DNA from: Nemertoderma westbladi | Lineage: Eukaryota > Animalia > Xenacoelomorpha | Direction of reading: 5' to 3' | Length of the DNA: 64,000 nucleotides | Assembly (NCBI GenBank): GCA_032718475.1 | Contig: JAUCBJ010006899.1 | Coordinates: 21,808-85,807 of the forward strand | Shown: positions 1 through 64,000 of the stretch, piece after piece | How positions within the stretch are numbered: position 1 is the first letter of the stretch | Layout: every line of letters starts with the position of its first letter | The notes under the pieces: generated by a model | Seen by the model: the letters and a program-made list of their open reading frames with translations, nothing else | Told to the model about the DNA's origin: nothing | Database searches by the model: none | Program-made: the position numbers and the translations under genes

Positions 1-539
1 AAATTTCGTGCTAGCACCAAAATTTGCACACAGCACCGAAAAATACAAGTTTGATACGCTTGGTGCAACTCGTATATATTCCATCGAAACCAGAACCCAA
101 AAAAACCCCAATTGCGTAAAAAACAAGTTTGAAACAATCAATTTACAAAATTGCCATATTTCAAAATTTGGTGCTGGCAGCAAAATTTGGCACCCGCCGA
201 AAAAAAACAGGTTTGAAATTTCTAAATCATTTTATATGAATTCCATCCAATTGCTAACACCAAAAAACCGGTGTAAATCAATAATAGAGATGTTACAATT
301 CATATTTAATGAAATGAAATTTTCAAAAAACGTCTCAAAAAAGTGCCAAAAGTAGGGTTAAAAAATGGTGCTATAACTCGAAAACTACCCAATATTTTTG
401 AAAATGGTTTTCACTACTAGGAAGAGAAAAGATTTTTAGGAAAAGTCATAAAATTTCAGATTCCCAACTGCGTTGGTTTCAGAATTATAATAAAAAAACC
501 ACGGGGGGTCATATTGACCACCCCCCGAGTTTAATAGGG
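1..539. mobile_element. Right part of a non-autonomous piggyBac-like element (same family as 37879-39376)
   Basis: Highly similar to 38893-39376; ends ...TAATAGGG followed by TTAA (540-543); subterminal GGGGTCATATTGACC motif. Confidence 0.7.
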
Positions 540-580
540 TTAATGATTTAACAAGCCCAGAGAGATGCTTCTGAGTCATG

Positions 581-2744
581 TGATAAACAACCGCGACCTC
601 TATACTAACAGCAGAACTGTTGAACAGACTAATACCCGTTAATATCCTTCTGCCAACCTAGTAAGTTCTCGTCTAACCAATAAGACACAAAGACTGCTCT
701 ACTGTTAAGTAAAGGGGCTCAGGAGCGTGATATTACTAAATTGTAAGGGTTGCTAAATACAAAACCGCTACTTACCGTTAGATGGCGCTAATCTGCCGTC
801 CGCTAATATATTTACTAATTTTACACAACTCCTGCAAAATCGCTTGTTCCTTTCTCTACCGATTGCTCAATAGAGAGCTAACTGTTCGAATCTATGAGCC
901 ACGCAGGAATAACCAAAACAATAAACCCGAGTCGGCTCCCTAAGCTTACTTAAGACGAGTGCGAGAGGCCTTGCACTCAGAGTATTCTTACGCCTAATTT
1001 TATCACTATTAAAGCACGCTATTACCTACGTCTTTCTAATCGCGAATACTGGGGTTTCTCTAACGTAATGTGTGAATGCGAGAATATTTAAATATCAAAA
1101 TGGTACAGTAATTGTCTCTCGTGGATAGTACCACTCTGGGTCTACAATTGCCTGCAGCTGGCTTTAGGCCAGCAAATCACTAGCGTTTCGTGCGTACCGA
1201 ATAGTGCGTTCTAGCTGATTGCCCGCTAATGCAAATAACTGCTCAGCGTGAATAGTTTACAGTACACTAATTATTACCTTAGCTACTCTCCGCTATGCTG
1301 CGTACTAATTCTTAATTTTTTACTAATTAATTACAGTCACAAATATTTAACAGCGTACTAATTACTAAGAGTTCCAGAATACGTAATTCTAATTTATCAC
1401 GCAACAGGTTTCGCTAGTAATAGCCTAAATTGCCGTATTACTTTGACCTAATCAGTAACTAATTGTTGTAACTAAGAAATAGAAACCAATCAAAGAGAAA
1501 AGAGCGCCTACCTAAACATTCACAATCATAGGCACACTTCAATAACACACCAATCAGCGTTAGAAATCACAGTTTACAATTATGCAATTCACTACTCGTA
1601 CTCCACACTCAACGTTCGAAACGTTATGATACGTGCAGGCCTCTCCCGGGTACATATAGGACTCCTAACTAACCTGATTCCCGCCCCCCTAATACTAAAT
1701 AGAGACGAAACCTGGATCATCAGCCCCCTAATTACCGTACCGGCGATTGGTCTGCGTACCACAGCGTTAACTTCCCGACCGCAACCGTGACCCCACGCCA
1801 GCGTTGCTCGCTTTGAATCCTCCGCTCTCCCTTAGTCGCCCAACCCCCCGATGTGCCCACCGCCCGCTGGCGCCTTAGCCCTCCATTACGCTAATAGCTA
1901 CCGTAGCGGCACATGCAAATCACAAAGTCTGACAGTCTCAGAAATCCCTTAGGATTATTGCGCAGAAAAGAATCACATAGAACCATTAATCAAAGGTAGA
2001 AATCATAGTTCAATTGTAATTAGCAGTAATCGAAGGAATTATTGAGAAACACAAGCAAGTAATCGCACTAGCAAATCATTTCACGAAATTAATCAAATTA
2101 GCAAATTGCAGAAAGTACGATATCCTAATACAAAATTAGAGACAGCTCAACAGCAGTGAGAATGTGTCATGTGAGTGAGAGATTGATGATAGGCTCTACC
2201 GGCACACCGCCAATTTATAGGTGATCCGGGTGGGATGATGCAATAGGGTGACTCAATCGCTCTCCTATTGGCTCTCCAGTCCATGCTAGCATTAGACCAA
2301 CCTGGAAGCAGTTAATCCAATAAGGAGGCCGGATTGTAGCCCTATTGCTCAAATTATTACCATATATGGTAATGGATCACGTCTCTGGCTGCTGAATGGC
2401 CAGGACGGCGTCCCTATGCTAGCCCTATCAAACTAATATCAGCAAGCACAAAATCCAGGGTCCGAGTAAACTCGCTACCCTGGGACTATCTACATATATC
2501 CTAATACAAAATTACGTAGGTAGGGCTACATACTATACAAAATGGATGGTTTCAAATATATGGGCGTTTTGATTTCCCTACCTAAATACCACTGCGTTAT
2601 TATGCCTTATCTAAAATATCATGCTGCACAACGGACTAATATTACGTACAGTATAACGGACTAATATTGCATACTGCATAACGGACTAATACTGCATACA
2701 GTATAACGACTAATAATGTGGATACAGCGCCATATACCGTAACA
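581..2744 (-). repeat. 3' LTR of element 1
   Basis: Direct repeat of 17401-19564; only 4 substitutions seen by eye (1145, 1240, 1786, 1911). Confidence 0.97.
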
Positions 2745-3233
2745 CCGCTCCAAGGGAAATCATATAATGTTTCCCTCCAATTGTAGAAGAGTATAAGGTG
2801 ATGTATACAAAACAAAATAAATTTCTTCCAACCAATCTAAATAACATAATAATTCTACTATTTACAAATATTGCCATAGATATTGCATAATGAATTACAT
2901 ACAAATTAAATTTACAAAATATTATCTCTCTCATTGTTTAACGATTATTACATACAAATTAAATTTACAAAATATTGTTTCTCGTTCATTCTTACTACAT
3001 AATGATTACTACATACAAAATCAAATATAAAAATTTTGCTAGGGCAAGTGAAAGGAGTAAGCCAAACCCGCAGGTTTGTCTCCCCAATCACTTCCTTCGC
3101 CTCTTTCATAATATAAATTCAAATAACTCAACTAGTGTATATGAGTCTAGTCGAAGATTTTCAAATGCTACAATATACATCAGAGCGACGATGATGTATA
3201 TATCTAGAGTCTGTCGCCCTGTGCCATAATGTA

Positions 3234-4619
3234 TTATCGACCCGCTCCTGGGTTCTTTGGGCTCGCTCCTCTCTTTCGCCCCCTTCCCAGATACACTAAT
3301 CGTCCTCTAGTCGACTCCGTTGACGGCGTCCGTGAGGCGTCACTCCCCGGAACCGACGACGACGTTCCCTGAGCCCCGACAGATTCTCGGCTCGAACTTC
3401 TCCCTCGGCCTCGTCCCAATTGTCGCGCTCCCGTGGTCGCTTCCGCCAACTCTTCCTTATGCAGTTGCACACGCGCTTTCTCCGACGCCCCCTGCGCCTT
3501 GCGCTGCAACCGTTGAGCTTCTATAATTGAATGATAGTGATCGTCCTTGACTTGACGCTTGTCTTGGACCCCTCCTCCTGGTTCTTTCCGCGAGCCTTGA
3601 GCTCCAGCGGTCGTCGCTGTGGTCGCTGCGATCCTTTGTTCCTGTATCCTCTCGGCGGTCAATGAACCCACTGGCACATGAGTCAACAAGAATTCGTTGC
3701 GGTATTGTATAGCCGCCATCCTCCAATCACCTCGCGCGCGTACCACTTTTCTAGTCTCCGTAAATACACCCTTCGTGATGCGATCGCAAATAGCAACGAA
3801 GTTCCATGTGTACTTATTGTCCATGTTCAATTGTCTGAAGTATTCTCGGACTACGATAACTCCAGTGTTTTGTGGAAGGTCTTGAGCAGTTAGGATGAGC
3901 TCCTGATATTGTGGTAGCGATTGTAGATATGGCTCGTACGCAACATGCGATGGGTCTACCGCCCAAAACCCATATCCTGCTTTAAATGGTAACCAACGCA
4001 TCTGCGCTTGAATATGGTAATCCGCCACACTCTCCCACTTATCTAACATCTCCCGAAGTAGGTTAGCGCTATGGTTTTGAAAGGAATCATCTCGCAGCTG
4101 GCATCTCGCGCTACGATGTCCCTTTACCCCACAATATCCACATTGAGAAATGAAGACGGTGCACGTGTGAAACGAATGGTCGGTCTCATTACACCAACGA
4201 CAGACCTTATGCGCCGCCTCTACTACCGCGTCGCACGACTTTAGACTGTGCCTTGTGCTGCCGCACAATTTGCACCTACGCGCTTGTGGAAACCAGGCCC
4301 TCTCGTATATGAGGTCTCCAATCGGTTTCGCACTTCCTTCCTTCCCAATGTCTAATACGATGTCGTCCTCTCCAGTCAACGGTTGTCGATCCGGAACAAA
4401 GTAAACATCCTCGCCCTTGTCCTCTATCTCCAATATTTCCTCCCGCGTTCGTTTCGGATATGTCTTCTCCACCGGAAGATCTACTCCGAACACCTCTACT
4501 AACGTTTCCGGCCAGCCCTCCTTAACAGGTCTATCAGCCTCCGAGTGGAAGGGAGTACCAAACCCGCGGGTTTGATTCCCGAACCACTTCTCCAAAGCTT
4601 CTGGCGTCGGATATTCCAT
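3234..4619 (-). CDS. Element 1 accessory ORF, C-terminal part: triple CCHC zinc-knuckle protein with basic RG-rich tail
   Basis: CKLCGSTRHSLKSC, CRWCNETDHSFHTC, CGYCGVKGHRSARC (each C-x2-C-x4-H-x4-C); in frame with 4626-6941 across a single TGA; homologous to the C-terminal part of 60240-62789. Confidence 0.85.
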   Translation of the reverse strand: MEYPTPEALEKWFGNQTRGFGTPFHSEADRPVKEGWPETLVEVFGVDLPVEKTYPKRTREEILEIEDKGEDVYFVPDRQPLTGEDDIVLDIGKEGSAKPIGDLIYERAWFPQARRCKLCGSTRHSLKSCDAVVEAAHKVCRWCNETDHSFHTCTVFISQCGYCGVKGHRSARCQLRDDSFQNHSANLLREMLDKWESVADYHIQAQMRWLPFKAGYGFWAVDPSHVAYEPYLQSLPQYQELILTAQDLPQNTGVIVVREYFRQLNMDNKYTWNFVAICDRITKGVFTETRKVVRARGDWRMAAIQYRNEFLLTHVPVGSLTAERIQEQRIAATTATTAGAQGSRKEPGGGVQDKRQVKDDHYHSIIEAQRLQRKAQGASEKARVQLHKEELAEATTGARQLGRGRGRSSSRESVGAQGTSSSVPGSDASRTPSTESTRGRLVYLGRGRKRGASPKNPGAGR

Positions 4620-4625
4620 CGACGG

Positions 4626-6941
4626 TCAGTCTCCCAAATCTCCGATGTTCTGTCGATATACTCCTTCGAATATCGCTAATCCTCTCCTCACCATCGACGT
4701 ATTCTCTAACGATTGGTTGAAGAACGGGGTTAAGAAACGCTTCATCACGTCGGATTGGATTCCCCCTTTCGAGCGAACGTATTGATCTCCTCCGAATACC
4801 AATGGATGACGCTTCAAAACTCGCGCAACGATATCCGCTAATAAACAAGTCACCGTGTTCGACTCAAGCACCAAATAATATTGTAGCGACGCACGGGGTG
4901 GCGCGCAAATGTTCCAATACACTAACGCTTGCCGCTTGAAGTGGGATTTGAACTCCGCTCCCGGTGGCGTGTTGTATTCGCCATACGCCTCCTCGTACTT
5001 CTTTTGCGTCTTTAACTTAAAGTCCCAATTATACAACAAGTGTGCTATAAAGCCCATACCAGTCTTGGCAGAGTTGGGATACTCCCTATAAATTCCAATA
5101 TCCTGTGCCCATAGCAACAATAGCTTGGTGTCGACAAACGGTCTCGGCAATCTATCTTCCAGATCAGTCATGGCGTTGAAGTCACTCTCCAAATCGCTCT
5201 GGACTCCCGATCCCACCTTGACGTAATCTTGGTTGAGAATAGCCTCTCTAACTTTCTTGGGTAACATCCTGGCGTCGATACGCTCCGCTCCGTGCATACC
5301 TCCTCGCCTGCATACCTCCAAAATCTGTTCCCTAGGATCCTTCCCCTTCCGATATTGTGTCGTTATGATGGGCTCCGGTCTCTCTCGATCCGCCCTCACA
5401 CGCATAAACACATGAGTCACACCATCGGCCGCACGAATTTGAATACACTTGCTAGTCAAGCATTCCTGATGGGACCCTCCTTCATTGTCGTAGAACATCA
5501 CCCTCCAATCCTGCAGTGATTCCTCCGTCTTCCTCCACCGACGCTGAATCTCGTCTGATGGGGTCCACATGCGCTCGATCGCCTTGTGGTCATCATATCG
5601 GGTATAAGAACCCTTCCTCCTCAGCCACGTCTGGTCTACCTCCTCGTCGTCTGGGAATGTAGCCACCGCGACCCATACCTTGATGTACTTATCCAACCAT
5701 CCGAATAGCTTACTCTCCTTCCCCGGAGCTCCAATCTTATCCAACGTGTCATAATCTATGATCTGCATTGGGACATCACGCAAGAACTTCGCGCATAAAA
5801 CTTCCCGTAGACAGTCAACGTTCCAATGGTCCGCCATTCTTACCATCGGCAAGAATCGTATCGCTTCTCGCGACTCCGGATGATCTACTAATATCGCAGG
5901 TTCGGTGCCGTCGGAATAATACACCGGTCCGGGTTGAGATACGACCTGTGGAACAAATCCGGTCACTCTCCTCGTCTCCTCTTGATGTCTATCCGCGGTC
6001 TTATTATACTCCGCTATCCTGTTCTCAAATAACTCTTTCGCCTTCGCCGCTCGCTCCTCCTGCCGCAACGCGTCTATGTCGTCCTGATGCTCAGGCGTGA
6101 GGCTTCTCACTCGGTGAGGTGAAGTAAACGCAGTCCAGGGACTCGAGAGCTCCAAACCCGCGGGTTTGGTACCCGAGTCCCGCGCCGCTTCGCGCCGCGC
6201 CTCTAGATCCTTATAGGCTCGGTACAGCGAAATGGCCGCTGCCGTCTCTATCAAACTGGGTGTCGAACAGGGTTTAATCTCCGTATACGGATCTAATGTC
6301 GTAACGGTCGGCGTAATGGGTCTCGGAAGTCGCTTTCCACTGAAGTCGATACTGATCATCGGGTTGCTCATCGGGTAACCTCCCTCGTTGTATCTAAGGA
6401 ATTGGTGAGCTGGACATCGCGTTAATATCGGTTCCGGATGTTGCTCGTCTAGTCGGTCGGGAATCGCCACGTCCTGTTTATTCATGCATTCACCACACTT
6501 GTAGAAGAGCTTGTATACGCTGAAGACCTTCGGCGTCTCCTGATCCTCGCCTCGAGTCCTCCGATACAGGTGCATTCCGTCGAACTGGTCTCGGACTGCA
6601 GGTAGAGGCTCCTCATGTCGTAAATACATATTCATATGGTATAGTCGTGCGATTTCCTCGTCCGGATCTGCGCTAATGTCGCACACGACCAAAGCAAAGT
6701 CGTAGGGATACCGCGTGCGATACTCTTTCCGCAAAACTTCCATCCGGTCCCCCAACGCTCTCATTCTTTCTCTCCGTAATTCTTTATCATAACTTGGTTT
6801 ATACTTCCCGTTCAGCTCCATCACGGACCGCCCATGGTAGTAAACGTTAGAGTCTTTACATCCTGGTCGCGCGAATGGTAGCTCCGCCTCCTCTCTGGCA
6901 GTAAATCCTCTGCGCGGTTGCGCTCTAATATCCCTCTCCAT
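4626..6941 (-). CDS. Element 1 accessory ORF3: unknown N-terminal region plus DEDDy-like 3'-5' exonuclease domain (WRN/EXD/MUT-7/RNase D type)
   Basis: 771 aa; ExoI FYDNEG, CIQIRA strand, LPKKVREAILNQDYVKVGSGVQSDL (ExoII), FVDTK, ExoIII-like QYYLVLE. Confidence 0.8.
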   Translation of the reverse strand: MERDIRAQPRRGFTAREEAELPFARPGCKDSNVYYHGRSVMELNGKYKPSYDKELRRERMRALGDRMEVLRKEYRTRYPYDFALVVCDISADPDEEIARLYHMNMYLRHEEPLPAVRDQFDGMHLYRRTRGEDQETPKVFSVYKLFYKCGECMNKQDVAIPDRLDEQHPEPILTRCPAHQFLRYNEGGYPMSNPMISIDFSGKRLPRPITPTVTTLDPYTEIKPCSTPSLIETAAAISLYRAYKDLEARREAARDSGTKPAGLELSSPWTAFTSPHRVRSLTPEHQDDIDALRQEERAAKAKELFENRIAEYNKTADRHQEETRRVTGFVPQVVSQPGPVYYSDGTEPAILVDHPESREAIRFLPMVRMADHWNVDCLREVLCAKFLRDVPMQIIDYDTLDKIGAPGKESKLFGWLDKYIKVWVAVATFPDDEEVDQTWLRRKGSYTRYDDHKAIERMWTPSDEIQRRWRKTEESLQDWRVMFYDNEGGSHQECLTSKCIQIRAADGVTHVFMRVRADRERPEPIITTQYRKGKDPREQILEVCRRGGMHGAERIDARMLPKKVREAILNQDYVKVGSGVQSDLESDFNAMTDLEDRLPRPFVDTKLLLLWAQDIGIYREYPNSAKTGMGFIAHLLYNWDFKLKTQKKYEEAYGEYNTPPGAEFKSHFKRQALVYWNICAPPRASLQYYLVLESNTVTCLLADIVARVLKRHPLVFGGDQYVRSKGGIQSDVMKRFLTPFFNQSLENTSMVRRGLAIFEGVYRQNIGDLGD

Positions 6942-7702
6942 TATGCCTCGCGTATATACATATATATATATCCCAATAAGTGCCGTTACGTAACCAACTA
7001 CACTGTGGGTAAATCAGTTAGATGCCGCCGAAGGACAGACCTCCCGAACCCCCCCCCGCCTTCCAGCAGTTCAGGTTCGACTCTCTAGATCCCGTCTCTT
7101 CCTAACTAACTATCCTCTAACCTATTCCCATGCATAGCGCAAAAACTTTGGAGATAAACTGGCCGTGACCAACTCACTTTTTGATGCCCAAACTACTCCC
7201 ATTACTCCTACTAAACTACAGTAGTTAGAAAGGACCATAGCCACAATACTCGACTATACCAAACCCACAGGTTTGATAATCGAACATCACACATCCTGCA
7301 AACTACTGAGTGGGGTCCGTGCACGCCTCTGGTGCTACTAACCTTTAGCACCCTAGTTGCACTGTTGGCACCAATCTGTGGAAGTTGCTAAACTCAATTT
7401 ACACTCCTACGTAATATAGCCGTCACCATGGTTTCTAAATGCTATTTTCCAGGCTTCACGACTTTCAAATTACTGTTTATCTATAGACGAATTCTAAAAC
7501 GCGTCTATACACAGCGTCTGGAATTGTCTTGGGTTCACTTCTAATTTTTTAAAATTTTAAATTTTCCAAAAAATTTTTGAAAATAAAATTTTGTTTTGAT
7601 ACCCACCAGACAAAACTCAACGCAAATCACCACAACCCCGCTCCTATGCATTTCCGTGTATTTGCATACGAGGAATGCATACGAAGTGAGTTGCCTCTAA
7701 CA

Positions 7703-8759
7703 CTAACTCTGTTTGGAGGCAGGAGACAAATTATAATCTCCCGTCTCGATACGTGTCTCCTCTAATAACACAATATCTTGGACCGGTCGGTCCAAGGTGT
7801 GTAAACCATTAGTTTTACACTTTTTTGGGTGCGGACACTTGCACCTAATTTTCACAGTGACTGTGCGCACTATGTTTTGCACGTCTGGGTGTGTGTGCGA
7901 GATCACTCCTGTCTCCCAATACTTTCTCTTGACAATGGGTTCGGTTATCAACACGTAATCTCCCCTTTGGAGACTCCGAACCGTTTTGTACCACTTTGTT
8001 CTGGTAGATATGGTGGGAAGATAGTATTCCCGCCAATATTCCCAGAATGTGTACGCCACAAACTGTGTTACTTTCCAGCTTTTACGACTATATAGGTCGG
8101 CACTAATGGGTTCTGATGCCGGCACAAGAAATGCTGGACTCTGCATTAGCAAATGATTCGGCGTTAATGCAACACCGTCTGGCAACATAGCTATCGGACT
8201 CGAGTTTAGGGTATGCTCGATTTCAATGAAAGCTGTGACCAGTTCGTCGTCGGTAAGTTGTTTGTTCACAGGCAACGTCTTAGCAATGGCCTGCTTTACA
8301 GAGCGAACTAAACGCTCCCAACTTCCTCCTCTCCAAGGACTCTCTGGAGTATTGAATCTCCATTCTACTCGTTGCGGCAAAAGTGCTGCAGAAATTTCCT
8401 TATTCTGTGCTACTTTATGAGCCGCATTCAACTCGCTATTCCCTCCGACAAAGTTTGTACCCTTGTCAGAGTAGAACGCCTTTACTAGTCCTCTCCTGGC
8501 CATAAATCTCTTCAAGGCCAGGAGCAGAGATTTGGTCGACATGTCTGCCACACGCTCGATATGTATGGCTCTACTAGCCATACATGTCAGTAGCAGACCC
8601 CATCGCTTGTGGGTCAGCCGTCCACTCTGCTTCAATCGGACCAAAACAATCCACCCCTGTGTTCGTAAAGGGTGGGTCATATGCCTGCACTCTCGCTTCC
8701 GGGAGTTCAGCCATCTCCTGTTCCAATACTCTGGTGTTCACCCTCTTGCAAACCAGACA
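7703..8759 (-). pseudogene. Element 1 integrase core, cut off from pol by two frameshifting lesions (~8760 and ~8633)
   Basis: Alternative frame 8759-8634 reads CLVCKRVNTRVLEQEMAELPEARVQAYDPPFTNTGVDCFGPI; ORF 7703-8680 continues KRWGLLLTCMASRAIHIE, YSDKGTNF, GGSWERLV, W..YLP..RTKW. Confidence 0.9.
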
Positions 8760-11700
8760 GGCGTCGTACTGCCCTGCTTGGCTGCAATAGAATGAATCGC
8801 TGTCTCGCTGCCGACAGACAGTGTAACTTTCCCGCGTGATGCAACCTCTTGTGTATATCCCATAGAATCGCTCTTTGCAATTCCATCGGGTAACTAGGGA
8901 TTATCACTGGGAATCGAAACTGTGAGTTTATGTCGACAGTCTGGATTCTCGATCTATGACAAATCAAACCCTTATGGATTAATGGACTCCATTTTCTAAG
9001 GGGTTTATAGAGAACTGGTCGTTGAGCCGATAATAGATGGAATTCTTTAGGGAAGGCACACATTTGATAATGTTTCAAATGCTTTAATTCCGCTTGATCA
9101 ATCTCATCCTCCGTCAGAGGTTGTTTCAATTTCCGAATTCGCTCACTATTGGTGCTCAATGGTTCTCTCAAATGTTTCGAATATTTTATACAAAGGTACG
9201 AAACGTATCGGCTTAACCACGCAGTTCTTTTACAAATTGTCAGCCAAGAGGCAGACGAATTTAGTAATTTGTCATAAACACTGCATGACTCTAATGCCAG
9301 CGACGGTTGTCCGCTAACCAATGGAAGTTTCGAATCCAAACCCGCAGGTTTGGAAACCAAAGACTCCATTTTGTCGGTCATTTTCTGTCCGTCACTTACC
9401 AACTGTGACTCCGGTTTAGTCTGTAAGGGTGGTTTTACGTCATAACTTACCCTTCCAGACCTAGTAGTCACGTAAGTCTGTTGGTCTGACAGGTCTCCGG
9501 GCCGCTCCAATAACTCTTCAGGCCGCTCTAATGACTCTTCAGGCCGCTCCAATGACTTAAGTTTGGCTTTAGACTTCGACTTAGAGACTTTCTCCACTTT
9601 GACTTCTGCATCTTCAGGCATCGGATTGGTCACTATCTTTAGTCGCTCTGGCCAATGTTCCTGTGTCCTCGTTAGAAAATCAGGTCCATGCAACCAAAAC
9701 TCCTGCGACTCTTCCTGACAGAATTCCGCCGGCATTGCACCTCTCGAAGTTATGTCGGCCGGGTTCAACACTCCCGGACAATGTCTCCATTGTTCCTTCG
9801 TCGAAAAGTCGACGATCTGAGCGCGTCTATTGGCCACAAATGTCTTTAGTGCAATATTGTCGGCCGCAATGTATACTAACACCAAGGATGCGTCCGTCCA
9901 ATAGAATAAGGTCAATGTCGTGTCTAACTCCTCAGTTATTTGCTTACTTACCTCGACCGAAACTACAGCCGCCTGTAACTCTGCACGAGGGACAGTCATG
10001 TATTTGACCGGCATTGTCTTTGATCTAGAAGTCACAAAGGCCGTCTCAAATTTGTCCTGACTTACCTCTCGGCGAAGGTAGGCTACCATACCAAAGCCGG
10101 TGTCACTTGCGTCACTGAACAGATGCCGCTCTAAATCAGTTGGAAATACCAGCTGATTCGGAAAGTAGGAACGGGGTACATCTATATTTTTCAACAGATG
10201 CAACTCGGCTTCCCACTCCCTCCACTGCTTTGCATGTATAGGAGATATTGGTTCGTCCCACTCTAAGTCGGACAACCAAATTTTCCTCATGCACGCTCGT
10301 GCCTGTAATATAACCGGACTGATAAAGTTCATCGGGTCAAATAGTCTACTTAATGTCGATAAGCAAATCCTCTTTGTCAAAACTTTGTCTGGGCTACTGG
10401 GCTCAAATCTAACTCTTACCTGGAACTTATCCGAATTCGGATTCCAAGCGAGTCCCAGTACTCGCGCCATGGGGATTGGTTCTACCCCCAATTCTATGTC
10501 TCCGCTCCCGCGATCCTTTACCGGGAACGATTCTAATAGGGCCTCCGAGTTAGTAGTGAACTTGGTCAGAGGAAATCCCCCTGTAGCCAAGCACTCTTGC
10601 AGGCCGTGAGCCACTTCTATGGCTTGTTCCGCCGTGTCCTTGGACACCAAGCCGTCGTCCATATAGAAGTTTCTCAAGATAGACTCGATTACTTCTACTG
10701 GATACTTACCAATCTGGGCTGTTGCCGTTTTCTTTAGAACGAACAGCGTGCCATTCGGACTATCGCGGGCGCCAAATATCCTAACGTACATTTGGTATGT
10801 AACCACTGGGCCGGATAAGTCTTCATTCTCAAACCAGAGAAAGCGAAGGCTATCCTGGTCTGCCTTACAGGCTCTTACCTGGTGGAACATCGCCTCGATG
10901 TCACAAGTAAATGCGAATCGCCGCTGTCTAAAACGCAACAGTATTCCAATCAAATAGTTATTCAGGTTGGGACCATCCATCAACTCTGAATTCAGGGACA
11001 TACCTCTATAGACTGCTGCGCAGTCGTTGACTACTCGGACTTTGTCTGGCTTGTCGGGGTGAGTCACATAGTGGTGTGGAAGGTAATAAGTCTGGTCTGT
11101 CACTAAGTCAGGGTCCTCTACCTTCCCAGCAAATCCCTTGGCGAAATAGTTGTTGATCTGGGCGCAATACTTCTCCCTAATGTCCGGATTCTTCAACAAC
11201 CGAGCCCTTACTCCGTTTAATCTTTTCAAGGCTAAGCTGTAGTTGTTCTCCAACTTAGGTGGTTGTCGACGCCACAACATTCCAACTTCAAAATGTCCAG
11301 TCGGTAGCAGACGTATGGTGTCTTCCATCATCTCCAACGACCGTTTCTCATCAGTAGACATGGCTAGGTCATATCCACCGGGTTCCATTGCGTCCCTATC
11401 CAGCCATTCGACAGTTCTGGCTCCTGTCTCGAGGTCCTGGCGTATCAATTCCTTCTGTAATTCCTCCTCACTGTATTGGAAAATGTCTAGGTCTCGATAT
11501 TTAGCCGCTTGACCCTCCACTATGTCTGTATAAGTCAAAACGTTAGTCAGATAAGTAGCGTGGGCCGCTGAACCAGACCCACGGGTCTGATAACAGTAGT
11601 CCTCGGGTTCACTATCTGTCCGGTCGTTATGAAGTGGTTCCGACAACCTAACATTATCGGGAATCAACTCCTCGTCCGACTCGCTAAAGTCACTATAGTG

Positions 11701-14652
11701 GTCAATACAGGTTCTCCTAAACTCGTCTATGTCTGGTGGTTCTACTAACGGTGGTTGAGTTATAGGCTGTAATTCGTCGTATCTGTCCATTGGCTTGTCG
11801 CCACCTGTAAACTCATAAGACATGGGTACTCTTGTATACCAACCTAGTATGGTCCTATGGGCATGTGGTCCATTGACATGCGGCTCAGCCGGTCTCGTTT
11901 CCCATATCTGGTGTGCGATCAGCTGTTCTGCACCAATCAACATAGAAACATTCCTATAACCTACCTGGTGTCTCGGTATCCTGAGCTTGTCAAAATACTC
12001 CTGTGCTATGGGACTCATCGGCGGCACCTTACCTAACTGCCTGCCGAATCCCTTCATAGCTAGACACTTAAATCCGTCCAATGGCAAAGCTTTCCGTTCT
12101 TGTCGAGTGTGTTGGTCTCTCGGAAGTAGGGAATCTAGTTCTACCGAAATTCTGTGTCCCTTGAGGTCTCCTACCCCATGCATAGACTTCAACTCTATTT
12201 GGATCTCCTCGGCGTCCTGGAAGCTAGAAACAGCTCTCGCCACTTCCTCGTCGATATAGGATAATGTGGACGCAGTGTCCAACATCACATATATTCGCTT
12301 CGATCCCTTATCGCCAGTGAGTTTCACCGGAATCACGCTAAATATTTCCGACGTGGCCGATGATAAATACGTCCGCGCGCTGGTCGATGAACTATCCGCG
12401 GTGAAACCTTGGCAGGTCACTTCTCTCGCGCTCGACTCGCCATCCTCGTCCGACGAACCTGGTTGGTAACCATCGTCCTGAATGCCGGTGTACATATTCC
12501 TTCTTATCGATACGGGTTCTTTGCTCCCCTTCCTGTGAGGATTTCGCTGTAAGTAACGGTCCGTTGGGGTATGGAAATCCGCATGTAGCAACTTGTGATG
12601 TAGTCTGCCGCATTCCATGCATCCGTCCTTGCTGTTCGGGCACTGCCGCCGTACATGTCCTGGCGCAAGACATGCCCAACAGGTGTCCAACGTCCGCACT
12701 TGAACTCTTCTCTGTTCCGAATTTAATTCCTTGAACCGTCTGCAACTATCCAACTTATGGTCGTCAGATCTTACCTCCTTTAGTAAACAGTATTGGCAAC
12801 CTACAAATCCATCCGGCAACTCCTGTTGCTTTAACCTAGGTCTATCTAACCGCTCACCTGACCATACTCGCGAGTCTGATCTAAAGGCTGGGGTATTCGA
12901 ATTATATCTGTCTACTGAGTTATAAGTCACAGTGGTCCTGTCATCGTCAAAACTTACCATAGACTTACCGGTAACAGGTTTAGACTCCCTCATATTCTCC
13001 TCTGAGAAGTTTGATTTCATCTCTGCTACTGCGTCTGTGGCTATCATGTCATGAATATGCTGAAGTGTCAATACCTTACCTTGGCCCTCCAACTTATTCT
13101 CTAATTTGCGCCATTTCTGTCGATAACGCATGTTTAAACGTCTTATTACGCTCTTTAAAACTTCGGCGTGATCACCATGATGAGGTAGATTCACCGTCTT
13201 CAAGATGTCCAATGCGTTCGAAATAGCGTTCGCTAAGTTCAACAGCTCTAACGGAGTTGTAATCCTTCCGCCCTTACCCAAGTCTTCTACTATCGACTGC
13301 GCCATTTTCGTTTTATTCCCGTAGATGTCGCTAAGCGTCTTCATCGCTAATTCGAATGCCCGTTCATTGCCGACGAAGTTATCAGCAATGGCTCTAGGTT
13401 CTCGATGGAGCATCTGAAGCAAATAGTTGAACTTCTCGTTGGGAGTAAAGGTGCTGTTGGTTAGCTGCTCGTCGACATAGGTTTTGAAGGTCCTCCAATG
13501 CTTATGGTTACCCATAAACTTCTGGGGTTGTTGCGTCGGCAGTCCTTGCCTAGCAGCAAACTTACCTATGTCCCTAAGGGTTGCGTCGTTCCGGGTTAAC
13601 AAATGGTTTAGTTCCGCAGGGTTGTTAAGTCTGGTCCTTTCCCGGTGGTTCCAACTTACCTGCTCCGCGTCCGTCCTTCTTTCCTTATAGTTTCGGGACT
13701 TCTGACGTCTCATTTCTTCCTCTTCATCGCTTGACTCGGTGTCAGTCCTTAGCGCTCGCGATGGTTTGCGCGCCGAGGCCCTGACCCAAGCTTCCTCAAT
13801 AAATCTTTCCGCCGAATTTTCGAAATTGGGATTATGGATATTCGGGACAGGCGTCCTTACCTGAGGTCTATGTGGTATAGTCTCCTCCGATATACGTACT
13901 CGTTGACTAGGCTGGACTTTATCTAATTCAGGCCTGCTGGGATTTGAATTACTTCTTACCTGGGCTGCTTCCTTTAACCGTAGGTTGCTAAGCATGTCCG
14001 TTATAGGTTGGATGTGCGGCGATATAGCTTGCGCTAAACTAGCACTTAACTCATCTCTCGTAATAAATTCCTGGCTAGGGTTCTGTTGTATAGTCGGCTC
14101 TATCTGAGTAATCCGCTGTCTCTCATATGATCCCTCTTCCGGTTTAACCCGGAAGTTCTCCGTCGAACTGGGTCGGCGCTCCGTCCGCGTATTCCAAACC
14201 CGCGGGTTCGGTTCGCCAAGTACTCGTCCTGTCGGAGTTTCTCTAAACTCTCCGTTGTCGCGTTCGGTGTATAGTGGTGCGGTGTTCCGATGACGTAGAT
14301 CCTGGGCGATGGGTGAAGCACTAATACCAACTGGCGTGCGATATGTAGAGAACGGTTTAGCGATCCGTGTACTCGTAATAGCTGGACCGGGTATAGGAAT
14401 TCTGGTCGTCGTCGACTCGCGTATAGTCGGAGTTCTCGCTTCCTGTTCGGCCTTCTGCAGTGCGAACAGTTCTCGCAACTCAGTCCCTACACTCGCCCCA
14501 CATTCTTCGATCATTCGCATCCCCTTCTCGGCGATTTCGTTCGCCTTCCTAGTCCGTTCTTCGCTCTCTAAACTTAATCTCGCACTTTCCAACTGCGCCA
14601 GTTTACGTTCTTCTTCTTCCCTCGCTCGTCTCGCTGCGCCCTCTTCTTCCAC
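8707..14652 (-). CDS. Element 1 Gag-Pol (Gag core, BEL triple Zn knuckle, aspartic protease, RT, RNase H, integrase HH)
   Basis: KFMGNHKHWRTF gag motif; CQYC/CWAC..GH/CMECGRLHHKLLH knuckles; MLDTAS protease; YYLPHH, CDIEAMFHQV, FYMDDG RT; FSDAS, RAELQAA, WTDAS, NPADITSRG RNase H. Confidence 0.95.
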   Translation of the reverse strand: MEEEGAARRAREEEERKLAQLESARLSLESEERTRKANEIAEKGMRMIEECGASVGTELRELFALQKAEQEARTPTIRESTTTRIPIPGPAITSTRIAKPFSTYRTPVGISASPIAQDLRHRNTAPLYTERDNGEFRETPTGRVLGEPNPRVWNTRTERRPSSTENFRVKPEEGSYERQRITQIEPTIQQNPSQEFITRDELSASLAQAISPHIQPITDMLSNLRLKEAAQVRSNSNPSRPELDKVQPSQRVRISEETIPHRPQVRTPVPNIHNPNFENSAERFIEEAWVRASARKPSRALRTDTESSDEEEEMRRQKSRNYKERRTDAEQVSWNHRERTRLNNPAELNHLLTRNDATLRDIGKFAARQGLPTQQPQKFMGNHKHWRTFKTYVDEQLTNSTFTPNEKFNYLLQMLHREPRAIADNFVGNERAFELAMKTLSDIYGNKTKMAQSIVEDLGKGGRITTPLELLNLANAISNALDILKTVNLPHHGDHAEVLKSVIRRLNMRYRQKWRKLENKLEGQGKVLTLQHIHDMIATDAVAEMKSNFSEENMRESKPVTGKSMVSFDDDRTTVTYNSVDRYNSNTPAFRSDSRVWSGERLDRPRLKQQELPDGFVGCQYCLLKEVRSDDHKLDSCRRFKELNSEQRRVQVRTLDTCWACLAPGHVRRQCPNSKDGCMECGRLHHKLLHADFHTPTDRYLQRNPHRKGSKEPVSIRRNMYTGIQDDGYQPGSSDEDGESSAREVTCQGFTADSSSTSARTYLSSATSEIFSVIPVKLTGDKGSKRIYVMLDTASTLSYIDEEVARAVSSFQDAEEIQIELKSMHGVGDLKGHRISVELDSLLPRDQHTRQERKALPLDGFKCLAMKGFGRQLGKVPPMSPIAQEYFDKLRIPRHQVGYRNVSMLIGAEQLIAHQIWETRPAEPHVNGPHAHRTILGWYTRVPMSYEFTGGDKPMDRYDELQPITQPPLVEPPDIDEFRRTCIDHYSDFSESDEELIPDNVRLSEPLHNDRTDSEPEDYCYQTRGSGSAAHATYLTNVLTYTDIVEGQAAKYRDLDIFQYSEEELQKELIRQDLETGARTVEWLDRDAMEPGGYDLAMSTDEKRSLEMMEDTIRLLPTGHFEVGMLWRRQPPKLENNYSLALKRLNGVRARLLKNPDIREKYCAQINNYFAKGFAGKVEDPDLVTDQTYYLPHHYVTHPDKPDKVRVVNDCAAVYRGMSLNSELMDGPNLNNYLIGILLRFRQRRFAFTCDIEAMFHQVRACKADQDSLRFLWFENEDLSGPVVTYQMYVRIFGARDSPNGTLFVLKKTATAQIGKYPVEVIESILRNFYMDDGLVSKDTAEQAIEVAHGLQECLATGGFPLTKFTTNSEALLESFPVKDRGSGDIELGVEPIPMARVLGLAWNPNSDKFQVRVRFEPSSPDKVLTKRICLSTLSRLFDPMNFISPVILQARACMRKIWLSDLEWDEPISPIHAKQWREWEAELHLLKNIDVPRSYFPNQLVFPTDLERHLFSDASDTGFGMVAYLRREVSQDKFETAFVTSRSKTMPVKYMTVPRAELQAAVVSVEVSKQITEELDTTLTLFYWTDASLVLVYIAADNIALKTFVANRRAQIVDFSTKEQWRHCPGVLNPADITSRGAMPAEFCQEESQEFWLHGPDFLTRTQEHWPERLKIVTNPMPEDAEVKVEKVSKSKSKAKLKSLERPEESLERPEELLERPGDLSDQQTYVTTRSGRVSYDVKPPLQTKPESQLVSDGQKMTDKMESLVSKPAGLDSKLPLVSGQPSLALESCSVYDKLLNSSASWLTICKRTAWLSRYVSYLCIKYSKHLREPLSTNSERIRKLKQPLTEDEIDQAELKHLKHYQMCAFPKEFHLLSAQRPVLYKPLRKWSPLIHKGLICHRSRIQTVDINSQFRFPVIIPSYPMELQRAILWDIHKRLHHAGKLHCLSAARQRFILLQPSRAVRRLSGLQEGEHQSIGTGDG

Positions 14653-16197
14653 TCACGACCTTTCTTCATACAATGCGCGTCTTCTTTTCTCGATCTCGAG
14701 TTCGCGTTCCTTGCGTCCGCGTTCAAGTTGAAGCTCGCGCTCCTTCTGTTCACGATCGAGTTTCTTGCGCTCGCGTTCGGCTTGGAGTTCGCGTTTCTTC
14801 GCTTCCTGTTCGCGTTCGAGTTGGAGTTCGCGTTTCTTCGCTTCCCGCTCGCATTCAAGTTGGAGTTCGCGTTCTCTCTGTTCGCGTTCGAGTTCCTCGC
14901 GCTCGCGCTCGGCTTGGAGTTCGCGTTCCCTTTGCTCGCGTTCCGCTCGCTCGCGCTTACTTATCTCTTCCAACTCTCGTAACTCTGCGTCAAACTTACG
15001 TGTGCGCTCCCGTTCCCGCTCGGCTTCCTTCCGTGCTTCCTGTGCACGCAAAACTTCCGCCTGCTGTTCGTCTAGTCGGCGTCTTCTCTCCTCCGCCGAG
15101 TTGTGAGAAACAAGGGATCTAGCACATATTACCTTACCTCGCGTGTGACTAACCTGGGAATCGCCGCTGTCTCTAGATGCATCGTCGGGTGGAGTTAACG
15201 TCCTCTGTTGGATGTTCTCCGTCGTCGGTAGCACCTGGCCTGGTACCACCACTCCATTCTGCATCAGCCAGCTAGTAACTTCCCTCTGATAACGGCGCTC
15301 TTCCTTATCTTGGATCTCTTCCCGCTCCACTAAGTCTCTTAACTCTGCGTCACTCACCTGAGTCGCCTGCGCTTGTGATGCCCATAGCAGCCAGTTCTCC
15401 GTCCTAACTCGTCGGAATCGCTCCGATAACTCGCGGTGCTCTAACAAGGCTGCTAAAACCCTGTCGTAAATCCTCGTCGCCACGTCGCTTGACTGAGACT
15501 CCACTGCCTTCTTCGCTAGGACTGCAAGCTCCTCCGTCTGCTTGAATAACGCTGAGTTATATCCTCTTCTAATCTCTGCTAACTCTACCCTCCCGATGTT
15601 CGCTGGGTCAGCTAACATCTTCCTTACCTTGTCCGCCGTCCGAGTTATATGTCCGGCATGCGCGCGAAGTTTCTTCTTTATCGCGATATCGAACTCTCTA
15701 TCACTCACCTGACTTACGCTCGGTGGACTTGAAGGATTATTTCGGGAACTACGGGTACTCCTTACAGCCGTCGGGACCACGGCACTTACCATACCCACAG
15801 GTCTGGAAACCGGGCTCCGGGCTCTCGCTTCTGCTACACTACCCTCCCTATCACTCACCTCTGTCCGGGCTGCTGTGCAGTCCTTCCTTACAGTAGCGGT
15901 AGGGGATCCTAATACTATTACTTGAGGTTGTTGTTCTTCCTCACTAGTCACTGTCTCGTCCTCCTGTTCACTTACGTCAGCGTCGCTCGCTGCGTCGTCA
16001 TAGTCGGCATTGTCATCAACAGTAATGTTTACGCTATCGTCAGTCGGCGGTCCAGCCGCCGTCTCGTAGCTGTCCTCTAGTGCCTCTTTGTCTGAGACAC
16101 TCATAGTCCAAATAATATTTGCCTTCCGGCAAAAATCTCTCGCAAAGTTCGAGATATAATTATAATTTAACCGAAATACGGTCAAATTATTTGTCAA
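14653..16197 (-). CDS. Element 1 N-terminal Gag region (acidic/disordered plus ERE-rich coiled coil), in frame with Gag-Pol across one TGA
   Basis: 514-aa ORF (first ATG ~16103); stop TGA at 14655-14653 immediately followed by in-frame GTG GAA GAA; repetitive R/E tract 14690-14960. Confidence 0.8.
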   Translation of the reverse strand: MTNNLTVFRLNYNYISNFARDFCRKANIIWTMSVSDKEALEDSYETAAGPPTDDSVNITVDDNADYDDAASDADVSEQEDETVTSEEEQQPQVIVLGSPTATVRKDCTAARTEVSDREGSVAEARARSPVSRPVGMVSAVVPTAVRSTRSSRNNPSSPPSVSQVSDREFDIAIKKKLRAHAGHITRTADKVRKMLADPANIGRVELAEIRRGYNSALFKQTEELAVLAKKAVESQSSDVATRIYDRVLAALLEHRELSERFRRVRTENWLLWASQAQATQVSDAELRDLVEREEIQDKEERRYQREVTSWLMQNGVVVPGQVLPTTENIQQRTLTPPDDASRDSGDSQVSHTRGKVICARSLVSHNSAEERRRRLDEQQAEVLRAQEARKEAERERERTRKFDAELRELEEISKRERAEREQRERELQAEREREELEREQRERELQLECEREAKKRELQLEREQEAKKRELQAERERKKLDREQKERELQLERGRKERELEIEKRRRALYEERS

Positions 16198-17400
16198 ATA
16201 ATCAGTTGGTCCAAAATGTCAAAATAAATTCGCAATGCAATATTGCGAATTTAATGGGGTATATAGTTATAGCAAATACTAGCACAATATTTAAACAAAA
16301 TATTATTATATAGCTACTATATAATATTAAATACCGGTATAGCACAAAATAACTCTGAATCTAATACAAAATATTCAAAATAAACTTGCCGCCCGAATAT
16401 TTCTAATTTTATATATAGCTCTAATCAACGTAATTTTAGTTTCAAATATTATATGTATCCACTAGCGCGTGGCTACATCTTCGGGTTGCGACTCTCTCTA
16501 ACTCTCTCTCTAACTTGAGCGATTCAAAACCATGGCCGGCTAAACCTAAATATCCTAACTAATAAATTGAGTTCAGCTTCGCAGTTAAACAACCGATAAT
16601 TTTTTACTGCTTCCACAAACACACCGGCGCCAACAGAACAACTAACCTTGTTTGCTGTGAGATTCCACGTCCGCGTCCAAAGATTCAGGCCCTTCGCTGA
16701 TTGCAAACCGAACCCGCAGACCCACACGAACCCCAAACTCAGAAGTCCCGTCTTGCCATGTATCTCCAGATGGTATAAAATAACTAAGCGGTTACCTAAC
16801 ATACCGTTACAAAACTCTAGAATTTTACAAATAATTTTGACCGAAACTGAATTCTCGCAAACCTAGCTAATAATTTTCAAAAAACTTACTAATTACAGTT
16901 TGCCCTAAGGCCTAAGGAACTGCTGTATTCGCAATTAGCAAAACGCACTACCGTACATCCACTGTATGCAGTACAGTAAGTAAAACAGTACACCAACCTA
17001 ACAGCCTAATGATACTGTGTGTGGTACGGCAAACAAATGTCCTTCTACCGTACGCAGTAACAGCAATCAGCCTAATGTACTACTGTACTAGTGTACGCAG
17101 CCAGTGAATACAGTAATATAAACTAACAGCCTAAAGGAATATACTCAATGTTCTACCGTACGCTAGCCTATAGCCTACAGCAGACGATCACGTGCTCCAA
17201 TTTATTGCCTAATACTATGATACTACTATCAGCCTAAGAATACTCTATCTGCCTTACTGTACGCAGTACAGCAAAGCAATACAGCACGTATCACTGATAC
17301 AAAGTATCAGTGATCTAAACTAACAGTAGTCTAAACTAACAGCCTAAGAATACTCTATTTACTGTACGCTACAGCCTACAGCAAACAAAACACGTATCAC

Positions 17401-19564
17401 TGATAAACAACCGCGACCTCTATACTAACAGCAGAACTGTTGAACAGACTAATACCCGTTAATATCCTTCTGCCAACCTAGTAAGTTCTCGTCTAACCAA
17501 TAAGACACAAAGACTGCTCTACTGTTAAGTAAAGGGGCTCAGGAGCGTGATATTACTAAATTGTAAGGGTTGCTAAATACAAAACCGCTACTTACCGTTA
17601 GATGGCGCTAATCTGCCGTCCGCTAATATATTTACTAATTTTACACAACTCCTGCAAAATCGCTTGTTCCTTTCTCTACCGATTGCTCAATAGAGAGCTA
17701 ACTGTTCGAATCTATGAGCCACGCAGGAATAACCAAAACAATAAACCCGAGTCGGCTCCCTAAGCTTACTTAAGACGAGTGCGAGAGGCCTTGCACTCAG
17801 AGTATTCTTACGCCTAATTTTATCACTATTAAAGCACGCTATTACCTACGTCTTTCTAATCGCGAATACTGGGGTTTCTCTAACGTAATGTGTGAATGCG
17901 AGAATATTTAAATATCAAAATGGTACAGTAATTGTCTCTCGTGGATAGTACCACTCTGGGTCTAAAATTGCCTGCAGCTGGCTTTAGGCCAGCAAATCAC
18001 TAGCGTTTCGTGCGTACCGAATAGTGCGTTCTAGCTGATTGCCCGCTAATGCAAATAACCGCTCAGCGTGAATAGTTTACAGTACACTAATTATTACCTT
18101 AGCTACTCTCCGCTATGCTGCGTACTAATTCTTAATTTTTTACTAATTAATTACAGTCACAAATATTTAACAGCGTACTAATTACTAAGAGTTCCAGAAT
18201 ACGTAATTCTAATTTATCACGCAACAGGTTTCGCTAGTAATAGCCTAAATTGCCGTATTACTTTGACCTAATCAGTAACTAATTGTTGTAACTAAGAAAT
18301 AGAAACCAATCAAAGAGAAAAGAGCGCCTACCTAAACATTCACAATCATAGGCACACTTCAATAACACACCAATCAGCGTTAGAAATCACAGTTTACAAT
18401 TATGCAATTCACTACTCGTACTCCACACTCAACGTTCGAAACGTTATGATACGTGCAGGCCTCTCCCGGGTACATATAGGACTCCTAACTAACCTGATTC
18501 CCGCCCCCCTAATACTAAATAGAGACGAAACCTGGATCATCAGCCCCCTAATTACCGTACCGGCGATTGGTCTGCGTACCACAGCGTTAACTTCCCGACC
18601 GCAACGGTGACCCCACGCCAGCGTTGCTCGCTTTGAATCCTCCGCTCTCCCTTAGTCGCCCAACCCCCCGATGTGCCCACCGCCCGCTGGCGCCTTAGCC
18701 CTCCATTACGCTAATAGCTACCGTAGCGGCGCATGCAAATCACAAAGTCTGACAGTCTCAGAAATCCCTTAGGATTATTGCGCAGAAAAGAATCACATAG
18801 AACCATTAATCAAAGGTAGAAATCATAGTTCAATTGTAATTAGCAGTAATCGAAGGAATTATTGAGAAACACAAGCAAGTAATCGCACTAGCAAATCATT
18901 TCACGAAATTAATCAAATTAGCAAATTGCAGAAAGTACGATATCCTAATACAAAATTAGAGACAGCTCAACAGCAGTGAGAATGTGTCATGTGAGTGAGA
19001 GATTGATGATAGGCTCTACCGGCACACCGCCAATTTATAGGTGATCCGGGTGGGATGATGCAATAGGGTGACTCAATCGCTCTCCTATTGGCTCTCCAGT
19101 CCATGCTAGCATTAGACCAACCTGGAAGCAGTTAATCCAATAAGGAGGCCGGATTGTAGCCCTATTGCTCAAATTATTACCATATATGGTAATGGATCAC
19201 GTCTCTGGCTGCTGAATGGCCAGGACGGCGTCCCTATGCTAGCCCTATCAAACTAATATCAGCAAGCACAAAATCCAGGGTCCGAGTAAACTCGCTACCC
19301 TGGGACTATCTACATATATCCTAATACAAAATTACGTAGGTAGGGCTACATACTATACAAAATGGATGGTTTCAAATATATGGGCGTTTTGATTTCCCTA
19401 CCTAAATACCACTGCGTTATTATGCCTTATCTAAAATATCATGCTGCACAACGGACTAATATTACGTACAGTATAACGGACTAATATTGCATACTGCATA
19501 ACGGACTAATACTGCATACAGTATAACGACTAATAATGTGGATACAGCGCCATATACCGTAACA
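17401..19564 (-). repeat. 5' LTR of element 1
   Basis: On the element strand starts TGTTACGG and ends GTTTATCA; flanked by TSD TCATG. Confidence 0.97.
19034..19091 (-). promoter_or_regulatory. Putative LTR promoter: CCAAT box (19091-19087) and TATAAA (19039-19034)
   Basis: Consensus motifs in element orientation about 50 bp apart; untested. Confidence 0.45.
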
Positions 19565-20199
19565 TCATGCTTGACCTGGGGTAGGTTTTTAGCAGTTTTA
19601 ATTTAGAAAATGACCGTTCTGCTGTAATTTTCAATTCAATTTCAATTTCAATCCGGGATAGGCCCGGGCCTTTAATTTCGGAAGTTCACCTTTCGACATC
19701 TTATATATTGCAAAAAACCCAACACCAAAGGTCACCATAAAATGTTTAAGGTTGATCAGTATTTATTCATGAATGTGGGTGATATGATAGGCCTAATGAT
19801 AATATGTCGTAGCCGTAGTCATCTAATGCGATCCATGTAGAAATAGACAGACGTATACTGCTTCATTTCATCACTAAGACGACTGCAGCTGCGCATCCAT
19901 GTATACACCTCTGTGGAATCTACCGACTTTGGTGGATCTAGATCACCTGCTCATCTGCAGCATCCAATCCAAAACTATTTTCCGTCCTAAATGAGTTCTA
20001 ATGAATAAGTTCTTGTCAATGTATTGCTGAACTGTCTTTTCAACTCACTCAAGATGTGATTGATAAATGGCAAAAATACAGTAACTGTATTCTATGCCCT
20101 GGCAGGATTAGCACGATTGCATAGCACCCAACTATTCTCGGAATCGTGATGTCCTGATTTATTTCTGTAGCAATATTTTTAGCTTCTGTAAATATTTTA

Positions 20200-21260
20200 C
20201 TAGAGACGGGCCTAGCGGCCCGTGAAGCAAGTCGTAGGAGACAGTACGAGTCAAGTAAAAGCTTTTTGTTCTGTCTGATAATAAATTAGTGTGAGCGTAG
20301 TCCCGGTGGTGTGCGATAAATTTTCTAGACAACTTCAAACTATAATTATTATGTTGTAATCATCTAATGAATTATAAAAGCTGTTGTGATTATAGAAGAT
20401 AGAGAGCAGTTAGCGAAATGATTATTTTGTTCTATCGGATAGAGTAGTCAGAGAGGAGTCGAGGTGTCAATTGATTAATAATAATAACAGCAGTTGTCAT
20501 GAATTCAAAACCATCGCGCACAAGAAGTGATTAGACAAATTCTTTCTTATTTTTGTAATAAATAAAACAAGTTGAGATGTTTCAATGTAAAACGCGATTA
20601 ACAATTTACACTGTTCAATGTAAACCACGATATTAATTAAATACAACAATTATATTATTATTATAACAGATTTTTATATTTCAAACTATAATGTTAGCCT
20701 TATGGAGAATCATTATGAGGATGAGTAAGCATGCAGCCTCCACAGTATTAATGTTGGCACAAAGATTTCAAAATAAAACAATAATTAGATGAGAGCAATC
20801 AATAATAGCCACCACACTGTGTAACTAACAGTTATTTAGCTTGCACGCCAATTAATTAACATTGGGAAGAGTTATTCAGCTGAGACTGTAATAGCCAGCT
20901 AAACCAGTTAATGTTTGCTTACTGTCTGGGTTGTAGAGTAGAGTGATAATACTTGCACAGAAAGTACTGCTTTGTTAGTTGGTATTGAATGCATTACCAG
21001 GCCATCTCTATACATTTTTCATGAGTGCCAGCTTGTGTTTTTATCATTGCGTCTATGGCAATTTTCGTGTTTTGGGGCTATTTTTCGAAATAAAACAAGT
21101 TGAGATGTTTCAATTTAAACCGCAAATTCACTTAGAAATCTATTTTCATGGTTCATGCAAATTTTCATCAAAATCGTTAGCGCCGTTTTTGCTCAAGGTC
21201 AGTAGCCAGTAGTCCGTAGCTTTTTGTTCTTAAAGTAATAAAATAAAAAATAAAATAATC
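20200..21260 (-). mobile_element. Possible non-autonomous Helitron-like element (left boundary is the 3' end; other end approximate)
   Basis: Minus strand ends with GC hairpin ACGGGCC-GCTA-GGCCCGT then CTCTAG|T at ~20200. Confidence 0.35.
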
Positions 21261-22843
21261 AAGTCTAACTAACGACTTGCTAACTAAATGATACCTCATA
21301 CTGTAGTTTTCCCTTATTGACTTGAACGACTTTATCTCTTCATGAAATGTGCATATGCCTGTCCAATATTGTTTCTGCAATTCTGTAGGGCCTCGTTCAA
21401 AACTCTTTGCTGAAATGAACTAACAGCAGTCTTTAGTGAAATGATTACATTGAAATATTATTATTTATATTTATTTATTCAATATTTATAATAAGTATTG
21501 CGCTTGGATTGACTAGGATTGCGCTTGATTTTGCTTTTTTACCTTGCGAAAAATAAGAAAAATTAGAAAATGTGAAAATATTTTTGTATTGAAATAGCAT
21601 CGAATTAGAAAAGATTTGCATGTAATTTGAGCAAAATCCATACACACACTCAAAAGTTATTACAACTTTAGTGGCTGCATGGCATATACCAAATCAGAAC
21701 TCAATATCCAATATTGGTTTATGTAGTAATGAGGCTGTCTACAGTATTTACATAATGGCCCGTATGCATAAAACACTTACGACGATCGTACTGTAACTTT
21801 ACGATGATCGTAAATATAATTGGTATGCATAAACATTTCCGATAATTGTGACTTTGTGATGATCGTAACTTTACGATTGCTAATACCTGCCCGTAAAAGT
21901 TACGATAGGGATTGCTATCAGCTGAGATTAACAGGTTGCCAGGCAACTTGCCAAAACAATACTGTTTAATGTGGGTATACTGTAGCTGCTTTGTTATGTT
22001 TACGTTACCGGTATGGACACACAATTCTGCATCAGCTACAGTATATTGGCGAGCGACTTAGTGAGTACTGCCATAATGGTTTTACTTATAAGTATTCGCA
22101 CATGCTAAAATGTGGAAACAGCTGGAAATACCTAGGAACACCTGTTTACCTGTACCTGTAACGTGCATTTTTTTAAAACATGTTTGACAACAAAGGGTAA
22201 ATTACTAGGTAGGCCCTACAATGATAATTTGTTAACAAACTGCACAACTCCCCCCCCCCCCCCCCCACCCACATTTTTCTAGAAATCGTAATGAAACTGT
22301 ATGAAATTTGAAACAGAGATAGTAGTTGAGTTTGAATTTTTATCTTCGCTACAAGCGTTAGAAAAACGTACTGTATCTCCTTCGATATTGCACCAGTTAC
22401 AGCACAGTTATTCTTCGACCTTCTAGTAATTACTGTAGTTAGTAGGCCATACGACAGCTGACCTTGCAAGGATTCCAAATATGTATAATCATTTGAATTT
22501 GGTTGGAAAATGGCTGAGCCATGGGTATTCGAATGTTGTATGGAACATATGTACTGTCTGGCCATAATGTCTGACCACAGAAAATGAAAGCATTGCAAAT
22601 CCGACTAGCCCGTTTCCGACTCGTTTCCCCTATAATACAAGTGTGCATGGCGTTAAAATACTTTGCATCTTTTTGAATATTTCGCAACTTCAAAATTGTA
22701 ATACAAATGCAGAAGTTCCAATCAGAGGTTGGATGGAAGAGTGAGCGGTGAATTGTAGCGAATCATGATGGTCCCATGTTCGAAACCGGTTGAATATTTG
22801 ACTTTATACACAAGTATGAAAATCGAGGAAACCGTGAAAGTGT

Positions 22844-23740
22844 GTGGTTCAACAGTCAGATAGTAACACAGTAACAGTCTGTCGTGCTGATTTACCGGTT
22901 GTATTGGTTTTTTCAAACTATTTTGGATTTGTTGTTTCTACCTACATCCAACATATTTTGCACATGGAACCTACCAAAAGGAAAAAGAACTTTCCACCAC
23001 TTCACTCATCATCACCGCTTCCCGGAGCAAGTATGGTTAGCCTTAGCGGTAGGCCTGCCGGTACCGGTACAACCGCTAAACGCACCAGTCTTCCATTAGG
23101 CCTAAAGCGAACCACTTCAGGCCCAGGATCAGGCTCTAAACAACAACAACGTGAAGCTAAGTCTACCAACTTCTCAATGTTCCTACCATGCGATGACTGC
23201 CCTGCTTTGTTCTCAAACCCAGTCGAGTTGGAACAACACCGGAACGTATCCCATGCAAAGGACGATGATGACAGCGAAATTGAACTGGTTTCAGTGGATT
23301 CAGAAACCTCTTGCAGCCAATGCCGCCTATGCCACCGCAATGGTTCGGAATTTAAGGACCAATGGGTTGGCTGCTGGGGTGGATATGATTTTTGGATCTG
23401 TTGCGACTGTGCATACAAAGAACTTCCCTTTCACTTCACTTTCCTATCGAAATTCTCTGAGGTTCAGCGATGGGATGGTTCCGCTATCGGTGCGGATATA
23501 CGTATACGGCCGGGTCAGTCCCCAGAAACCTGTAAACTGCGACAAGAGCGAGCTCGCGAGGTCTACCAACTCAACAAGGATATAAAAGACTCTGACGGTG
23601 ACAAAGCGGTAATCAGTTACAGCACTCGTCTGGATGGGTCCATATGGAAATTCACAAAGCATGAGGACGGTAAATGGAAACAAGACCAAGCTTGGGAATA
23701 CAAGGGCCACTCTGGCAAACCCCTTTCTCAGGGAAACTGA
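22844..23740 (+). CDS. LINE ORF1 protein with C2H2 finger and PHD-like Cys cluster
   Basis: CDDCPALFSNPVELEQHRNVSH; CRLC...WVGC...WICCDC; IRIRPGQSP motif; directly upstream of APE-RT. Confidence 0.6.
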   Translation: MVQQSDSNTVTVCRADLPVVLVFSNYFGFVVSTYIQHILHMEPTKRKKNFPPLHSSSPLPGASMVSLSGRPAGTGTTAKRTSLPLGLKRTTSGPGSGSKQQQREAKSTNFSMFLPCDDCPALFSNPVELEQHRNVSHAKDDDDSEIELVSVDSETSCSQCRLCHRNGSEFKDQWVGCWGGYDFWICCDCAYKELPFHFTFLSKFSEVQRWDGSAIGADIRIRPGQSPETCKLRQERAREVYQLNKDIKDSDGDKAVISYSTRLDGSIWKFTKHEDGKWKQDQAWEYKGHSGKPLSQGN

Positions 23741-23759
23741 TAGGAGGAGAGGACCGCAA

Positions 23760-26546
23760 TTCATCCGATCGCGACTGCAGATCGAATCAGCCACCTGAAA
23801 TACCGAAACCTTTGCTCAATTGTTGTAGCTTCAATGCCCAATCGATTTGTAATAAACTTCCTGATCTTAATGCGCTACTTTCCATCTGTGACTTAGACGT
23901 TACAGCAAAACGTGGCTCACTGACTCTGTACCCGATGCATTGATTAATGGGGATAACAAATATAGAGTTTTCCGTAAGGATCGTAAGTCACGGGGTGGGG
24001 GATGTGCATTATTGATCAAAAACACTATTAAATGTGTTCCAGTTTCTACATCTAATTATGTAGGTGAATCTGAGATTGTTGCGGTAGACCTTGTGGGTAA
24101 CACACCTGTGCGCATGGTCTGTGTTTACCGAGCTCCCAGCTCGACATCAGTTAATGACGAGCTGTTGATTACTGCCCTTTCCGATTTGTGCGATGTAAAT
24201 TTTCCATGTATTTTTGTAGGGGATTTTAATCTTCCTGATTTTGACTGGAAAGAGTTTTTGTACCCAGATCAAATGTTGTACAATAGGTTTGCGCTTTTTA
24301 CATTAGAGAATGGTTTATCGCAGCTGCAATTTGAACCCACTAGGGAGTCTAATGTTTTGGATCTTGTTTTCTCATCCGATGACATGGTTGTTTCCAGTGT
24401 AGCCACATTAACTGGTTTTTCCACTAGCGATCATGATTCTGTTACTTTTAATGTTTTAGCACCAGATCAGTACGTAGATGAGTTTAAACATGGTTACTAT
24501 GATTTTAAACATGCGAATTATCCTGATTTTACTTATTTTATTGACGGTTTTAATTGGTGCGAACAATTTCAAACGTGCGATACAGTAGACGACTTTTGGT
24601 GCACTTTAGTTCCTTATTCCCTTTAAGAAATTTAAACCAAATGTGAAAATGCATCCAGCTTTTGTAAACAACCTTCAAAGGAAGAAAAAAAATAATTTGG
24701 CGCCGTAGACACACACCGAGCAGTATGTTAGAATACAAAAAAGTCGCACTTGCAGCATCACGAGCAGCGTTTAGAGCTGCATGTGTTAAAGAAAACAAAA
24801 TTTTATCGTTGGGAAAGCCGGATGCAATTTTTAAGTACGTAAATTCGAAAAGGGTAAACAAGTCTGGTATATCACCGCTAAAATTTGGTGGTAGTACTGG
24901 TGTCGATGATGCTACCAAAGCTCACATATTTTTAACTGTGTTGTCCGAAAATTTTACTGTAGATAATAATGTTGTGCCTGATTTTTCCCGCAGAGTGCCT
25001 CAAGGTGTTAATATTTCTAAGATTGACTTTTCACCTGTTAATGTATATACAATGCTACGTAAGATTTCAGCTAAAGTTAGCAGGACGCCTGATGGATTGC
25101 CAAGCTTTCTTTTTTCGAAACTTTCATATCTGCGCCCCTGTCTGCTATATTTACCGTTTAGTTCGAAACAAATATGCTTCCATCGATTTGGCTCACCGCT
25201 GACGTCATTCCACTGTTTAAAAAGGGCAATCCATCTGACCCCTACAACTATCGTCCCATTTCATTAACCTGTATAGCTTGCAAGCTAATGGAAATGTGTA
25301 TTAAATATGAATTATCAGCATATTTACTTAGACTTAAACTAATTACAAAAGCACAGCATGGTTTTTTAAAGCGCAAATCCACATGTACTCAATTACTTTA
25401 ATCTGTGAACGAATGGTTTAAATAAATTGACTGCCGTGATGCATTTGATGTAATTTATATTGATTTTGCTAAAGCCTTCGATTCCGTTGTTCATACTAAA
25501 CTTATAGCCAAATTATGTAGTTATGGTATTAGCGGTAATCTTATTGGTTGGTTGAAAGCCTTTCTTTCAAATCGTACTCAACGCGTACTTGTTGCAAATA
25601 ATTATTCAAATTATTGTAAAGTGATTTCTGGAACTCCTCAGGGGACGGTTCTGGGGACGTTATTATTTGTGTTGTACATAAATGATTTACCGGATACTAT
25701 ACACCAAGTAGAGTGCAAATTATTCGCAGATGACGCTAAACTGTTTGCACCATCTGCTAATCGGACATTTTGAGTTCTGCTTTATCTGGTCTAGAATGCT
25801 GGGCTACAGAATGGCAACTTACTATAGCTGCTCACAAATTTCACGTGCTATATCTTGTTGGTAACAACAACCGTACCCAGTATTGCCTTTACAATAAGAT
25901 TTTTAAAGAAGAAACTTATTGCAAAGACTTAGGTGTCACAATATCAAACAATTTAAAATTTGACAAGTACTGTCGTGAGAAAGTTGCTAAGGCCTACAAA
26001 ATTGTGAATATGATTTTCCGCTGTTTTTACACAAAGAATCGACAAGCCATCATGCTTGCTTATAAATCGTACGCATGTCCCTTATTAGAATATTGTACTC
26101 CTGTATGGTCCCCATTCCTGCTCACGTCTATTGACCTAGTGGAGAGTGTACAGCGGTACTTTACACGTAGACTTTACTTACGGTGCAGATTGTCACGTAA
26201 TAATTACATCGACCATCTCAACTTTCTTTCTTTGCAACCTTTAGAATTGAGACGTATTATTTTCGACCTCAAAATGGTATTTTCCATTGAGCACAATTTA
26301 GTCGATCTTAACTTCGATGATTTCTTCCACCGGCCAACCAGACCCGGGCTCAGAGGTCACAATCATAAATTGTTTGTAAATAGAACCAGACTCAATCAAT
26401 GTAAACACTATTTTGCTAACCGTGTTGTGCCTATTTGGAACTCGTTGCCTGCTGGTATTGTTGAATCAAACAGTAATACAACTTTTTCGCATCTCATCAC
26501 TGATCACAATTTATTGGAGTTTTGTCACTTTGATCGCCATATGTAA
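23760..26546 (+). pseudogene. CR1 ORF2 (AP endonuclease + reverse transcriptase), multiple frameshifts and stops
   Basis: FNAQSI.NK, RKDR..RGGG, VYRAP, GDFN, LDLVF, SDH; YRPISLT, QHGF, IDFAKAFDSV, GTPQGTVLG, LFADD, KDLGV, LEYC..VWSP, RGH..KL, NRVV..WNSLP. Confidence 0.92.
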
Positions 26547-26954
26547 TATTTTAAGTGGTGTGTATTGTTAATATCAATAAATTAGGACTCTGCGGGGAGT
26601 ATATGAAGGACTATTATTTTCTAATTTTATTTTTTGTATTTTTACTGTATTTTTTGGTAATTTATAAGATTGTACTATAATGAAACTAATATGCATAATA
26701 TTGTATTTAACTGTTTAAAAATCAGTTCAACCTACTGTATGACGTATTCTCCGTATTCTCATACATTTAAATATGATTTACAGTACATAGAACATATATA
26801 TTATGTAATAACTGTGTAATTTTAATAGATCGTCCCTAAATAGACAGCCTGGGCGGTCTCTCTCCTCAAATCATACTGTGTAGGCCTATTGTTTTTATTC
26901 ACTGTTTGTATTTAATTAAAGATGAGTGTGTATTAATTAAAAAATTTAAATTAG

Positions 26955-27756
26955 GGACTTTCCAAGTAAATGTAGGGGATATATGTTGGTCAGAGCGCAT
27001 CAGTCCTCTGTATCTCGAACTGTCCACTGCGTCTCTACAGCTTTAGCATCGAAATCAAACCAGTTCATATTTTTCCATGAGGACAATGACGCTGTTCTTA
27101 ATAAGGCTGCTTTTCAATTAAAATCCGGAATTCCTAATATCCTTGATGCGGTTGATTGCACCCATGTCCGTATCCAGCGGCCAACAATAGAACCCATATC
27201 CTACTACAACAGGAAGGGGTTTCACTCTGTAAATGTCCAAGCAGTGTGTAATGCTAATTACATATTTAGCCATGTCACTGCGAAGTGGCCTGGTTCAGTA
27301 CATGATGCAAGGATATTCGCGGAAAGTTCCTTGCCATCAAGTTTGGAGGAATGGCGTCTGTTGGGTATTTTATTAGTTTACAGTGCATTTACCCTAACGC
27401 ATTATCTTTTAACGCCATGCAAATCGGCGCTAAATTGCGCACAATGTGCCTTTAATAAAAGGCAGGCACAGACACGGATCGTTATAGAATGTGCCTTTGG
27501 TAAATTGAAAAGACGGTTCCCGTGTTTATCAGCTACAGCCAACACATTCCGACTGAAACTGGACAGGGTGTGCAATATGATTGTGGCTGTATTCGTCTTG
27601 CACAATATAGCCACTCATCGTCAGATACCGTTGCCACTTGGTGAAGATGAAATCCCTGGTGATAACTGTGGTGATGATAATATGTGCGATGGCGAAGATC
27701 AACATCATGACCCCGATACTGCTCCTGGGGTAGACTTGCGGAACCACTTGACCTGA
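26955..27756 (+). pseudogene. Harbinger (DDE_Tnp_4-type) transposase, degenerate
   Basis: TFQVNVGD..QSSVSR, AVDCTHVRI, YNRKGFHSVNVQAVC, WPGSVHDARIF, RIVIECAFGKLKRRFPCL, LHN; the expected LGDSAY motif reads LVYSAF. Confidence 0.85.
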
Positions 27757-28679
27757 TCTAATTATACATATACAATATTTAGAACATTGCTACAATTTAA
27801 TTAAATTTAAAATTAAAATTTTCATTTAATTTCATTTAAGTTTTAGACACATACTGTATATAAAGGCCTAATAGTTAACAGGACCGTACATTATGTGCTT
27901 GTCAATAAGGTTTTATTTTCATTAGAATAAATTGGTATAAGTAAAGGAAACATTAGATTTATTTAAAAGCTTATCACAATAGACTTCCGACTTTCTTTCG
28001 AACTAATTCCCTCCCTATTAACCAGCCAGTATCTTCTTCCTAGAAATATACCCAGGACAGGCGGGGACAATCGTATACAAACTATTTTCTTCTATATTTT
28101 TATACAACCATGACCTCTACTACATTATAGTATCTAGGTCATGATACAGGACAACCATCATTTCTACATCTTGTATAATTTATCTAGCATTTGGAAGGCC
28201 TAGTATTTAAAGCCAACTCCTGCAAACAAAATGAAAATAATAAAGTGTTACTAATTCGATTAGTAAATAAGATTATATTTAAGATATCAGATTATACAGT
28301 ATTTATGATTAGTATATATTATATATACTGTATATATCTACAGTATGTCGCGAATGCAATGACTGGGATCTAAGTGCAATATATGGGCAATTGTGTACAG
28401 ACATAGTATCTAGATATGTACCTACCGTACTGCCTAATATAATAATGTAGCATACTGACTGACTGATTGAATTACCGTATGTGCTGATAATACTGCTGTA
28501 CTTCAGATTGATGATATTGATAAATATATATATTAAACTGTTTAGCGATAAATGATACTTTATTCTATTCCACTTATATTCGCTACACAGTATATATTTA
28601 CTACAAATTCCTATTATAGCACATAGTAGGAAAAATAATAATAATTTTTCTAAATAAATAGGAAAGTAATAAAAATCGC

Positions 28680-28790
28680 CACACGTCCAGGTCTCACAAC
28701 CATATAAAATTGAAGAGACTGCGAAAGCACGAAAAACATGCAGGTTAAGCCACAATGGATAGAGTCTGTGATTAACTAAAAAGCTAAGAA
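28680..28790 (-). pseudogene. Short RTE-like RT remnant
   Basis: Translates to VFRAFAVSSILYGCETWT, typical of the RTE C-terminal region. Confidence 0.45.
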
Positions 28791-29329
28791 TATAGAGACA
28801 TGTTTGGTCTTCTCACTTGCATGAGATTTAATTGCACCCTTTAGACATCAATTGCACAATCGGGGATCCAAAATATATATTGACCATGACAAAAAACCGT
28901 CAGGAGTAAAATATTTCAATAACCCAATTATACACCTATATAACATATACGACTACACAGTATTACACATGAATGTATTACATACAGTATGTACAAAATA
29001 CTGTACTGTAGCACAAAAATACGGAATCCAAATAACGTAAATTAAATATATAAATTTGATCGATTAGAAACGAAGTAAATTAATTATAAATTAAATTAAA
29101 ATGCATAAATTTGTATCTACTCAAATAATAGTACAGTATCATGTCTGACGATGTTTACAATAAAGGTCGCCTAAGGCCTACTACTGCACTGTATACTCTC
29201 ATGGACGAACATACTCTATGTACCTTTAACTTACAACACAAATACAACAAACTGTGTTGTACAGTAAAAAATACTGCTGTAAAAGTACTGGTTGGTTATA
29301 CTGTACTGCGTAGGCCTACTGAGTGACTG

Positions 29330-30054
29330 CAATACAGAGTTGCGAATTTCTGAGTTTTTTTACTTCTTAGAATCTCAAGTTTCTCCCTGGCAATTGCCGT
29401 CTTAACTTTAATAAGTTCAGTCTCTGCGAGATGTTTATCCCTCTCCGCCAATAAGGCGATCAATATCAGCTTTCGTCACAGCCTTACAGGTAGCGGCACT
29501 AATGGCCTTTGAAGGTCGAGTTGGGACGATTGAGATTGATGGCTGAATAATTTTAGGAGCACTATCGCTATCATTAACTATTATAGACGTCTAGGTCTGC
29601 GATGTTTCTCCTGACTCCTTCTCAACTATTTATATTAATTCATCAATGTCGTCGGTGCTGCGTGACTGACGTTGTCGTTGATCATAGGTTGAACAAGCAC
29701 CCGGTATACCTTCTACCACAACCGTCGGCAAGATGTCGTGTATAATCAATCTTACCCAACACGGAAGATCGGCGACCGTACCCCCGCCGCTCTAGTTTTT
29801 TAGTTTATCATGATCTTGTTTGATAGCCTTCGCACTATAAACAAGGTCATTGTATCGGGTACGAGTTGATTTATAATTAGTGAATGTACTGGCGGAGATG
29901 GCGTTTACTGTAATCGTTATATCCTCCCTGATTTTCTTGTGAATTAAAGACTTTTTGGGGTCTTGGAGGTCGGACTTTTTCTCCTTTATTAGATTGAGAA
30001 AAAATATACTAGTTTTTGCATCTAAATTTCGTTTTCATTTTTTCTTGTCGCCAT
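29330..30054 (-). pseudogene. Probable Myb/SANT-like second gene of the Harbinger element, degraded
   Basis: Fragments LIKEKKSDLQ..KKIREDITITVNAIS..RTRYNDLVYSAK..(S)GGG resemble the Harbinger DNA-binding partner; convergent to the transposase. Confidence 0.45.
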
Positions 30055-33000
30055 CTTTATAAGGATGTGAAAAAGCCATGCTGTACAGTGTACTGTAGTC
30101 TACTCAATACTGTTAATGTTTGCAAAATGTTCGTACTTTAGTTGTTTTAGGCTACATACAGTACATAGAGCATGAGCGGATCCAGAATTTCGGGAATGAA
30201 TGTTTTTATAAAACTTGTGACAAATATATGATAAAACAAATTGCGATATAAAATGTGAAATTTGTATTTCGTCGGGATCCTGAAGATAATTTAATTGAAA
30301 AATTTCACCAATACTCAATATCAATAAATACATTATTTTGTACTAGTTTGTCCTCCATGACTCGTGATTTTATACTGTACACCTACGATAGGCCTACTTA
30401 TAATTCAGCCATTTAATTAACATTAATTAACCTACCTGTCCAACGGCTATTTTGATATGCAAAGGCCTCTTAACTTGAATTATTCCAAAGTATTAATTGA
30501 AACCAGGGGCTTTCAGTGTTCTGTATACTACAGTAGTTCGCCATATCGACACCCCTGATCATTTTGTTTTACTGTACTATGCATCTTATCTATCTCCTAC
30601 TTTGAAGTGGAAATACTGCCGATATTGATCTTAGTTAGGCTTAAATATGATAAATTTTAGGTAGCTAGTATTTTTTCTAGCTAGTAAATTTTTACTAGCT
30701 AATTAAAAAAAACGTTAGTTTTTATTCAAAATTTTATTTAGCTTGGTTTACATTAGTACAGTACTTCTTAGCAATCTGTCCTATTATATTTTTGAATACT
30801 AACTTTGCCTTAGTATAGCCCCCGGAACCGAAATTCCGCAGCTAGTAGGTCCGGCCGCGTTCCGTTCTACTTCCTAATATTTTTTACTTCAGATATTTCC
30901 ATTGTCTTTCAATGTGTGTGATATCCTTCCGCATTAACTAAATATCTGCAATGGTTAACTCTTTGATGGTGGTACCCATCCCCTGATCCATTGGCAGACC
31001 ATTTTCCTAAAATTATTTCACAATGTGATGCTCATTATATATGCCTTCCACTCATAAAAACTACTAAAATTTTTGTATAAATTTTTTTTATAGCTAGTAA
31101 AATTTTACTAAATGCTAGCAAAAACAATAGCTACCTAAAATCACAGTACTCCGATTGAATTAGGCCTACAGTAAGATAACTAGGCCTACTGGCTAGTATT
31201 GCCACTTTAAAAATTATTTAAAAAACCTTAGTAAAAAAAATTGGTCGACACTCGACATGACGAGCTACTGTAGTACCCCGTATAATTTAAAACAGGACAA
31301 ATGAACACCAGTTACAACTGGAATTCCGGAATACCTACGGTACCGGTACTTCATACTATTAAAATTAATGTATTTTGTATGTTTTTAATTGTTTTAATAA
31401 TTTAGCTAGTATTTGCATTGCACCTATTGTAGCTAATACTGTTGTTTTGTTTTAGCCTAACATTTCTAGTGGTATTGAACTTAAACTTATAGCTAAATTG
31501 ACATTAAAATATCTTGACAAAACAATAAAAGTTACAATAAAATAAAATTTTTTTTTTCTTATTTTATTAAATACCGGTAGCTATTAATTTGAAAATTACA
31601 TAGCTACCACTTTTTTTTGCTACCACTTAAATCGTTATTTTCCTCTGCCGCCACCACCACCACCACCCCCCCCCCCCCGCCTTCCACCACCACCTTTACG
31701 CTTTATATACTGTACAGAACATTTGTTGCTATTGTTGCTTGTGCAAGATAAAACTCTTACTCCGACTCGAGCGCAAGATCTTTCCGAAACCACAGTCATG
31801 ATCTGAAGCCTATGGGGTCGTTGCCTGGTCAGAGTATGTTATATTTATATTATATAACATTTATTATTTATATTTATATATTATTTATATATTTATTTAA
31901 TATATATTTCCTTTCGTTGCAGTCAAATCTGGAATATCATATCAGACTATTTATTTCGTAACGTACAACGTAACAATATATGCCGATGTTCCGAAGCCGA
32001 TGTTCTTTAGGCCGATGTTTACAATAAGAGGTAAGTAACATTATCTCTATAGAATACTTCATCATCTACTATAGTACATCCCTACACCACGTACTGTATA
32101 GTAGATACCACAAACAAACAGTTCTAACACATATATCTAAGCTATGCAACATGTACGTTATTAATCTATGTAGCTATTTATCTATCGTCTGTGCAATAGG
32201 CAATTAATATAGTTTATCTTCACATTTTTACTACTACTGACTACTATACTACTATTCCCTACTGCAGGTCGAGGGAACTCGGACACTTATTTCGGGACAT
32301 ACAGTAGCAGGTAGTGGATCCATCACTAGGAAGGGAATAAATTTAATTGTTAAGATTTAAATGTTATTTGCTGGATCCGTCCATACAGTACAAAGTAGCA
32401 AACAACCGGAGTGCGAGCTAAGTGCAGATAGAGGATTCATTAAACTGATAGCAATCACGATATATAGCTACTGATACCTGTAACGACACGTCACTGTATA
32501 AGCCTGTACCTGTATGCCTAGTATGAATTATGTACAGTAAATAAGATGAATGTTTACTTGTTGCCTGGCAACATTTACGATGGTCGTAACTTATTGTATC
32601 GTATCTGCGATTAATCGTAAGTTACTTTATGCATACCAAAATACGATCGTCGTTCTTATGATCATCGTAACTCAAGTTACGATCGGAAAAAAGATACGAT
32701 CATCGTAAAGTTACGATCGCTTTATGCATACGGGCCAATATATATTTTAAGTTCATGTGCACATATATTGATACACTTAAAAACAAAAAGATATAGGATA
32801 ACTGTGCCGATTGCCAGTTCACAATGTCGCGCCATTCCTTAATTAAGTTAGGTCCATGTAAGCAGTTTTACCAGCAGAAGTATATTATGCCAATACTTTC
32901 GGAAAGCGACTAGAAGTGCCGATTGTCAGGAATCCATTTTGGAATCCCCAGTTATTCAAAGGACAACATATAAAACAAATAGTCAGCAAGATCGGCAACA

Positions 33001-35817
33001 TATAGTGGAGTGTGCTTTCATGGTGACGACTGGGTGTGGGCATCCCTCGCTCACACCTTAGATGTTACTTATATAACAGCATACACATGGGTCCGCACTG
33101 GGGAGGCCGAGATGAAAACACCTGGCAGTATGAAGCCAAAAAAGGTCACAGAAAGGAAGATTGATATCATCATTGCATGATTGGATGATTCCTCCATAAC
33201 AATGGAGAGATTCAATGAAGGCTGATGCAACAATTCAATGTAGGTGTCAGCCTCACAACCATTGTCAACTATTTGGAAGGTTGGGTTTACTCTCTCAAAA
33301 ATACATATCATAGGCCTGTCACAATGGACACTGATATAAACTTTAAACTTTATCAGAAACAGCACGAAGGTTGCATGGATTGACGAAACAAATTTTAACT
33401 TATTTTGCTGTCGCTCTCAGCAAGGACGGTCCATAGTTGGGTCGAGCGCAGTCCAGACACTTCCAGCATTGTGTGGTAAAAATCGACACCAGTTGGCTTC
33501 ACCAGATGGATTGACCAGATGATTTCAGCCACAGGTGGAGTACTAAAGTTCACCAGGAGTAATGGAAGTTTTTCTAATTAATTGCAACCATATTACCATA
33601 TCCATAGAACATGCTGTTGCAACAACATTGACAACAATCCTATAGTGCCAACCTTCTCCTAAAGAAACGGCAAACAAATGGGTGCTAGAATTATTTCAAG
33701 AATGGGAAATCAGCTGGTAGATTTACTGGTTGTGTCTGATAACACCCTTTGTCAGGCAGGTTTAGAGGCATTATTAGAAAGTAGCCAGCCAGGCAGAGTT
33801 CCGAAGTCCTTCCTTTGGTCCAAAGTAAAGAGTTACTTGAAAGTCAACATTGTTATTCCACCGACTTCTGCCTCCAGCACTTTAGTCGAACAGAGACTCA
33901 AATATTTGGAGGGAGTAGTGGGTGCTGCATAAGTGCATAATCGACTATTGTTGGCGGTGATTGCACAAACACGGGCTACGCAGCAAAGGACAACTTTTCA
34001 TGTCAACATTATGAACTTAGAGGACGTCCACGTCAGTCATTAAATGCACTATGAAAGGATTATAATAATCCTGTGTAATCTATTGATAGTCCACGCTTTG
34101 AGGCCACCTTGATTGTCTTTCCCCGAAGTTAAAATAAGCAGCAGCTGTGATACCGTACTGAATTGTAGTATATCGTAATCATCAAACACTAGGCCTAGCC
34201 CATAACTAATTATATTAGCATTGTGTGATTTGGTTTGTGCATAAGAAGACATATAAAGCTGTAGTGAATAGTGACATATCCCGACTGCTTTTTTGTAGGT
34301 CAGTAACCAATACCTTGCCAAAGTAGATAACACATAATATAGTAGATAATATGATATCTTTAGTTTTTGTTTTTGTAATACAGTAGTATTAGTTTTTAGT
34401 ATTAGTTTTTGTTGTATATAAATTTATGTGATGTGATTCATTTATAGCACAATAGTACAGTAAGGTACAGTAAAGTACAGTACAGTATACTGAACTTTCA
34501 TTGTGGTTCTTCCACACTGTTCGTTCAGTGTGATATCGGTGTATTATAACGAAATGGTTTTTCTTCTCGGATAATAATAATATCCGTTACCAGTGTTCAC
34601 TGTAATTAGTGTCTCTGTGTTTGTACCCCAGTAAATTTAGGATGGGGGGGGGTGTGTTCTACAATATCGTACCTTGACAGCGAGGGAGAGGGGGTTATAA
34701 AATAGTGTGGTCAATACTATACATTGTACTGGGTTTAAATATTATCTTTCCAGGGTAGGGTACACATGGTATCGTTGGATTGATAATTAAATAATCCACA
34801 TGAACCAGTTCATATGGGTTATAAATTCTACTAAGAAAACACAAATATCGTGTTTACAGTATGTCCTGGAATAAAAAGCTGACCAAGCATGGATATCAAC
34901 TATATGTCACCTGAATTTTGTTGAAAAATAATTATTATTGTTATGTAAATACTTAAATTGTTATGTTTTCACATAATTTATTTATATATTTAATTACTTA
35001 TTTATTTTATTATTAATTCCTATAATTTGGGCTATGTTTATATTTTTCAATTTATCTATCATGCAAAGACAGCAATAAAACAATTGCATGGCCTTTTCCC
35101 ATATGGTGATGTAGGGATTATTTTTATTGTTACCCAATGTGCACTGACAGTTGGTATTGATTACTTTTATAGAGTGCATTTTGATGTATCTGTTAAGTGC
35201 TTCAGTGAATAACATAAATACATAGCTTTGAATAGAGCGAATAAATATTAAAATAATTCAATGAAACAGTGAATAACATAAATAAATGCATTGTCAAGCC
35301 TAGTCTTTTAGCCTTTCCCTCCATTTTTAAAAACTATCTGGCTAACAAAGAATAATTTCATAGAATATTATCACTGAGACATCCCATTTGAAATTAATTA
35401 AATGAAATAATTTTTAATTATGAAATATCAAATAATTTTTAATTTGAAATAATTAATTTCAATAAATAAATTTATTTATTTAGATGAAATAGAAAACATA
35501 AATATAGCATATATTAATTAACCCATGAGGAAACAAATGTTTGACACTTCGTGCAATCAAAATTAACCTTATTTTTTACATACTCTTGTTTTTAAGATCG
35601 ATCAACCTGTCACTACATGCATCCTGTTCCTTTCCTTCAATTTATTATGAACATTGTTAGTTAACCGAAATGGGATGTTATTTAGCTGTGAGTGTAATCC
35701 CACCTGTGAATTTTGTTGTCCCACATAGTGGATCAAATAATTATTTGTTATAATTAAGTTATAAACGATAACATACAATTATTATTTATTTATTATTTAT
35801 ATATATTATATATCAAT

Positions 35818-36834
35818 ATGAATAAGCAAACGAAAAGCAAGGCTTTACGGGCAAATAATCTGAAAGCCAATATTCTTCAAATCATAAGAATTGGTTTTCT
35901 GCTAAGTAGTAAGATTACAATATGGACAGGTCTAATATGTGATTACAAGCTTGGCATTCTCTACAAAGTTGCATTTAATGGATTGTTCAATGGCTCTCTT
36001 TTGCTATTCCAGTTCGGTTGGTTTACATCACTAATATTTACTATTGCTGCAACTGGTGGTTTATTTGGCAAGCATTCAATCTTAATGGCAATTTTTCTAC
36101 CTTTGACATGGTTTTTACTTGTAATTCAGATAGCAGCAAGTGCTATATCAGTCACATATGATGTTGACCAAGCTTATAAAGTATTGCACCATGAGATGCT
36201 TTCTAAGTTTGCAGCATATGAAATAATATCTGATTTCAATGTGACTTCAAAAAAAAATGAATTACTAAGAAAGGATGTTTATATAGTTGATCAGATTCAG
36301 GAGTACTTTAACTGTTGTGGATTACATGAGAGTATTACTGCTTCTGTCACATATGGTGCCGTTACCACAACAAATTCATCATTGTCATCAGCTTCACTAT
36401 CATTAGATATCCATAAAACAGGTTTTTCATATTGGGAATCCAGGCTAAGTGCTGCCACTTTGGAGCGCTTTGAAGGAGCTAACTTCCCGGCATCATGCTG
36501 TAACACTACAATTCTTTACAACTACTGCAAGGATCATGGGATAGGTCAGAATTCTCTATTGATTCAGTTGGATCAAAGTGATGCCAATATATTAAAGATT
36601 ACTAAAGATCAGCTCTACCAGGATGGATGTGATATTGTGATCAAGAGTCATATCAGGCATATTATTACGATAATCACTATAGCTATGGTTGTTGGAATAT
36701 CTATGCAAGTTATATCCCATATCATTGTTTGGGTATTATTTTTCATGAATACTGATATCTTGATTGCATATGAAGGAAGCTTTATGAAAGCACTGGGTTT
36801 TGGGTCATTAGGAAATAATAACTCAATATTATGA
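35818..36834 (+). CDS. Tetraspanin-family protein, single exon
   Basis: Four hydrophobic segments; large extracellular loop with IQEYFNCCG, PASCC and YQDGC motifs. Confidence 0.85.
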   Translation: MNKQTKSKALRANNLKANILQIIRIGFLLSSKITIWTGLICDYKLGILYKVAFNGLFNGSLLLFQFGWFTSLIFTIAATGGLFGKHSILMAIFLPLTWFLLVIQIAASAISVTYDVDQAYKVLHHEMLSKFAAYEIISDFNVTSKKNELLRKDVYIVDQIQEYFNCCGLHESITASVTYGAVTTTNSSLSSASLSLDIHKTGFSYWESRLSAATLERFEGANFPASCCNTTILYNYCKDHGIGQNSLLIQLDQSDANILKITKDQLYQDGCDIVIKSHIRHIITIITIAMVVGISMQVISHIIVWVLFFMNTDILIAYEGSFMKALGFGSLGNNNSIL

Positions 36835-37026
36835 ATTTCAGGGTGACGAATTTTTTAAAATACCAATTATATTTTAAAATAAGACATTAACAAATGTGGT
36901 AATTAGCATACAAGTACATAGTCATTCATTATTTATTCATTGTATGTGGTTGGTTATTATTATCAAATGTTATTGTGATATATACATATATATTTCTTTA
37001 TATTATATTTTTAAATAATTATATAC

Positions 37027-40000
37027 GACTCAGTCACTTAAAAAATAGCTACTATTCTGAAAATTTTCGGGTTTAACATAATTTAATTAATTATAGTTTG
37101 TATTTTTTGCACTAATATTCTATTTAAATGATATTGTAGTTTCTTGCAACTTAGCCACCTGTATTATAAATATGTTCAGTTTTAAATATTCTCAGTCATT
37201 CACCGTTACAGTATTGCTTCATTTATGGAGTTGATTCCCCATGGAGCCATTGTTTCTAATGTACATTGCCAAGATACCCCCCTATGTCTAAGACGTTTTT
37301 CCAGGTTGGGTCCCTTCGATATATGTTCTATTGAGGTTATTCGAAAATCATTCCACATGTCCAAGATGTGTATTCACGCAACAGCTTGGGTTCTTCCCAT
37401 TAGTTATTTGTGATTTGTAGTTCCTTATTCTCTGTTTAAAGTCCCTTAGCCGATCCACAAGCTTGCTGCTTGCTACTTACATACTTTGCAGTTCAGTAAA
37501 TATACAACGTTCTTGCTTTCACATGTCAGTTAACTTATCCTGTGATTCCTATTAAATTCCCTAGTACTTAAACTAAAAGTGCTCATGTGGTTTACATGTT
37601 GTCCGTTTATGGTGAATTTCCCCCATTGATGCAATAGTAGAGACTAAAGTTACATTTTCTTTACTTGCATCTTCAAACCGTGAAGGTGCTAAGATATTTT
37701 TTAGTGTCTCACCTCGCCTTACTACAATATTTATATTCACACGAGCCATAAAATCTCCCTAACTTCCTGTAATATGCTTCTTTATTATTTTATTAATGTC
37801 GGGTTTCGCAGGCTCATTGTTAGTCACAAAGAAAATCTGTTGTTTTTCCGACTGCTTCTTCCTTTCCCTCGTCTTTAACCCTATTAGTACCGGGCTATAA
37901 AATGTACAAATACCGGGGGGGGGGGGGGGGTCATATTGACCCCTCCCTCTAAAATCTACAAATATTAACGAAAACGTCTGATTTTTTGTTTGTACGTAGG
38001 TATCACTAGTCTGGATCCGACCGAAAAAAAAATTATCGAAAAAATGTACTGGGGTGGTAATATTGCATCACCAAAATTACAAGTAGTGCACAATTTTCAC
38101 AAATTTTGAAAGTTACATTTTTCGGCTAATTGTTTTTCAATACAGGTTTTCTGGGGCGCAAAATACATTGGAAAATATTTAATAATTATATGATTACCAT
38201 AAATGGCTGTTTAGTCCTCTCTGCGTAGGAAAAAAATGAAAAAAACAAGTAACCAGCACTTTTCAGTTAGCACACAAAATTTTTAATTCACTTATACGAT
38301 GCTATAAATTCACATTTTCAGGTTTTCTAGGGCGCTGATTCTAATGGAATACATTTAAAATATGCCAGATCATTGAAACTTATATTTTTCGGTGTAATTT
38401 GGCAATTTTGGTGCTAGCACCAAATTTCGTACCCATCACCAAAAAGTACAAGTTTGCGATCTCCAGTGCTGTTTTTATTGATTCCATTGGATTCAGGACC
38501 CTCATAAACCCGTATAACGCAAGAAACAAAATGATACCCTCTACTGATCAATTTACTCATTTTCCAAAATTTGGTGCTGGCACAACAATTTTCACCCACC
38601 GATGAAAAATACAAGTTTGAAAACTCTTATGAAATTTTTACTGATTCCATTGAATTCAGAACCCTAACAAACCCGTAAAACGCAAGAAACAAGGTGATAC
38701 AATCAATTTATATATTTGATGGTTTTCAAAATTTGGTGTTAGCACCACATTTTGCACCCACTTCCGAAAAATAGAAGTTTGAGATGTCTAGTTCGATAAT
38801 TATATATTCCATTGAATTCAGAACAGCCATAAACCTCTAAAATGCAAGAAATAAATTGTCACAAGCAATTTTTTCTATTGAATGGATTTTCAAAATTTCG
38901 TGCTAGCACCAAAATTTGCACACAGCACCGAAAAATACAAGTTTGATACACTTGGTGCAACTCGTATATATTTCATCGAAACCAGAACCCCAAAAAACCC
39001 CAATTGCGTAAAAAACAAGTTTCAAACAATCAATTTACAAAATTGACATATTTCAAAATTTGGTGCTGGTACCAAAATTTGGCACCCGCCGAAAAAATTT
39101 GAAATTTCTAAATCAATTTATATGAATTCCATCCAATTGCGAACACCAAAAAACCGGTGTAAATCAAAAATAGAGATGTTACAATTAATATTTAATGAAA
39201 TGTAATACTACCCAATAGTTTTGAAAACGGTTTTCACTACTAGGAAGATAATAGATTTTTAGGAAAAGTCATAAAATTTCAGATTCCCAACTACGTTTGT
39301 TTCAGAATTATAATAAAAAAACTACGGGGGGGGGGAGGTCATATTGACCTCCCCCCCCCCCCCGGGTTTAATAGGGTTAATGAATCATTTTGTCTTATTT
39401 TTTTTACATTTGTTGCAAATTATTGACATACCATGTCTACGTTCCAACCAAAACAATGTAAATCCCTTTCTAGGTCCTCCCTTCTCAATCTTAATGCAAC
39501 ACTGTATGGTATGTACTTTGTCTGGCTCCTTACATGACTTAGCATGCAAATATTGATGTACATCCAAGTCCTTAAAGTAATTATCCCCTTGAATTTTACC
39601 AGTTTCATCTATAAAAATCCTAAGTCCAGGAAATTTACTTCCCGTCTGACTGCTCTATATTAAACTTAATTTTTCCTGGATTTACACTTCCATTTAACAT
39701 GTGACACGAAATTACTCATATCAGGATTTTTCATGTTTGAATAAAAAGTTATTATATCATCCCTGTACTCCTCCCATACTCATCCGGTTTTACAGGGACC
39801 CTGTAAACTTGCTCATCTAATTTTCTCGCACCATAAATATCTGTATAATGACACTAAAGATTTCATTAATCAAGTGAATATAAATATTGTAGTAAGGCTA
39901 CATACATGAGACACTAAAAAATATCTTAGCACCTTCATGGTTTGAGGATTGAACATATTTATAATACAGGTGGCTAGGTTGCTAAAAACTACAGTATTTA

Positions 40001-40123
40001 AATAGTATATTAGTACAGAAAATATAAACTATAATTAATTAAATTACAGAATGCATGAATAAGGGTTGCATTAAAACCGAATATTAGCAGAAAAGTAGCT
40101 AGCTCTATTTTAAGTGACTGAGT
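37027..40123 (-). mobile_element. Degenerate Penelope-like element remnant bounded by ~150-bp inverted repeats and interrupted by a piggyBac-like MITE
   Basis: Minus-strand remnants EYRDDII (~39760) and EVNFLDL (~39630) of RT, and CESKNVVYLLNCKVC (~37500) of a GIY-YIG endonuclease; 37027-37178 is inverted at 39951-40123. Confidence 0.6.
37879..39376. mobile_element. Non-autonomous piggyBac-like element with ~163-bp internal tandem subrepeats
   Basis: TTAA on both sides (37875-37878, 39377-39380); TIR CCCTATTA; G-run/TCATATTGAC/C-run at both ends; about five degenerate repeats 38400-39200. Confidence 0.8.
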
Positions 40124-41927
40124 GGATTGGTATACACATTTATTGAAAAATATAATATAAATAAATATTAATTTGTAAACCACCTGACACACACACATGG
40201 TTGGTGTTGAGAGAGATTTAAAAGCTGGCTTCGGTTGACTGTTTGCTTTTTAATGAATACACATCACATGCTGTCATACAAAAAATATCATTTAAAACTC
40301 AAAATGACATGCAAATTTCATATTAAATGTACAAAATCAAATCAGCAGAAAATATTCACGACTATAGAATCTGAAGCATGAGTTTAAACATATACTGTCC
40401 CATACTTAGGTAAGGACCCATAGACAATATGGTATGACTTATTTGGCTCATTCGTTGCCCCTATTGGAAGACCGCAAAACAGAAAATAAATGTGACTTGA
40501 TGTGATGTGACTTGATTAACGACGTAGCTGAGAGCAATTACAACCTCATCATGAGGAAGTTTAAGACAGCTGATTACCCTGAACCTTGTGATAAGTTTGT
40601 CACAAGAGAACTCGATCTGTATGGCAATACTACGCCCGCAATAATACTTATTCGCCAGGCCCTAGTTACCAAACTCTACAACATATGTTAAATAAGAACC
40701 AACTCGGATCTACTATTAGGCCTTGCTAGGGTTTACATTAATCTCTACCCGAGGCATAATGCAACAATCTTGCTGTTGATGTTTTGAAAGTCAAGTGAAT
40801 GTGGCAATCGCCACCTGCAAGCTCCGTAACTGTAACCGCTGGTTAGAACAACTGGGAACCTTGTCAGCGCCACCCACCTATGATAACCCACCAAACCCGA
40901 TGCCGCTGGCATATGGCACAGTAGGATGGGCCTCTAGGCTTTTACTTTTTTTCGTATTTCTTTTTTTCGTATTTCAAATAGTGAAAAAATATTTTCTATT
41001 AAGAAAAAATCTTTAAGATACCCCAGCACCATCAAATTAAAAAAATTAAAAATTTTTACTTCTAATAGCGAACAAAAGTTGTAGATATAGAAGATAATAC
41101 TTTTCTATTATAAAAAAATTCAAAAAATTACTTCTTTTAGGTCCCCTCAGTCCCCAGTACCTCCAAATTTCCAAAAAAAAATAATTTGAGTCTAAGACTA
41201 ATAATTTATTTTCATATAGACTTTTAATGTCAGATTCTTTTTGAATTCTTTCAATGTGAATCTAGCATTGTTTCTGGACCTGTTACATCGATCCCTCTCT
41301 TTAAGAGCACAAACAGATTACGTAAAGTTATGCTTCAGTTAAGCTTCAGTTATGTTCTTGACACAAGCGTTCAACAACTTGTGTATGATTTGGTATTGAA
41401 AAGAACATCTCTTTAGTCATATTTCTCTGTTTGGTTTCAGGTATTTCTTTGGTAAGAGGTGGCTCTCCCTGAAGATTATAGCTTAAAGTTGTCCAAATAA
41501 CGATTTATGTGTTATAGCTGCAAAGTTCACTGGTAGAACGAGAAACTCACGAACTCGGGATTTACCAGAGGCTTTGTACACCGCGAGCTTTAAGAATATG
41601 CTGTACAGCTAGTTCCTTAATGTGATTGCGTTTATCGAGCAACACTGCAATTAATGCATTTTGGCATTGTGTTGTACAGCTGTGTGAATTACGTTCTTAT
41701 TATAATATAAGCTAAGCGTCGTATGACGTTAAATATTTGACTCACTTAGTTACCACTTTAGGATGCAATGCAGGGGTGAGCCCTGGATAGTCCCTTTAAA
41801 GCATTCATACCGAAGCGAAAACTGCTCTGGCACATGCGGGAATTGAACTCATGACCTCAAAGAGAATAATCGGAACCATGATTTGACGAATCATCACTAT
41901 AATTTATTGGCAACGCATTTTACCTTA

Positions 41928-42343
41928 GACCCCCCTCACATGGAGCAACTTGTTTCTGAAACTTGTTGCTGGCCCCCCTCACACACAGAAACTTGTTGCT
42001 GGCCCCCCTCACACACAGCAACTTGTTGCTCAAGAAAATAACAATTATTCCAAAATAAATGGCTAACATGTCCAGTCATTTATATATAATAATATCAAAT
42101 ATCTCAAATTATCGAATATTAGCTAGTATAAAAATGGAATAAAAGTTTTAAAAAAAGTTGCTGGGAATGTTGCTGGACTCCTTACAAACAGAAACAAGTT
42201 TCAGCAACTTGTTGCTGGACATCTCACACACAGAAACAAGTTGCAGAAACAAGTTGCTGCAACAAGTAGATGCACCAAGTTTCTGTGTGTGAGGGGGTCC
42301 AGCAATAAGTTTCAGAAACAAGTTGCTCCATGTGAGGGGGGCA
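41928..42343. mobile_element. MITE with long TIRs (Harbinger/Tourist-like), copy 1
   Basis: CCCCCCTCACATGGAGCAACTTGTTTCTGAAACTT inverted at the other end; TTA/TAA flanks; internal AACTTGTTGCT repeats. Confidence 0.7.
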
Positions 42344-45091
42344 TAAAGCCTGAGCTGGTGAGGGTTTTAGATTTTGCCTCTTAATAGGGACTTTTCTCTC
42401 GCCTTTCTAGCTGCTATATCTATATTAACAGAACCGATATACATTGCACAACCAGTTCTTTGGTCCAGGAGGAAGTCCAGTTATTTTAGATACATTTTGC
42501 AAGATTTGTTACATTTGCAGCTATTAACTGGGACTTTAAAGATGCAGCTGCACATGTCAAAGAGCTACTCGGACCCGTTCTCGAAAATTGCAAGCTTTTC
42601 TTTAAAGGACGGTTTCTCAAAACAATCTCTGTAGTGCTTTATCAAAGTTTGATATTTCTCATAGTAGGATTTTATAAGCTGAACTATACAAGTTACCAAA
42701 CAGTTGGAATGGAAGCCATAGGCCATATTGAAATAACCTTATCAGCGAGAGTTTGAGAAGATTTCGAATTTCGCAACCCCTCCAGTTCATCTTTGACAAA
42801 TAGTAACATTTAATTACATCTTTCTGCATTGGCAAAATATTCGTTTTCAAATTTTATGAATTTTCGAATAATATTAGGTGATCCTCAGGTTTTGATCTTA
42901 ATTCCATGAACTGAACTTATTATAAAATCTAAAAAAATTACTAGGGAGTGGCAACATCACATCACCACTATAATAATTACATTTATTTGTTGCTATAGAC
43001 ATAGATAATGCAAACACAACTTAAAATATATGGAAAAGGTTTCTAAATACAAATCGGTGTAGTAACTAAATATTGCAGATATGCAATTTAATCATATTTC
43101 ACTCTATTATATAAAATGCCTTTATAGGCAGAATATTGGAAGGATTTTATTAAATTTTATAATATTTTTTAGCAATTTGAAGGTGCTAGTGGAAACTTTT
43201 TGAAATATTTTTTAAAAGAAAAGCTTTATCTTGTTACTAATCAACTTTTTTGAGCTATCAGAAGTCGAAATTTATGTAAATTTTATGAGTTTATAAAATT
43301 TTGAAATCTGAACATTTGAAGGTGCTGGGAGAACAAAACACAGTGTTTTTTACATTTTTTAATAGAAAGTCCTATATTGTGACTCCAGAACTAACTTAAA
43401 ACAAAAGTTGGTCAATAATTATCTATAATAATATGTAACATAACATAACATAACATAACATATACAGTATATAGCAACGTGATAAGGATACTGAACTTGA
43501 GAGAAACGAAATTATGACAACTATGGAGAATCGGGAAGCCTGGAAGGATCTCATTTCCACTGTCAGAGTTCGCTTGACCTAGTAAAATAGTAGCAACTAA
43601 TATGTAACAATATATCATGATTGATACAAATACAGTGGGATATTAAACATTGAACCCAAGGGCATTCCCACAAAACATGAGTAGTGCTTCGGTCTGAGGG
43701 TTACCACATTTACATACTGTAGGCAAACGATCCTATGGAATACGATTCCAATGCCCCAACCTCAACAGTCAAGGTTAAGTAGATAGCAATATATATTCTT
43801 TAATCCAGGCCTATGCCCATAAAATATTTAGTTATTGACAACATATGTTAAATAAGAACCAACTCGGATCTACTATTAGGCCTTGCTAGGGTTTACATTA
43901 ATCTCTACCCGAGGCATAATGCAACAATCTTGCTGTTGATGTTTTTAAAGTCAAGTGAATGTGGCAATCGCCACCTGCAAGCTCCATAACTGTAACCGCT
44001 GGTTAGAACAACTGGGAACCTTGTCAGCGCCACCCACCTATGATAACCCACCAAACCCGATGCCGCTGGCATATGGCACAGTAGGATGGGCCTCTAGGCT
44101 TTTACTTTTTTTCGTATTTCTTTTTTTCGTATTTCAAATAGTGAAAAAATCTTTTCTATTAAGAAAAAATCTTTAAGATACCCCAGCACCATCAAATTAA
44201 AAAAATTAAAAATTTTTACTTCTAATAGCGAACAAAAGTTGTAGATATAGAAGATAATACTTTTCTATTATAAAAAAATTCAAAAAATTACTTCTTTTAG
44301 GTCCCCTCAGTCCCCAGTACCTCCAAATTTCCAAAAAAAAATAATTTGAGTCTAAGACTAATAATTTATTTTCATATAGACTTTTAATGTCAGATTCTTT
44401 TTGAATTCTTTCAATGTGAATCTAGCATTGTTTCTGGACCTGTTACATCGATCCCTCTCTTTAAGAGCACAAACAGATTACGTAAAGTTATGCTTCAGTT
44501 AAGCTTCAGTTATGTTCTTGACACAAGCGTTCAACAACTTGTGTATGATTTGGTATTGAAAAGAACATCTCTTTAGTCATATTTCTCTGTTTGGTTTCAG
44601 GTATTTCTTTGGTAAGAGGTGGCTCTCCCTGAAGATTATAGCTTAAAGTTGTCCAAATAACGATTTATGTGTAGTACATAGCTGCAAAGTTCACTGGTAG
44701 AACGAGAAACTCACGAACTCGGGATTTACCAGAGGCTTTGTACACCGCGAGCTTTAAGAATATGCTGTACAGCTAGTTCCTTAATGTGATTGCGTTTATC
44801 GAGCAACACTGCAATTAATGCATTTTGGCATTGTGTTGTACAGCTGTGTGAATTACGTTCTTATTATAATATAAGCTAAGCGTCGTATGACGTTAAATAT
44901 TTGACTCACTTAGTTACCACTTTAGGATGCAATGCAGGGGTGAGCCCTGGATAGTCCCTTTAAAGCATTCATACCGAAGCGAAAACTGCTCTGGCACATG
45001 CGGGGATTGAACTCATGACCTCAAAGAGAATAATCGGAACCATGATTTGACGAATCATCACTATAATTTATTGGCAACGCATTTTACCTTA

Positions 45092-45507
45092 GACCCCCCT
45101 CACATGGAGCAACTTGTTTCTGAAACTTCTTGCTGGCCCCCCTCACACACAGAAACTTGTTGCTGGCCCCCCTCACACACAGAAACTTGTTGCTCAAGAA
45201 AATAACAATTATTCCAAAATAAATGGCTAACATGTCCAGTCATTTATATATAATAATATCAAATATCTCAAATTATCGAATATTAGCTAGTATAAAAATG
45301 GAATAAAAGTTTTAAAAAAAGTTGCTGGGAATGTTGCTGGACTCCTTACAAACTGAAACAAGTTTCAGCAACTTGTTGCTGGACATCTCACACACAGAAA
45401 CAAGTTGCAGAAACAAGTTGCTGCAACAAGTAGATGCACCAAGTTTCTGTGTGTGAGGGGGTCCAGCAATAAGTTTCAGAAACAAGTTGCTCCATGTGAG
45501 GGGGGCA
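45092..45507. mobile_element. MITE with long TIRs, copy 2 (within the tandem duplication)
   Basis: Duplicate of 41928-42343. Confidence 0.7.
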
Positions 45508-47298
45508 TAAAGCCTGAGCTGGTGAGGGTTTTAGATTTTGCCTCTTAATAGGGACTTTTCTCTCGCCTTTCTAGCTGCTATATCTATATTAACAGAACCG
45601 ATATACATTGCACAACCAGTTCTTTGGTCCAGGAGGAAGTCCAGTTATTTTAGATACATTTTGCAAGATTTGTTACATTTGCAGCTATTAACTGGGACTT
45701 TAAAGATGCAGCTGCACATGTCAAAGAGCTACTCGGACCCGTTCTCGAAAATTGCAAGCTTTTCTTTAAAGGACGGTTTCTCAAAACAATCTCTGTAGTG
45801 CTTTATCAAAGTTTGATATTTCTCATAGTAGGATTTTATAAGCTGAACTATACAAGTTACCAAACAGTTGGAATGGAAGCCATAGGCCATATTGAAATAA
45901 CCTTATCAGCGAGAGTTTGAGAAGATTTCGAATTTCGCAACCCCTCCAGTTCATCTTTGACAAATAGTAACATTTAATTACATCTTTCTGCATTGGCAAA
46001 ATATTCGTTTTCAAATTTTATGAATTTTCGAATAATATTAGGTGATCCTCAGGTTTTGATCTTAATTCCATGAACTGAACTTATTATAAAATCTAAAAAA
46101 ATTACTAGGGAGTGGCAACATCACATCACCACTATAATAATTACATTTATTTGTTGCTATAGACATAGATAATGCAAACACAACTTAAAATATATGGAAA
46201 AGGTTTCTAAATACAAATCGGTGTAGTAACTAAATATTGCAGATATGCAATTTAATCATATTTCACTCTATTATATAAAATGCCTTTATAGGCAGAATAT
46301 TGGAAGGATTTTATTAAATTTTATAATATTTTTTAGCAATTTGAAGGTGCTAGTGGAAACTTTTTGAAATATTTTTTAAAAGAAAAGCTTTATCTTGTTA
46401 CTAATCAACTTTTTTGAGCTATCAGAAGTCGAAATTTATGTAAATTTTATGAGTTTATAAAATTTTGAAATCTGAACATTTGAAGGTGCTGGGAGAACAA
46501 AACACAGTGTTTTTTACATTTTTTAATAGAAAGTCCTATATTGTGACTCCAGAACTAACTTAAAACAAAAGTTGGTCAATAATTATCTATAATAATATGT
46601 AACATAACATAACATAACATAACATATACAGTATATAGCAACGTGATAAGGATACTGAACTTGAGAGAAACGAAATTATGACAACTATGGAGAATCGGGA
46701 AGCCTGGAAGGATCTCATTTCCACTGTCAGAGTTCGCTTGACCTAGTAAAATAGTAGCAACTAATATGTAACAATATATCATGATTGATACAAATACAGT
46801 GGGATATTAAACATTGAACCCAAGGGCATTCCCACAAAACATGAGTAGTGCTTCGGTCTGAGGGTTACCACATTTACATACTGTAGGCAAACGATCCTAT
46901 GGAATACGATTCCAATGCCCCAACCTCAACAGTCAAGGTTAAGTAGATAGCAATATATATTCTTTAATCCAGGCCTATGCCCATAAAATATTTAGTTATT
47001 GCAAAGAAACAAAACGGGTACCGGTACGTAACATAAACAAAATGCAGTAGTTATTTAATAGCACAGCAGAACAAAATAATATCAGCAATAGATAGCGAGT
47101 CCATAATTTGCCGTGTGACTCTACAATACCTTGTATAATGTGTCTAATTCTAGGAAATCAAAATGCACCTTATTTGTTTGTTATATACATAGACTTCGTT
47201 AAGGCTTATGATAAGTGTTCTTGTATGAAGTTAATAATAGAGTTAAAACGAGTAGGCTGAAGCAAACAGAAGCGTTATATGCTATTATTGCAAGTGAT

Positions 47299-47383
47299 AT
47301 TGTAATAAGTTGTTCAGAAATGGAAAAAATGATTGTTCTGTGCGAACAATCATTTTTTCCATTTCTGAACAACTTATTACAAT
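47299..47383. repeat. Perfect 40-bp inverted repeat with 5-nt loop
   Basis: 47299-47338 is the exact reverse complement of 47344-47383. Confidence 0.95.
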
Positions 47384-48889
47384 GCGATTGCGATTACAAT
47401 ACAAGTGCGATTGTGCAAATGCTAGTAGTGTTCTGGATGGAACTTCAAATTCAACAATTTGCTTACAGATTCTGATGCCATTTCGTACTGTAGAGTACCT
47501 GTCTTCGCTGTCTGCCTGTATCAAACCCTTTAGTCCTTTTCTATTTATAGCACACCTCCTACCTGTAAGTTTATATTGTTTGGCTTGTGAAATGCAGAAA
47601 TGGCTAATCCATCAGACAGTAATTACCGGTACTGGATATGTTGAATCTTTGTGCGAGAACTAGCAAGTAGAGGAAGATACAGGTCACGGCTATCAACAAA
47701 TTCAGAGAGCGCTAATGTTGGAGCATAACGTGTTTGCTGTGCAAAATCTAATTTATTGTAAATGGTTAAATATTATACAACATGAAGTACATGAAGTGGA
47801 CAGCAGAATAAATGGCAAAGTGTATCGTCATACATATATATCAAAGCAAGGGCTCAAATTATATAAAGCATATAGATAAACCAAGGTGTTTGGTTTAGCA
47901 GCTTCGTTGATGGATACAGCCACAAAATCTTCTGGCTATAATGCCACTAAAAAATACTATGATTAAAATAATGGTGCCAGCCAAATAATATTTCCCCGGC
48001 GTATTTGTACAGAAATCATCCTAGAACCAATGAATCGAACGCTGGTGGAGTAAATGTCCTCAGTTAGGTATGGAGGATGAGTGGCTTAACCACTTTGCAA
48101 TTCTTTGAAACAGATGTGAGTCTGGGCTCATCCATCATCTACTTTACACTTTGAACTTGTACGATTTACATACATGAACTACTTACAATGTACCCTACCC
48201 TTAATAATAATATTCAGCTGTGTTGGAATAGCCACAGAGCTAAAAGTGGTTTAATATCACCCTGAGGTAAACCAACTCTCCTATACATGGACATGGACAA
48301 TCCTAACTATTTACAATTTATCACTATTTCTGGTAGTGGAATCCTGTAATTTGGCCACACAAGAATTGAGCCAGGACTATTTACACAACAATAAACAACT
48401 TTCATTGTCAAACCGGCATTGTTAAGCTGGCATGTATTCTTAGTGCAGGCTGCATTGTGGCATGTCAATTGCATGGTGGTGGCAAAAGTATTTTTGTTAA
48501 GCTAGCATAGCATCTCAATGTTCAGCTTTAATGCAGCAGGCCGATTATTGTAGTTCATTGTGAACCAGATAGTTGTACATCACTGAACGATTGCTTCAAA
48601 TATTGTTTTACTTGAGATTTAAAGCCACTTCTAAGTATTAAGTATTTTGTGTAAGATAACAAATTATACTATTATTGATTATAATATACAGTAATTTGGT
48701 GCAGGTTGGTTGCTAGGGCGGGTTTATTCTACATTTATTCATTATCTACAATTATCTACAGTTAAACCGTTTTTCTATATAGTTTGACCTGTTCGATTGC
48801 CTTACATTATTTTTGCCGTATTATACATCTTTTATTATTTACCAATTGGTTCCCTATTTGGTAAATTTGGTGTAGGTTGGTTGCTAGGC

Positions 48890-49130
48890 TAGTTTCAAGC
48901 AAGCAAACAGTCGGCTGAAGCCGGAGGCAACCCGATGGCTCATCTTTCAATAGCTGCTACCCGAGAGGGTAGGGGTGGGTGCTACTCCTATCCCAAGTTT
49001 TGCTCCCAGTTATTTAACTGGTACTCATTTTATCGACCCCAGTGGATGAAAGGCTGAGGTTACCCTGGCGGGGCTGAACCTACAACCAATATATTGCAGG
49101 CCTGGCGCTCAACCAACTGAGCTACCCCGC
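48890..49130 (-). mobile_element. tRNA-derived SINE with Deu/Nin-like central core (3' end approximate)
   Basis: Head GCGGGGTAGCTCAGTTGGTTGAGCG (A box)...GGTTCAGCCCC (B box-like), then CTCAGCCTTTCATCC..GGGTCGATAAAATGAGTACCAG. Confidence 0.7.
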
Positions 49131-49179
49131 GGGAAATTTGAATTGTATATTGTACATTACAATTGGTGCTATTATTCCT

Positions 49180-49991
49180 ACTACTACTACTACTAGGATC
49201 GGCATGCTGCATTGCAGCTGCATTTTTAAGAATGCTGTGCCGGCTTGTCAACAAAATTGCACCGCCACAACTCCCTATCACCCATGACATTTGCTAGATC
49301 ATCCGCATCTTCAAGGCCAGTGTCCTTTAGGATGCGTCTCAAGAAAGTCATGGGCTGTCCACCATGCTTATTCACGCCATGAGGCTGCCAAAGTACAAGA
49401 TTATGCACTGGCTGGTCCTCACGGCGAAAGCAATGTCCTGCAAAGTGGAGGCGATTTTGTTCTAGTGTCAAGCTTGGGGGAACCAATGAGACACCTCCAA
49501 TGTTATATAGTGTCTGGTTGGAGATGTGTGCATTGTACTTGACACAATGAACCCGGCGTAGCATTCTTGTGAATGTGCCATCCAGAGATTTGGTGTCCTC
49601 AGCAGTTAGAGCCCAGCATGGACTCCCGTAGAGGAGTACTGGAACTACTGCTGCTCTAAATAATCGGACCTTAAGTTTCCGATTAATTCTCGGTGACTTC
49701 CAAATCCTGGAAAGCCTATTCAAGGCTGCCCATGCCTTTCCTTTACGTATTCGAAGGTCCTCACCTGACTTCCGGATCCATGATCCCAGGTAACAGAAGT
49801 CGTCCACATGCTCAAGCATACCATCCTTTGAGCTTATGCTCATCCGATCAGAGACTTGCTGAGGACTTTCAAAGTTAACTGTCAGAATTTTGGTCTTTCT
49901 GGAGTTAATAAAAAGACCAACACTAGAAGCAGCATGTTCTAATGAGCTGAGAAGCCGTTGGGCTCCCTCTTATGGCTCCCGCTATTATTCC
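49180..49991 (-). mobile_element. 3' part of an RTE-clade LINE, interrupted by element 2
   Basis: ORF 49226-49843 with FCYLGS, KVRLFRAAVVPVLLYG, RLHFAGH; upstream frame GLFINSRKTKIL; (TAG)n 3' tail at ~49180-49197. Confidence 0.85.
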
Positions 49992-50522
49992 TGTTAGCTT
50001 ATTCAATCCCGCTAACACCCCATAAAGTTATAAGCCGATAAGCAATATTGGGAGCCACGAGATTGGGCAATTAACCAACTCGTGCCATCCCAATAAGAGT
50101 GGGAAGGAAGCACACAATAAAGGGTCAGGGGCCGAACCCCTAACCCAGAGAGTACAGGTGGAGTGAACGGGAACACTCCACGGGGCGCCAACAAGGGTAT
50201 CAACCAATCAGAGGGGGGCAAGGCATCGATTGAGTAGAGCAATAAGGCCACCGTGCAATATAACCAGTAACACAATGTCAGTAATTCAGTTATCTCAGTG
50301 CAGTGTAGGTTAGTTAGTTTAGATAGGGGAGCATGGGACTTTAGTTACCGTATCCGCCTTCCGTATATTATACTACAGTCATCATATCTATATCTTATAT
50401 CTATCAATTATTATACACCGAATATCAGAACTCATTCACTATTTCCGTTTACTCTTTATACACGGCGGGGACGCGTAAACTAAACACCGGATAAATCGGG
50501 ATCCCTCCTGGATCCCGTCACA
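49992..50522 (+). repeat. 5' LTR of element 2 (end at 50522 inferred from ...GTCACA)
   Basis: Matches 63501-64000 up to 50490 with about 4 substitutions and 1 indel; true 3' end cannot be confirmed in this window. Confidence 0.8.
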
Positions 50523-50590
50523 GTAACTAAATCAGCTGCCGCCCTAGATAAACTCAATAATCAACTAGCACCGAAATCTGCAGAAGAGAG

Positions 50591-53500
50591 ATGAGTCAGT
50601 CAGGTGACATGACACCGACGCGGACCCCGGACGAAGACCAAATGATCCATGAGGCCGCAACCAGGCGATACAGACCCACGACACCGCAGCCATCGATAAC
50701 GGGCGAACCGGAAGTTCAAGACGAGGGGAGCCTGGAACAAGAGGTCGAGCCAAGAGGAAGGGAGAGCGAGACAGAGGGAGACGGAGATGAGTCGACACGG
50801 GACGGAGATCGGCGCACCGATGTCGCCGGCCAGCTACAGGCCGAGGGCGACGAGCGGCCCACCGAAACGGCGACGGTGGGGCCGACGGTGCGACGCCGGA
50901 CGCGAAGAGACGGAGGAGACATCGGTACCGATGTCGCCGGCCAGCTACAGGACGAGGGCGACGGACGGCCCACCGGAACGGCGACGGTGGAGCCGCCGGT
51001 ACGACGTCGAACCCGGAGGGACGGAGGAGAGGTCGGCGACGAGGACGTCGGGGTTTCAGAGCGACTTCGACGGGCCTACAACGCGACCCGGAAGCTGATA
51101 AAGGACGCCAAGAAGGAAGGGGCGAAGGTAGACGAGGTGAGACTGAGAAAGCGACTAGGTGAGTCGGATAGACACTTTAATTACCTAATACGTTTTGGGC
51201 AGAGAGAACTAGCCGAGGAGAGAGCAAAAGGGGTTGCCGGCGAACTGTTTGAACTATGGGAGTGTGGGAGTATGGAACCTAGCGTAGCGCCAGTGTACAT
51301 AGGGCCATACTTGGTCGATGCCCAGGGAGCAAAATTAGTGGGTTGGAGGGGACCCGAGGGGGGCGAATCCGAGGTTAACCCCGAGGATTCGGCCTCGTCG
51401 GTCGGAGAAAGTTCCGGGAAGCGGGGAAAAGTTAGTAGGTCGGGAAGGCGGAGGGGGTCCGCTGTAACCGATAAGTCTGCTACATCCTCCGCGAAAGAAA
51501 GAGTGGTGAGAGAGATAGGTGCCGCATACCGTCTCAGCATGGTAGAACAAGGTCAGAGGGAAATGGAGGAACGGTTAGAGGAGGGGAGAGTGCGGTTAGC
51601 GAGGGAAGCGGCATTGATTAGAGAAACCGGAGAGAGGGCCGAAAGGGCTTTGAGAAGCCTTAGGGAGTGTGAGGAAATAGAAGAAATTATTTTATGTATT
51701 TTTGGGGAGCCGGGGGCCGTAGATACATTTATTGATACCCCACTGACAGGGACCGTGCGACAAACCCAAAACTGGTGTGACCGTACGGGCGGGGGGGGCA
51801 ATGTCAATAATGATACAGTAGACGTTGTTAATGTTGATAGTACCGTATGGGACAACTCTAATCAAACCTTTATTACAGGGAATACTTTACCTAGTGGTAG
51901 TAATTTAAATTTAAATCAGAACGTTCCTAATATTAATGTAGAAAATAATTCTAATATTAACGTAGTTACACAAAATAATTCAAATAATTTAAATAATGAT
52001 CCAAGCCCGAATTTACAAAATAATTCAAATGATTTTATTTCGAACGAACAAATTAATTTTATTTCGAACGAACAAATTAATTTTATTTCGAACGAACAGA
52101 TTAATTCCGTTTCCAATATGGGTGCTATTAACGTGAACACGTCGGGCGTGTATAGCCAGACAAACGGGGGCCTGGAAGGCCACGTAGTTGGTAGGCAGGG
52201 GGTGGCTGGGTTGAATAGACCCAGCGAGGGCCTGGTAGGCCACATAGTCAGTAGGCAGGGAGTAGTTGGATTAGATAGACCCAGCGAGGGCCTGGTAGGC
52301 CACACAGTCAGTAGGCAGGGAGTAGTTGGATTAGATAGACCCAGCGAGGGCCTGGTAGGCCACACAGTCAGTAGGCAGGGAGTAGTTGGATTAGATAGAC
52401 CCAGCGAGGGCCTGGTAGGCCACGCAATAGCAGAGAGAGAGGCGGGGGTGAATAGACCCGACCGCGATAGGCTTGATGTGTCGACTGGAGAGGGATATAG
52501 TAGCGGGGTGAGGAGTAGCGAAGTTAGATGTGGCGAATGGGGGGGGGGGGGGGCTACGAGAACCCCACAACAGCGAGTTAGCGGCAAAAAGGGGGGGGGC
52601 AGAGAGTGTCCCACAGCCGTCAGCGGATAATGCGAGGGCCGAAATAGGTAAACCGCAACAACCGGCGACGGAAAGTAATAGGGGGATTGCGAGTATCCCC
52701 AGCGGCGTGCGACCGAGCAGGGAGAGACAGGTTGACGTCGTAAGAGGGCGGACGAAGCGTCGAGCCCGATCAGAAGAGGGAAGAAGAAGAGTGGGGTTTA
52801 ACCGGGAGGTCGGCGAGAGATCTCACGAGCGGGAATACTCCACTGAAAGGAGAAGAAGAGAAGACAGTAGTAGAGGTATCGCCGCGAACGATAGAAGAGC
52901 GAGGACGGATAGCGAGCCGCCGGTAGTTGAGATGAGAACGGAGAGTCAGTGGGGTCGGACTCCGGGAGATTGCCGTCGCCTCGGAGAGATGCGACCCGGC
53001 GAGGCGCACTACGCGCCGAGAGAGGGGTACGCGATGTACCGGTACAAAGATGAGAACAGTAGAGAGGGGGGTCGAAGAGAAACTTTCCGACGGGATATAC
53101 CTATGGATCGAGAATACGGTAGCCGCGGGGAGGATTATTCGAGAAGAATAAACTTCAATCCCGAACAACACATGCAGACTGTAGGACATACTGTAGGCCT
53201 TACTGCACATACCGTAGGCCATACTGAGAGAGGCAATGTAGGCGATGGGATAGCGTGGACAACGGGATTGAACCCGGAAGTCGCGGAATACATACCGGCG
53301 GGTAGGCCAGAAGCTGATAGGCCTATACCGGTATCAGCACAGCAGTATGACTACAGCATGCAGGGACATAACATATACCCAGGGGAGGGGGGAATTATTG
53401 CGGATAGGTGTATGGGCCCCAACATATTAACATCAACCCCAGTACCAAACATACCGGTGGGGGGGGGACAGGGTGACATTCCCCCATCACAATATCAACA

Positions 53501-53624
53501 ATATACCCCGATAGTAGCAAGAACAACGAGACCCTTGGACGAAAACAGGTCGTGTGACACAGCATATATGGAGGGGGCCGCTACCCCCGATGACATACCC
53601 AAGCCAGAGAAAGTCAAGAAATAG
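50591..53624 (+). CDS. Element 2 N-terminal Gag region, low-complexity, split across frames (50591-52630 and 52530-53624)
   Basis: Frame change at G15 run 52539-52553; internal 24-bp (NFISNEQI x3) and 60-bp (GLDRPSEGLVGHTVSRQGVV ~x4) repeats. Confidence 0.65.
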
Positions 53625-56600
53625 GACAGACGGAACGCACCAGACAGGTGAAACTATACAGCACCCGTCGAATCCATTGGAAGCGCAGGCGATGGGGATG
53701 GCCACATTGATCGATGCGTTGAAAACGAGGATCGAGCTACCACCCGTGGAACCATTCAAATTCGATGGGAGTAGGCCGGAAGAATATCTACAGTTTCGGC
53801 GCATGTATAGTAACGAAATACTAACAAAAAACTTGACGCAGGCGGAGTGCCTAAAGTATCTACAAGTGTACACGGGAGGCCCAGCCTACGACATCGTGAG
53901 GCAATATCAGGGAATAGAGGGCGGCTTCACGACAGCATGGCGGGCATTGGATAGGGAATACGGGCACCCGGCCAAGATCATCAGGCAGACGCTGAGGGGC
54001 ATAACGTCGGGTGGCCTACAGGATAATCCTGTTAGCATTAAGACGTTCGCTAACAAAGTCGAAAAGGCGCTAATCGTGCTGAAGACGCTAGACGCGCCGT
54101 ACGAGCTCAATGCGTCCAACAACATCACCACGATAGCGCAGGCACTACCAAACTGGCTGCGCAACAAGTGGAGGAAAATTGCCTTCTCCACTCGAGATAA
54201 GAAGGGTGCGGAACCGGGTTTAGAAGAAATGTCAAACTTCTTAAACTACGAGGCTGAACTAATAACTGACCCAGTCTATAGCGAAGACAGCCTGGGAAAG
54301 GGACCGAAGACAGACTACCATAGACCGAAACCAGAGCACAACACATCGAACGCATTACCGAGACTCAGGCAATCATTGCCATATGCAGCGACGCAGGGGA
54401 CTGCAAGTCCACAGCTAGCCGAGGATAAGACAACATCATGGAACGGACAGGGAAACAATAACAGCACAAATAAACATAACCCCAGTACGTCCAGTAGGCA
54501 AAACCCAAACAATAAGAATAGTAGGGACTTCGGTACGAACGCAACCGCGATACGCAATGCACTGTATAAAGAAGGCTACGACCCAAAGAGCAAATGTCAG
54601 CTACACGCAAATGCGCTTCATCAAACTATGAACTGCAGGTACTGGCAGGCGCTACCCAGGCAGGATCAGATAGATTATGCGTTCAGCAATAAAATCTGCT
54701 CGCGATGTGTAATGAGTGGACATAGAGCAAGGGAGTGCAAGGAGAAGCCAATGAAATTTGGTCAAAGGAGAGGCCAAACGATGGCGACGAGCACAGTAGG
54801 GGCGAAGAAGAGGGGAACGGTGCTACTTGGAGTAGTACCAGTGCGAGTGATCGGGGAAGGCAATCGATCAGTAACAACACTAATGCTGGTTGATAGTGGA
54901 GCTGCCTTCACATTAGTCGAGGAATGGGTGGCCGTGGAGATAGGATTGAGAACGAGGCCGAGCAGGATGGCGGTAACAACCATCTCTAGCAAAGATGAGG
55001 TCCTGGAGATGAGAACAGGACGGTGCGCAATTGCAGCAGTGGCACCAGGATGCGACTATGGGGCAACCATCGACCCCATTCAAGTGATAGAGTCAATTAA
55101 TATCAATGCCAGGCGGCCAACCAACATCGAGGTTGAGCAGTACAAATTCCTGGACAACATTGACTTCTCAATCCCAGACGTGGACGTTAGGAAGGTATCC
55201 ATCATAGTAGGTATGGACTGCCCAACAGCCCACGAAAGAATGCAAACGGTCTTCGGCGAAGACAAGCAGAGTGACCCGGTGGCCATATTAACACCATTCG
55301 GGTGGACGCTGAGTGGTCCAATTAAGAGCAAGATACCATTTGGGATGTCGGAGACATCAGGATGCATGTTCGCGGGAACAATGCAGGAAATGGGTGACGA
55401 GGGAGCAGAAGAGCAGCTTAAAAGACTGCTCAGACAAGATTTTGAGGGACTGAAACAGACAGGGGTCGGGACCTCAGTAGAAGACAAGCAGGCTCTACAA
55501 AGCGTGGAGGAATCAATGAGATGCGATGAGGGACGGTATACTATAGGAATGGTATGGAAACTACCGAAGATACCGCTGCCCGACAATAGGGGGATGGTGC
55601 TCACGAGACTCCGCAAACTGAAACAAGCACTAAAACGGAGCCCCGAGAAGAATGAGTACATCCACAGAACAATTAAGAAGTACGTCGAGAAAGGATGGGC
55701 CGTGGAGTTACCGGTCGACGAGCCGAACACGGATAGGACATACTACCTGCCACTACACGTGGCTTTAGATCCAAAGAAAGGTAAACTAAGGATGGTAGTC
55801 GACGCATCGGCAAAGACCGACGGGAAATGCTTAAACGACTACCTGTTAGAAGGCCCAAACATATACAATTCGGGCATAGAGGTGTTACTTAGATTTCGAA
55901 ATGGGAAACACGCCTTCACGTGTGACATAGAAGGCATGTTCAACCAAGTCCGTGTAACGGAAGAAGATAGCGACAGTCAACGCTTCTTATGGTATAACGG
56001 CGAGGAAGAACCGCCGATAATACCAGCATATAAGATGGTAGTACAGAACATGGGGGCCAAGTCGTCTTCATTTACGACGACTATGGCAGTGAGAGACACA
56101 GTAAAGGGGAAGGAAGATAGATACAGCAGTAGGGCCGTCGATATGATTCGACGCGGCTTCTACGTAGACGACGGAATGGAGTCTGGAAATACGGTTAAGG
56201 AGATACTGGACACAGGGCGCGAGGTTCGCGACATCCTAAAAGGATCCGGCTTTAACCTGACCAAATTCCAATCCAGTTCAGAAGAATTTATTAAGGCGAT
56301 AGAGGACAGGAGACCAGAATCGACCATGGACAATCCCACAACAGCCAAAGGGCAGGACATGGCGATTAAGAGAACAGAATCTCAACAGAAGGCATTGGGA
56401 ATCGTGTGGGATAGAGAGACAGACGAACTGAAGTATCAGCTGAGCCAGGAGGGCGCAGACATCCACACGAAGAGGGGCTATGTATCGTATATAGCAAGGA
56501 TATACGATCCCCTAGGCCTAGCATCCCCATTATTAGTCACGGGGAAACAGATACTCAAGAGAGTATACAAATTGAAAGATGAGTGGGACGTAGAGGTACC

Positions 56601-58800
56601 AGAGGAAATCAAGAAACAGTGGAGCAAGTGGACAGGAGACTTGGAGAAGATGGGAACATACAACATGCCACGGGTGTATTTCCCGGATGGGAACATGACG
56701 AATCTGGACCTACACATGTTCTCCGACGCGTCGTTGGAAGCGTACGGAGCGGCACTCTACTTAGTACAACGAGAAGGGGCTCATAAGCCAAGGCTAGCCT
56801 TTAGCAAAGCAAAGTCAACGCCGCCAGATTCAGCATCTGTTCCCAAGTTAGAATTGACAGCTGCGAGACTAGGAGTAAGAGCCACAGCCTACCTAGTGGA
56901 TACTATTCCCAACATAGTGGAGACACACTACTGGACGGACTCCATGGTAGTGCTTGGTTGGCTACACAACGAAAAGACGAGATATCCGATATTCGTCGCG
57001 AATAGAGTGGACGAAATAAGGGCGAGCACAGAACTGGAAAGGTGGCACTACTGCCCAACAGACGAGAACCCAGCGGACTTGCTGTCGAGGGGCGTGGAAC
57101 GCCACACTTTCCTGAAGAAGGAAGTATTGTGGCAACATGGGCCACAATTTCTGAGCGATAGGGAGGCCTGGCCGCCGATGAGGAAGGTGGACCCGGGCTC
57201 GGAAGTAGTATCAGAAGGAGAAGAGGGAGATTCAGAGGGAGAAGAGATATACTCCCAGATGGTGAGGGAGATTAGGGACGTGCAACCAGGAAGGGAACTG
57301 TGCGATAACCCAACGGATAAACTCCTCAGCTACAGTTCTAGTTGGTATAAGACCAAGAAACTAGTGGCGTATTGGAGAGCCTTCGGGAATTTCCTTGCGG
57401 GAGTCGGCAAGGACAAGAAAATCAGGACAACCATAGATCTGGAGGGAGCGGCCAAGGCAGTGATCCGCTATGAACAACGGAAGAACTACGGCGACGAGGT
57501 GGAACGCGTCGGTAACCAACAGCACCTCCGACGGGACAGCGAGCTGATTACGCTGTCGCCACAACTCAATGACGACGGGATTCTAGTAATGAATTCTAGG
57601 GTGGGATACAACAATAGCATAGTCGTACCACCGAAACCCATCATCATTCCTACAGGATCGCCAATAGTCCACCAGATTATATGGGACTCCCACAAATCGA
57701 TATTGCACGGGGGCACCAACCGAACCCTCACAGAGATAAGGAGGACCTATTGGGTCAAACAATTAAGGAAGAAGGTTAAAGCGGTAGTGGGGCAGTGCCA
57801 GACCTGCCGACGGGCGAAGAAGGAGCGAGCCATACAGGAGATGGCGCCACTACCGGCGAGTAGGGTAAGACAGCACGACCCGCCATTTACGCATTGCGGT
57901 GTGAACATGTTCGGGCCGATAAAGATCAAGGTGATGCGACACACGGAGAAACGCTACGGTATTATCTTCGTATGCAACAATACGCGGGCGGTAGGGATAG
58001 AACTCGCCCAAGATGCAACCGCATCAGCGTTCATTAACGCCTTAGAAAGGTTCAGGGACCGCAAAGGTGGGACGATCGCAGTGATATACAGCGACAACGG
58101 CACCAACTTTGTGGGCGCAGAGAGTGAAATGGCAGAGGCCTTAGACATCTTGGAAGGGGAAGAAGTCAGGGCAGCCATGAGACGACGAGAGGTAAAGTGG
58201 GAGAGAAGGACGCCGTATGCACCACATACACTAGGATGCGTCGAGAGACTGGTGGGCAGTTCAAAGCGTCTAATGACAAAGCTAATGAACACCCACATGG
58301 TCACTGAGGACGTCTTACGGACAGTACTTGCGAAGTGCGAGGGGATCATTAATAGCAGACCGCTATATCCGGAGAATGACGACCCTGAGTCACTAGACGT
58401 GTTAACGCCTAGCCATTTCCTAATGGAAAGACCAGCGACCATCGATATGCGGGGTGTAGACCCAGATGACATACACTCCCGCCAAAGTTGGAAAATCGCA
58501 AAGGCAATAAGCGCTGAGTATTGGAGGAGGTGGGTCGAGGAATACCTACCCACGCTCCATAAGCGAAGCAAATGGAGGAAACCGAACAGGGAGTTAAGAG
58601 CAGGAGATCTTGTAATCGTTACGGATGATACTATCATCAACAACCAGTGGCGGTTGGCGAGAGTTGTAGACACCTACTCCGACGAGGACGGAAGAGTCCG
58701 ATCGGTAGAAGTGCGGATAGGTGGAAAGATAGGTGCGAAGGACAGAAAAACCTACAAGAGAGCAGTAGGGAAATGCTGTCTTCTAGAAGGGGCACCTTAG
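53554..58800 (+). CDS. Element 2 Gag-Pol (Gag core, Zn knuckles, protease, RT, RNase H, integrase with D->N at the first catalytic residue)
   Basis: FKFDGSRPEEY; CSRCVMSGHRAREC; LVDSGA; YYLPLH, CDIEGMFNQV, FYVDDG; FSDAS, WTDS, NPADLLSRG; H..HGG..CQTC, GVNMFGP, YSDNGTNF, VERLV. Confidence 0.95.
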   Translation: MTQHIWRGPLPPMTYPSQRKSRNRTDGTHQTGETIQHPSNPLEAQAMGMATLIDALKTRIELPPVEPFKFDGSRPEEYLQFRRMYSNEILTKNLTQAECLKYLQVYTGGPAYDIVRQYQGIEGGFTTAWRALDREYGHPAKIIRQTLRGITSGGLQDNPVSIKTFANKVEKALIVLKTLDAPYELNASNNITTIAQALPNWLRNKWRKIAFSTRDKKGAEPGLEEMSNFLNYEAELITDPVYSEDSLGKGPKTDYHRPKPEHNTSNALPRLRQSLPYAATQGTASPQLAEDKTTSWNGQGNNNSTNKHNPSTSSRQNPNNKNSRDFGTNATAIRNALYKEGYDPKSKCQLHANALHQTMNCRYWQALPRQDQIDYAFSNKICSRCVMSGHRARECKEKPMKFGQRRGQTMATSTVGAKKRGTVLLGVVPVRVIGEGNRSVTTLMLVDSGAAFTLVEEWVAVEIGLRTRPSRMAVTTISSKDEVLEMRTGRCAIAAVAPGCDYGATIDPIQVIESININARRPTNIEVEQYKFLDNIDFSIPDVDVRKVSIIVGMDCPTAHERMQTVFGEDKQSDPVAILTPFGWTLSGPIKSKIPFGMSETSGCMFAGTMQEMGDEGAEEQLKRLLRQDFEGLKQTGVGTSVEDKQALQSVEESMRCDEGRYTIGMVWKLPKIPLPDNRGMVLTRLRKLKQALKRSPEKNEYIHRTIKKYVEKGWAVELPVDEPNTDRTYYLPLHVALDPKKGKLRMVVDASAKTDGKCLNDYLLEGPNIYNSGIEVLLRFRNGKHAFTCDIEGMFNQVRVTEEDSDSQRFLWYNGEEEPPIIPAYKMVVQNMGAKSSSFTTTMAVRDTVKGKEDRYSSRAVDMIRRGFYVDDGMESGNTVKEILDTGREVRDILKGSGFNLTKFQSSSEEFIKAIEDRRPESTMDNPTTAKGQDMAIKRTESQQKALGIVWDRETDELKYQLSQEGADIHTKRGYVSYIARIYDPLGLASPLLVTGKQILKRVYKLKDEWDVEVPEEIKKQWSKWTGDLEKMGTYNMPRVYFPDGNMTNLDLHMFSDASLEAYGAALYLVQREGAHKPRLAFSKAKSTPPDSASVPKLELTAARLGVRATAYLVDTIPNIVETHYWTDSMVVLGWLHNEKTRYPIFVANRVDEIRASTELERWHYCPTDENPADLLSRGVERHTFLKKEVLWQHGPQFLSDREAWPPMRKVDPGSEVVSEGEEGDSEGEEIYSQMVREIRDVQPGRELCDNPTDKLLSYSSSWYKTKKLVAYWRAFGNFLAGVGKDKKIRTTIDLEGAAKAVIRYEQRKNYGDEVERVGNQQHLRRDSELITLSPQLNDDGILVMNSRVGYNNSIVVPPKPIIIPTGSPIVHQIIWDSHKSILHGGTNRTLTEIRRTYWVKQLRKKVKAVVGQCQTCRRAKKERAIQEMAPLPASRVRQHDPPFTHCGVNMFGPIKIKVMRHTEKRYGIIFVCNNTRAVGIELAQDATASAFINALERFRDRKGGTIAVIYSDNGTNFVGAESEMAEALDILEGEEVRAAMRRREVKWERRTPYAPHTLGCVERLVGSSKRLMTKLMNTHMVTEDVLRTVLAKCEGIINSRPLYPENDDPESLDVLTPSHFLMERPATIDMRGVDPDDIHSRQSWKIAKAISAEYWRRWVEEYLPTLHKRSKWRKPNRELRAGDLVIVTDDTIINNQWRLARVVDTYSDEDGRVRSVEVRIGGKIGAKDRKTYKRAVGKCCLLEGAP

Positions 58801-58929
58801 AAGTGGAGTTAGCGCTTAGTTTAGTCGTCCAAGTTTTGGACTGAGGGGGGTGGGATTGAGGGCGAGACGCCCTTCCCACATATAAAATTTGAAAAATAAA
58901 ATAAAAATAAAATAATAGTACATGAGTAG

Positions 58930-59750
58930 GTATGCAGTTAGTAGGCAGAAGGTACGTAGTACCTAATTAGTTAGTAGGTACGTAGTACCTAGAGTTAGTT
59001 AGTTAGTTAGTAGGTACGTAGTACCTAGAGTTAGTTAGAGGGTTAGTAGGTACGTAGTACCTAGTTAGAGAAGTTAGTTAGTAGGTACGTAATACCTAGA
59101 GTTAGTTAGAGGGTTAGTAGGTACGCAGTACCTAGTTAGAGAAGTTAGTTAGTAGGTACGTAGTACCTAGAGTTAGTTAGTTAGTTAGAGGGTACGTAGT
59201 ACCGTTAGTTAGAGTTAGAGTTAGAGGGTACGTAGTACCGTTAGTTAGAGTTAGAGTTAGAGGGTACGTAGTACCGTTAGTTAGAGTTAGAGTTAGAGGG
59301 TACGTAGTACCGTTAGTTAGAGTTAGAGTTGGAGGGTACGTAGTACCGTTAGTTAGAGTTAGAGTTAGAGGGTACGTAGTACCGTTAGTTAGAGTTAGAG
59401 TTAGAGGGTACGTAGTACCGTTAGCTAGAGTTAGAGTTAGAGGGTACGTAGTACCGTTAGTTAGAGTTAGAGTTGGAGGGTACGTGGTACCGTTAGTTAG
59501 AGTTAGAGTTAGAGGGTACGTAGTACCGGTAGTTAGAGTTAGAGTTAGAGGGTACGTGGTACCGTTAGTTAGAGTTAGAGTTAGAGGGTACGTAGTACCG
59601 TTAGTTAGAGTTAGAGTTAGAGGGTACGTAGTACCGCTAGTTAGAGTTAGAGTTAGAGGGTACGTAGTACCGTTAATTAGAGAGTCAGAGGGTACGTAGT
59701 ACCATTAGTTAGAGAAGAGTTAGAGTTAGAGGGTACGTGGTACCATTAGA
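58930..59750 (+). repeat. Minisatellite between pol and ORF3; core 36-bp unit GGTACGTAGTACCGTTAGTTAGAGTTAGAGTTAGAG (~14 regular copies plus degenerate flanks)
   Basis: Directly visible tandem array. Confidence 0.95.
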
Positions 59751-60239
59751 GAGAGAGAGAGTAAGAGGTAGAAGGGTATATAAGATATAGATATTAGTTA
59801 GCAGTTAATAGAGAGAGGGGGGCATATGAGCACAGCTGGATAAATCGTGTGGCCACACGACGAATACTGCTGTACTGCATGGGCCCACAGAGTAGGCCAG
59901 AATGTGGATTAGGGAATAGAATAATCCATAGGCAGTAGTAAGTAGTAGGACAGTAGAATCAAATTAAAAATAGATAAATAAATAGAATAGGGCTGAAAGT
60001 TGTAAAATGGTGGCAACATAAGGGAAGTTATTCTAGAACATAATAAAAGTAACGGACAGAAATTGTAAATTACGCTCATTTACTAGCTTCGAAATTAATT
60101 AGGAATAATTTAGGTTAAAAGGCGCAGTTAAGTAGAAGTAGGCCATTATCGAACTGTACAGAACATCCTAGATACATCACTCATCTGTATTGCGCCTTGG
60201 TAAGGCACCACCTTGCAGGTGAGCGAGTGAACGTTCGGA

Positions 60240-62789
60240 ATGGCGAGTAAGTTGATCAGAAAGAGAAAGGCGGAGTCAGGAGGAAAGGAGATACTGGTGG
60301 ATTTCACCGAGAGACATCCGGAAGAGAAGACGAGAGGATACTACGAGAGGTTGGAAAGGGGTCACGCGGCACGAGCGCTGCAGGATCACTTCCGGGAGGC
60401 GCACGAACAGCGGCTGGTCGGGACCTACGGGACCCCCTCGCTAGACAACGCGATCTTCCAACACTTCCACTACGTAGTGAAAGGGGACGAGGCGAAATTC
60501 GGGATTCCGAAATACCCGAGGGAATCACCGAGGAAGGACTGGAAAAGATTCATAGAGTCCGTCAACAGAGGAGGATATATGATCCTAGATGACGAGGGAA
60601 CCGTGGAAGACGAAGCGGGTTCGAGACGAGGAACGGCAGGGTCGGCCAGGACCATACTCCTACATTTGGCTGCGCCAAATGGGGACATCTTCTTATTCGA
60701 TCTAGGAACGTATGGGAAGAAGGACGGGCCGAAATTAGACCGATTACCGAAAGCGGTACAAGTCTTAGTAAGAGAGAAGTCGACGACGAAAGTGGGATCG
60801 GCGATTCGCGAGGACGCGGAGAGGATCATCGGTCCGGACGCCACCAACCTCCTGGATATGCAGAAAGTCTTTATGGCTATGACGGCACCGGATGGATTGG
60901 GGGTAGTCGGAAACACAGGCCAATGCGGGGCGGTGGCAATGGGCCAATTATTGGGGCTCGTATGCCACAAACCGATGGACTGGGGAAAGTTTAGGGAAGA
61001 ATACGGGGCAGAACTAGCGAACTCGCTAAAGTGGGGAGCGAGACCAGGAAAGCAGGAGGTATATCAATTCCGCAGAGGAGCGATAAAGGTATATCAGAAG
61101 CGATATATCCTGCAGGAAGACTGGATCATGATAAGTTTGCTTAACTTATTTATGACCGTGGTTATCGAGAGGGAACCAGGGGCATTTCTGTTATCGGGAT
61201 CACCCCTAAGCTACAGGAGAGCCTTTAAAGTGGCCTTCGACGGTCTGGTAGACCACCCGGGGCTGAAGGGCGAGTCGGTATACTATAACAGCCGGCATCT
61301 GGTAGACGGGGAGACAGATACACCGTATCAGAGATGGGAGCAGCTAGAAGCGGATAGACGAGAAGCAAAGCGACTGGAAGAAGTCGCCAGACGGGAGAGG
61401 ATAGAAGCAGAGGAGAGGGAAGAGGAGGCCAGGACACAGAGTTACGGCTTCGAGGAACAGGCAGGCCTAGATGAACTTCATTGCACTTCATCAGGGAGTT
61501 CGGGGGAGTCTCTAGGGCGAGAATTGGGATGGACGGTGGGATCACCGAAACAGTCGACGTCAGGGTTGCAAACGATGCCCATACCAGCGGGCGCCGAGGG
61601 CGACCAACTGCCAAGGAAGTTAAGGGAGCTAGAGGGATGGAGAGCTACGGGCGAGAGCCAAGGCGGGAAGGGACATAGTGGATCCATCGGGATACCGGGG
61701 TTGGAAACACTACCAGAAGAGGAGGACGACGGCGACGAGTTCGGAGAGATGCCGCCCATCGAGAGGATAGGCCACTCGGACACGGACTGGGTTGGCGGAA
61801 GGGTGGTGACGGCCAGTGGGGCGAGGGCCTTCTGGAACAGATCCGGCAAGCGGACCTGGGTGCACGAGGAGCCGGCGATGGATTTCGCGGGGAGCACCAT
61901 CAGGTTGGGCGAACAACCGGGGACGGCACCACGGATAGTATTCGGGGAGACGATGCCCGAGAGGGGCGGAGAGATCGATGTAGATAGAGAGGCCAACGTA
62001 GAGAAGTTCGCCTACCAGCGACTCCACAGACCGCGGAGATCGCTTGGGACGAAGGACGAGGTGGGACGGGAGACATTGGTACTCGGCTGCGACTATTGTG
62101 GGAGACAGACCCACCAAGAAAAGAATTGCCTTTACCGGTTCCAAAAGGGAACTTTTTGTCTCTACTGCCGAGAACAAAGCCACAGGATGGGGGCGTGCCC
62201 ATGGTTGCATAATCGATGTACAAAGTGCCACTTTCGGGGACACTACGGACGCGAGTGCGACTGGATGAACGACGAGGAGAAATTCACAAGGTTCGAGGAG
62301 TGGGCCGACGTCGGGGCTATGACGCGCCAGCGCATGAAGGCCCAGGAGTTTAAGTGGGGTTTCTTCCTTATCAATCAGGAGACTCACATGGAAATCATAA
62401 AGCGGAGGCTACCGTTTACCTACCAAGAGGTAGCAACGGCGGCGTCGTACGCTGGAGTGATGAACACGCAAAGGTATCTGGACAGGTGGACGCCAGACAA
62501 CCGAAGGGAGTTTAGGGATTTCTTGGCGGAGCACGTACCAAAGGCAATGAAAATGATCCTATGGGACGCCACCAGAGGGAGACAACCGGGCCACTCTGAG
62601 GGGCCACCGGCGAAGCGATATCGGGCACTAATAACACCAGCGCCCAAGGAGCCAACGACCGGGATCAGCAGGGAGGTGGCGGCGAAGGTCCGAAAACAGA
62701 AGGCGGATAATGCCAGAGGAACGGTGATAACCAAGAAACGACCCAGGGAAGAGGACGCCAGGGGGAACTACCCCCGGAGGAACAGATAG
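60240..62789 (+). CDS. Element 2 accessory ORF3: DEDDy-like 3'-5' exonuclease + acidic linker + triple CCHC knuckle + basic tail
   Basis: Intact 849 aa; ExoI ILDDEG, LLHLAAPNGDIFLFDL, LPKAVQVLV..KVGSAIREDA (ExoII), LLDMQ, QKRYILQED (ExoIII); CDYCGRQTHQEKNC, CLYCREQSHRMGAC, CTKCHFRGHYGREC. Confidence 0.85.
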   Translation: MASKLIRKRKAESGGKEILVDFTERHPEEKTRGYYERLERGHAARALQDHFREAHEQRLVGTYGTPSLDNAIFQHFHYVVKGDEAKFGIPKYPRESPRKDWKRFIESVNRGGYMILDDEGTVEDEAGSRRGTAGSARTILLHLAAPNGDIFLFDLGTYGKKDGPKLDRLPKAVQVLVREKSTTKVGSAIREDAERIIGPDATNLLDMQKVFMAMTAPDGLGVVGNTGQCGAVAMGQLLGLVCHKPMDWGKFREEYGAELANSLKWGARPGKQEVYQFRRGAIKVYQKRYILQEDWIMISLLNLFMTVVIEREPGAFLLSGSPLSYRRAFKVAFDGLVDHPGLKGESVYYNSRHLVDGETDTPYQRWEQLEADRREAKRLEEVARRERIEAEEREEEARTQSYGFEEQAGLDELHCTSSGSSGESLGRELGWTVGSPKQSTSGLQTMPIPAGAEGDQLPRKLRELEGWRATGESQGGKGHSGSIGIPGLETLPEEEDDGDEFGEMPPIERIGHSDTDWVGGRVVTASGARAFWNRSGKRTWVHEEPAMDFAGSTIRLGEQPGTAPRIVFGETMPERGGEIDVDREANVEKFAYQRLHRPRRSLGTKDEVGRETLVLGCDYCGRQTHQEKNCLYRFQKGTFCLYCREQSHRMGACPWLHNRCTKCHFRGHYGRECDWMNDEEKFTRFEEWADVGAMTRQRMKAQEFKWGFFLINQETHMEIIKRRLPFTYQEVATAASYAGVMNTQRYLDRWTPDNRREFRDFLAEHVPKAMKMILWDATRGRQPGHSEGPPAKRYRALITPAPKEPTTGISREVAAKVRKQKADNARGTVITKKRPREEDARGNYPRRNR

Positions 62790-63491
62790 GTTCCCGGAGT
62801 CGAGGGAGAGAGACTGGGACTTGGACGTGGTACGCCTGGAAGGCGCCGCGTGGGACGTACAAACTATTAAGTACAAATCTAATTAATGCAAATAATCATA
62901 TAAGTGCAATTTGTATGTACGTACGTAGTAATTAGTAATCTAGAAATATATACGTTCGGAGTAAGTACTATAGTCATACAACCTTTCTCAATTAGCTACT
63001 GGGACTGGGGGATAACTGACTATGGGACTATGGACGAGACACCAGACAATTCCACACTTCTTGAGTGCGACGGCACAAGAGGGGGGGGGGAGATTTGTCA
63101 GAAGGGATGGGACAGTCAGAGTGAGGTTGAGGGACGGAGTAATAGTGCGGAGTGCGGAGAGTGTGCGGACGCAATTCTAGCGTGAGGGGGGGAGAATAAG
63201 AGGTTGAGTGAGGGACGAGGAGGCCCAAGTGTATGAGAGAGTTAGAGTGAGAGTGAAGAGGAGATGGGGCGGAAGTGTTGGGGAAACAAAAGTTGCGTGA
63301 GAGGTGAGCGCGATCGGCCCGACATGAGACGCCAGGCACACAGGGTAGCGTTATCATACCCATAGGGGGCGGTCTGGAAAGCCGGCTCCAAGAGAAAAGA
63401 ATTCCACCCCACACCCGATACTAGATCGGGATCCAGCGGGATTGTAGCGCACTTTTTGGTTGATGCTATCTTCTTACCGGGAAGATAGCAT

Positions 63492-63500
63492 GGGGGGGAG
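63492..63500 (+). other. Polypurine tract of element 2
   Basis: GGGGGGGAG directly abutting the 3' LTR TG. Confidence 0.85.
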
Positions 63501-64000
63501 TGTTAGCTTATTCAATCCCGCTAACACCCCATAAAGTTATAAGCCGATAAGCAATATTGGGAGCCACGAGATTGGGCAATTAACCAACTCGTGCCATCCC
63601 AATAAGAGTGGGAAGGAAGCACACAATAAAGGGTCAGGGGCCAAACCCCTAACCCAGAGAGTACAGGTGGAGTGAACGGGAACACTCCACGGGGCGCCAA
63701 CAAGGGTATCAACCAATCAGAGGGGGGCAAGGCATCGATTGAGTAGAGCAATAAGGCCACCGTGCAATATAACCAGTAACACAATGTCAGTAATTCAGTT
63801 ATCTCAGTGCAGTGTAGGTTAGTTAGTTTAGATAGGGGAGCACGGGACTTTAGTTACCGTATCCCGCCTTCCGTATAATATACTACAGTCATCATATCTA
63901 TATCTTATACCTATCAATTATTATACACCGAATATCAGAACTCATTCACTATTTCCGTTTACTCTTTATACACGGCGGGGACGCGTAAACTAAACACCGG
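63501..64000 (+). repeat. 3' LTR of element 2 (truncated by window end)
   Basis: Direct repeat of 49992-50490. Confidence 0.95.

Follow-up and report, generated by a model that had tools for sequence, protein, structure and literature searches.

Two large BEL/Pao retrotransposons of Nemertoderma westbladi with a predicted exonuclease-knuckle ORF3 and likely self-priming

According to their ICTV profile, the Belpaoviridae measure 4.2-10 kb, have LTRs of 0.2-1.2 kb and encode at most gag, pol and env. Their primer site is 18 nt long and takes tRNA-Arg or tRNA-Gly (PMC8742986). Self-priming has been described in the Tf1/sushi group, which belongs to the Ty3/gypsy chromoviruses, and the available portion of the source also reports it as predicted for the plant Tcn1 and TAR lineages (PMC6317226). 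In that portion, such elements do without a tRNA-type primer site, and a short stretch of their own LTR transcript complements the site beside the 5' LTR.

A DEDDy-type ORF3 in LTR elements is already known from rotifers. The accessible text of Rodriguez, Kenefick & Arkhipova (2017) describes a DEDDy-exonuclease ORF3 in the bdelloid LTR retrotransposons Juno and Vesta and in Athena/Terminon (PMC5408684). Its authors propose that these ORF3s process the 3' ends of element RNAs or act in silencing, and they mention a Cys-His-Cys motif in some copies. A DEDDy exonuclease domain followed by CCHC zinc fingers is found in T. brucei RNase D (TbRND; PDB 7c42-7c4c), which the available part of its description presents as a cellular mitochondrial enzyme trimming the U-tails of guide RNAs, not as a transposon gene (PMC7797062). 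Here we compare with these systems two elements that lie in one stretch of 64,000 nucleotides (the window) from Nemertoderma westbladi.

Two divergent BEL/Pao elements

Elements 1 and 2 are two divergent, unusually large BEL/Pao retrotransposons. Element 1 has the following parts.

581..19564, minus strand: element 1, BEL/Pao LTR retrotransposon, 18,984 bp (LTR pair, domains, target-site duplication)
17401..19564, minus strand: 5' LTR, 2164 bp, TGTTACGG...TTTATCA
581-2744, minus strand: 3' LTR, 99.8% identical to the 5' LTR over 2164 bp
14653-16218, minus strand: gag-like ORF (ORF list)
8707-14652, minus strand: pol ORF with Peptidase_A17 and DUF1759
7703-8737, minus strand: integrase C-terminal piece in a different frame, with DUF5641
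3234..7013, minus strand: ORF3, 795 aa (7013-4629) and 463 aa (4625-3237)
~4725-5561, minus strand: predicted exonuclease domain of ORF3
~4098-4274, minus strand: three CCHC knuckles of ORF3

The target-site duplication, CATGA, brackets the element at 576-580 and 19565-19569, and a single in-frame TGA (4626-4628) interrupts ORF3. Element 2, on the other strand, has these parts.

49992..64000, plus strand: element 2, BEL/Pao LTR retrotransposon, extending beyond the window (LTR pair, domains)
49992..50522, plus strand: 5' LTR, 531 bp, TGTTAGC...GTCACA
from 63501, plus strand: 3' LTR, clipped by the window end at 64000
63492-63500, plus strand: polypurine tract GGGGGGGAG, directly before the 3' LTR
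50561-52630 and 52512-53624, plus strand: gag-like ORFs (ORF list)
53518-58800, plus strand: pol ORF with DUF1759, Peptidase_A17, Integrase_H2C2, rve and DUF5641
60231-62789, plus strand: ORF3, 852 aa, uninterrupted, first ATG at 60240
~60462-61235, plus strand: predicted exonuclease domain of ORF3 (D120, E122, D195, Y292, E296)
~62088-62258, plus strand: three CCHC knuckles of ORF3, preceded by a low-confidence linker
~62268-62576, plus strand: helical C-terminal domain of ORF3

The LTR copies of element 2 (49992-50490 and 63501-64000) are 99.0% identical over 500 bp. The LTR end at 50522 was set from outside the window, by a 424-nt contig that matches up to 50522 and then diverges; one loose end reads ...GATCCCGTCACA and continues into unrelated sequence. 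If the 3' LTR is likewise 531 bp long, element 2 would end near 64031, at a predicted length of ~14,040 bp.

The BEL/Pao assignment is based on Peptidase_A17 (E 3e-40 and 4e-38 in the two elements), DUF1759 and DUF5641. As in canonical BEL/Pao elements, there is a Peptidase_A17 protease/RT region, a DUF1759 Gag and a DUF5641 integrase tail, the LTR ends are TG...CA and the target-site duplication has 5 bp. Unlike canonical members, the two elements measure 19.0 kb and a predicted ~14 kb, one has an LTR of 2.16 kb, neither has a primer site of the TGG type, and their third gene codes for a predicted exonuclease fold. Much of the extra length is non-coding, made up of LTR and repeats. The Pol proteins are 32% identical, and homology between the ORF3s is distant (E 3e-4 and 2e-9).

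A predicted exonuclease fold and zinc knuckles in ORF3

No Pfam model matches ORF3 in either element. The A1 profile, made of 30 ORF3 family members, matches EXD2 (E 2.3e-13) and the exonuclease and CCHC parts of TbRND (2.2e-6), as well as the Lin28 knuckles (1e-5) and the WRN exonuclease (7e-4). An AlphaFold model of the element 2 ORF3, built with A1, has blocks of pLDDT 80-90 across most of residues 70-335 and exceeds 90 over residues 620-700. With this model, every top Foldseek match is a DEDD exonuclease, and VIA finds the EXO domain of Nibbler (Z 13.2, rmsd 3.5, 203 residues aligned) as well as WRN and TbRND (Z 12.5). The nearest folds include Nibbler, WRN, EXD1, Egalitarian and polymerase proofreading domains. 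The ExoI DxE, ExoII D and ExoIII YxxxE motifs (the D-E-D-Y-E set) are kept in both window ORF3s, and three CCHC knuckles lie C-terminal to the exonuclease domain in both.

Profile, model and fold searches thus bear out the original prediction of an exonuclease-knuckle ORF3 in both elements. At the level of sequence and model, a DEDDy-type 3'-5' exonuclease fold with three CCHC knuckles is confirmed; any catalytic activity we infer. The full catalytic signature is missing in 13 of the 30 relatives, whose ORFs are still long; these may be dead copies. Because the relatives were found via the knuckle region, the invariance of the knuckles among them is in part an ascertainment effect.

Among solved structures, TbRND comes closest to ORF3 in overall architecture. 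As far as its available description goes (PMC7797062), the four fingers of TbRND are joined through a 28-residue linker, whereas in ORF3 a low-confidence linker of ~280 residues leads to three knuckles, and a helical C-terminal domain comes in addition. The rotifer ORF3s are likewise extra frames downstream of pol with an RNase D-like DEDDy exonuclease, and their last acidic residue is altered (DEED), as in both window ORF3s (YxxxE). Compared by description only, and within the accessible text, the rotifer elements differ in forming a deep-branching clade treated apart from BEL/Pao, with neither a CCHC knuckle array nor a self-complementary primer site described (PMC5408684).

Instead of taking part in priming, such a protein could support replication fidelity or counter-defence. 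In retroelements of such unusual length it might proofread the 3' ends of the cDNA; it might also trim or degrade the small silencing RNAs of the host, or serve as an RNA adaptor without catalysis, in the manner of Egalitarian or EXD1. These roles agree with the nearest folds and with element lengths well outside the family range (PMC8742986), and the accessible text of the rotifer study mentions silencing (PMC5408684). A binding role would also suit relatives that lost catalytic residues and kept long ORFs. However, the extra length is to a large extent not coding, and either role would be compatible with self-priming, not opposed to it. We regard a function of this kind, in place of one in priming, as possible if on the unlikely side.

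A primer-site complement within the LTR

At the primer-site position of both elements, the TGG of a tRNA-type primer site is absent. Instead, as the original prediction held, the sequence there perfectly complements 9 nt of the element's own LTR, at offset 0 or 1 past the 5' LTR. The primer-like motifs lie where they had been placed (50340-50348/63849-63857 and 18455..18447/1635..1627).

18447..18455, minus strand: element 1 primer-like motif CACGTATCA, LTR positions 1110-1118; 3' LTR copy at 1627-1635
17391..17400, minus strand: element 1 primer-site position, G followed by TGATACGTG (17399..17391), a perfect motif complement one base past the 5' LTR
17285..17293, minus strand: second TGATACGTG copy in the leader, 106 nt downstream of the first
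18473..18495, minus strand: element 1 core upstream of the motif, with the 11-mer AGGTTAGTTAG (18495..18485) and TATATG (18478..18473)
50340..50348, plus strand: element 2 primer-like motif TTTAGTTAC, LTR positions 349-357; 3' LTR copy at 63849-63857
50523..50531, plus strand: element 2 primer-site position GTAACTAAA, a perfect motif complement immediately past the LTR
50464-50484, plus strand: GGCGGGGACGCGTAAACTAAA, in the 3' part of the element 2 LTR, a second site complementary to the motif region, over a greater length but imperfectly
50497-50517, plus strand: perfect hairpin CGGGATCC-CTCCT-GGATCCCG just before the element 2 LTR end
50307..50339, plus strand: element 2 core upstream of the motif, with AGGTTAGTTAG (50307-50317), TATA-like TAGATA (from 50320) and GGGAG

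Complements of this kind are rare. At internal control positions, an own-LTR complement of at least 9 nt at offset 0-1 occurs in 213 of 14606 cases for element 1 (1.5%) and in 52 of 12928 for element 2 (0.4%). Shuffling the LTRs by a Markov model gives 0.9% and 0.8%. One could still ascribe both complements to chance: the matches are short, they were deliberately sought in the original prediction, the LTR end of element 2 falls outside the window, and the LTR of element 1 is long (2164 bp), hence its chance of 0.9-1.5%. Yet the joint chance is roughly 1e-4, and an independent contig backs the LTR end at 50522. Moreover, both motifs follow a homologous conserved core of common layout: AGGTTAGTTAG, a TATA-like box, GGGAG, 7-8 nt and the motif. 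A common 11-mer at most 60 nt upstream of the motif arises in 1 of 3000 shuffles.

The element 2 family (thousands of copies in public DNA runs) also argues against chance. None of 23 listed substitution rows falls inside either 9-mer, and both 9-mers lie within the two islands where conservation in the LTR interior is highest, one holding the motif (50320-50349) and the other its partners (50455-50529). X1 word depth is ~25,000 in the first island and 46,000-141,000 in the second, against 300-11,000 between them. That both matches are accidental is therefore very improbable.

Alternatively, the complement could be part of a structural 5'-leader RNA, acting for example in packaging, dimerisation or initiation control. 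Priming would then fall to a host RNA, for instance a segment from inside a tRNA or some other small RNA, and ORF3 would have no part in it. Half-tRNA priming is found in other LTR elements, according to the available portion of the source (PMC6317226). Each element has two motif-complementary sites, which would suit alternative RNA conformers. Within ~1,400 nt of element 1, the motif pairs best with the two TGATACGTG sites. The longer and more stable helix of the element 2 motif region is the one with 50464-50484 (-24.5 kcal/mol), compared with about -11 for the primer site. The fold z-score is only -1.5.

Against a purely structural role, the complement begins exactly at offset 0 or 1 past the LTR, where the 3' end of a primer must sit. 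TGG is missing, and the window yielded neither a tRNA gene nor an Rfam match, which has little bearing on the rest of the genome. Furthermore, motif and primer site vary between families in a compensatory fashion, each primer site fitting its own motif. This would be the expected product of a primer that is copied into the primer site in every replication cycle. We judge the structural explanation unlikely.

Likely self-priming and the release of the primer

Since TGG is absent, the 9-nt complement rare, the flanks conserved and the differences between motif and primer site compensatory, self-priming of reverse transcription by both elements is likely. A 9-11-nt stretch of the element's own LTR transcript, presumably the LTR motif, would pair with the site right after the 5' LTR and prime minus-strand synthesis. 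The element's RNase H would free the primer 3'-OH, as in Tf1. For ORF3 we predict an accessory role: its knuckles would hold single-stranded nucleic acid and its exonuclease would trim 3' ends. Taken together (BEL/Pao pair, exonuclease-knuckle ORF3, self-priming, RNase H cut and accessory ORF3), this explanation is tentative, and we put it slightly short of an even chance.

The Tf1 primer duplex has 11 nt; the 9 nt of the window elements (10-11 with G-U pairs) count against our preferred explanation, as does the better pairing of the element 2 motif region with 50464-50484. The window elements further differ from Tf1/sushi elements in their superfamily, in the second complementary site and in carrying an exonuclease ORF, which Tf1 is not known to have. 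Element 2 resembles them in the hairpin that adjoins the primer site in the 3' part of the LTR, as described in the available text (PMC6317226).

The original prediction instead assigned the release of the primer to ORF3. Guided by its knuckles, the exonuclease would trim a free RNA 3' end, either that of the genomic RNA after R removal or that of a short LTR transcript, back to the primer-site duplex, making the 3'-OH at 50348/63857 and 18446/1626. Both traits do occur in both elements, the catalytic set is intact in both window ORF3s, and the combination of exonuclease and CCHC knuckles is that of TbRND. Processing of retrotransposon RNA 3' ends by DEDDy ORF3s was suggested in the rotifer study, in its accessible text (PMC5408684).

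The position of the motif bears on this question as well. It had been predicted to lie downstream of promoter motifs, which holds for element 1, with TATATG 23 nt upstream; element 2 has merely the TATA-like TAGATA at 20 nt and TCAGTT at 54 nt. With TATA-like boxes 20-23 nt upstream, a start 25-31 nt from the boxes would land inside or just past the motif. The motif would then be missing from the RNA 5' end, which is a poor fit to a Tf1-type primer. With a start just past the motif, U3 would end in the motif, which the RNA would then contain near its 3' end only; there a 3' exonuclease could expose it, and a 5'-end mechanism could not.

However, a 3' exonuclease requires a free 3' end nearby, which exists only if the motif ends U3 or lies on a short LTR transcript, and trimming the genomic RNA back into U3 would remove the 3' R required for first strand transfer on that molecule. 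The co-occurrence is confined to one lineage: because the ORF3 architecture and the homologous LTR core are common to both elements, it counts as one evolutionary observation, not two. Trimming of the primer by ORF3 is thus quite improbable. Self-primers of the Tf1/sushi type use RNase H, and we know of no exonuclease gene among them. By inference, RNase H is more likely than ORF3 to be the nuclease that would free the primer, which agrees with the 13 of 30 ORF3 relatives that lack the full catalytic signature.

The two BEL/Pao elements

Two BEL/Pao retrotransposons in the window share two unusual traits: an extra gene 3' of pol (ORF3), originally predicted to encode an exonuclease, and a primer site just after the 5' LTR that is complementary to a 9-mer within the LTR itself. 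We confirm this co-occurrence, and the fold and motifs of ORF3, the 9-nt complements and a conserved frame around the 9-mer strengthen it.

The two retrotransposons
Element 1: 581-19564, minus strand, 18,984 bp; LTR TGTTACGG...TTTATCA; 5-bp duplication CATGA on both flanks
Element 2: from 49992 and running off the window, plus strand, predicted length about 14,040 bp; 531-bp LTRs with TGT...ACA ends; target-site duplication outside the window

Self-comparison of the window gives one LTR pair per element. Each LTR of element 1 (581-2744 and 17401-19564) measures 2164 bp, and the two copies have 99.8% identity. For element 2 (49992-50490 and 63501-64000) the identity is 99.0% across 500 bp, the second copy ending with the window. 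The polypurine tract GGGGGGGAG directly precedes the 3' LTR of element 2. A 424-nt public contig from the same organism aligns at 50460-50522 and is unlike the sequence beyond, and one loose end in public contigs reads ...GATCCCGTCACA and then unrelated bases. Both support 50522 as the LTR end of element 2, beyond what the window shows.

The LTRs have the TG...CA ends of BEL/Pao elements, and the short target-site duplication is visible for element 1. Pfam matches the Pao-type pol (Peptidase_A17) with E 3.1e-40 in element 2 and 4e-38 in element 1. It also matches a DUF1759 Gag (E 1e-10 and 1.5e-9 in the two elements) and a DUF5641 integrase tail (8.6e-25 and 1.8e-17), as well as Integrase_H2C2 and rve in element 2. 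A separate Pfam RNase H model matches neither pol ORF. Identity between the two Pol proteins is just 32% over 624 aa, in an alignment that extends past Peptidase_A17 towards the integrase. Hence the elements represent two families, old and divergent.

The ICTV profile of the Belpaoviridae describes elements of 4.2-10 kb with LTRs of 0.2-1.2 kb that carry gag, pol and sometimes env, and in which the 3' end of tRNA-Arg or tRNA-Gly pairs with an 18-nt primer site (PMC8742986). Compared with this profile element 1 is too long, with LTRs of 2164 bp, and element 2 is too long at its predicted length, although these ranges are descriptive and exceeding them does not bar BEL/Pao membership.

The coding regions show further details. 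The gag-like and pol ORFs of element 1 share a frame with one stop between them (14650-14655, minus strand), and the C-terminal part of its integrase lies in another frame, overlapping pol by 31 bp (8707-8737, minus strand). The first, gag-like ORF of element 2 contains in-frame tandem repeats at 50816-51037 and 52165-52464 (a 111-bp unit present twice and a 60-bp unit present about five times), seen as repeated peptide blocks. Between pol and ORF3 of element 2 a 36-bp unit is repeated in tandem about 20 times (59039-59794). The array differs in length between copies of the family: joints in public contigs skip 39-679 bp.

Exonuclease fold and zinc knuckles of ORF3

ORF3 in the two elements
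Element 2 ORF3: 60231-62789, plus strand, 852 aa, open (protein P0001)
Element 1 ORF3: 7013-4629 (795 aa) and 4625-3237 (463 aa), minus strand, one frame with a TGA between
ORF3 C-terminal helical domain: about residues 680-782

Homology between the two ORF3s is distant and extends over both halves (E 3e-4 and 2e-9). Pfam matches neither of them even at E up to 10. Word-index protein searches with P0001 or with A1, a 30-sequence alignment of the ORF3 family, returned nothing of near or longer length, and the ten relatives that we looked up have records without names. Searched exhaustively with HMMER, 1.84 billion representatives yield 80 proteins at E up to 1e-3 (best E 1.1e-15), nearly all through the knuckle region. 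A local iterative profile finds an N-terminal domain common to 36 of 83 stored proteins, including both window proteins and leaving out one repeat protein, P0050.

The original prediction described ORF3 as a 3'-5' exonuclease with zinc knuckles. For fold and motifs this description is right, because profile, AlphaFold, Foldseek, VIA, language-model atlas and motif evidence all point to it; catalysis is predicted. Two of 37 relatives touch PF01612 (DNA_pol_A_exo1), at 23.3 and 21.4 bits, below the cut-off of 23.6. The A1 profile matches the EXD2 exonuclease domain (E 2.3e-13), WRN (7.1e-4) and Egalitarian (2.5e-3), and also T. brucei RNase D (TbRND) and Lin28 knuckles. In its matches to solved exonucleases the ExoI, ExoII and ExoIII columns align.

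Given A1, AlphaFold models the N-terminal domain (pLDDT mostly 80-90) and the knuckle region confidently; from a single sequence the N-terminal domain has a pLDDT of 32. The top Foldseek matches of the ORF3 model are exclusively DEDD exonucleases. VIA gives Z 13.2 for the Nibbler EXO domain (rmsd 3.5, 203 of 219 aligned) and Z 12.5 for WRN and TbRND, and 25 of 30 feature matches in the language-model atlas fall within a PF01612 set.

Alignments of the ORF3 family show ExoI DxE, ExoII GSxIxxD, DT and ExoIII Yxxx[D/E]. The putative catalytic residues of P0001 are D120, E122, D195, Y292 and E296, which is D-E-D-Y with E replacing the last D. Element 1 ORF3 has the same set, also with E in the last position. 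The DEDDy domain is followed by CCHC zinc knuckles on one polypeptide, as in TbRND, and in element 1 one TGA divides the two. The zinc-binding Cys of all three knuckles are invariant in A1 (30 of 30, one Cys 29 of 30) and the knuckle His is present in all 30 sequences for the second and third knuckle and in 19 for the first, an invariance that is partly ascertainment because the sequences were found through the knuckle region. Five of the seven variants listed inside element 2 ORF3 (among 40 of 760 rows) fall on third codon positions, too thin and too selected a sample to claim purifying selection.

The window ORF3s are not the first exonuclease ORF3s in LTR elements. Rodriguez, Kenefick and Arkhipova (2017, PMC5408684) report RNase D-like DEDDy ORF3s in the rotifer LTR elements Juno and Vesta as well as in Athena/Terminon elements; the cited passages give them no settled function and suggest that they process element-RNA 3' ends or act in silencing. 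According to the same passages the rotifer ORF3s carry a DEDD-to-DEED change, the same as in both window ORF3s. The window ORF3s tie in with these unexplained ORFs, and among the stored proteins at least 36 family members have the predicted exonuclease domain, for a family without a Pfam model of its own. TbRND is the one solved precedent for an exonuclease with CCHC knuckles, a pairing that its authors describe as very unusual in the passages cited (PMC7797062). ORF3 shows that this design recurs in metazoan retroelements.

Primer-site complementarity and the start of reverse transcription

Primer sites and their complementary LTR motifs
Element 1 primer site: 17399..17391, minus strand; 5' LTR end ...TTTATCA, then G, then TGATACGTG
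Element 1 motif: 18455..18447, minus strand; CACGTATCA, complement of TGATACGTG, LTR positions 1110-1118
Element 2 primer site: 50523-50531, plus strand; GTAACTAAA directly after ...GTCACA
Element 2 motif: 50340-50348, plus strand; TTTAGTTAC, LTR positions 349-357

A tRNA primer site would start with TGG, which pairs with the CCA end of a tRNA. TGG is absent at both positions; judged by this, neither element has the tRNA-Arg or tRNA-Gly type of primer site known from BEL/Pao. The window contains no tRNA genes according to ARAGORN and no Rfam families at gathering score. What both elements have is the Tf1-type arrangement, an LTR-complementary site beside the 5' LTR without a tRNA primer site.

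The probability that these complements arose by chance is low. Perfect 9-mer self-complements sit at offset 0 and 1 after the 5' LTR. An own-LTR complement of at least 9 nt at offset 0-1 occurs at 213 of 14606 internal control positions in element 1 (1.5%) and at 52 of 12928 in element 2 (0.4%). Shuffling the LTRs gives 0.9% and 0.8%, respectively. Counting G-U pairs, the duplex in element 1 lengthens to 10-11 bp. Within about 1,400 nt downstream of the element 1 motif, its two best duplex partners are the primer site and another copy of TGATACGTG. In the leader of this element the last 5 LTR nt together with the primer site (TATCAGTGATACGTG) recur 106 nt downstream (17285-17405, minus strand), and the sequence around the two copies is also alike (...GCTGTA...GCGTACAGTAA).

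The LTRs of the two elements are otherwise unalignable and have a single 11-mer in common, AGGTTAGTTAG, located upstream of the motif by 40 nt in element 1 and 33 nt in element 2. Downstream of it both LTRs have a TATA-like box (TATATG; TAGATA) and GGGAG, with the motif 7-8 nt further on. Some common 11-mer arises in 22% of LTR shuffles; in 1 of 3000 it lies no more than 60 nt upstream of each motif. A conserved frame around a family-specific motif with a matching primer site amounts to a compensatory pattern, seen in a single contrast.

Copies of the element 2 family are very numerous in the public DNA runs of the host. Across them the LTR interior is most conserved in two blocks: 50320-50349, with the motif, and 50455-50529, which contains the partners of the motif and the LTR end. 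None of the 23 substitutions listed at a share of at least 5% falls inside either element 2 9-mer. Among the indel rows listed, which leave out 13 more, some lie immediately outside the 9-mers (behind 50339 and behind 50533). At the sequence level, the conserved frame and the conservation across copies are evidence for a functional motif.

In element 2 the motif region has a stronger partner than the primer site: it forms an imperfect helix of about 19 bp (-24.5 kcal/mol) with 50464-50484, towards the 3' end of the LTR, although the fold as a whole is unremarkable (z -1.5). A perfect hairpin (50497-50517) stands immediately before the LTR end.

How the motif could be used depends on where transcription starts. 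The TATA-like boxes lie just 20-23 nt upstream of the motif. Hence, with the usual TATA spacing, the predicted start is inside or just after the motif. A start at its first base would mean a Tf1-like design. If transcription starts past the motif, then the motif would be the end of U3 and occur only near the 3' end of the RNA, where a 3' exonuclease would be the natural tool. LTR 1 contains no AATAAA or ATTAAA and LTR 2 only one, upstream of the motif, and thus U3, R and U5 are not delimitable.

We consider self-priming of some kind moderately probable. In the reading that best combines the evidence, which we hold tentatively, RNase H would make the cut and ORF3 would be an accessory protein. 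The original prediction went further: the ORF3 exonuclease, guided by its knuckles, would trim the 3' end of an LTR-derived RNA back to the primer-site duplex. In this reading a BEL/Pao lineage would have exchanged tRNA priming for self-priming. The component traits of the prediction hold, but the link from exonuclease to priming is a proposal, and we regard trimming as unlikely. The two traits do co-occur, ORF3 keeps the putative catalytic set in both elements, TbRND shows that this type of enzyme can trim RNA 3' tails, and the TATA spacing permits a motif at the end of U3. However, ORF3 and the LTR core are shared by descent in the two elements, and therefore their co-occurrence is effectively n=1. 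The full D-E-D-Y-[D/E] signature is present in 17 of the 30 A1 members but incomplete in 13, some of them perhaps dead copies. Cutting genomic RNA back to U3 would also remove the 3' R. Furthermore, Tf1 releases its primer with RNase H and is not known to have an exonuclease ORF. The passages cited describe self-priming in the Tf1/sushi group and predict it in two plant lineages, Tcn1 and TAR (PMC6317226).

Published precedents exist for DEDDy ORF3s in LTR elements and, separately, for self-priming. Among the papers listed in literature searches, none appears by title or abstract beginning to link BEL/Pao with self-priming; in these listings and the cited passages we see no precedent for the occurrence in BEL/Pao, the knuckle fusion or the large size. 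A term search of de la Chaux and Wagner (2011) finds no mention of primer sites or exonuclease. Both families break three descriptions of BEL/Pao together: tRNA-primed, 4-10 kb, and gag, pol and env only. If self-priming is confirmed, then the mechanism reaches a third LTR superfamily. Trimming, if true, would be a third way to start reverse transcription in LTR retroelements, beside tRNA and RNase H-cut self-primers, and the first function assigned to the DEDDy ORFs of several retroelement classes.

Sequences around the elements

The insertion site of element 2 lies in a repeat of very high copy number (49226-49991). A minus-strand ORF in this repeat (49226-49969) looks like the tail of a LINE reverse transcriptase; Pfam gives only a sub-threshold DUF6451. 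Many public contigs continue past 49970-49974 into sequence absent from the window, consistent with uninterrupted copies of the target repeat.

Between the two elements lie mobile-element genes (22838-27756), among them a LINE endonuclease (Exo_endo_phos_2, 23892-24626) and a PIF/Harbinger-type transposase (DDE_Tnp_4, 26950-27756), as well as an uninterrupted tetraspanin-like ORF (35758-36834). Two tandem copies of a 3.16-kb segment (40678-43841 and 43838-47004) are 99.6% identical. A satellite-like repeat of about 163 bp occupies 1-320 and occurs again about 38.4 kb downstream, at 38404-39331, the two sites being 94-97% alike.

Follow-up and report, generated by a model that had tools for sequence, protein, structure and literature searches.

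The window analysed here, a stretch of 64,000 nucleotides from Nemertoderma westbladi, carries a BEL/Pao retrotransposon (Element 1) which probably shares in a BEL/Pao habit of Tf1-type self-priming, as a member lacking the intron, with RNA of its own LTR serving as the primer. The same kind of pairing of the LTR with the primer-binding site (PBS), spelled in other letters, was found in independent relatives and in a second element of the window (Element 2), and self-priming is therefore the most economical reading. The sequence-only reading had proposed such tRNA-independent priming for Element 1. The absence of TGG, the LTR-PBS pairing and its recurrence in the relatives and in Element 2 speak for that proposal; the promoter geometry on which it also drew was not supported, and the intron-split primer of most relatives had not been foreseen.

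Anatomy of Element 1 and its primer-binding position

Element 1 lies on the minus strand, is 18,984 bp long and is described as young. An offset comparison of its two LTRs over 2,164 bp gave 4 mismatches. The first letters of the LTR are TGTTACGG and the last letters are GTTTATCA. The boundary earlier set by both LTRs and the target-site duplication holds at either end of the element, with CATGA on both flanks (Table 1). Element 1 thus has the TG..CA LTRs and the 4-6 bp target duplication of BEL/Pao elements. Its domains are likewise those of the group, with a Pao-type pol (Peptidase_A17, E-value 4e-38), a DUF1759 gag (1.5e-09) and an integrase with DUF5641 (1.8e-17) in the Pfam comparison. 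The top homologues are BEL/Pao proteins from marine invertebrates, with identity of at most 44%. Membership in the Tf1/sushi group, which would call for a Ty3/gypsy chromovirus pol, was ruled out by the Pfam assignment to BEL/Pao. A scan of IMG/VR with the RT region returned zero relatives, and the ESM Atlas comparison with the 795-codon downstream frame was uninformative (best score 0.81).

Table 1. Coordinates of the features of Element 1 in the window
Feature	Position	Strand	Remarks
Target-site duplication CATGA, upstream copy	19565..19569	-	read directly
5' LTR	17401..19564	-	2,164 bp, TG..CA; offset comparison with 3' LTR
TATA-like TATATGTA	18471..18478	-	22 nt before the GCACGTATCAT site
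LTR-internal complement GCACGTATCAT, candidate self-primer	18446..18456	-	LTR positions 1109-1119; 11 pairs
Primer-binding position GTGATACGTGT	17390..17400	-	abuts 5' LTR; without TGG
Second copy of LTR end and PBS, GTATCA GTGATACGTGC	17284..17300	-	downstream; part of a tandem duplication of about 106 bp
Perfect 11-bp hairpin ATCACTGATAC ttt GTATCAGTGAT	17290..17314	-	predicted to sequester the second PBS-like copy
gag-pol frame	8707..16218	-	521 codons, in-frame stop, 1,981 codons; DUF1759 and Peptidase_A17 (Pao)
Integrase C-terminal part (DUF5641)	7703..8737	-	frame differs from pol
Two more open frames	3234..7013	-	of 795 and 463 codons in one frame, separated by a single stop; no family match
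3' LTR	581..2744	-	2,164 bp; offset 16,820 from 5' LTR
GCACGTATCAT again, in 3' LTR	1626..1636	-	read directly; offset 16,820
Target-site duplication CATGA, downstream copy	576..580	-	read directly

On the element strand the 5' LTR is followed by GTGATACGTGTTTTGTTTGC. TGG was sought in the first 60 nt past the LTR and was absent, which bears out the earlier claim that no canonical tRNA 3'-end site follows the LTR of Element 1. The 11-nt complement claimed for both LTRs, with its 3' end at the LTR edge, was confirmed with the same pair counts. The stretch 18456-18446 pairs with 17400-17390 at all 11 places, of which 9 are Watson-Crick and the 2 terminal ones G-U. The 3' end of GCACGTATCAT pairs with the first base past the LTR edge; at its 3' terminus the would-be primer thus forms a G-U pair. 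The post-LTR bases of Element 1 are thus complementary to RNA of its own LTR in the manner of Tf1-type elements (9/11 Watson-Crick). The self-primer pairing of Tf1 is also 11 nt long, while that of Element 1 includes two G-U pairs. The predicted duplex of Element 1 (-14.6 kcal/mol) was called similar to those of relatives (-11.3 and -14.2 kcal/mol). The distance from the primer site to the PBS is 1,046 nt in Element 1, 56-226 nt in the relatives and 175 nt in Element 2.

A TATA-like motif had been noted about 22 nt upstream of the GCACGTATCAT site. The motif is present. At its second T (18476), another letter is found in 65% (X1) and 69% (X3) of the family depth in public sequencing runs; missing in this form from some two thirds of the depth, the motif is a minority variant and not a conserved feature. 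The usual spacing from TATA to transcript start is 30-31 nt. Counted from the TATA-like motif, the RNA would then begin where the GCACGTATCAT site ends (3') and not at its 5' end, so that the promoter geometry read into the motif is not supported. Neither AATAAA nor ATTAAA was found in the LTR, and R and U5 of Element 1 therefore cannot be delimited.

In the leader, the eleventh base of the second PBS-like copy forms a Watson-Crick pair with the LTR site, and the duplex is predicted at -16.0 kcal/mol. The duplication of about 106 bp is present in most of the family depth; rare joints skip it (17247>17359, 17278>17387). The leader is strongly structured (fold z = -5.41), and its predicted fold includes the 11-bp hairpin.

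Chance level of the match and its recurrence in relatives

To gauge chance, mononucleotide shuffles of the Element 1 LTR were compared with the post-LTR bases. An anchored helix of at least 11 pairs of any standard kind arose in 360/2000 shuffles, and one with at least 9 Watson-Crick pairs among them in 75/2000. An unbroken run of nine Watson-Crick pairs, offset by 0 or 1, was seen in 19/2000 shuffles, and 9 Watson-Crick pairs within any helix at offsets 0-2 in 54/500. The longest contiguous complement in the LTR (2,164 nt) was 9 nt with the cognate post-LTR sequence and 8 nt with non-cognate ones. From the shuffle rates, the pairing of Element 1 taken alone is real but only modestly beyond chance. 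When Element 1 was searched, with anchoring, for a complement split by an intron, none of at least 10 nt was found; the best was 8 nt, with a poor donor. The search is uninformative here, since in an LTR of this length even non-cognate sequences reach 11 nt when split. A candidate intron lies in the LTR at 18421-18292. No consensus LTR intron whose exon-exon junction complements the post-LTR bases was seen in Element 1.

Variation within the Element 1 family was followed in the public runs. No variant with a share of at least 10% of the family depth was found in either 11-mer; since 1,191 nt hold 35 variant places, no more than 0.65 would be expected there, and this conservation is not significant. 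In two contigs of X1 and one of X3 a variant LTR was present in which three site positions are changed, all by transitions that keep standard pairs. Both wobble positions are Watson-Crick in some copy, position 11 in the downstream copy B and position 1 in the variant LTR. As to covariation of the two sites within the family, only one-sided, pairing-preserving transitions were observed. There is also a rare copy in which most of the GCACGTATCAT site is deleted (joint 18380>18455, depth 78.8 in X3). Run X6, guessed to be RNA, gave zero cover at either 11-mer site, and the contigs of the runs yielded neither starts nor ends.

Relatives of Element 1 were compared at 80 metagenome loci, and this comparison carries more weight than the match in Element 1 by itself. 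The junction considered was the exon-exon join that a consensus intron within the LTR would create. An unanchored scan found a junction complement of at least 11 Watson-Crick pairs in 20/80 loci, against 0/80 with reversed and 2/80 with same-sense controls. The complement stands 0-4 nt past CA in 17 of these 20, and in 15 of the 17 it starts with GT, as in Element 1. Of ten relatives whose LTR ends are fixed, eight carried a cognate complement, 10-12 nt long and anchored 0-4 nt past the LTR. In six of them it arises by way of a GTAAG-type donor and a polypyrimidine-AG acceptor, one of the six (L015) needing a G-U pair to reach 11, and in two it is contiguous. Non-cognate post-LTR sequences gave a contiguous complement of at most 8 nt in this ten-relative test. 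In 12 relatives a complete 3' LTR fixes the LTR end, and in none of these does TGG come first after it. Compensatory changes on both sides were seen in three related family pairs (L055/L056, L047/L054 and L009/L061). Spliced LTR forms of six relatives were sought across the 80 loci and none was seen.

Element 1 resembles these relatives in the GT right after CA, in the pairing with its own LTR and in duplex energy. Its complement is uninterrupted, as in a few of them, whereas in most it is split by an intron. A quick tree puts Element 1 on a long branch, apart from where the relatives cluster, which makes inference by kinship loose.

In Element 2, the post-LTR sequence GTAACTAAA pairs 9/9 with 50340-50348, a match equalled in 8/5000 shuffles; it emerged only with anchoring at the inferred LTR end. 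This complement is uninterrupted, as in Element 1, and none of at least 10 nt, split or contiguous, was found in Element 2. An 11-mer, AGGTTAGTTAG, is common to Elements 1 and 2 and lies upstream of the candidate primer; by a rough estimate about 0.3 such matches are expected by chance.

Self-priming weighed against other explanations

In the proposed mechanism, the transcript of Element 1 would start at or before 18456. The RNA would fold back so that the 18456-18446 stretch pairs with the PBS at the LTR edge, and the element's own RNase H would cut after 18446. The freed 3'-OH could then be extended into minus-strand DNA from the LTR edge, in place of a host tRNA primer. Several observations weigh against this mechanism: the weakness of the match by itself, the minority status of the TATA-like motif, the long distance from site to PBS, the G-U pair at the primer's 3' terminus, the copy with most of the site deleted and the near-zero probability predicted for the fold. 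In most relatives the primer complement would exist only once the LTR intron has been removed. For BEL/Pao as a group, both elements of the window included, we lean slightly towards the view that no tRNA is used and that the element's own LTR RNA primes, mostly after assembly by splicing, with Element 1 as an intron-less case having by far the longest primer-to-PBS loop observed to date.

The match in Element 1 could instead be due to chance, with a host RNA as the primer: a tRNA half or internal tRNA fragment, comparable to the primers of copia and Ty5-type elements, or another small RNA that pairs with GTGATACGTG. An equal match does occur in 1-11% of shuffles, depending on the criterion, and a long LTR makes matches easy, as the 8 nt reached by non-cognate sequences illustrates. 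Ty1/copia lineages are known to use half-tRNA primers without a TGG, which provides a precedent. A search for tRNA genes in the window and in 60 of the 80 relative loci yielded none to set against the site. The post-LTR sequences, however, vary widely among the relatives, which a common host primer would not permit, and they match the junction of their own LTR in 20/80 loci. Element 2, in the same genome and with a different post-LTR sequence, likewise matches its own LTR. Rfam gave no RNA family in the window. We consider this explanation unlikely.

The pairing might also be real and selected for another role, as a long-range leader structure in packaging, dimerisation, translation or LTR splicing, while something else primes. 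The strong structure of the leader is in keeping with this, and the complement of the relatives spans splice sites and so could regulate splicing. Against it stands the anchoring of the complement at the sole place where a minus-strand primer must end (17/20), together with the absence of an alternative primer site (TGG), and such a role appears very unlikely. Self-priming could further take place in trans, with the primer supplied by a second element RNA, co-packaged or shorter, and no 1-kb self-fold. The LTR-PBS pairing was not predicted in a fold of the 1,306-nt R-U5-leader, and for a fold-back over 1,046 nt the ensemble probability comes to about 0, which favours a primer in trans. The junction of the relatives needs spliced RNA while their LTRs retain the intron, which suggests either a trans primer or intron retention in the template. 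Direct evidence against priming in trans was not met with; it is a variant of priming by the element's own LTR RNA which the data do not separate from the cis form, and we give it a low probability.

Element 1 among known priming systems

The ICTV description of Belpaoviridae gives a PBS of 18 nt that complements the 3' end of tRNA-Arg or tRNA-Gly, LTR lengths between 0.2 and 1.2 kb and genome sizes of 4.2-10 kb. Element 1 is like canonical BEL/Pao elements in its gag-pol domains and their order, its TG..CA LTRs and its short target duplication. Unlike them, it lacks TGG, its LTRs measure 2,164 bp and the whole element 18,984 bp; both sizes lie outside the ICTV ranges, and a site for tRNA-Arg or tRNA-Gly is missing, as judged by the lack of TGG in 60 nt.

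This geometry of self-priming has been established in Tf1, and it has been proposed for Tj1. Tf1/Tf2 of Schizosaccharomyces pombe, Tj1 of S. japonicus and the Tf1/sushi group resemble Element 1 in having no tRNA site and post-LTR bases that complement the element's own LTR transcript. The Tf1/sushi group belongs to Ty3/gypsy, whereas Element 1 is BEL/Pao (Peptidase_A17, DUF1759, DUF5641). In contrast to Tf1, 1,046 nt separate the complement of Element 1 from its PBS, and this complement is not known to form the RNA 5' end. Self-priming is also predicted for the plant lineages Tcn1 (Ty3/gypsy) and TAR (Ty1/copia). These are like Element 1 in that self-priming outside Tf1/sushi was deduced purely from sequence; they are plant elements of other superfamilies, and no LTR intron is described in them. 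Among the matches listed in a literature search, none concerned self-priming or LTR introns in BEL/Pao by title or abstract. De la Chaux and Wagner (2011) make no mention of PBS, primer binding or tRNA.

Reference descriptions present BEL/Pao (Belpaoviridae) as tRNA-primed, and the literature describes self-priming only outside this group of retrotransposons. Should self-priming occur in the BEL/Pao elements of marine animals, the family description of Belpaoviridae would need to be changed, and PBS-based annotation tools would overlook or misclassify such elements. Host defences that act through 3' tRNA fragments against tRNA-primed elements would leave these BEL/Pao elements untouched. The link to splicing in the relatives would represent a novel means of coupling a retroelement's replication to host RNA processing. 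Element 1 contributes an example without the intron, in an element of unusual size (19 kb, 2.2-kb LTRs). The repeat family of Element 1 is very high-copy and is open to study in public data.

Anatomy of Element 1 and pairing at its LTR edge

Element 1 was delimited by fixed-offset comparison of direct repeats. The two LTRs, 2,164 bp apiece, mismatch at 4 positions, start with TGTTACGG and end with GTTTATCA, and CATGA borders the element on either side. By its domain content Element 1 is a BEL/Pao element, since its frames encode DUF1759 (gag), Peptidase_A17 (the Pao pol model) and DUF5641 (integrase C-terminus). The 521-codon and 1,981-codon frames are split by an in-frame stop before pol, and the integrase C-terminal part lies in a separate frame. 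No family match was obtained for the downstream 795- and 463-codon frames. The gag-side frame is very long, with abundant charged repeats. In the large protein collection searched, the nearest matches, at no more than 44% identity, are BEL/Pao proteins from cnidarians, echinoderms, molluscs and others. At 18,984 bp with 2,164-bp LTRs, Element 1 reaches about twice the upper limits of the ICTV profile of Belpaoviridae (4.2-10 kb, LTRs 0.2-1.2 kb).

The element-strand bases directly after the 5′ LTR (PBS) are GTGATACGTGTTTTGTTTGC. A sequence-only reading had claimed that a tRNA primer site is missing here and that the LTR carries an 11-nt complement of these bases; both claims are borne out, and all its coordinates were correct when re-read in the window. 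TGG is absent from the 60 nt downstream of the 5′ LTR, therefore Element 1 offers no site for a tRNA CCA end. Of the helices that start at the first post-LTR base, the best is formed by GCACGTATCAT at LTR positions 1109-1119 (the site). It has 11 pairs, 9 of them Watson-Crick, with a wobble as terminal pair and a duplex energy of -14.6 kcal/mol. The runner-up has 9 pairs, just 4 of them Watson-Crick.

Mononucleotide shuffles of the Element 1 LTR were used as the null model. An anchored helix of at least 11 standard pairs arose in 360 of 2000 shuffles, and one with at least 9 Watson-Crick pairs in 75 of 2000. A contiguous run of 9 Watson-Crick pairs beginning at offset 0 or 1 was seen in 19 of 2000, and a helix at offsets 0-2 that included 9 Watson-Crick pairs in 54 of 500. 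When the post-LTR bases of ten other elements were substituted, the LTR gave at most 8 contiguous pairs, compared with 9 for its own. By itself the match is no more than suggestive.

Features of the window and metagenome loci with a consensus LTR intron and a complementary predicted junction
Feature	Position	Strand	Remark
Element 1	581-19564	minus	total 18,984 bp, bounded by direct repeats
LTRs of Element 1	581-2744 and 17401-19564	minus	direct repeats from fixed-offset comparison
Site (candidate self-primer)	18456-18446	minus	LTR-internal complement
PBS	17400-17390	minus	directly after 5′ LTR
Leader duplication	17284-17400	minus	~106-bp tandem duplication
Second LTR end and PBS copy	17300-17284	minus	part of ~106-bp leader duplication
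Second core-promoter-like module	19006-19041	minus	in Element 1 LTR
Candidate LTR intron	18292-18421	minus	130 nt, downstream of site
795- and 463-codon frames	3234-7013		downstream in Element 1
Flank of Element 1	1-508		repeated at 38404-39331
Element 2	49992 onward	plus	BEL/Pao
Tandem arrays in Element 2	59039-59794 and 52165-52464	plus	36-bp and 60-bp units
Tandem copies	40678-47000	plus	3.16-kb unit
Transposon and tetraspanin-like frames	22838-27756 and 35758-36834	plus	
Loci with consensus LTR intron and complementary predicted junction			L008, L015/L016, L021, L031, L047, L051/L042, L052, L054
Such loci, remainder			L055/L063, L056, L060, L061, L009, L072, L074, L076

Predicted junction complements in metagenome relatives

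Relatives of Element 1 were collected as 80 metagenome loci (36-43% identity), found with an alignment of 25 sequences; 22 of them contain distant direct repeats. TGG followed the LTR in none of the 12 loci where a complete 3′ LTR sets the LTR end. The first search, for contiguous complements, gave a clear case just in the L071/L072 family. In eight of the ten relatives tested with fixed LTR ends, a cognate complement, 10-12 nt long, is anchored 0-4 nt past the LTR. In five of these (L008, L031, L047, L051, L072) the 10-12 Watson-Crick pairs form only upon removal of a 71-186-nt intron with a GTAAG or GTACG donor and a polypyrimidine-AG acceptor. In L015 the complement comprises 9 Watson-Crick pairs, rising to 11 with one G-U included, and in L059 and L006 it is contiguous (10 and 11). 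No anchored cognate complement was found in L022 and L026. Non-cognate controls gave contiguous maxima of 8 or less throughout, and split maxima of 10 or less with one exception, a 13 obtained when the L006 LTR was matched to the sequence of a different element.

All 80 loci were then scanned without anchoring for consensus splice sites bounding a 40-400-nt intron, whose junction had to find a complement of at least 11 Watson-Crick pairs in the next 700 nt. Hits came from 20 loci (two pairs being duplicates of one family), against none with a reversed junction and two with a same-sense junction. The complement lies 0-4 nt past CA in 17 of the 20, and starts with GT in 15 of those 17. Contiguous 10-mers occur in 4 of 80 loci versus 1 of 80 in the control. 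At the junction-complement loci the consensus LTR intron measures 71-344 nt, with a GTAAGT-type donor and polypyrimidine-AG acceptor, and the predicted exon-exon junction is an exact complement, 10-15 nt long, of bases 0-4 nt past the LTR end. Compensatory two-sided changes keep the pairing between related families (L055/L056, L047/L054, L009/L061). No spliced LTR form occurs in any of the loci, and splicing of these introns is thus an inference. A quick tree shows the signature in most subclades of the relatives, with long branches leading to Elements 1 and 2 outside these subclades.

Probable self-priming and its fit to Element 1

The match in Element 1 is likely functional, and likely serves priming, because the pattern is clade-wide in the relatives, the complement's end coincides with the required end of a minus-strand primer, a tRNA site is lacking, and the post-LTR letters vary by family yet track their own LTR. 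From these comparisons we consider it reasonably probable that Element 1 uses Tf1-type self-priming, in cis or in trans. Like its relatives, it shows CA then GT, 11 pairs and a comparable duplex energy. Unlike most of them its complement is uninterrupted; 1,046 nt separate its site from the PBS, compared with 56-226 nt in relatives from the unanchored scan, thermodynamic folding of its RNA does not predict the site/PBS pairing, and the terminal pair departs from their pattern in being a wobble.

The sequence-only reading had proposed tRNA-independent self-priming, with Tf1 as the known precedent, and had pointed to a TATA-like motif upstream of the site. Pairing at the LTR edge, the missing TGG and the clade-wide pattern favor self-priming; the promoter geometry is not supported. 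The motif, TATATGTA, does sit 22 nt upstream of the site, but it is variable in the family, its second T being replaced in 65% (run X1) and 69% (run X3) of the depth, and transcription initiating at the usual spacing of 30-31 nt would begin with the A of TCAT, where the site has its 3′ end. The stronger TATA candidate, CCTATAAAT, is 560 nt farther upstream at LTR position 526 and likewise has TATCAT ~28 nt after it. This second core-promoter-like module (CCTATAAAT, then TATCATCAA at ~28 nt) resembles that of the candidate primer (CCTATATGT ... TATCATAAC). Neither AATAAA nor ATTAAA is present in the Element 1 LTR. The candidate LTR intron has a GTACG donor and an acceptor after TTTCTATTTCTTAG; its junction shows no complementarity to the PBS, and one contig of a run guessed to be RNA (X6) crosses the acceptor unspliced.

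Self-priming is established for Tf1 and has been proposed for Tj1; it is also implicated for the Tf1/sushi group, and predictions extend to two plant lineages, Tcn1 and TAR. For Belpaoviridae the ICTV profile states tRNA priming. No paper describing BEL/Pao elements as self-primed or as carrying an LTR intron was found in the literature searched, outside which most subscription journals fall. The window contributes an example that lacks the intron and is both very large and very abundant, and the metagenome relatives provide an independent test.

Family variation, Element 2 and other features

The Element 1 stretch is present at very high depth in DNA runs of one organism label from three studies, and its family contigs (4,720 from X1) are 85-100% alike. 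With an alternative letter at a share of at least 10% counted as a variant place, 35 occur in 1,191 nt of the family and none in the PBS or the site, where just 0.65 were expected, too few for their absence to serve as a test. In a variant LTR (two contigs of X1, one of X3) three site positions are changed, all by transitions; standard pairing with the post-LTR bases is kept at each, and its last base forms a Watson-Crick pair where the window copy has G-U. In one rare family copy a deletion (joint 18380>18455, depth 78.8 in X3) has removed most of the site. The leader duplication repeats the last 5-6 LTR bases, the PBS and leader hairpins; most family depth carries it, and it is missing in rare joints. 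At its eleventh base the second PBS copy makes a Watson-Crick pair with the site, and it is closed within a perfect 11-bp hairpin.

The 3′ LTR of Element 2 is cut off by the window end. Its LTR probably ends at 50522 (..GTCACA), at the sole CAGT in 50491-50600 with a match longer than 3 nt. The following GTAACTAAA pairs at 9 of 9 positions with 50340-50348 in the Element 2 LTR, attained by 8 of 5000 shuffles. Element 2 also contains tandem-repeat arrays.

The Element 1 flank recurs ~38.4-39.3 kb away, 94-97% alike in parts, within an array of ~163-bp period. The two 3.16-kb tandem copies have almost the same sequence, the offset between them shifting by 4 bases at ~41513. An animal host is indicated by the marine-invertebrate best hits together with features seen elsewhere in the window: non-LTR retrotransposon endonuclease fragments, a tetraspanin-like frame and a transposase frame of Harbinger type (DDE_Tnp_4).

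Follow-up and report, generated by a model that had tools for sequence, protein, structure and literature searches.

Every LTR retroelement requires a minus-strand primer, the 3' end of which pairs beside U5. In Tf1, the self-primer consists of the first 11 bases of the mRNA, and the 1998 work of Lin and Levin is reportedly a further source on self-priming in Tf1 and Tf2. Tf1, Tf2 and their relatives (the Tf1/sushi group of Ty3/gypsy) are the LTR retrotransposons described as self-primed, according to the accessible parts of two papers (PMC6317226, PMC6934838). For plant elements of the Tcn1 clade (Ty3/gypsy) and the TAR lineage (Ty1/copia), self-priming was predicted from sequence, as given in the accessible part of PMC6317226. 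For BEL/Pao elements, the ICTV profile of the Belpaoviridae gives tRNA priming, the primer site being 18 bases long and complementary to the 3' terminus of tRNA-Arg or tRNA-Gly (PMC8742986). A tRNA-Tyr site is given for the BEL/Pao element Achilles in the available excerpt of PMC4580426 and, likewise from an excerpt, a tRNA-Asn site is predicted for a BEL family of Anopheles. The main text of a BEL/Pao survey contains none of the words PBS, primer binding or tRNA (PMC3118150). In the full-text literature outside the subscription journals, PMC5443660 and PMC3601003 included, we found no paper that ties BEL/Pao to self-priming in the portions of text available.

The stretch of DNA analysed in this study (hereafter the window) is 64 kb long and contains two BEL/Pao LTR retrotransposons, E2 on the plus strand and E1 on the minus strand. 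The features of E2 are as follows.

49987..49991, plus strand: candidate target-site duplication ATTCC, left copy only, directly preceding the LTR start
49992..50522, plus strand: 5' LTR of 531 bases, TGTTAGC...GTCACA, with a putative end
50259..50291, plus strand: predicted promoter from a reading of the sequence, TATAA at 50259-50263 and TCAGTT at 50286-50291, spacing 29 bases
50591..52630, plus strand: ORF1, 679 aa, repeat-rich, ATG at 50591, no Pfam family
53554..58800, plus strand: Gag-Pol ORF, 1748 aa, with Pfam families and one CCHC knuckle
60240..62789, plus strand: 3' ORF, 849 aa, with three CCHC zinc knuckles and no Pfam family
63492..63500, plus strand: polypurine tract GGGGGGGAG, abutting the 3' LTR start
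63501..64000, plus strand: 3' LTR, cut by the window end at LTR position ~500 of 531, with a second copy of the LTR arm (see below) at 63849-63857

The Gag-Pol ORF of E2 carries Peptidase_A17 (E = 3e-40), Integrase_H2C2 (3e-12), DUF5641 (9e-25), DUF1759 (1e-10) and Asp_protease_2. The nearest database proteins, among the best 120 of 1268 matches with E <= 1e-20, are about 35% identical to E2 Pol and carry PF05380. The two LTR copies (49992-50490 and 63501-64000) share 99% identity across the 500 bases contained in the window. E2 shows part of the BEL/Pao LTR hallmarks, namely the TG start, the polypurine tract and the left flank. Tandem repeats are present between Pol and the 3' ORF (a 36-base unit over ~750 bases, 59039-59794) and within ORF1 (60-base units at 52165-52464 and, early in the ORF, two 111-base units at 50816-51037).

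The 3' ORF of E2 matched no Pfam family even at E up to 5, and a sequence search of the PDB returned only zinc-knuckle matches, with E about 1. A weak atlas match to a 3'-5' exonuclease family has a score (0.84) in a range often reached by shuffled proteins, and no function is claimed. A 3' ORF with three CCHC knuckles follows Pol both in E2 (60240-62789, plus strand) and in E1 (3234-4619, minus strand). The two ORFs are weakly alike (23% over 163 aa), and none of the searches found an envelope-like protein in them. Elsewhere in the window, a 3.16-kb unit is present in two head-to-tail copies that are 99.6% identical (40678-47004). A ~163-base repeat forms an array at 38404-39097 (region 38404-39206), and the window start (1-320) is 94% identical to it over 320 bases.

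The LTRs of E1 and the features discussed below are as follows.

17401..19564, minus strand: 5' LTR of 2164 bases, TGTTACGG...TTTATCA, 99.8% identical to 581-2744
581..2744, minus strand: 3' LTR, from the LTR comparison
18446..18456, minus strand: LTR arm GCACGTATCAT, 1045 bases before the LTR end, with a second copy at 1626-1636
17390..17400, minus strand: predicted primer binding site GTGATACGTGT, forming 11 pairs with the LTR arm, -14.6 kcal/mol
17285..17298, minus strand: second copy of ATCAGTGATACGTG (the last 4 LTR bases plus the site) in the leader, 102 bases downstream

E1 has TG..CA LTR ends and a verified 5-base duplication, CATGA, at 19565-19569 and 576-580. Its Pol is split (8707-14652 and 7703-8680, minus strand) and carries Peptidase_A17 (4e-38), DUF1759 and DUF5641. 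The Pol proteins of E1 and E2 are about 28% identical.

E1 and E2 have in common with canonical BEL/Pao elements the Pol domain set, the TG..CA LTRs, the 5-base duplication and the polypurine tract. They differ in the primer site. No TGG tRNA-type site is present in the first bases after the 5' LTR of either element, and the ICTV-type tRNA site of about 18 bases starting with TGG is found in neither, whereas three relatives (L093, L095 and L098) do have a TGG tRNA site. E1 and E2 resemble Tf1 and Tf2 in having no tRNA-type site and in having, beside the 5' LTR, a site complementary to their own putative R region. The two systems belong to different superfamilies. The Pfam families of E1 and E2 (Peptidase_A17, DUF1759, DUF5641) are those of BEL/Pao and place them outside the Tf1/sushi clade of the Ty3/gypsy chromoviruses.

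The 3' LTR of E2 is cut by the window end. We place the end of the 5' LTR at 50522 because of the terminal CA, the LTR ends of relatives, a drop in contig depth and a loose end. The LTRs of the two-LTR relatives terminate in ...ACA, followed by GT. In three DNA sequencing runs of one organism, the E2 family was found in thousands of contigs, and its depth in contigs, which is to be read as presence only, falls about five-fold from the bin 50494-50520 to the bin 50521-50547. One contig of the family has a loose end that reads ...CCCGTCACA and is followed by unrelated sequence. The missing end of the 3' LTR is predicted to read ...GGATAAATCGGGATCCCTCCTGGATCCCGTCACA, followed by the left-flank pentamer ATTCC. 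The insertion target of E2 (49900-49980) is a very abundant repeat; in run X1 its contig depth sums to 1-2 million, about ten times the LTR depth.

The pairing in E2 involves two short segments.

50340..50348, plus strand: LTR arm TTTAGTTAC, an exact reverse complement of 50523-50531 and predicted to form the 3' end of the self-primer
50523..50533, plus strand: predicted primer binding site GTAACTAAA(TC), directly 3' of the LTR, with no TGG nearby

An earlier note on this DNA had read ...GTCACA up to 50522, followed by GTAACTAAATC, and the sequence agrees. It had also claimed that 50523-50531 is exactly complementary, in reverse orientation, to TTTAGTTAC, which occurs at 50340-50348 and in a second copy at 63849-63857, and that the pairing can be extended to 11 pairs with one bulged C. 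Both claims were borne out. The exact 9-pair helix, at offset 0 from the LTR end, has an energy of -7.3 kcal/mol, and the 11 pairs with C50339 bulged have -8.8 kcal/mol. The note had named a TGG tRNA site at the junction as the observation that would count against its reading; none was found near the junction of E2 or of E1. The exact helix of E2 is short and AT-rich. When all internal positions of E2 were used as mock sites, a helix at least as good was found at 65 of 12957 (0.5%). Exact 9-mer complements occurred at 35 of 12968 mock sites in E2 and at 128 of 14646 in E1.

No variant fell within 50340-50348 or 50523-50531 among the best 40 of 100 substitutions and 12 of 53 insertions or deletions in the family contigs. 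The contig depth of the E2 family (presence only) is high at 50305-50358 and 50440-50547 and low at 50359-50439, which suggests that the arms and their adjoining stems are better conserved than the enclosed stretch. Run X6, labelled "RNA?" and from another organism, covers 49992-50303 only and then diverges, and is uninformative on the transcript start. We consider it probable that the pair of 50523-50531 with 50340-50348 is the minus-strand primer site of E2, at which the element's own RNA would replace a tRNA.

In E1, the helix consists of 9 Watson-Crick pairs flanked by two G.U pairs, 11 pairs in all, and starts at the first base after the LTR. The pair at the priming end is thus G.U. A helix at least as good was found at 117 of 4879 sampled mock positions (2.4%), with an LTR of 2164 bases. 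The junction reads CA|GT in both elements, as the earlier note had stated. Its statement that the complement meets the first base after CA is correct for E2. In E1, the exact 9-mer TGATACGTG, complementary to CACGTATCA (LTR positions 1110-1118), begins one base past the LTR end, and the first base is reached only through the G.U pair. In the E1 leader, the second copy of ATCAGTGATACGTG is half buried in a perfect 9-pair hairpin (17299-17319, minus strand), and a third, decayed copy lies near 17119-17191.

Relatives were collected with a 12-protein alignment, which yielded 99 BEL/Pao loci, 80 of them in metagenome contigs and the other 19 in contigs catalogued as bacterial or archaeal genomes. 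A two-sequence alignment found no relatives in metagenome contigs, and neither alignment found BEL/Pao relatives in viral contigs. Self-comparison detected distant direct repeats in 30 of the 80 metagenome loci and in several of the 19 others. In 16 of the 99 loci, the 5' LTR end is fixed by a second LTR copy that runs into different sequence; together with E1 and E2, these make a set of 18 elements. L093 and L098 lie in a record titled as a Wolbachia endosymbiont chromosome, and the other loci from L081 to L099 lie in bacterial or archaeal MAG records. The complete animal BEL/Pao elements in records filed as bacterial or archaeal are probably host DNA in the assemblies.

An exact complement of at least 9 bases to the LTR, at an offset of 0-4 from the LTR end, was found in 7 of the 18 elements (expected 0.185, P about 2e-10). 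When E1 and E2 were left out, it was found in 5 of 16, where mock sites gave an expectation of 0.145 (P about 2e-7). These five (L039, L035, L045, L030 and L012) have a complement of 9-12 bases, 86-278 bases before the LTR end. The three relatives with a tRNA-type site (L093, L095 and L098) read TGGTCC... at the LTR end or 4 bases after it. No LTR complement of 7 or more bases was found in these three, which supports reading the pairing as one between the LTR and a primer site, and no TGG site was found at the LTR end in the other 13 of the 16 loci.

These counts bear on the possibility that the pairing is an inverted repeat that arose by chance. In any one element such a match is not negligibly rare, as the mock-site frequencies of E2 and E1 indicate. 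The joint probability for E1 and E2 is about 1e-4, and the independent loci replicate the finding at the level given above, with letters that covary. The earlier note judged it unlikely that chance would give two divergent elements distinct 9-mers in the same arrangement, and this judgement is strengthened by Pol proteins of low identity and by recurrence in independent BEL/Pao loci. A chance origin seems to us extremely improbable.

When the helices were aligned in register, the first two pairs were invariant (G-C, which is G.U in E1, and U-A). Columns 3-9 show 2-4 pair types each. Between sister elements in the Pol tree, compensatory changes were counted as 2 for L039/L035, 2 for L045/L030 and 3 for L012/L038. 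The survey of related elements for covariation, which the earlier note had proposed, therefore gave a positive answer, sister elements included. A quick maximum-likelihood tree of the RT region separates the 3 TGG elements from the 15 others by a branch whose SH-aLRT support is 95%. In this tree, E1 and E2 sit on long branches, and their exact placement is unsure.

The invariant pairs could also be explained if the partner of the site were a host RNA, for instance a fragment from within a tRNA or a small RNA ending in ...UAC, like the half-tRNA primers of some copia elements, the match to the LTR being secondary. The site always begins with GT, the sites are A-rich in most elements, and the ICTV profile calls the family tRNA-primed (PMC8742986). 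Past the first 2-4 bases, however, the sites differ from one another and fit the LTR of their own element, and sisters show compensatory changes. E1 and E2, moreover, share one genome and yet differ in the site, and neither has a TGG. We therefore regard a host RNA primer as quite improbable.

The position of the arm in the transcript was considered next to the poly(A) signals. All 7 metagenome loci examined have an AATAAA or ATTAAA inside the LTR, 14-129 bases downstream of the arm. Since a poly(A) signal follows the arm, the arm would lie in R in these loci. In E1 and E2, no canonical poly(A) signal was found after the arm, only variant hexamers. As in Tf1, a post-LTR site complementary to the element's own LTR arm is present in E1 and E2, and placement of the arm in R is backed in the 7 relatives and not in E1 and E2 themselves.

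RNA folding of E2 involves four further segments.

50349..50358, plus strand: 5' strand of a predicted stem adjoining the primer helix, pairing with ~50465-50476 in minimum-energy folds
50476..50486, plus strand: near-copy of the primer site, GTAAACTAAAC, inside the LTR, a competing partner of 50340-50348 in the fold of 50337-50545
50497..50517, plus strand: 8-pair hairpin just before the LTR end, present in all folds and in the deepest-covered LTR part in contigs
50532..50597, plus strand: leader with imperfect pairing to LTR 50284-50339, up to the ORF1 ATG at 50591, from duplex energy against shuffles

In folds of E2 that begin upstream of the arm (50288-50600, 50200-50700 and 49992-50900), all 9 primer-site pairs are present in the minimum-energy structure, with probabilities of 0.26-0.36, and the primer helix directly abuts the stem of ~50349-50358 with 50465-50476. 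In folds that begin at the arm, none of the 9 pairs is formed, and the arm takes the near-copy at 50476-50486. The duplex of 50335-50360 with 50460-50490, which includes the near-copy, has an energy of -24.4 kcal/mol, against -7.3 for the primer-site helix. The near-copy may be the partner in an alternative conformer. For E1, the helix closes the minimum-energy fold of RNAs of 1077 and 1080 bases that start at the arm or 3 bases before it, and 0 of its 11 pairs form in three longer contexts. Since the outcome depends on the assumed start of the RNA, folding is neither proof nor disproof of the helix. The predicted second stem directly beside the primer helix of E2 would, if formed, be a further likeness to Tf1 and Tf2; the folds that contain it are context-dependent.

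The complementarity of E2 is not confined to the short helix. The duplex of 50283-50348 with 50523-50597 has an energy of -47.7 kcal/mol, whereas shuffled sequences gave -28.8 +/- 4.2 and none of 500 was as low. The flanks alone were matched by 1 of 300 shuffles. This pairing of LTR 50284-50348 with the leader up to the ORF1 ATG resembles the U5-IR and U5-leader stems of retroviruses. Retroviral U5-leader stems flank the tRNA site. In E2, by contrast, there is no tRNA site, and the helix is strongest at the predicted primer site.

The extended pairing raises the possibility that the complementarity is a long-range leader structure, serving packaging, dimerisation or translation control like retroviral U5-leader pairing near the gag start, and not a primer. 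The E2 complementarity does run on, with imperfections, over about 65 bases that reach from 50284 to the ORF1 ATG, the arm does have a stronger partner inside the LTR, and the folds vary with context. In eight other elements, however, 6, 11, 49, 56, 98, 209, 225 and 275 of 300 shuffles were as low as the extended duplex, so that it is clear in E2 only, marginal in L004 (6/300) and L030 (11/300) and absent in six others. The part that is conserved is the short helix, with its anchor 0-4 bases away from the LTR end. This helix is missing in the relatives with a TGG site, and the elements that have it offer no other candidate primer site. A leader structure without a priming role is thus unlikely, although we give it more weight than the other alternatives. 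The extent of the duplex, together with TATAA at 50259 and TCAGTT at 50286, suggests that the E2 transcript starts near 50288, about 52 bases upstream of the arm, which would then be internal, like the arm of the relatives with the spliced form described next.

Five relatives have a complement of 11-15 bases that exists only across a GT..AG junction inside the LTR. A split complement was defined by GT after its left part and AG before its right part, at the true site. They are as follows.

L071: 15 bases, intron of 76
L035: 14 bases, intron of 117
L012: 11 bases, intron of 175 or 186
L038: 11 bases, intron of 168
L081: 11 bases, intron of 388

The donor is GTAAG in 4 of the 5 LTR introns, and a pyrimidine tract precedes the acceptor in all 5. 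At K = 11, the search matched L071, L012, L038, L081 and L045, and L035 needs K = 14. The match of L045 is probably due to chance, since a contiguous 12-mer is already present in this element. Mock sites gave an expectation of 0.13 elements, and the probability of 4 or more is 3e-6. Contiguous and spliced forms together give a complement in 11 of the 15 elements without a TGG site. Neither form was found in the remaining four, L028, L054, L080 and L062; the LTR ends of the last three are poorly defined. L028, which is sister to L081, retains the donor and the sequences of both exons, and its acceptor reads GG. In E1 and E2, no GT..AG split complement of at least 10 bases was found, and both have the contiguous form.

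The LTR copies of two relatives differ by such introns. In L035, the 5' LTR copy (1-214) equals the 3' copy (6935-7265) minus exactly the 117-base intron, and the flanks are identical. In L004, the two exons are joined in the 3' LTR copy (6924-7103), where the junction yields an 11-base complement, and the 5' copy (145-326) has a pyrimidine tract and CAG at the junction point. Because intron-less LTRs thus exist as DNA, we argue that spliced RNA was reverse-transcribed. We do not claim a single insertion with two different LTRs, since metagenome assemblers may mix LTR variants. We give about even weight to the wider view that a BEL/Pao lineage dropped tRNA priming for priming by its own RNA, that in many members the primer requires removal of an LTR intron by the spliceosome, and that E1 and E2 are intron-less descendants copied from spliced RNA, in which the former junction is now a contiguous arm.

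The motif T[CT]AGT is present at the 5' edge of the arm in 6 of 10 elements. Its interpretation as a transcription start motif was withdrawn for L012, L035, L038 and L071, where it is better explained as a 3' splice site or intron sequence. A scan of loci without two LTR copies, which took no LTR boundary as given and accepted a complement of at least 11 bases or a split complement of at least 12 after any CA, was positive in 22 of the 55 regions upstream and in 26 of the 55 control regions within the ORF, and does not discriminate.

A Tf1-like self-priming mechanism in BEL/Pao would seem the most economical reading, since these elements offer no tRNA site and yet have a conserved, covarying helix at that very place. 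In E2, the LTR arm would sit in the repeated (R) part of the transcript and would fold back onto the post-LTR site, or pair with it on a second copy of the RNA. The RNase H of the element would cut after C50348, giving a primer RNA that ends in ...UUUAGUUAC, and the new 3' OH would be extended into U5, with A50522 copied first. Such an extension would account for the exact coincidence of the helix start with the LTR end. If the transcript begins upstream of the arm, probably near 50288, the primer would carry a 5' tail, in contrast to the Tf1 primer of 11 bases at the very 5' end of the RNA. We infer the priming, the cut, the transcript start and the R/U5 borders of E2 from sequence analysis.

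The proposed mechanism differs from that of Tf1 and Tf2 in several respects. The E2 helix has 9 pairs, the arm is probably internal to the leader, and an exon-exon junction is present at the arm in some relatives. It resembles the Tcn1 and TAR cases in that self-priming is deduced from sequence across a whole lineage, as described in the accessible part of PMC6317226. Those are plant elements of other superfamilies, and an intron-dependent form is not mentioned in that part of the paper (PMC6317226).

Experimental studies of self-priming concern the Tf1 group, and a few plant lineages are predicted to use it. BEL/Pao is the third large superfamily of LTR retrotransposons, an ICTV virus family, and is described as tRNA-primed. 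If true, a self-primed BEL/Pao lineage would correct this description, and would be a second independent origin or retention of self-priming that can be compared with Tf1. It would also account for the failure of tRNA-site search tools on many animal BEL/Pao elements, and would give annotators a simple test. The intron-dependent form in the relatives would, in turn, tie the start of retroelement replication to splicing by the host.

Follow-up and report, generated by a model that had tools for sequence, protein, structure and literature searches.

Two diverged BEL/Pao retrotransposons of Nemertoderma westbladi carry a third gene with a predicted DEDDy-type exonuclease domain and three CCHC knuckles

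The window, a 64,000-nucleotide stretch of Nemertoderma westbladi contig JAUCBJ010006899.1, contains two BEL/Pao retrotransposons in opposite orientations. Element A (581..19564, minus strand) is a complete provirus of 18,984 bp with LTRs of 2,164 bp each (581-2744 and 17401-19564) that have four mismatches, and is flanked by a 5-bp target-site duplication. Element B lies on the plus strand at the end of the window and is at least 14,009 bp long; both LTR starts are present, as is a polypurine tract (63492-63500) followed by the 3′ LTR from 63501, which is cut by the window end at 64000. The matched part of its 5′ LTR (49992..50490) starts with TGTTA and has a 99% match to 63501-64000, and the true 3′ end, slightly past 50490, cannot be placed exactly, as the 3′ LTR leaves the window. 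Both elements encode a Pao-type Pol in the order protease (PR), reverse transcriptase (RT), RNase H (RH), integrase (IN), with Pfam matches to Peptidase_A17 (E 3e-40 and 4e-38), DUF1759 and DUF5641, and in element B also to integrase and protease families. The gag-pol of element B (50561..58800, plus strand) occupies three overlapping frames, and the gag-pol frames are broken in both copies. Both elements are young and both families are highly repeated, and their RT-RNase H regions are 35% identical.

The Gag-PR-RT-RH-IN order, the Pao-type Pfam families, the LTRs and the polypurine tract are shared with the Belpaoviridae (ICTV, PMC8742986), which are described as 4.2-10 kb in size with LTRs of 0.2-1.2 kb and an 18-nt primer site corresponding to the 3′ end of tRNA-Arg or tRNA-Gly (PMC8742986). 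Elements A and B depart from this profile in their length (14-19 kb), the 2.16-kb LTR of element A, a third gene that is not env, and the absence of a visible tRNA-Arg/Gly primer site; the size of element A and its LTRs is beyond the descriptive range of the family, which does not bar membership. A Pol tree of 65 rows, built by a quick method only and after 17 of 80 metagenome loci were dropped for short matches, unites A with B (SH-aLRT 97), but each sits on a long branch and the grouping therefore does not establish a single origin.

In each element an open reading frame (ORF3) is located between integrase and the 3′ LTR, the position 3′ of pol given in the original prediction. Element B ORF3 (60240..62789, plus strand) is intact and encodes 849 residues. 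Upstream of it is a 36-bp tandem array (58930..59790, plus strand) rich in GTTAGTTAG, then TATATAAG at 59777, which is a candidate internal promoter for ORF3; the same motif is also present in the LTRs of both elements and once upstream of element A ORF3. Element A ORF3 (3234..6941, minus strand) is ~460 residues longer at its N-terminus and is cut between nuclease and knuckles by an in-frame stop at 4626-4628. At this codon 99.9% (run X1) and 100% (run X3) of the contig depth is unlike the element A copy, and since other copies do not share the stop it is private to this copy, which also rules out a programmed readthrough. No transmembrane anchor is present in ORF3, the highest 19-residue hydropathy being 1.44 in B and 1.34 and 0.55 in the two parts of A, with the 1.44 and 1.34 peaks falling on the predicted ExoIII helix; an env fusion glycoprotein is thus ruled out.

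A DEDDy-type 3′-5′ exonuclease domain is predicted at residues 96-320 of element B ORF3 (60525..61199, plus strand) and at 4767..5558 (minus strand) in element A. All of the motifs first noticed (LDDEG/YDNEG, LPK.V...KVGS....D, K......F/Y.E.YG and VY-x13-Y-x3-E) are found in the ORF3 translations, and the two proteins are homologous as proposed, with the exonuclease regions giving a local alignment score of 65 that was reached by none of 1,500 shuffles. They are only ~23% identical, next to 35% for the Pols, in keeping with an old module. The ExoI D-x-E and ExoII Asp are in register (D117/E119/D192 in B and D485/E487/D583 in A), followed by an insertion before ExoIII. The ExoIII motif is Y-x3-E in both proteins (Y289 and E293 in B, Y689 and E693 in A) rather than Y-x3-D, with Asp at the next position in B. 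The catalytic set is therefore D-E-D-E plus Tyr (DEDE-y) and not DEDD, so that the proposed family match holds for the predicted domain while the active site is a variant.

Assignment of this domain draws on several weak but concordant tests. When each domain was queried separately, 24 of the 30 ESM Atlas hits belonged in both cases to the PF01612 3′-5′ exonuclease set, and the top cluster, which is unnamed, was identical; the scores of 0.93 (B) and 0.90 (A) fall in a range (0.9 and above) that, according to the tool note, 4-10% of shuffled proteins also reach. Among 2,590 ORFs, the two ORF3s came first and fourth against a profile built from 70 bacterial DEDDy domains, albeit with weak E-values (0.83 and 3.1), and this profile itself placed DDE at ExoI and D192 at ExoII; only four of seven profile-protein rankings were favourable, and neither ORF3 was in the top six for the sub-profiles of RNase D, NrnC and PolA. 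With hhalign the two proteins scored 33 and 30, values that no column shuffle attained in 40 trials each (maxima 17 and 19). D, E, D and Y form the only invariant columns of a 52-sequence alignment, and all four were matched by 4/400 and 10/400 shuffled queries. Counting all conserved columns after MAFFT was not discriminating, as 16/150 (B) and 33/150 (A) shuffles did as well, and the element A ExoIII register slipped in this test. AlphaFold2 gave a model with pLDDT 74.7, highest around the motifs, on the DEDDy-guided 52-sequence alignment and a poor one (pLDDT 31.5) on a two-sequence alignment lacking DEDDy sequences; the only good model was thus built on a DEDDy alignment, and it and its fold matches are partly circular and not independent evidence. 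Pfam has no family for the full ORF3s at E<=1 or for either nuclease domain at E<=10, with only sub-threshold matches to the knuckles, and PDB searches by sequence gave only chance matches. Taken together, these predictions make it very probable that the N-terminal domain has a DEDDy fold, and it is probably an active nuclease, in which Glu would serve as the last ligand.

Each ORF3 also has three C-x2-C-x4-H-x4-C knuckles, at residues 617-673 in B (62088..62258, plus strand) and at 4101..4274 (minus strand) in A, and the triple knuckle joined to an exonuclease-like domain is as first described. The A and B knuckles align with a score of 85, reached by none of 1,000 shuffles. They are not a recent copy of the element's own Gag knuckle, as scores against the element A Gag fall within those of shuffles (58 and 118 of 1,000). 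In element B they follow a Glu/Gly/Arg-rich linker (61272..62039) that is not alignable with element A, and precede a post-knuckle region (62259..62564) with weak similarity between the two families. The shared motif reported for this last region is seen in both translations, but the similarity of the region alone is marginal (score 41, equalled by 42/3,000 shuffles in local and 218/3,000 in global alignment).

The ORF3 variants listed for each family are mostly synonymous, with 13 of 15 in B and 32 of 39 in A relative to an expected fraction of 0.33 (p 3e-5 and 8e-10). With this excess the gene looks selected, as originally proposed, and a decaying passenger gene is ruled out; ORF3 is an accessory gene conserved in both BEL/Pao families.

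Relatives of ORF3 were sought widely. A search of 5.8 billion proteins yielded no homolog of full-length element B ORF3, nor any for the knuckle alignment among longer proteins, and a two-sequence nuclease profile had no matches in 1.84 billion representatives. Viral contigs and plasmids contained no ORF3 relative, nor did metagenome contigs queried with the nuclease alignment. The same was true of 80 metagenome BEL loci (tblastn best E 0.006, to the knuckles only), 58 of which reach the end of integrase, seven of these continuing for at least 2 kb past it; the only long downstream ORF, in locus L030, is the Gag of another element. In the seven metagenome BEL loci with both LTRs, the gap between integrase and LTR is 48-283 nt. 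Because the nuclease with its triple knuckle and DEDE form is too divergent for Pfam and sequence searches, such genes have probably been missed in annotations. No DEDDy ORF3 was found reported for BEL/Pao in the literature searched, and the prior impression that the exonuclease-knuckle fusion is new to BEL/Pao stands within that scope.

DEDDy ORF3s in LTR elements are already published, as initially stated, for the Juno and Vesta LTR retrotransposons of bdelloids and for Athena/Terminons (PMC5408684), none of which is BEL/Pao. As here, these ORFs are 3′-5′ exonuclease-like, follow pol where env would otherwise be, lack transmembrane segments, and have a catalytic set that is altered yet apparently intact, with a function that is predicted only (PMC5408684). 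They differ in having a DEED rather than a D-E-D-E motif, in that no CCHC array is described in that part of the paper, and in size, the ORF3s here being 849 to ~1,235 residues. A nuclease-plus-CCHC arrangement is known from Trypanosoma brucei RNase D (TbRND; PDB 7C42), in which a DEDDy exonuclease is likewise followed by a CCHC array (PMC7797062, in the text available), and which ties as the best structural match to the alignment-guided model (Z 12.1, rmsd 3.6 Å, 188 aligned residues, 18% identity). TbRND is a cellular enzyme of mitochondria, and its four knuckles are separated from the nuclease by a linker of 28 residues, whereas ORF3 is encoded by a retrotransposon and has three knuckles behind a long charged linker; the likeness is likely convergent. 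The WRN-exo, EXD2, Nibbler (MUT-7), RICE1 and Egalitarian group shares the KVG..i..D form of ExoII and the motif order with ORF3, and its domains fill the Foldseek list, a ranking obtained from the guided model; ORF3 is only ~10-20% identical to any of them and cannot be placed in a particular sub-family. RICE1, which is active, likewise carries Glu at the last DEDD position, but its site is otherwise non-canonical and metal-independent, making it a loose precedent for the Glu ligand (PMC5451212). The two elements thus extend DEDDy exonuclease capture by retroelements to another superfamily, BEL/Pao.

We tentatively favour the interpretation that ORF3 is a knuckle-guided 3′-5′ RNase acting against host small-RNA silencing. 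The three CCHC knuckles would bind single-stranded RNA, presumably the substrate, and keep it in place as the nuclease trims its 3′ end, with knuckle-assisted loading perhaps as in TbRND, in which the CCHC array makes the enzyme bind and cleave RNA better (PMC7797062). Expression apart from Gag-Pol via the candidate internal promoter would allow the protein to act in trans. Its target might be the small RNAs that mediate silencing, the precursors from which they are made, or tails added to the RNA of the element, and trimming these would likely blunt silencing. According to the available text of PMC5408684, DEDDy ORFs are common to unrelated retroelements with different priming modes, from which we infer a general RNA role over a primer-specific one; in the same text Rodriguez et al. 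describe no clear link of DEDDy ORF3 to copy number or small-RNA cover. The counter-silencing role is offered as a possibility; if true, it would mean that an animal transposon encodes its own enzyme against host defence, which is rare. The rotifer ORF3s are, in that portion of PMC5408684, never assayed, and the intact, apparently selected 849-residue ORF3 together with a TbRND analogue of known mechanism makes directly testable what retrotransposon exonucleases cut.

The main alternative, though unlikely, is that the nuclease matures the element's own primer by trimming annealed LTR RNA to the duplex, leaving a 3′-OH for reverse transcriptase. No tRNA primer site is seen in either element (the element B LTR end being uncertain), and neither ARAGORN nor Rfam found an element-encoded tRNA or primer RNA. 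A search of element A for a tRNA-Arg or tRNA-Gly site found no TGG in the 150 nt after the LTR; the sequence at the primer-site position (17390..17400, minus strand) instead pairs with LTR positions 1109-1119 (window 18446-18456) in an 11-nt duplex including two G-U pairs, whose energy is reached by 3/200 shuffles (the exact 9-mer by 74/5,000). In element B an LTR-internal 9-mer (50340..50348, plus strand), a candidate self-primer site, is complementary to 50523-50531, just after a candidate LTR end, a match seen in 127/5,000 shuffles for any of seven candidate ends. Both pairing sites lie 40-50 nt downstream of a AGGTTAGTTAG motif common to A and B, and exact complements are at most 7 nt long in all seven complete control BEL elements without ORF3, short of the 9 nt seen here. 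However, the pairing test is post hoc, the element B LTR end is not fixed, and TGG is also missing after the LTR in six of the seven controls, which have no room for ORF3, so that a tRNA primer site is not a universal feature. In Tf1, self-primer cleavage is performed by RNase H. Known self-primers are freed by cleavage of the 5′ LTR transcript (PMC6317226, as far as its available text goes). The fuller proposal that these families replicate without tRNA by nuclease-assisted self-priming, the exonuclease-knuckle protein trimming annealed LTR-derived RNA, is improbable; if true, it would be a new way of starting reverse transcription, a priming route not found in the literature searched and with an element-encoded primer-maturation enzyme.

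Somewhat less likely than primer maturation is that ORF3 is a weak or dead DEDDy-fold RNA adaptor, similar to Egalitarian or EXD1, that carries element RNA to germ-line or assembly sites. The ExoIII change from Asp to Glu in both families and the insertion before ExoIII are consistent with this, both Egalitarian and EXD1 turn up as fold matches (of the guided model, and so not independent), and inactive DEDD derivatives that still bind RNA are mentioned in PMC5408684. Against it, the Tyr and every one of the four acidic positions are retained in proteins that are only 23% identical, and the listed variant at codon E293 of element B is synonymous. Dead DEDD-family members usually lose catalytic residues.

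That the N-terminal domain is not DEDDy at all, the motifs resembling the family by chance in a conserved protein that folds differently, is quite improbable. Every HMM E-value is insignificant, the Atlas scores arise with some shuffled proteins, and the unguided fold failed, but two proteins of such low identity independently returned the same family, hhalign twice exceeded all 40 shuffles, and the residues common to A and B are those the DEDDy family needs. Of the three functions first proposed (primer maturation, silencing evasion and proofreading), proofreading has the least support, and a proofreading or cDNA-end-processing DNA exonuclease for an unusually long genome is the least probable reading overall: element A (19.0 kb) and element B (at least 14 kb) do exceed the 4.2-10 kb of the family (PMC8742986), and WRN-type and PolA domains, which act on DNA, appear among the fold matches of the guided model, but the nuclease is a separate ORF with RNA-type knuckles, no such nuclease is described for the larger LTR elements Ogre and Burro (16-30 kb) in the available part of PMC6431247, and the extra length is largely ORF3 itself, the LTR and low-complexity Gag.

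The window contains two LTR elements, and the Pol proteins of both match Pfam families of Pao type (Peptidase_A17, DUF1759 and DUF5641). Spanning 18,984 bp on the minus strand (581-19564), element A is a complete copy, with LTRs of 2,164 bp that differ by 4 mismatches and a 5-bp target-site duplication. Element B (plus strand) starts at 49992, and its 3′ LTR, preceded by a polypurine tract, runs from 63501 past the window end; the LTR pair is 99% identical over the 500 bp of 3′ LTR inside the window. Both copies are young, and their gag-pol frames are broken. The elements are oversized, as the ICTV range for Belpaoviridae is 4.2-10 kb with LTRs of 0.2-1.2 kb (PMC8742986). The original prediction of unrelated-looking LTRs and diverged Pol proteins holds, in that blastn finds no alignment between the A and B LTRs and the RT-RNase H regions are 35% identical (164/468). 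In a quick phylogeny of 65 RT-RNase H rows, A and B group together (97 SH-aLRT); both branches are long, and the grouping may be an artefact.

Between the integrase and the 3′ LTR each element carries a third gene (ORF3), predicted to encode a 3′-5′ exonuclease of the DEDDy family together with CCHC knuckles. ORF3 of B (60240-62789, plus strand; 849 aa) lies downstream of a 36-bp tandem array, and ORF3 of A (6941-3234, minus strand) has a single in-frame stop at 4626-4628. Contigs from two public sequencing runs (X1 and X3) differ from the window copy at this codon in 99.9% (X1) and 100% (X3) of the depth; the stop is therefore private to the window copy, and in the family the nuclease and knuckles share one frame. 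As judged by sequence comparison the two ORF3s are homologous: the nuclease regions are 22-23% identical, with a score equalled in 0 of 1,500 shuffles, and the score of the knuckle regions is equalled in 0 of 1,000. Three C-x2-C-x4-H-x4-C knuckles are found in both translations, as predicted. The post-knuckle motif also said to be shared has some similarity, but this is marginal because 42 of 3,000 shuffles equal its score. No transmembrane segment was found in either protein. ORF3 of A has ~460 additional N-terminal residues (5560-6941, minus strand) with a Cys/His cluster (CGEC...CPAH), which are missing from element B and have no Pfam match. At 62252-62812 contigs of both runs include a variant skipping 559 bases and dropping the post-knuckle C-terminus of ORF3 B, and this variant is a deleted subfamily.

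The N-terminal domain of ORF3 very probably has a DEDDy fold. No Pfam family was found for the nuclease domains, a search of PDB sequences gave no true match, and no ORF3 homologue was found among 5.8 billion proteins, nor a homologue of the nuclease among 1.84 billion representative proteins. The indirect tests agree with one another. In the ESM Atlas, 24 of 30 matches to the B domain belong to the PF01612 set (0.93; family on 34% of cluster members), 24 of 30 matches to the A domain do so too (0.90; 50% of cluster members), and the top cluster, an unnamed fungal one, is identical for both; the shared-feature counts (167 and 153) are both below the tool's same-family mark of 170. A profile built from 70 bacterial DEDDy domains and tested against 2,590 ORFs ranks the ORF3s 1st and 4th (E 0.83 and 3.1), and without further guidance it aligns ORF3 B from ExoI to ExoII. 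A mostly WRN-like sub-profile ranks them 2nd and 4th, and three other DEDDy sub-profiles place neither among their top 6. With hhalign, the A+B pair scores 33 and 30 against two profiles, each equalled by 0 of 40 column shuffles, at probabilities of only 46% and 21%. D, E, D and Y are the only invariant columns of a 52-sequence alignment (D117, E119, D192 and Y289 in B; D485, E487, D583 and Y689 in A); shuffled queries match all four in 4/400 and 10/400 cases, and a tally over all conserved columns does not beat shuffles (16/150, 33/150).

AlphaFold2 gives no confident model from the A+B pair alignment alone (pLDDT 31.5) and reaches a pLDDT of 74.7 from the 52-sequence alignment. Three structures are tied as matches of the alignment-guided model, namely diDNase (Z 12.2, rmsd 3.6, 166 aligned), the Trypanosoma brucei RNase D TbRND (Z 12.1, rmsd 3.6, 188 aligned) and RNase D (Z 11.9, rmsd 3.7, 170 aligned), and its Foldseek matches include RICE, EXD2, Egalitarian, TbRND and Nibbler; these matches indicate compatibility only, since the fold came in with the alignment.

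Of the DEDD-type exonuclease originally proposed, D, E, D and Y stand in register, but both families have Glu as the ExoIII acid (YILQE, YLVLE). The variant listed at this residue of B ORF3 (codon E293) is synonymous. With the two ORF3s no more than 23% identical, conservation of the Tyr and of all four acidic residues speaks for an active nuclease. RICE1 resembles ORF3 in having Glu at the ExoIII position and is active with this residue (Glu187) last in its catalytic set, although the rest of its site is non-canonical and works without metal (PMC5451212). The catalytic set of the rotifer ORF3s is DEED (PMC5408684).

The A and B families are highly repeated and ORF3 moves along with them. Element B received 75,977 (X1) and 28,801 (X3) contigs, covering ORF3 along its whole length as they do pol, and 1,061 bp of A ORF3 received 1,243 (X1) and 521 (X3), these placements not being copy numbers. 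Among the best-supported variants (40 of 2,549 for B; 40 of 45 for A, excluding the stop site), 13 of 15 in B ORF3 (p 3e-5) and 32 of 39 in A ORF3 (p 8e-10) are synonymous, where random transitions would give a fraction of 0.33, as are 6 of 10 in B pol; because they are the best-supported variants and a single diverged subfamily contributes many of them, the counts are not independent and do not amount to dN/dS. ORF3 is real and appears to be under selection.

No relative of ORF3 was found in 80 metagenome BEL loci, of which only 7 extended at least 2 kb past the integrase; both LTRs were present in 7. In the open literature (Repbase, GyDB and most subscription papers are outside this scope) we found DEDDy ORF3s for bdelloid elements only; these were published in PMC5408684 and cited again in PMC6431247, PMC5718144 and PMC6338049, the last of which describes the DnaQ-like domain as well known among the accessory domains that LTR elements carry. 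The word 'exonuclease' is missing from the main text of a BEL/Pao survey (PMC3118150) and from that of PMC13524379. In line with the original prediction, a DEDDy ORF3 and its fusion to knuckles are apparently undescribed for BEL/Pao in the open literature; the general theme is already published, and the function of ORF3 is a predicted one.

In TbRND an RNase D domain is combined with four CCHC fingers, which bind U-tails and increase cleavage (PMC7797062); ORF3 likewise joins a predicted nuclease and CCHC motifs, with three knuckles rather than four. If ORF3 works as TbRND does, its knuckles would load single-stranded RNA for the nuclease to trim at the 3′ end. DEDDy ORFs have been acquired by unrelated retroelements, Penelope-like ones included (PMC5408684), which favours a need general to retroelements, and this would most plausibly be to withstand silencing by small RNAs or the tailing of RNA. 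In the same paper, the rotifer DEDDy ORF3 has no clear relation to copy number. We tentatively propose that ORF3 trims the 3′ ends of knuckle-loaded RNA and so may counter small-RNA silencing or tailing.

ORF3 would be expressed from an internal promoter and its protein would act in trans. This is suggested by the motif GTTAGTTAG, which is present in the A and B LTRs. The B array holds 19 copies of it before a TATA-like box, and a single copy precedes A ORF3. Sites of the form (AG)GTTAGTTAG are at 1675, 18495 and 7110 (minus strand) in element A and at 50307, 63816 and 58994-59600 (plus strand) in element B; this is possibly a host promoter element turned to internal promoter use. It is common to two LTRs that otherwise do not align.

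Alternatively, the ORF3 nuclease could mature the element's primer; three primer types are known (PMC6317226). No tRNA primer site was seen in A or B, and there is no TGG in the 150 nt beyond the element A LTR end. The 11 nt after the A LTR (17390-17400, minus strand) pair with LTR positions 1109-1119 (18446-18456), the duplex energy being equalled in 3/200 shuffles and the exact 9-mer in 74/5,000. A 9-mer past a candidate LTR end in B (50523-50531, plus strand) pairs with LTR positions 349-357 (50340-50348), a match seen in 127/5,000 shuffles with 7 candidate LTR ends considered. Both LTR pairing sites are 40-50 nt downstream of AGGTTAGTTAG. Such self-complementarity beside the primer site favours primer maturation in that no exact LTR complement >7 nt is present in any of seven complete metagenome BEL elements lacking ORF3. 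However, six of these controls (L010, L028, L045, L062, L074 and L081) also have no TGG directly after the 5′ LTR. Self-priming of A and B is therefore plausible, it is far less plausible that this depends on ORF3, and primer maturation by the nuclease is unlikely. In element A the LTR-end/primer-site sequence recurs ~100 nt further downstream.

LINE-type fragments with an endonuclease match, and a DDE_Tnp_4 transposase, are present at 23892-26546 (plus), 26950-27756 (plus) and 49226-49969 (minus); the last, LINE-like, adjoins element B. A 3.16-kb tandem duplication at 40678-47004 (99.6% identity, with an inverted repeat inside) could be genuine or could have arisen in assembly. Among repeats at 35758-36834 (plus) there is a 358-aa, apparently intronless open frame with a Tetraspanin match (E 1e-12).
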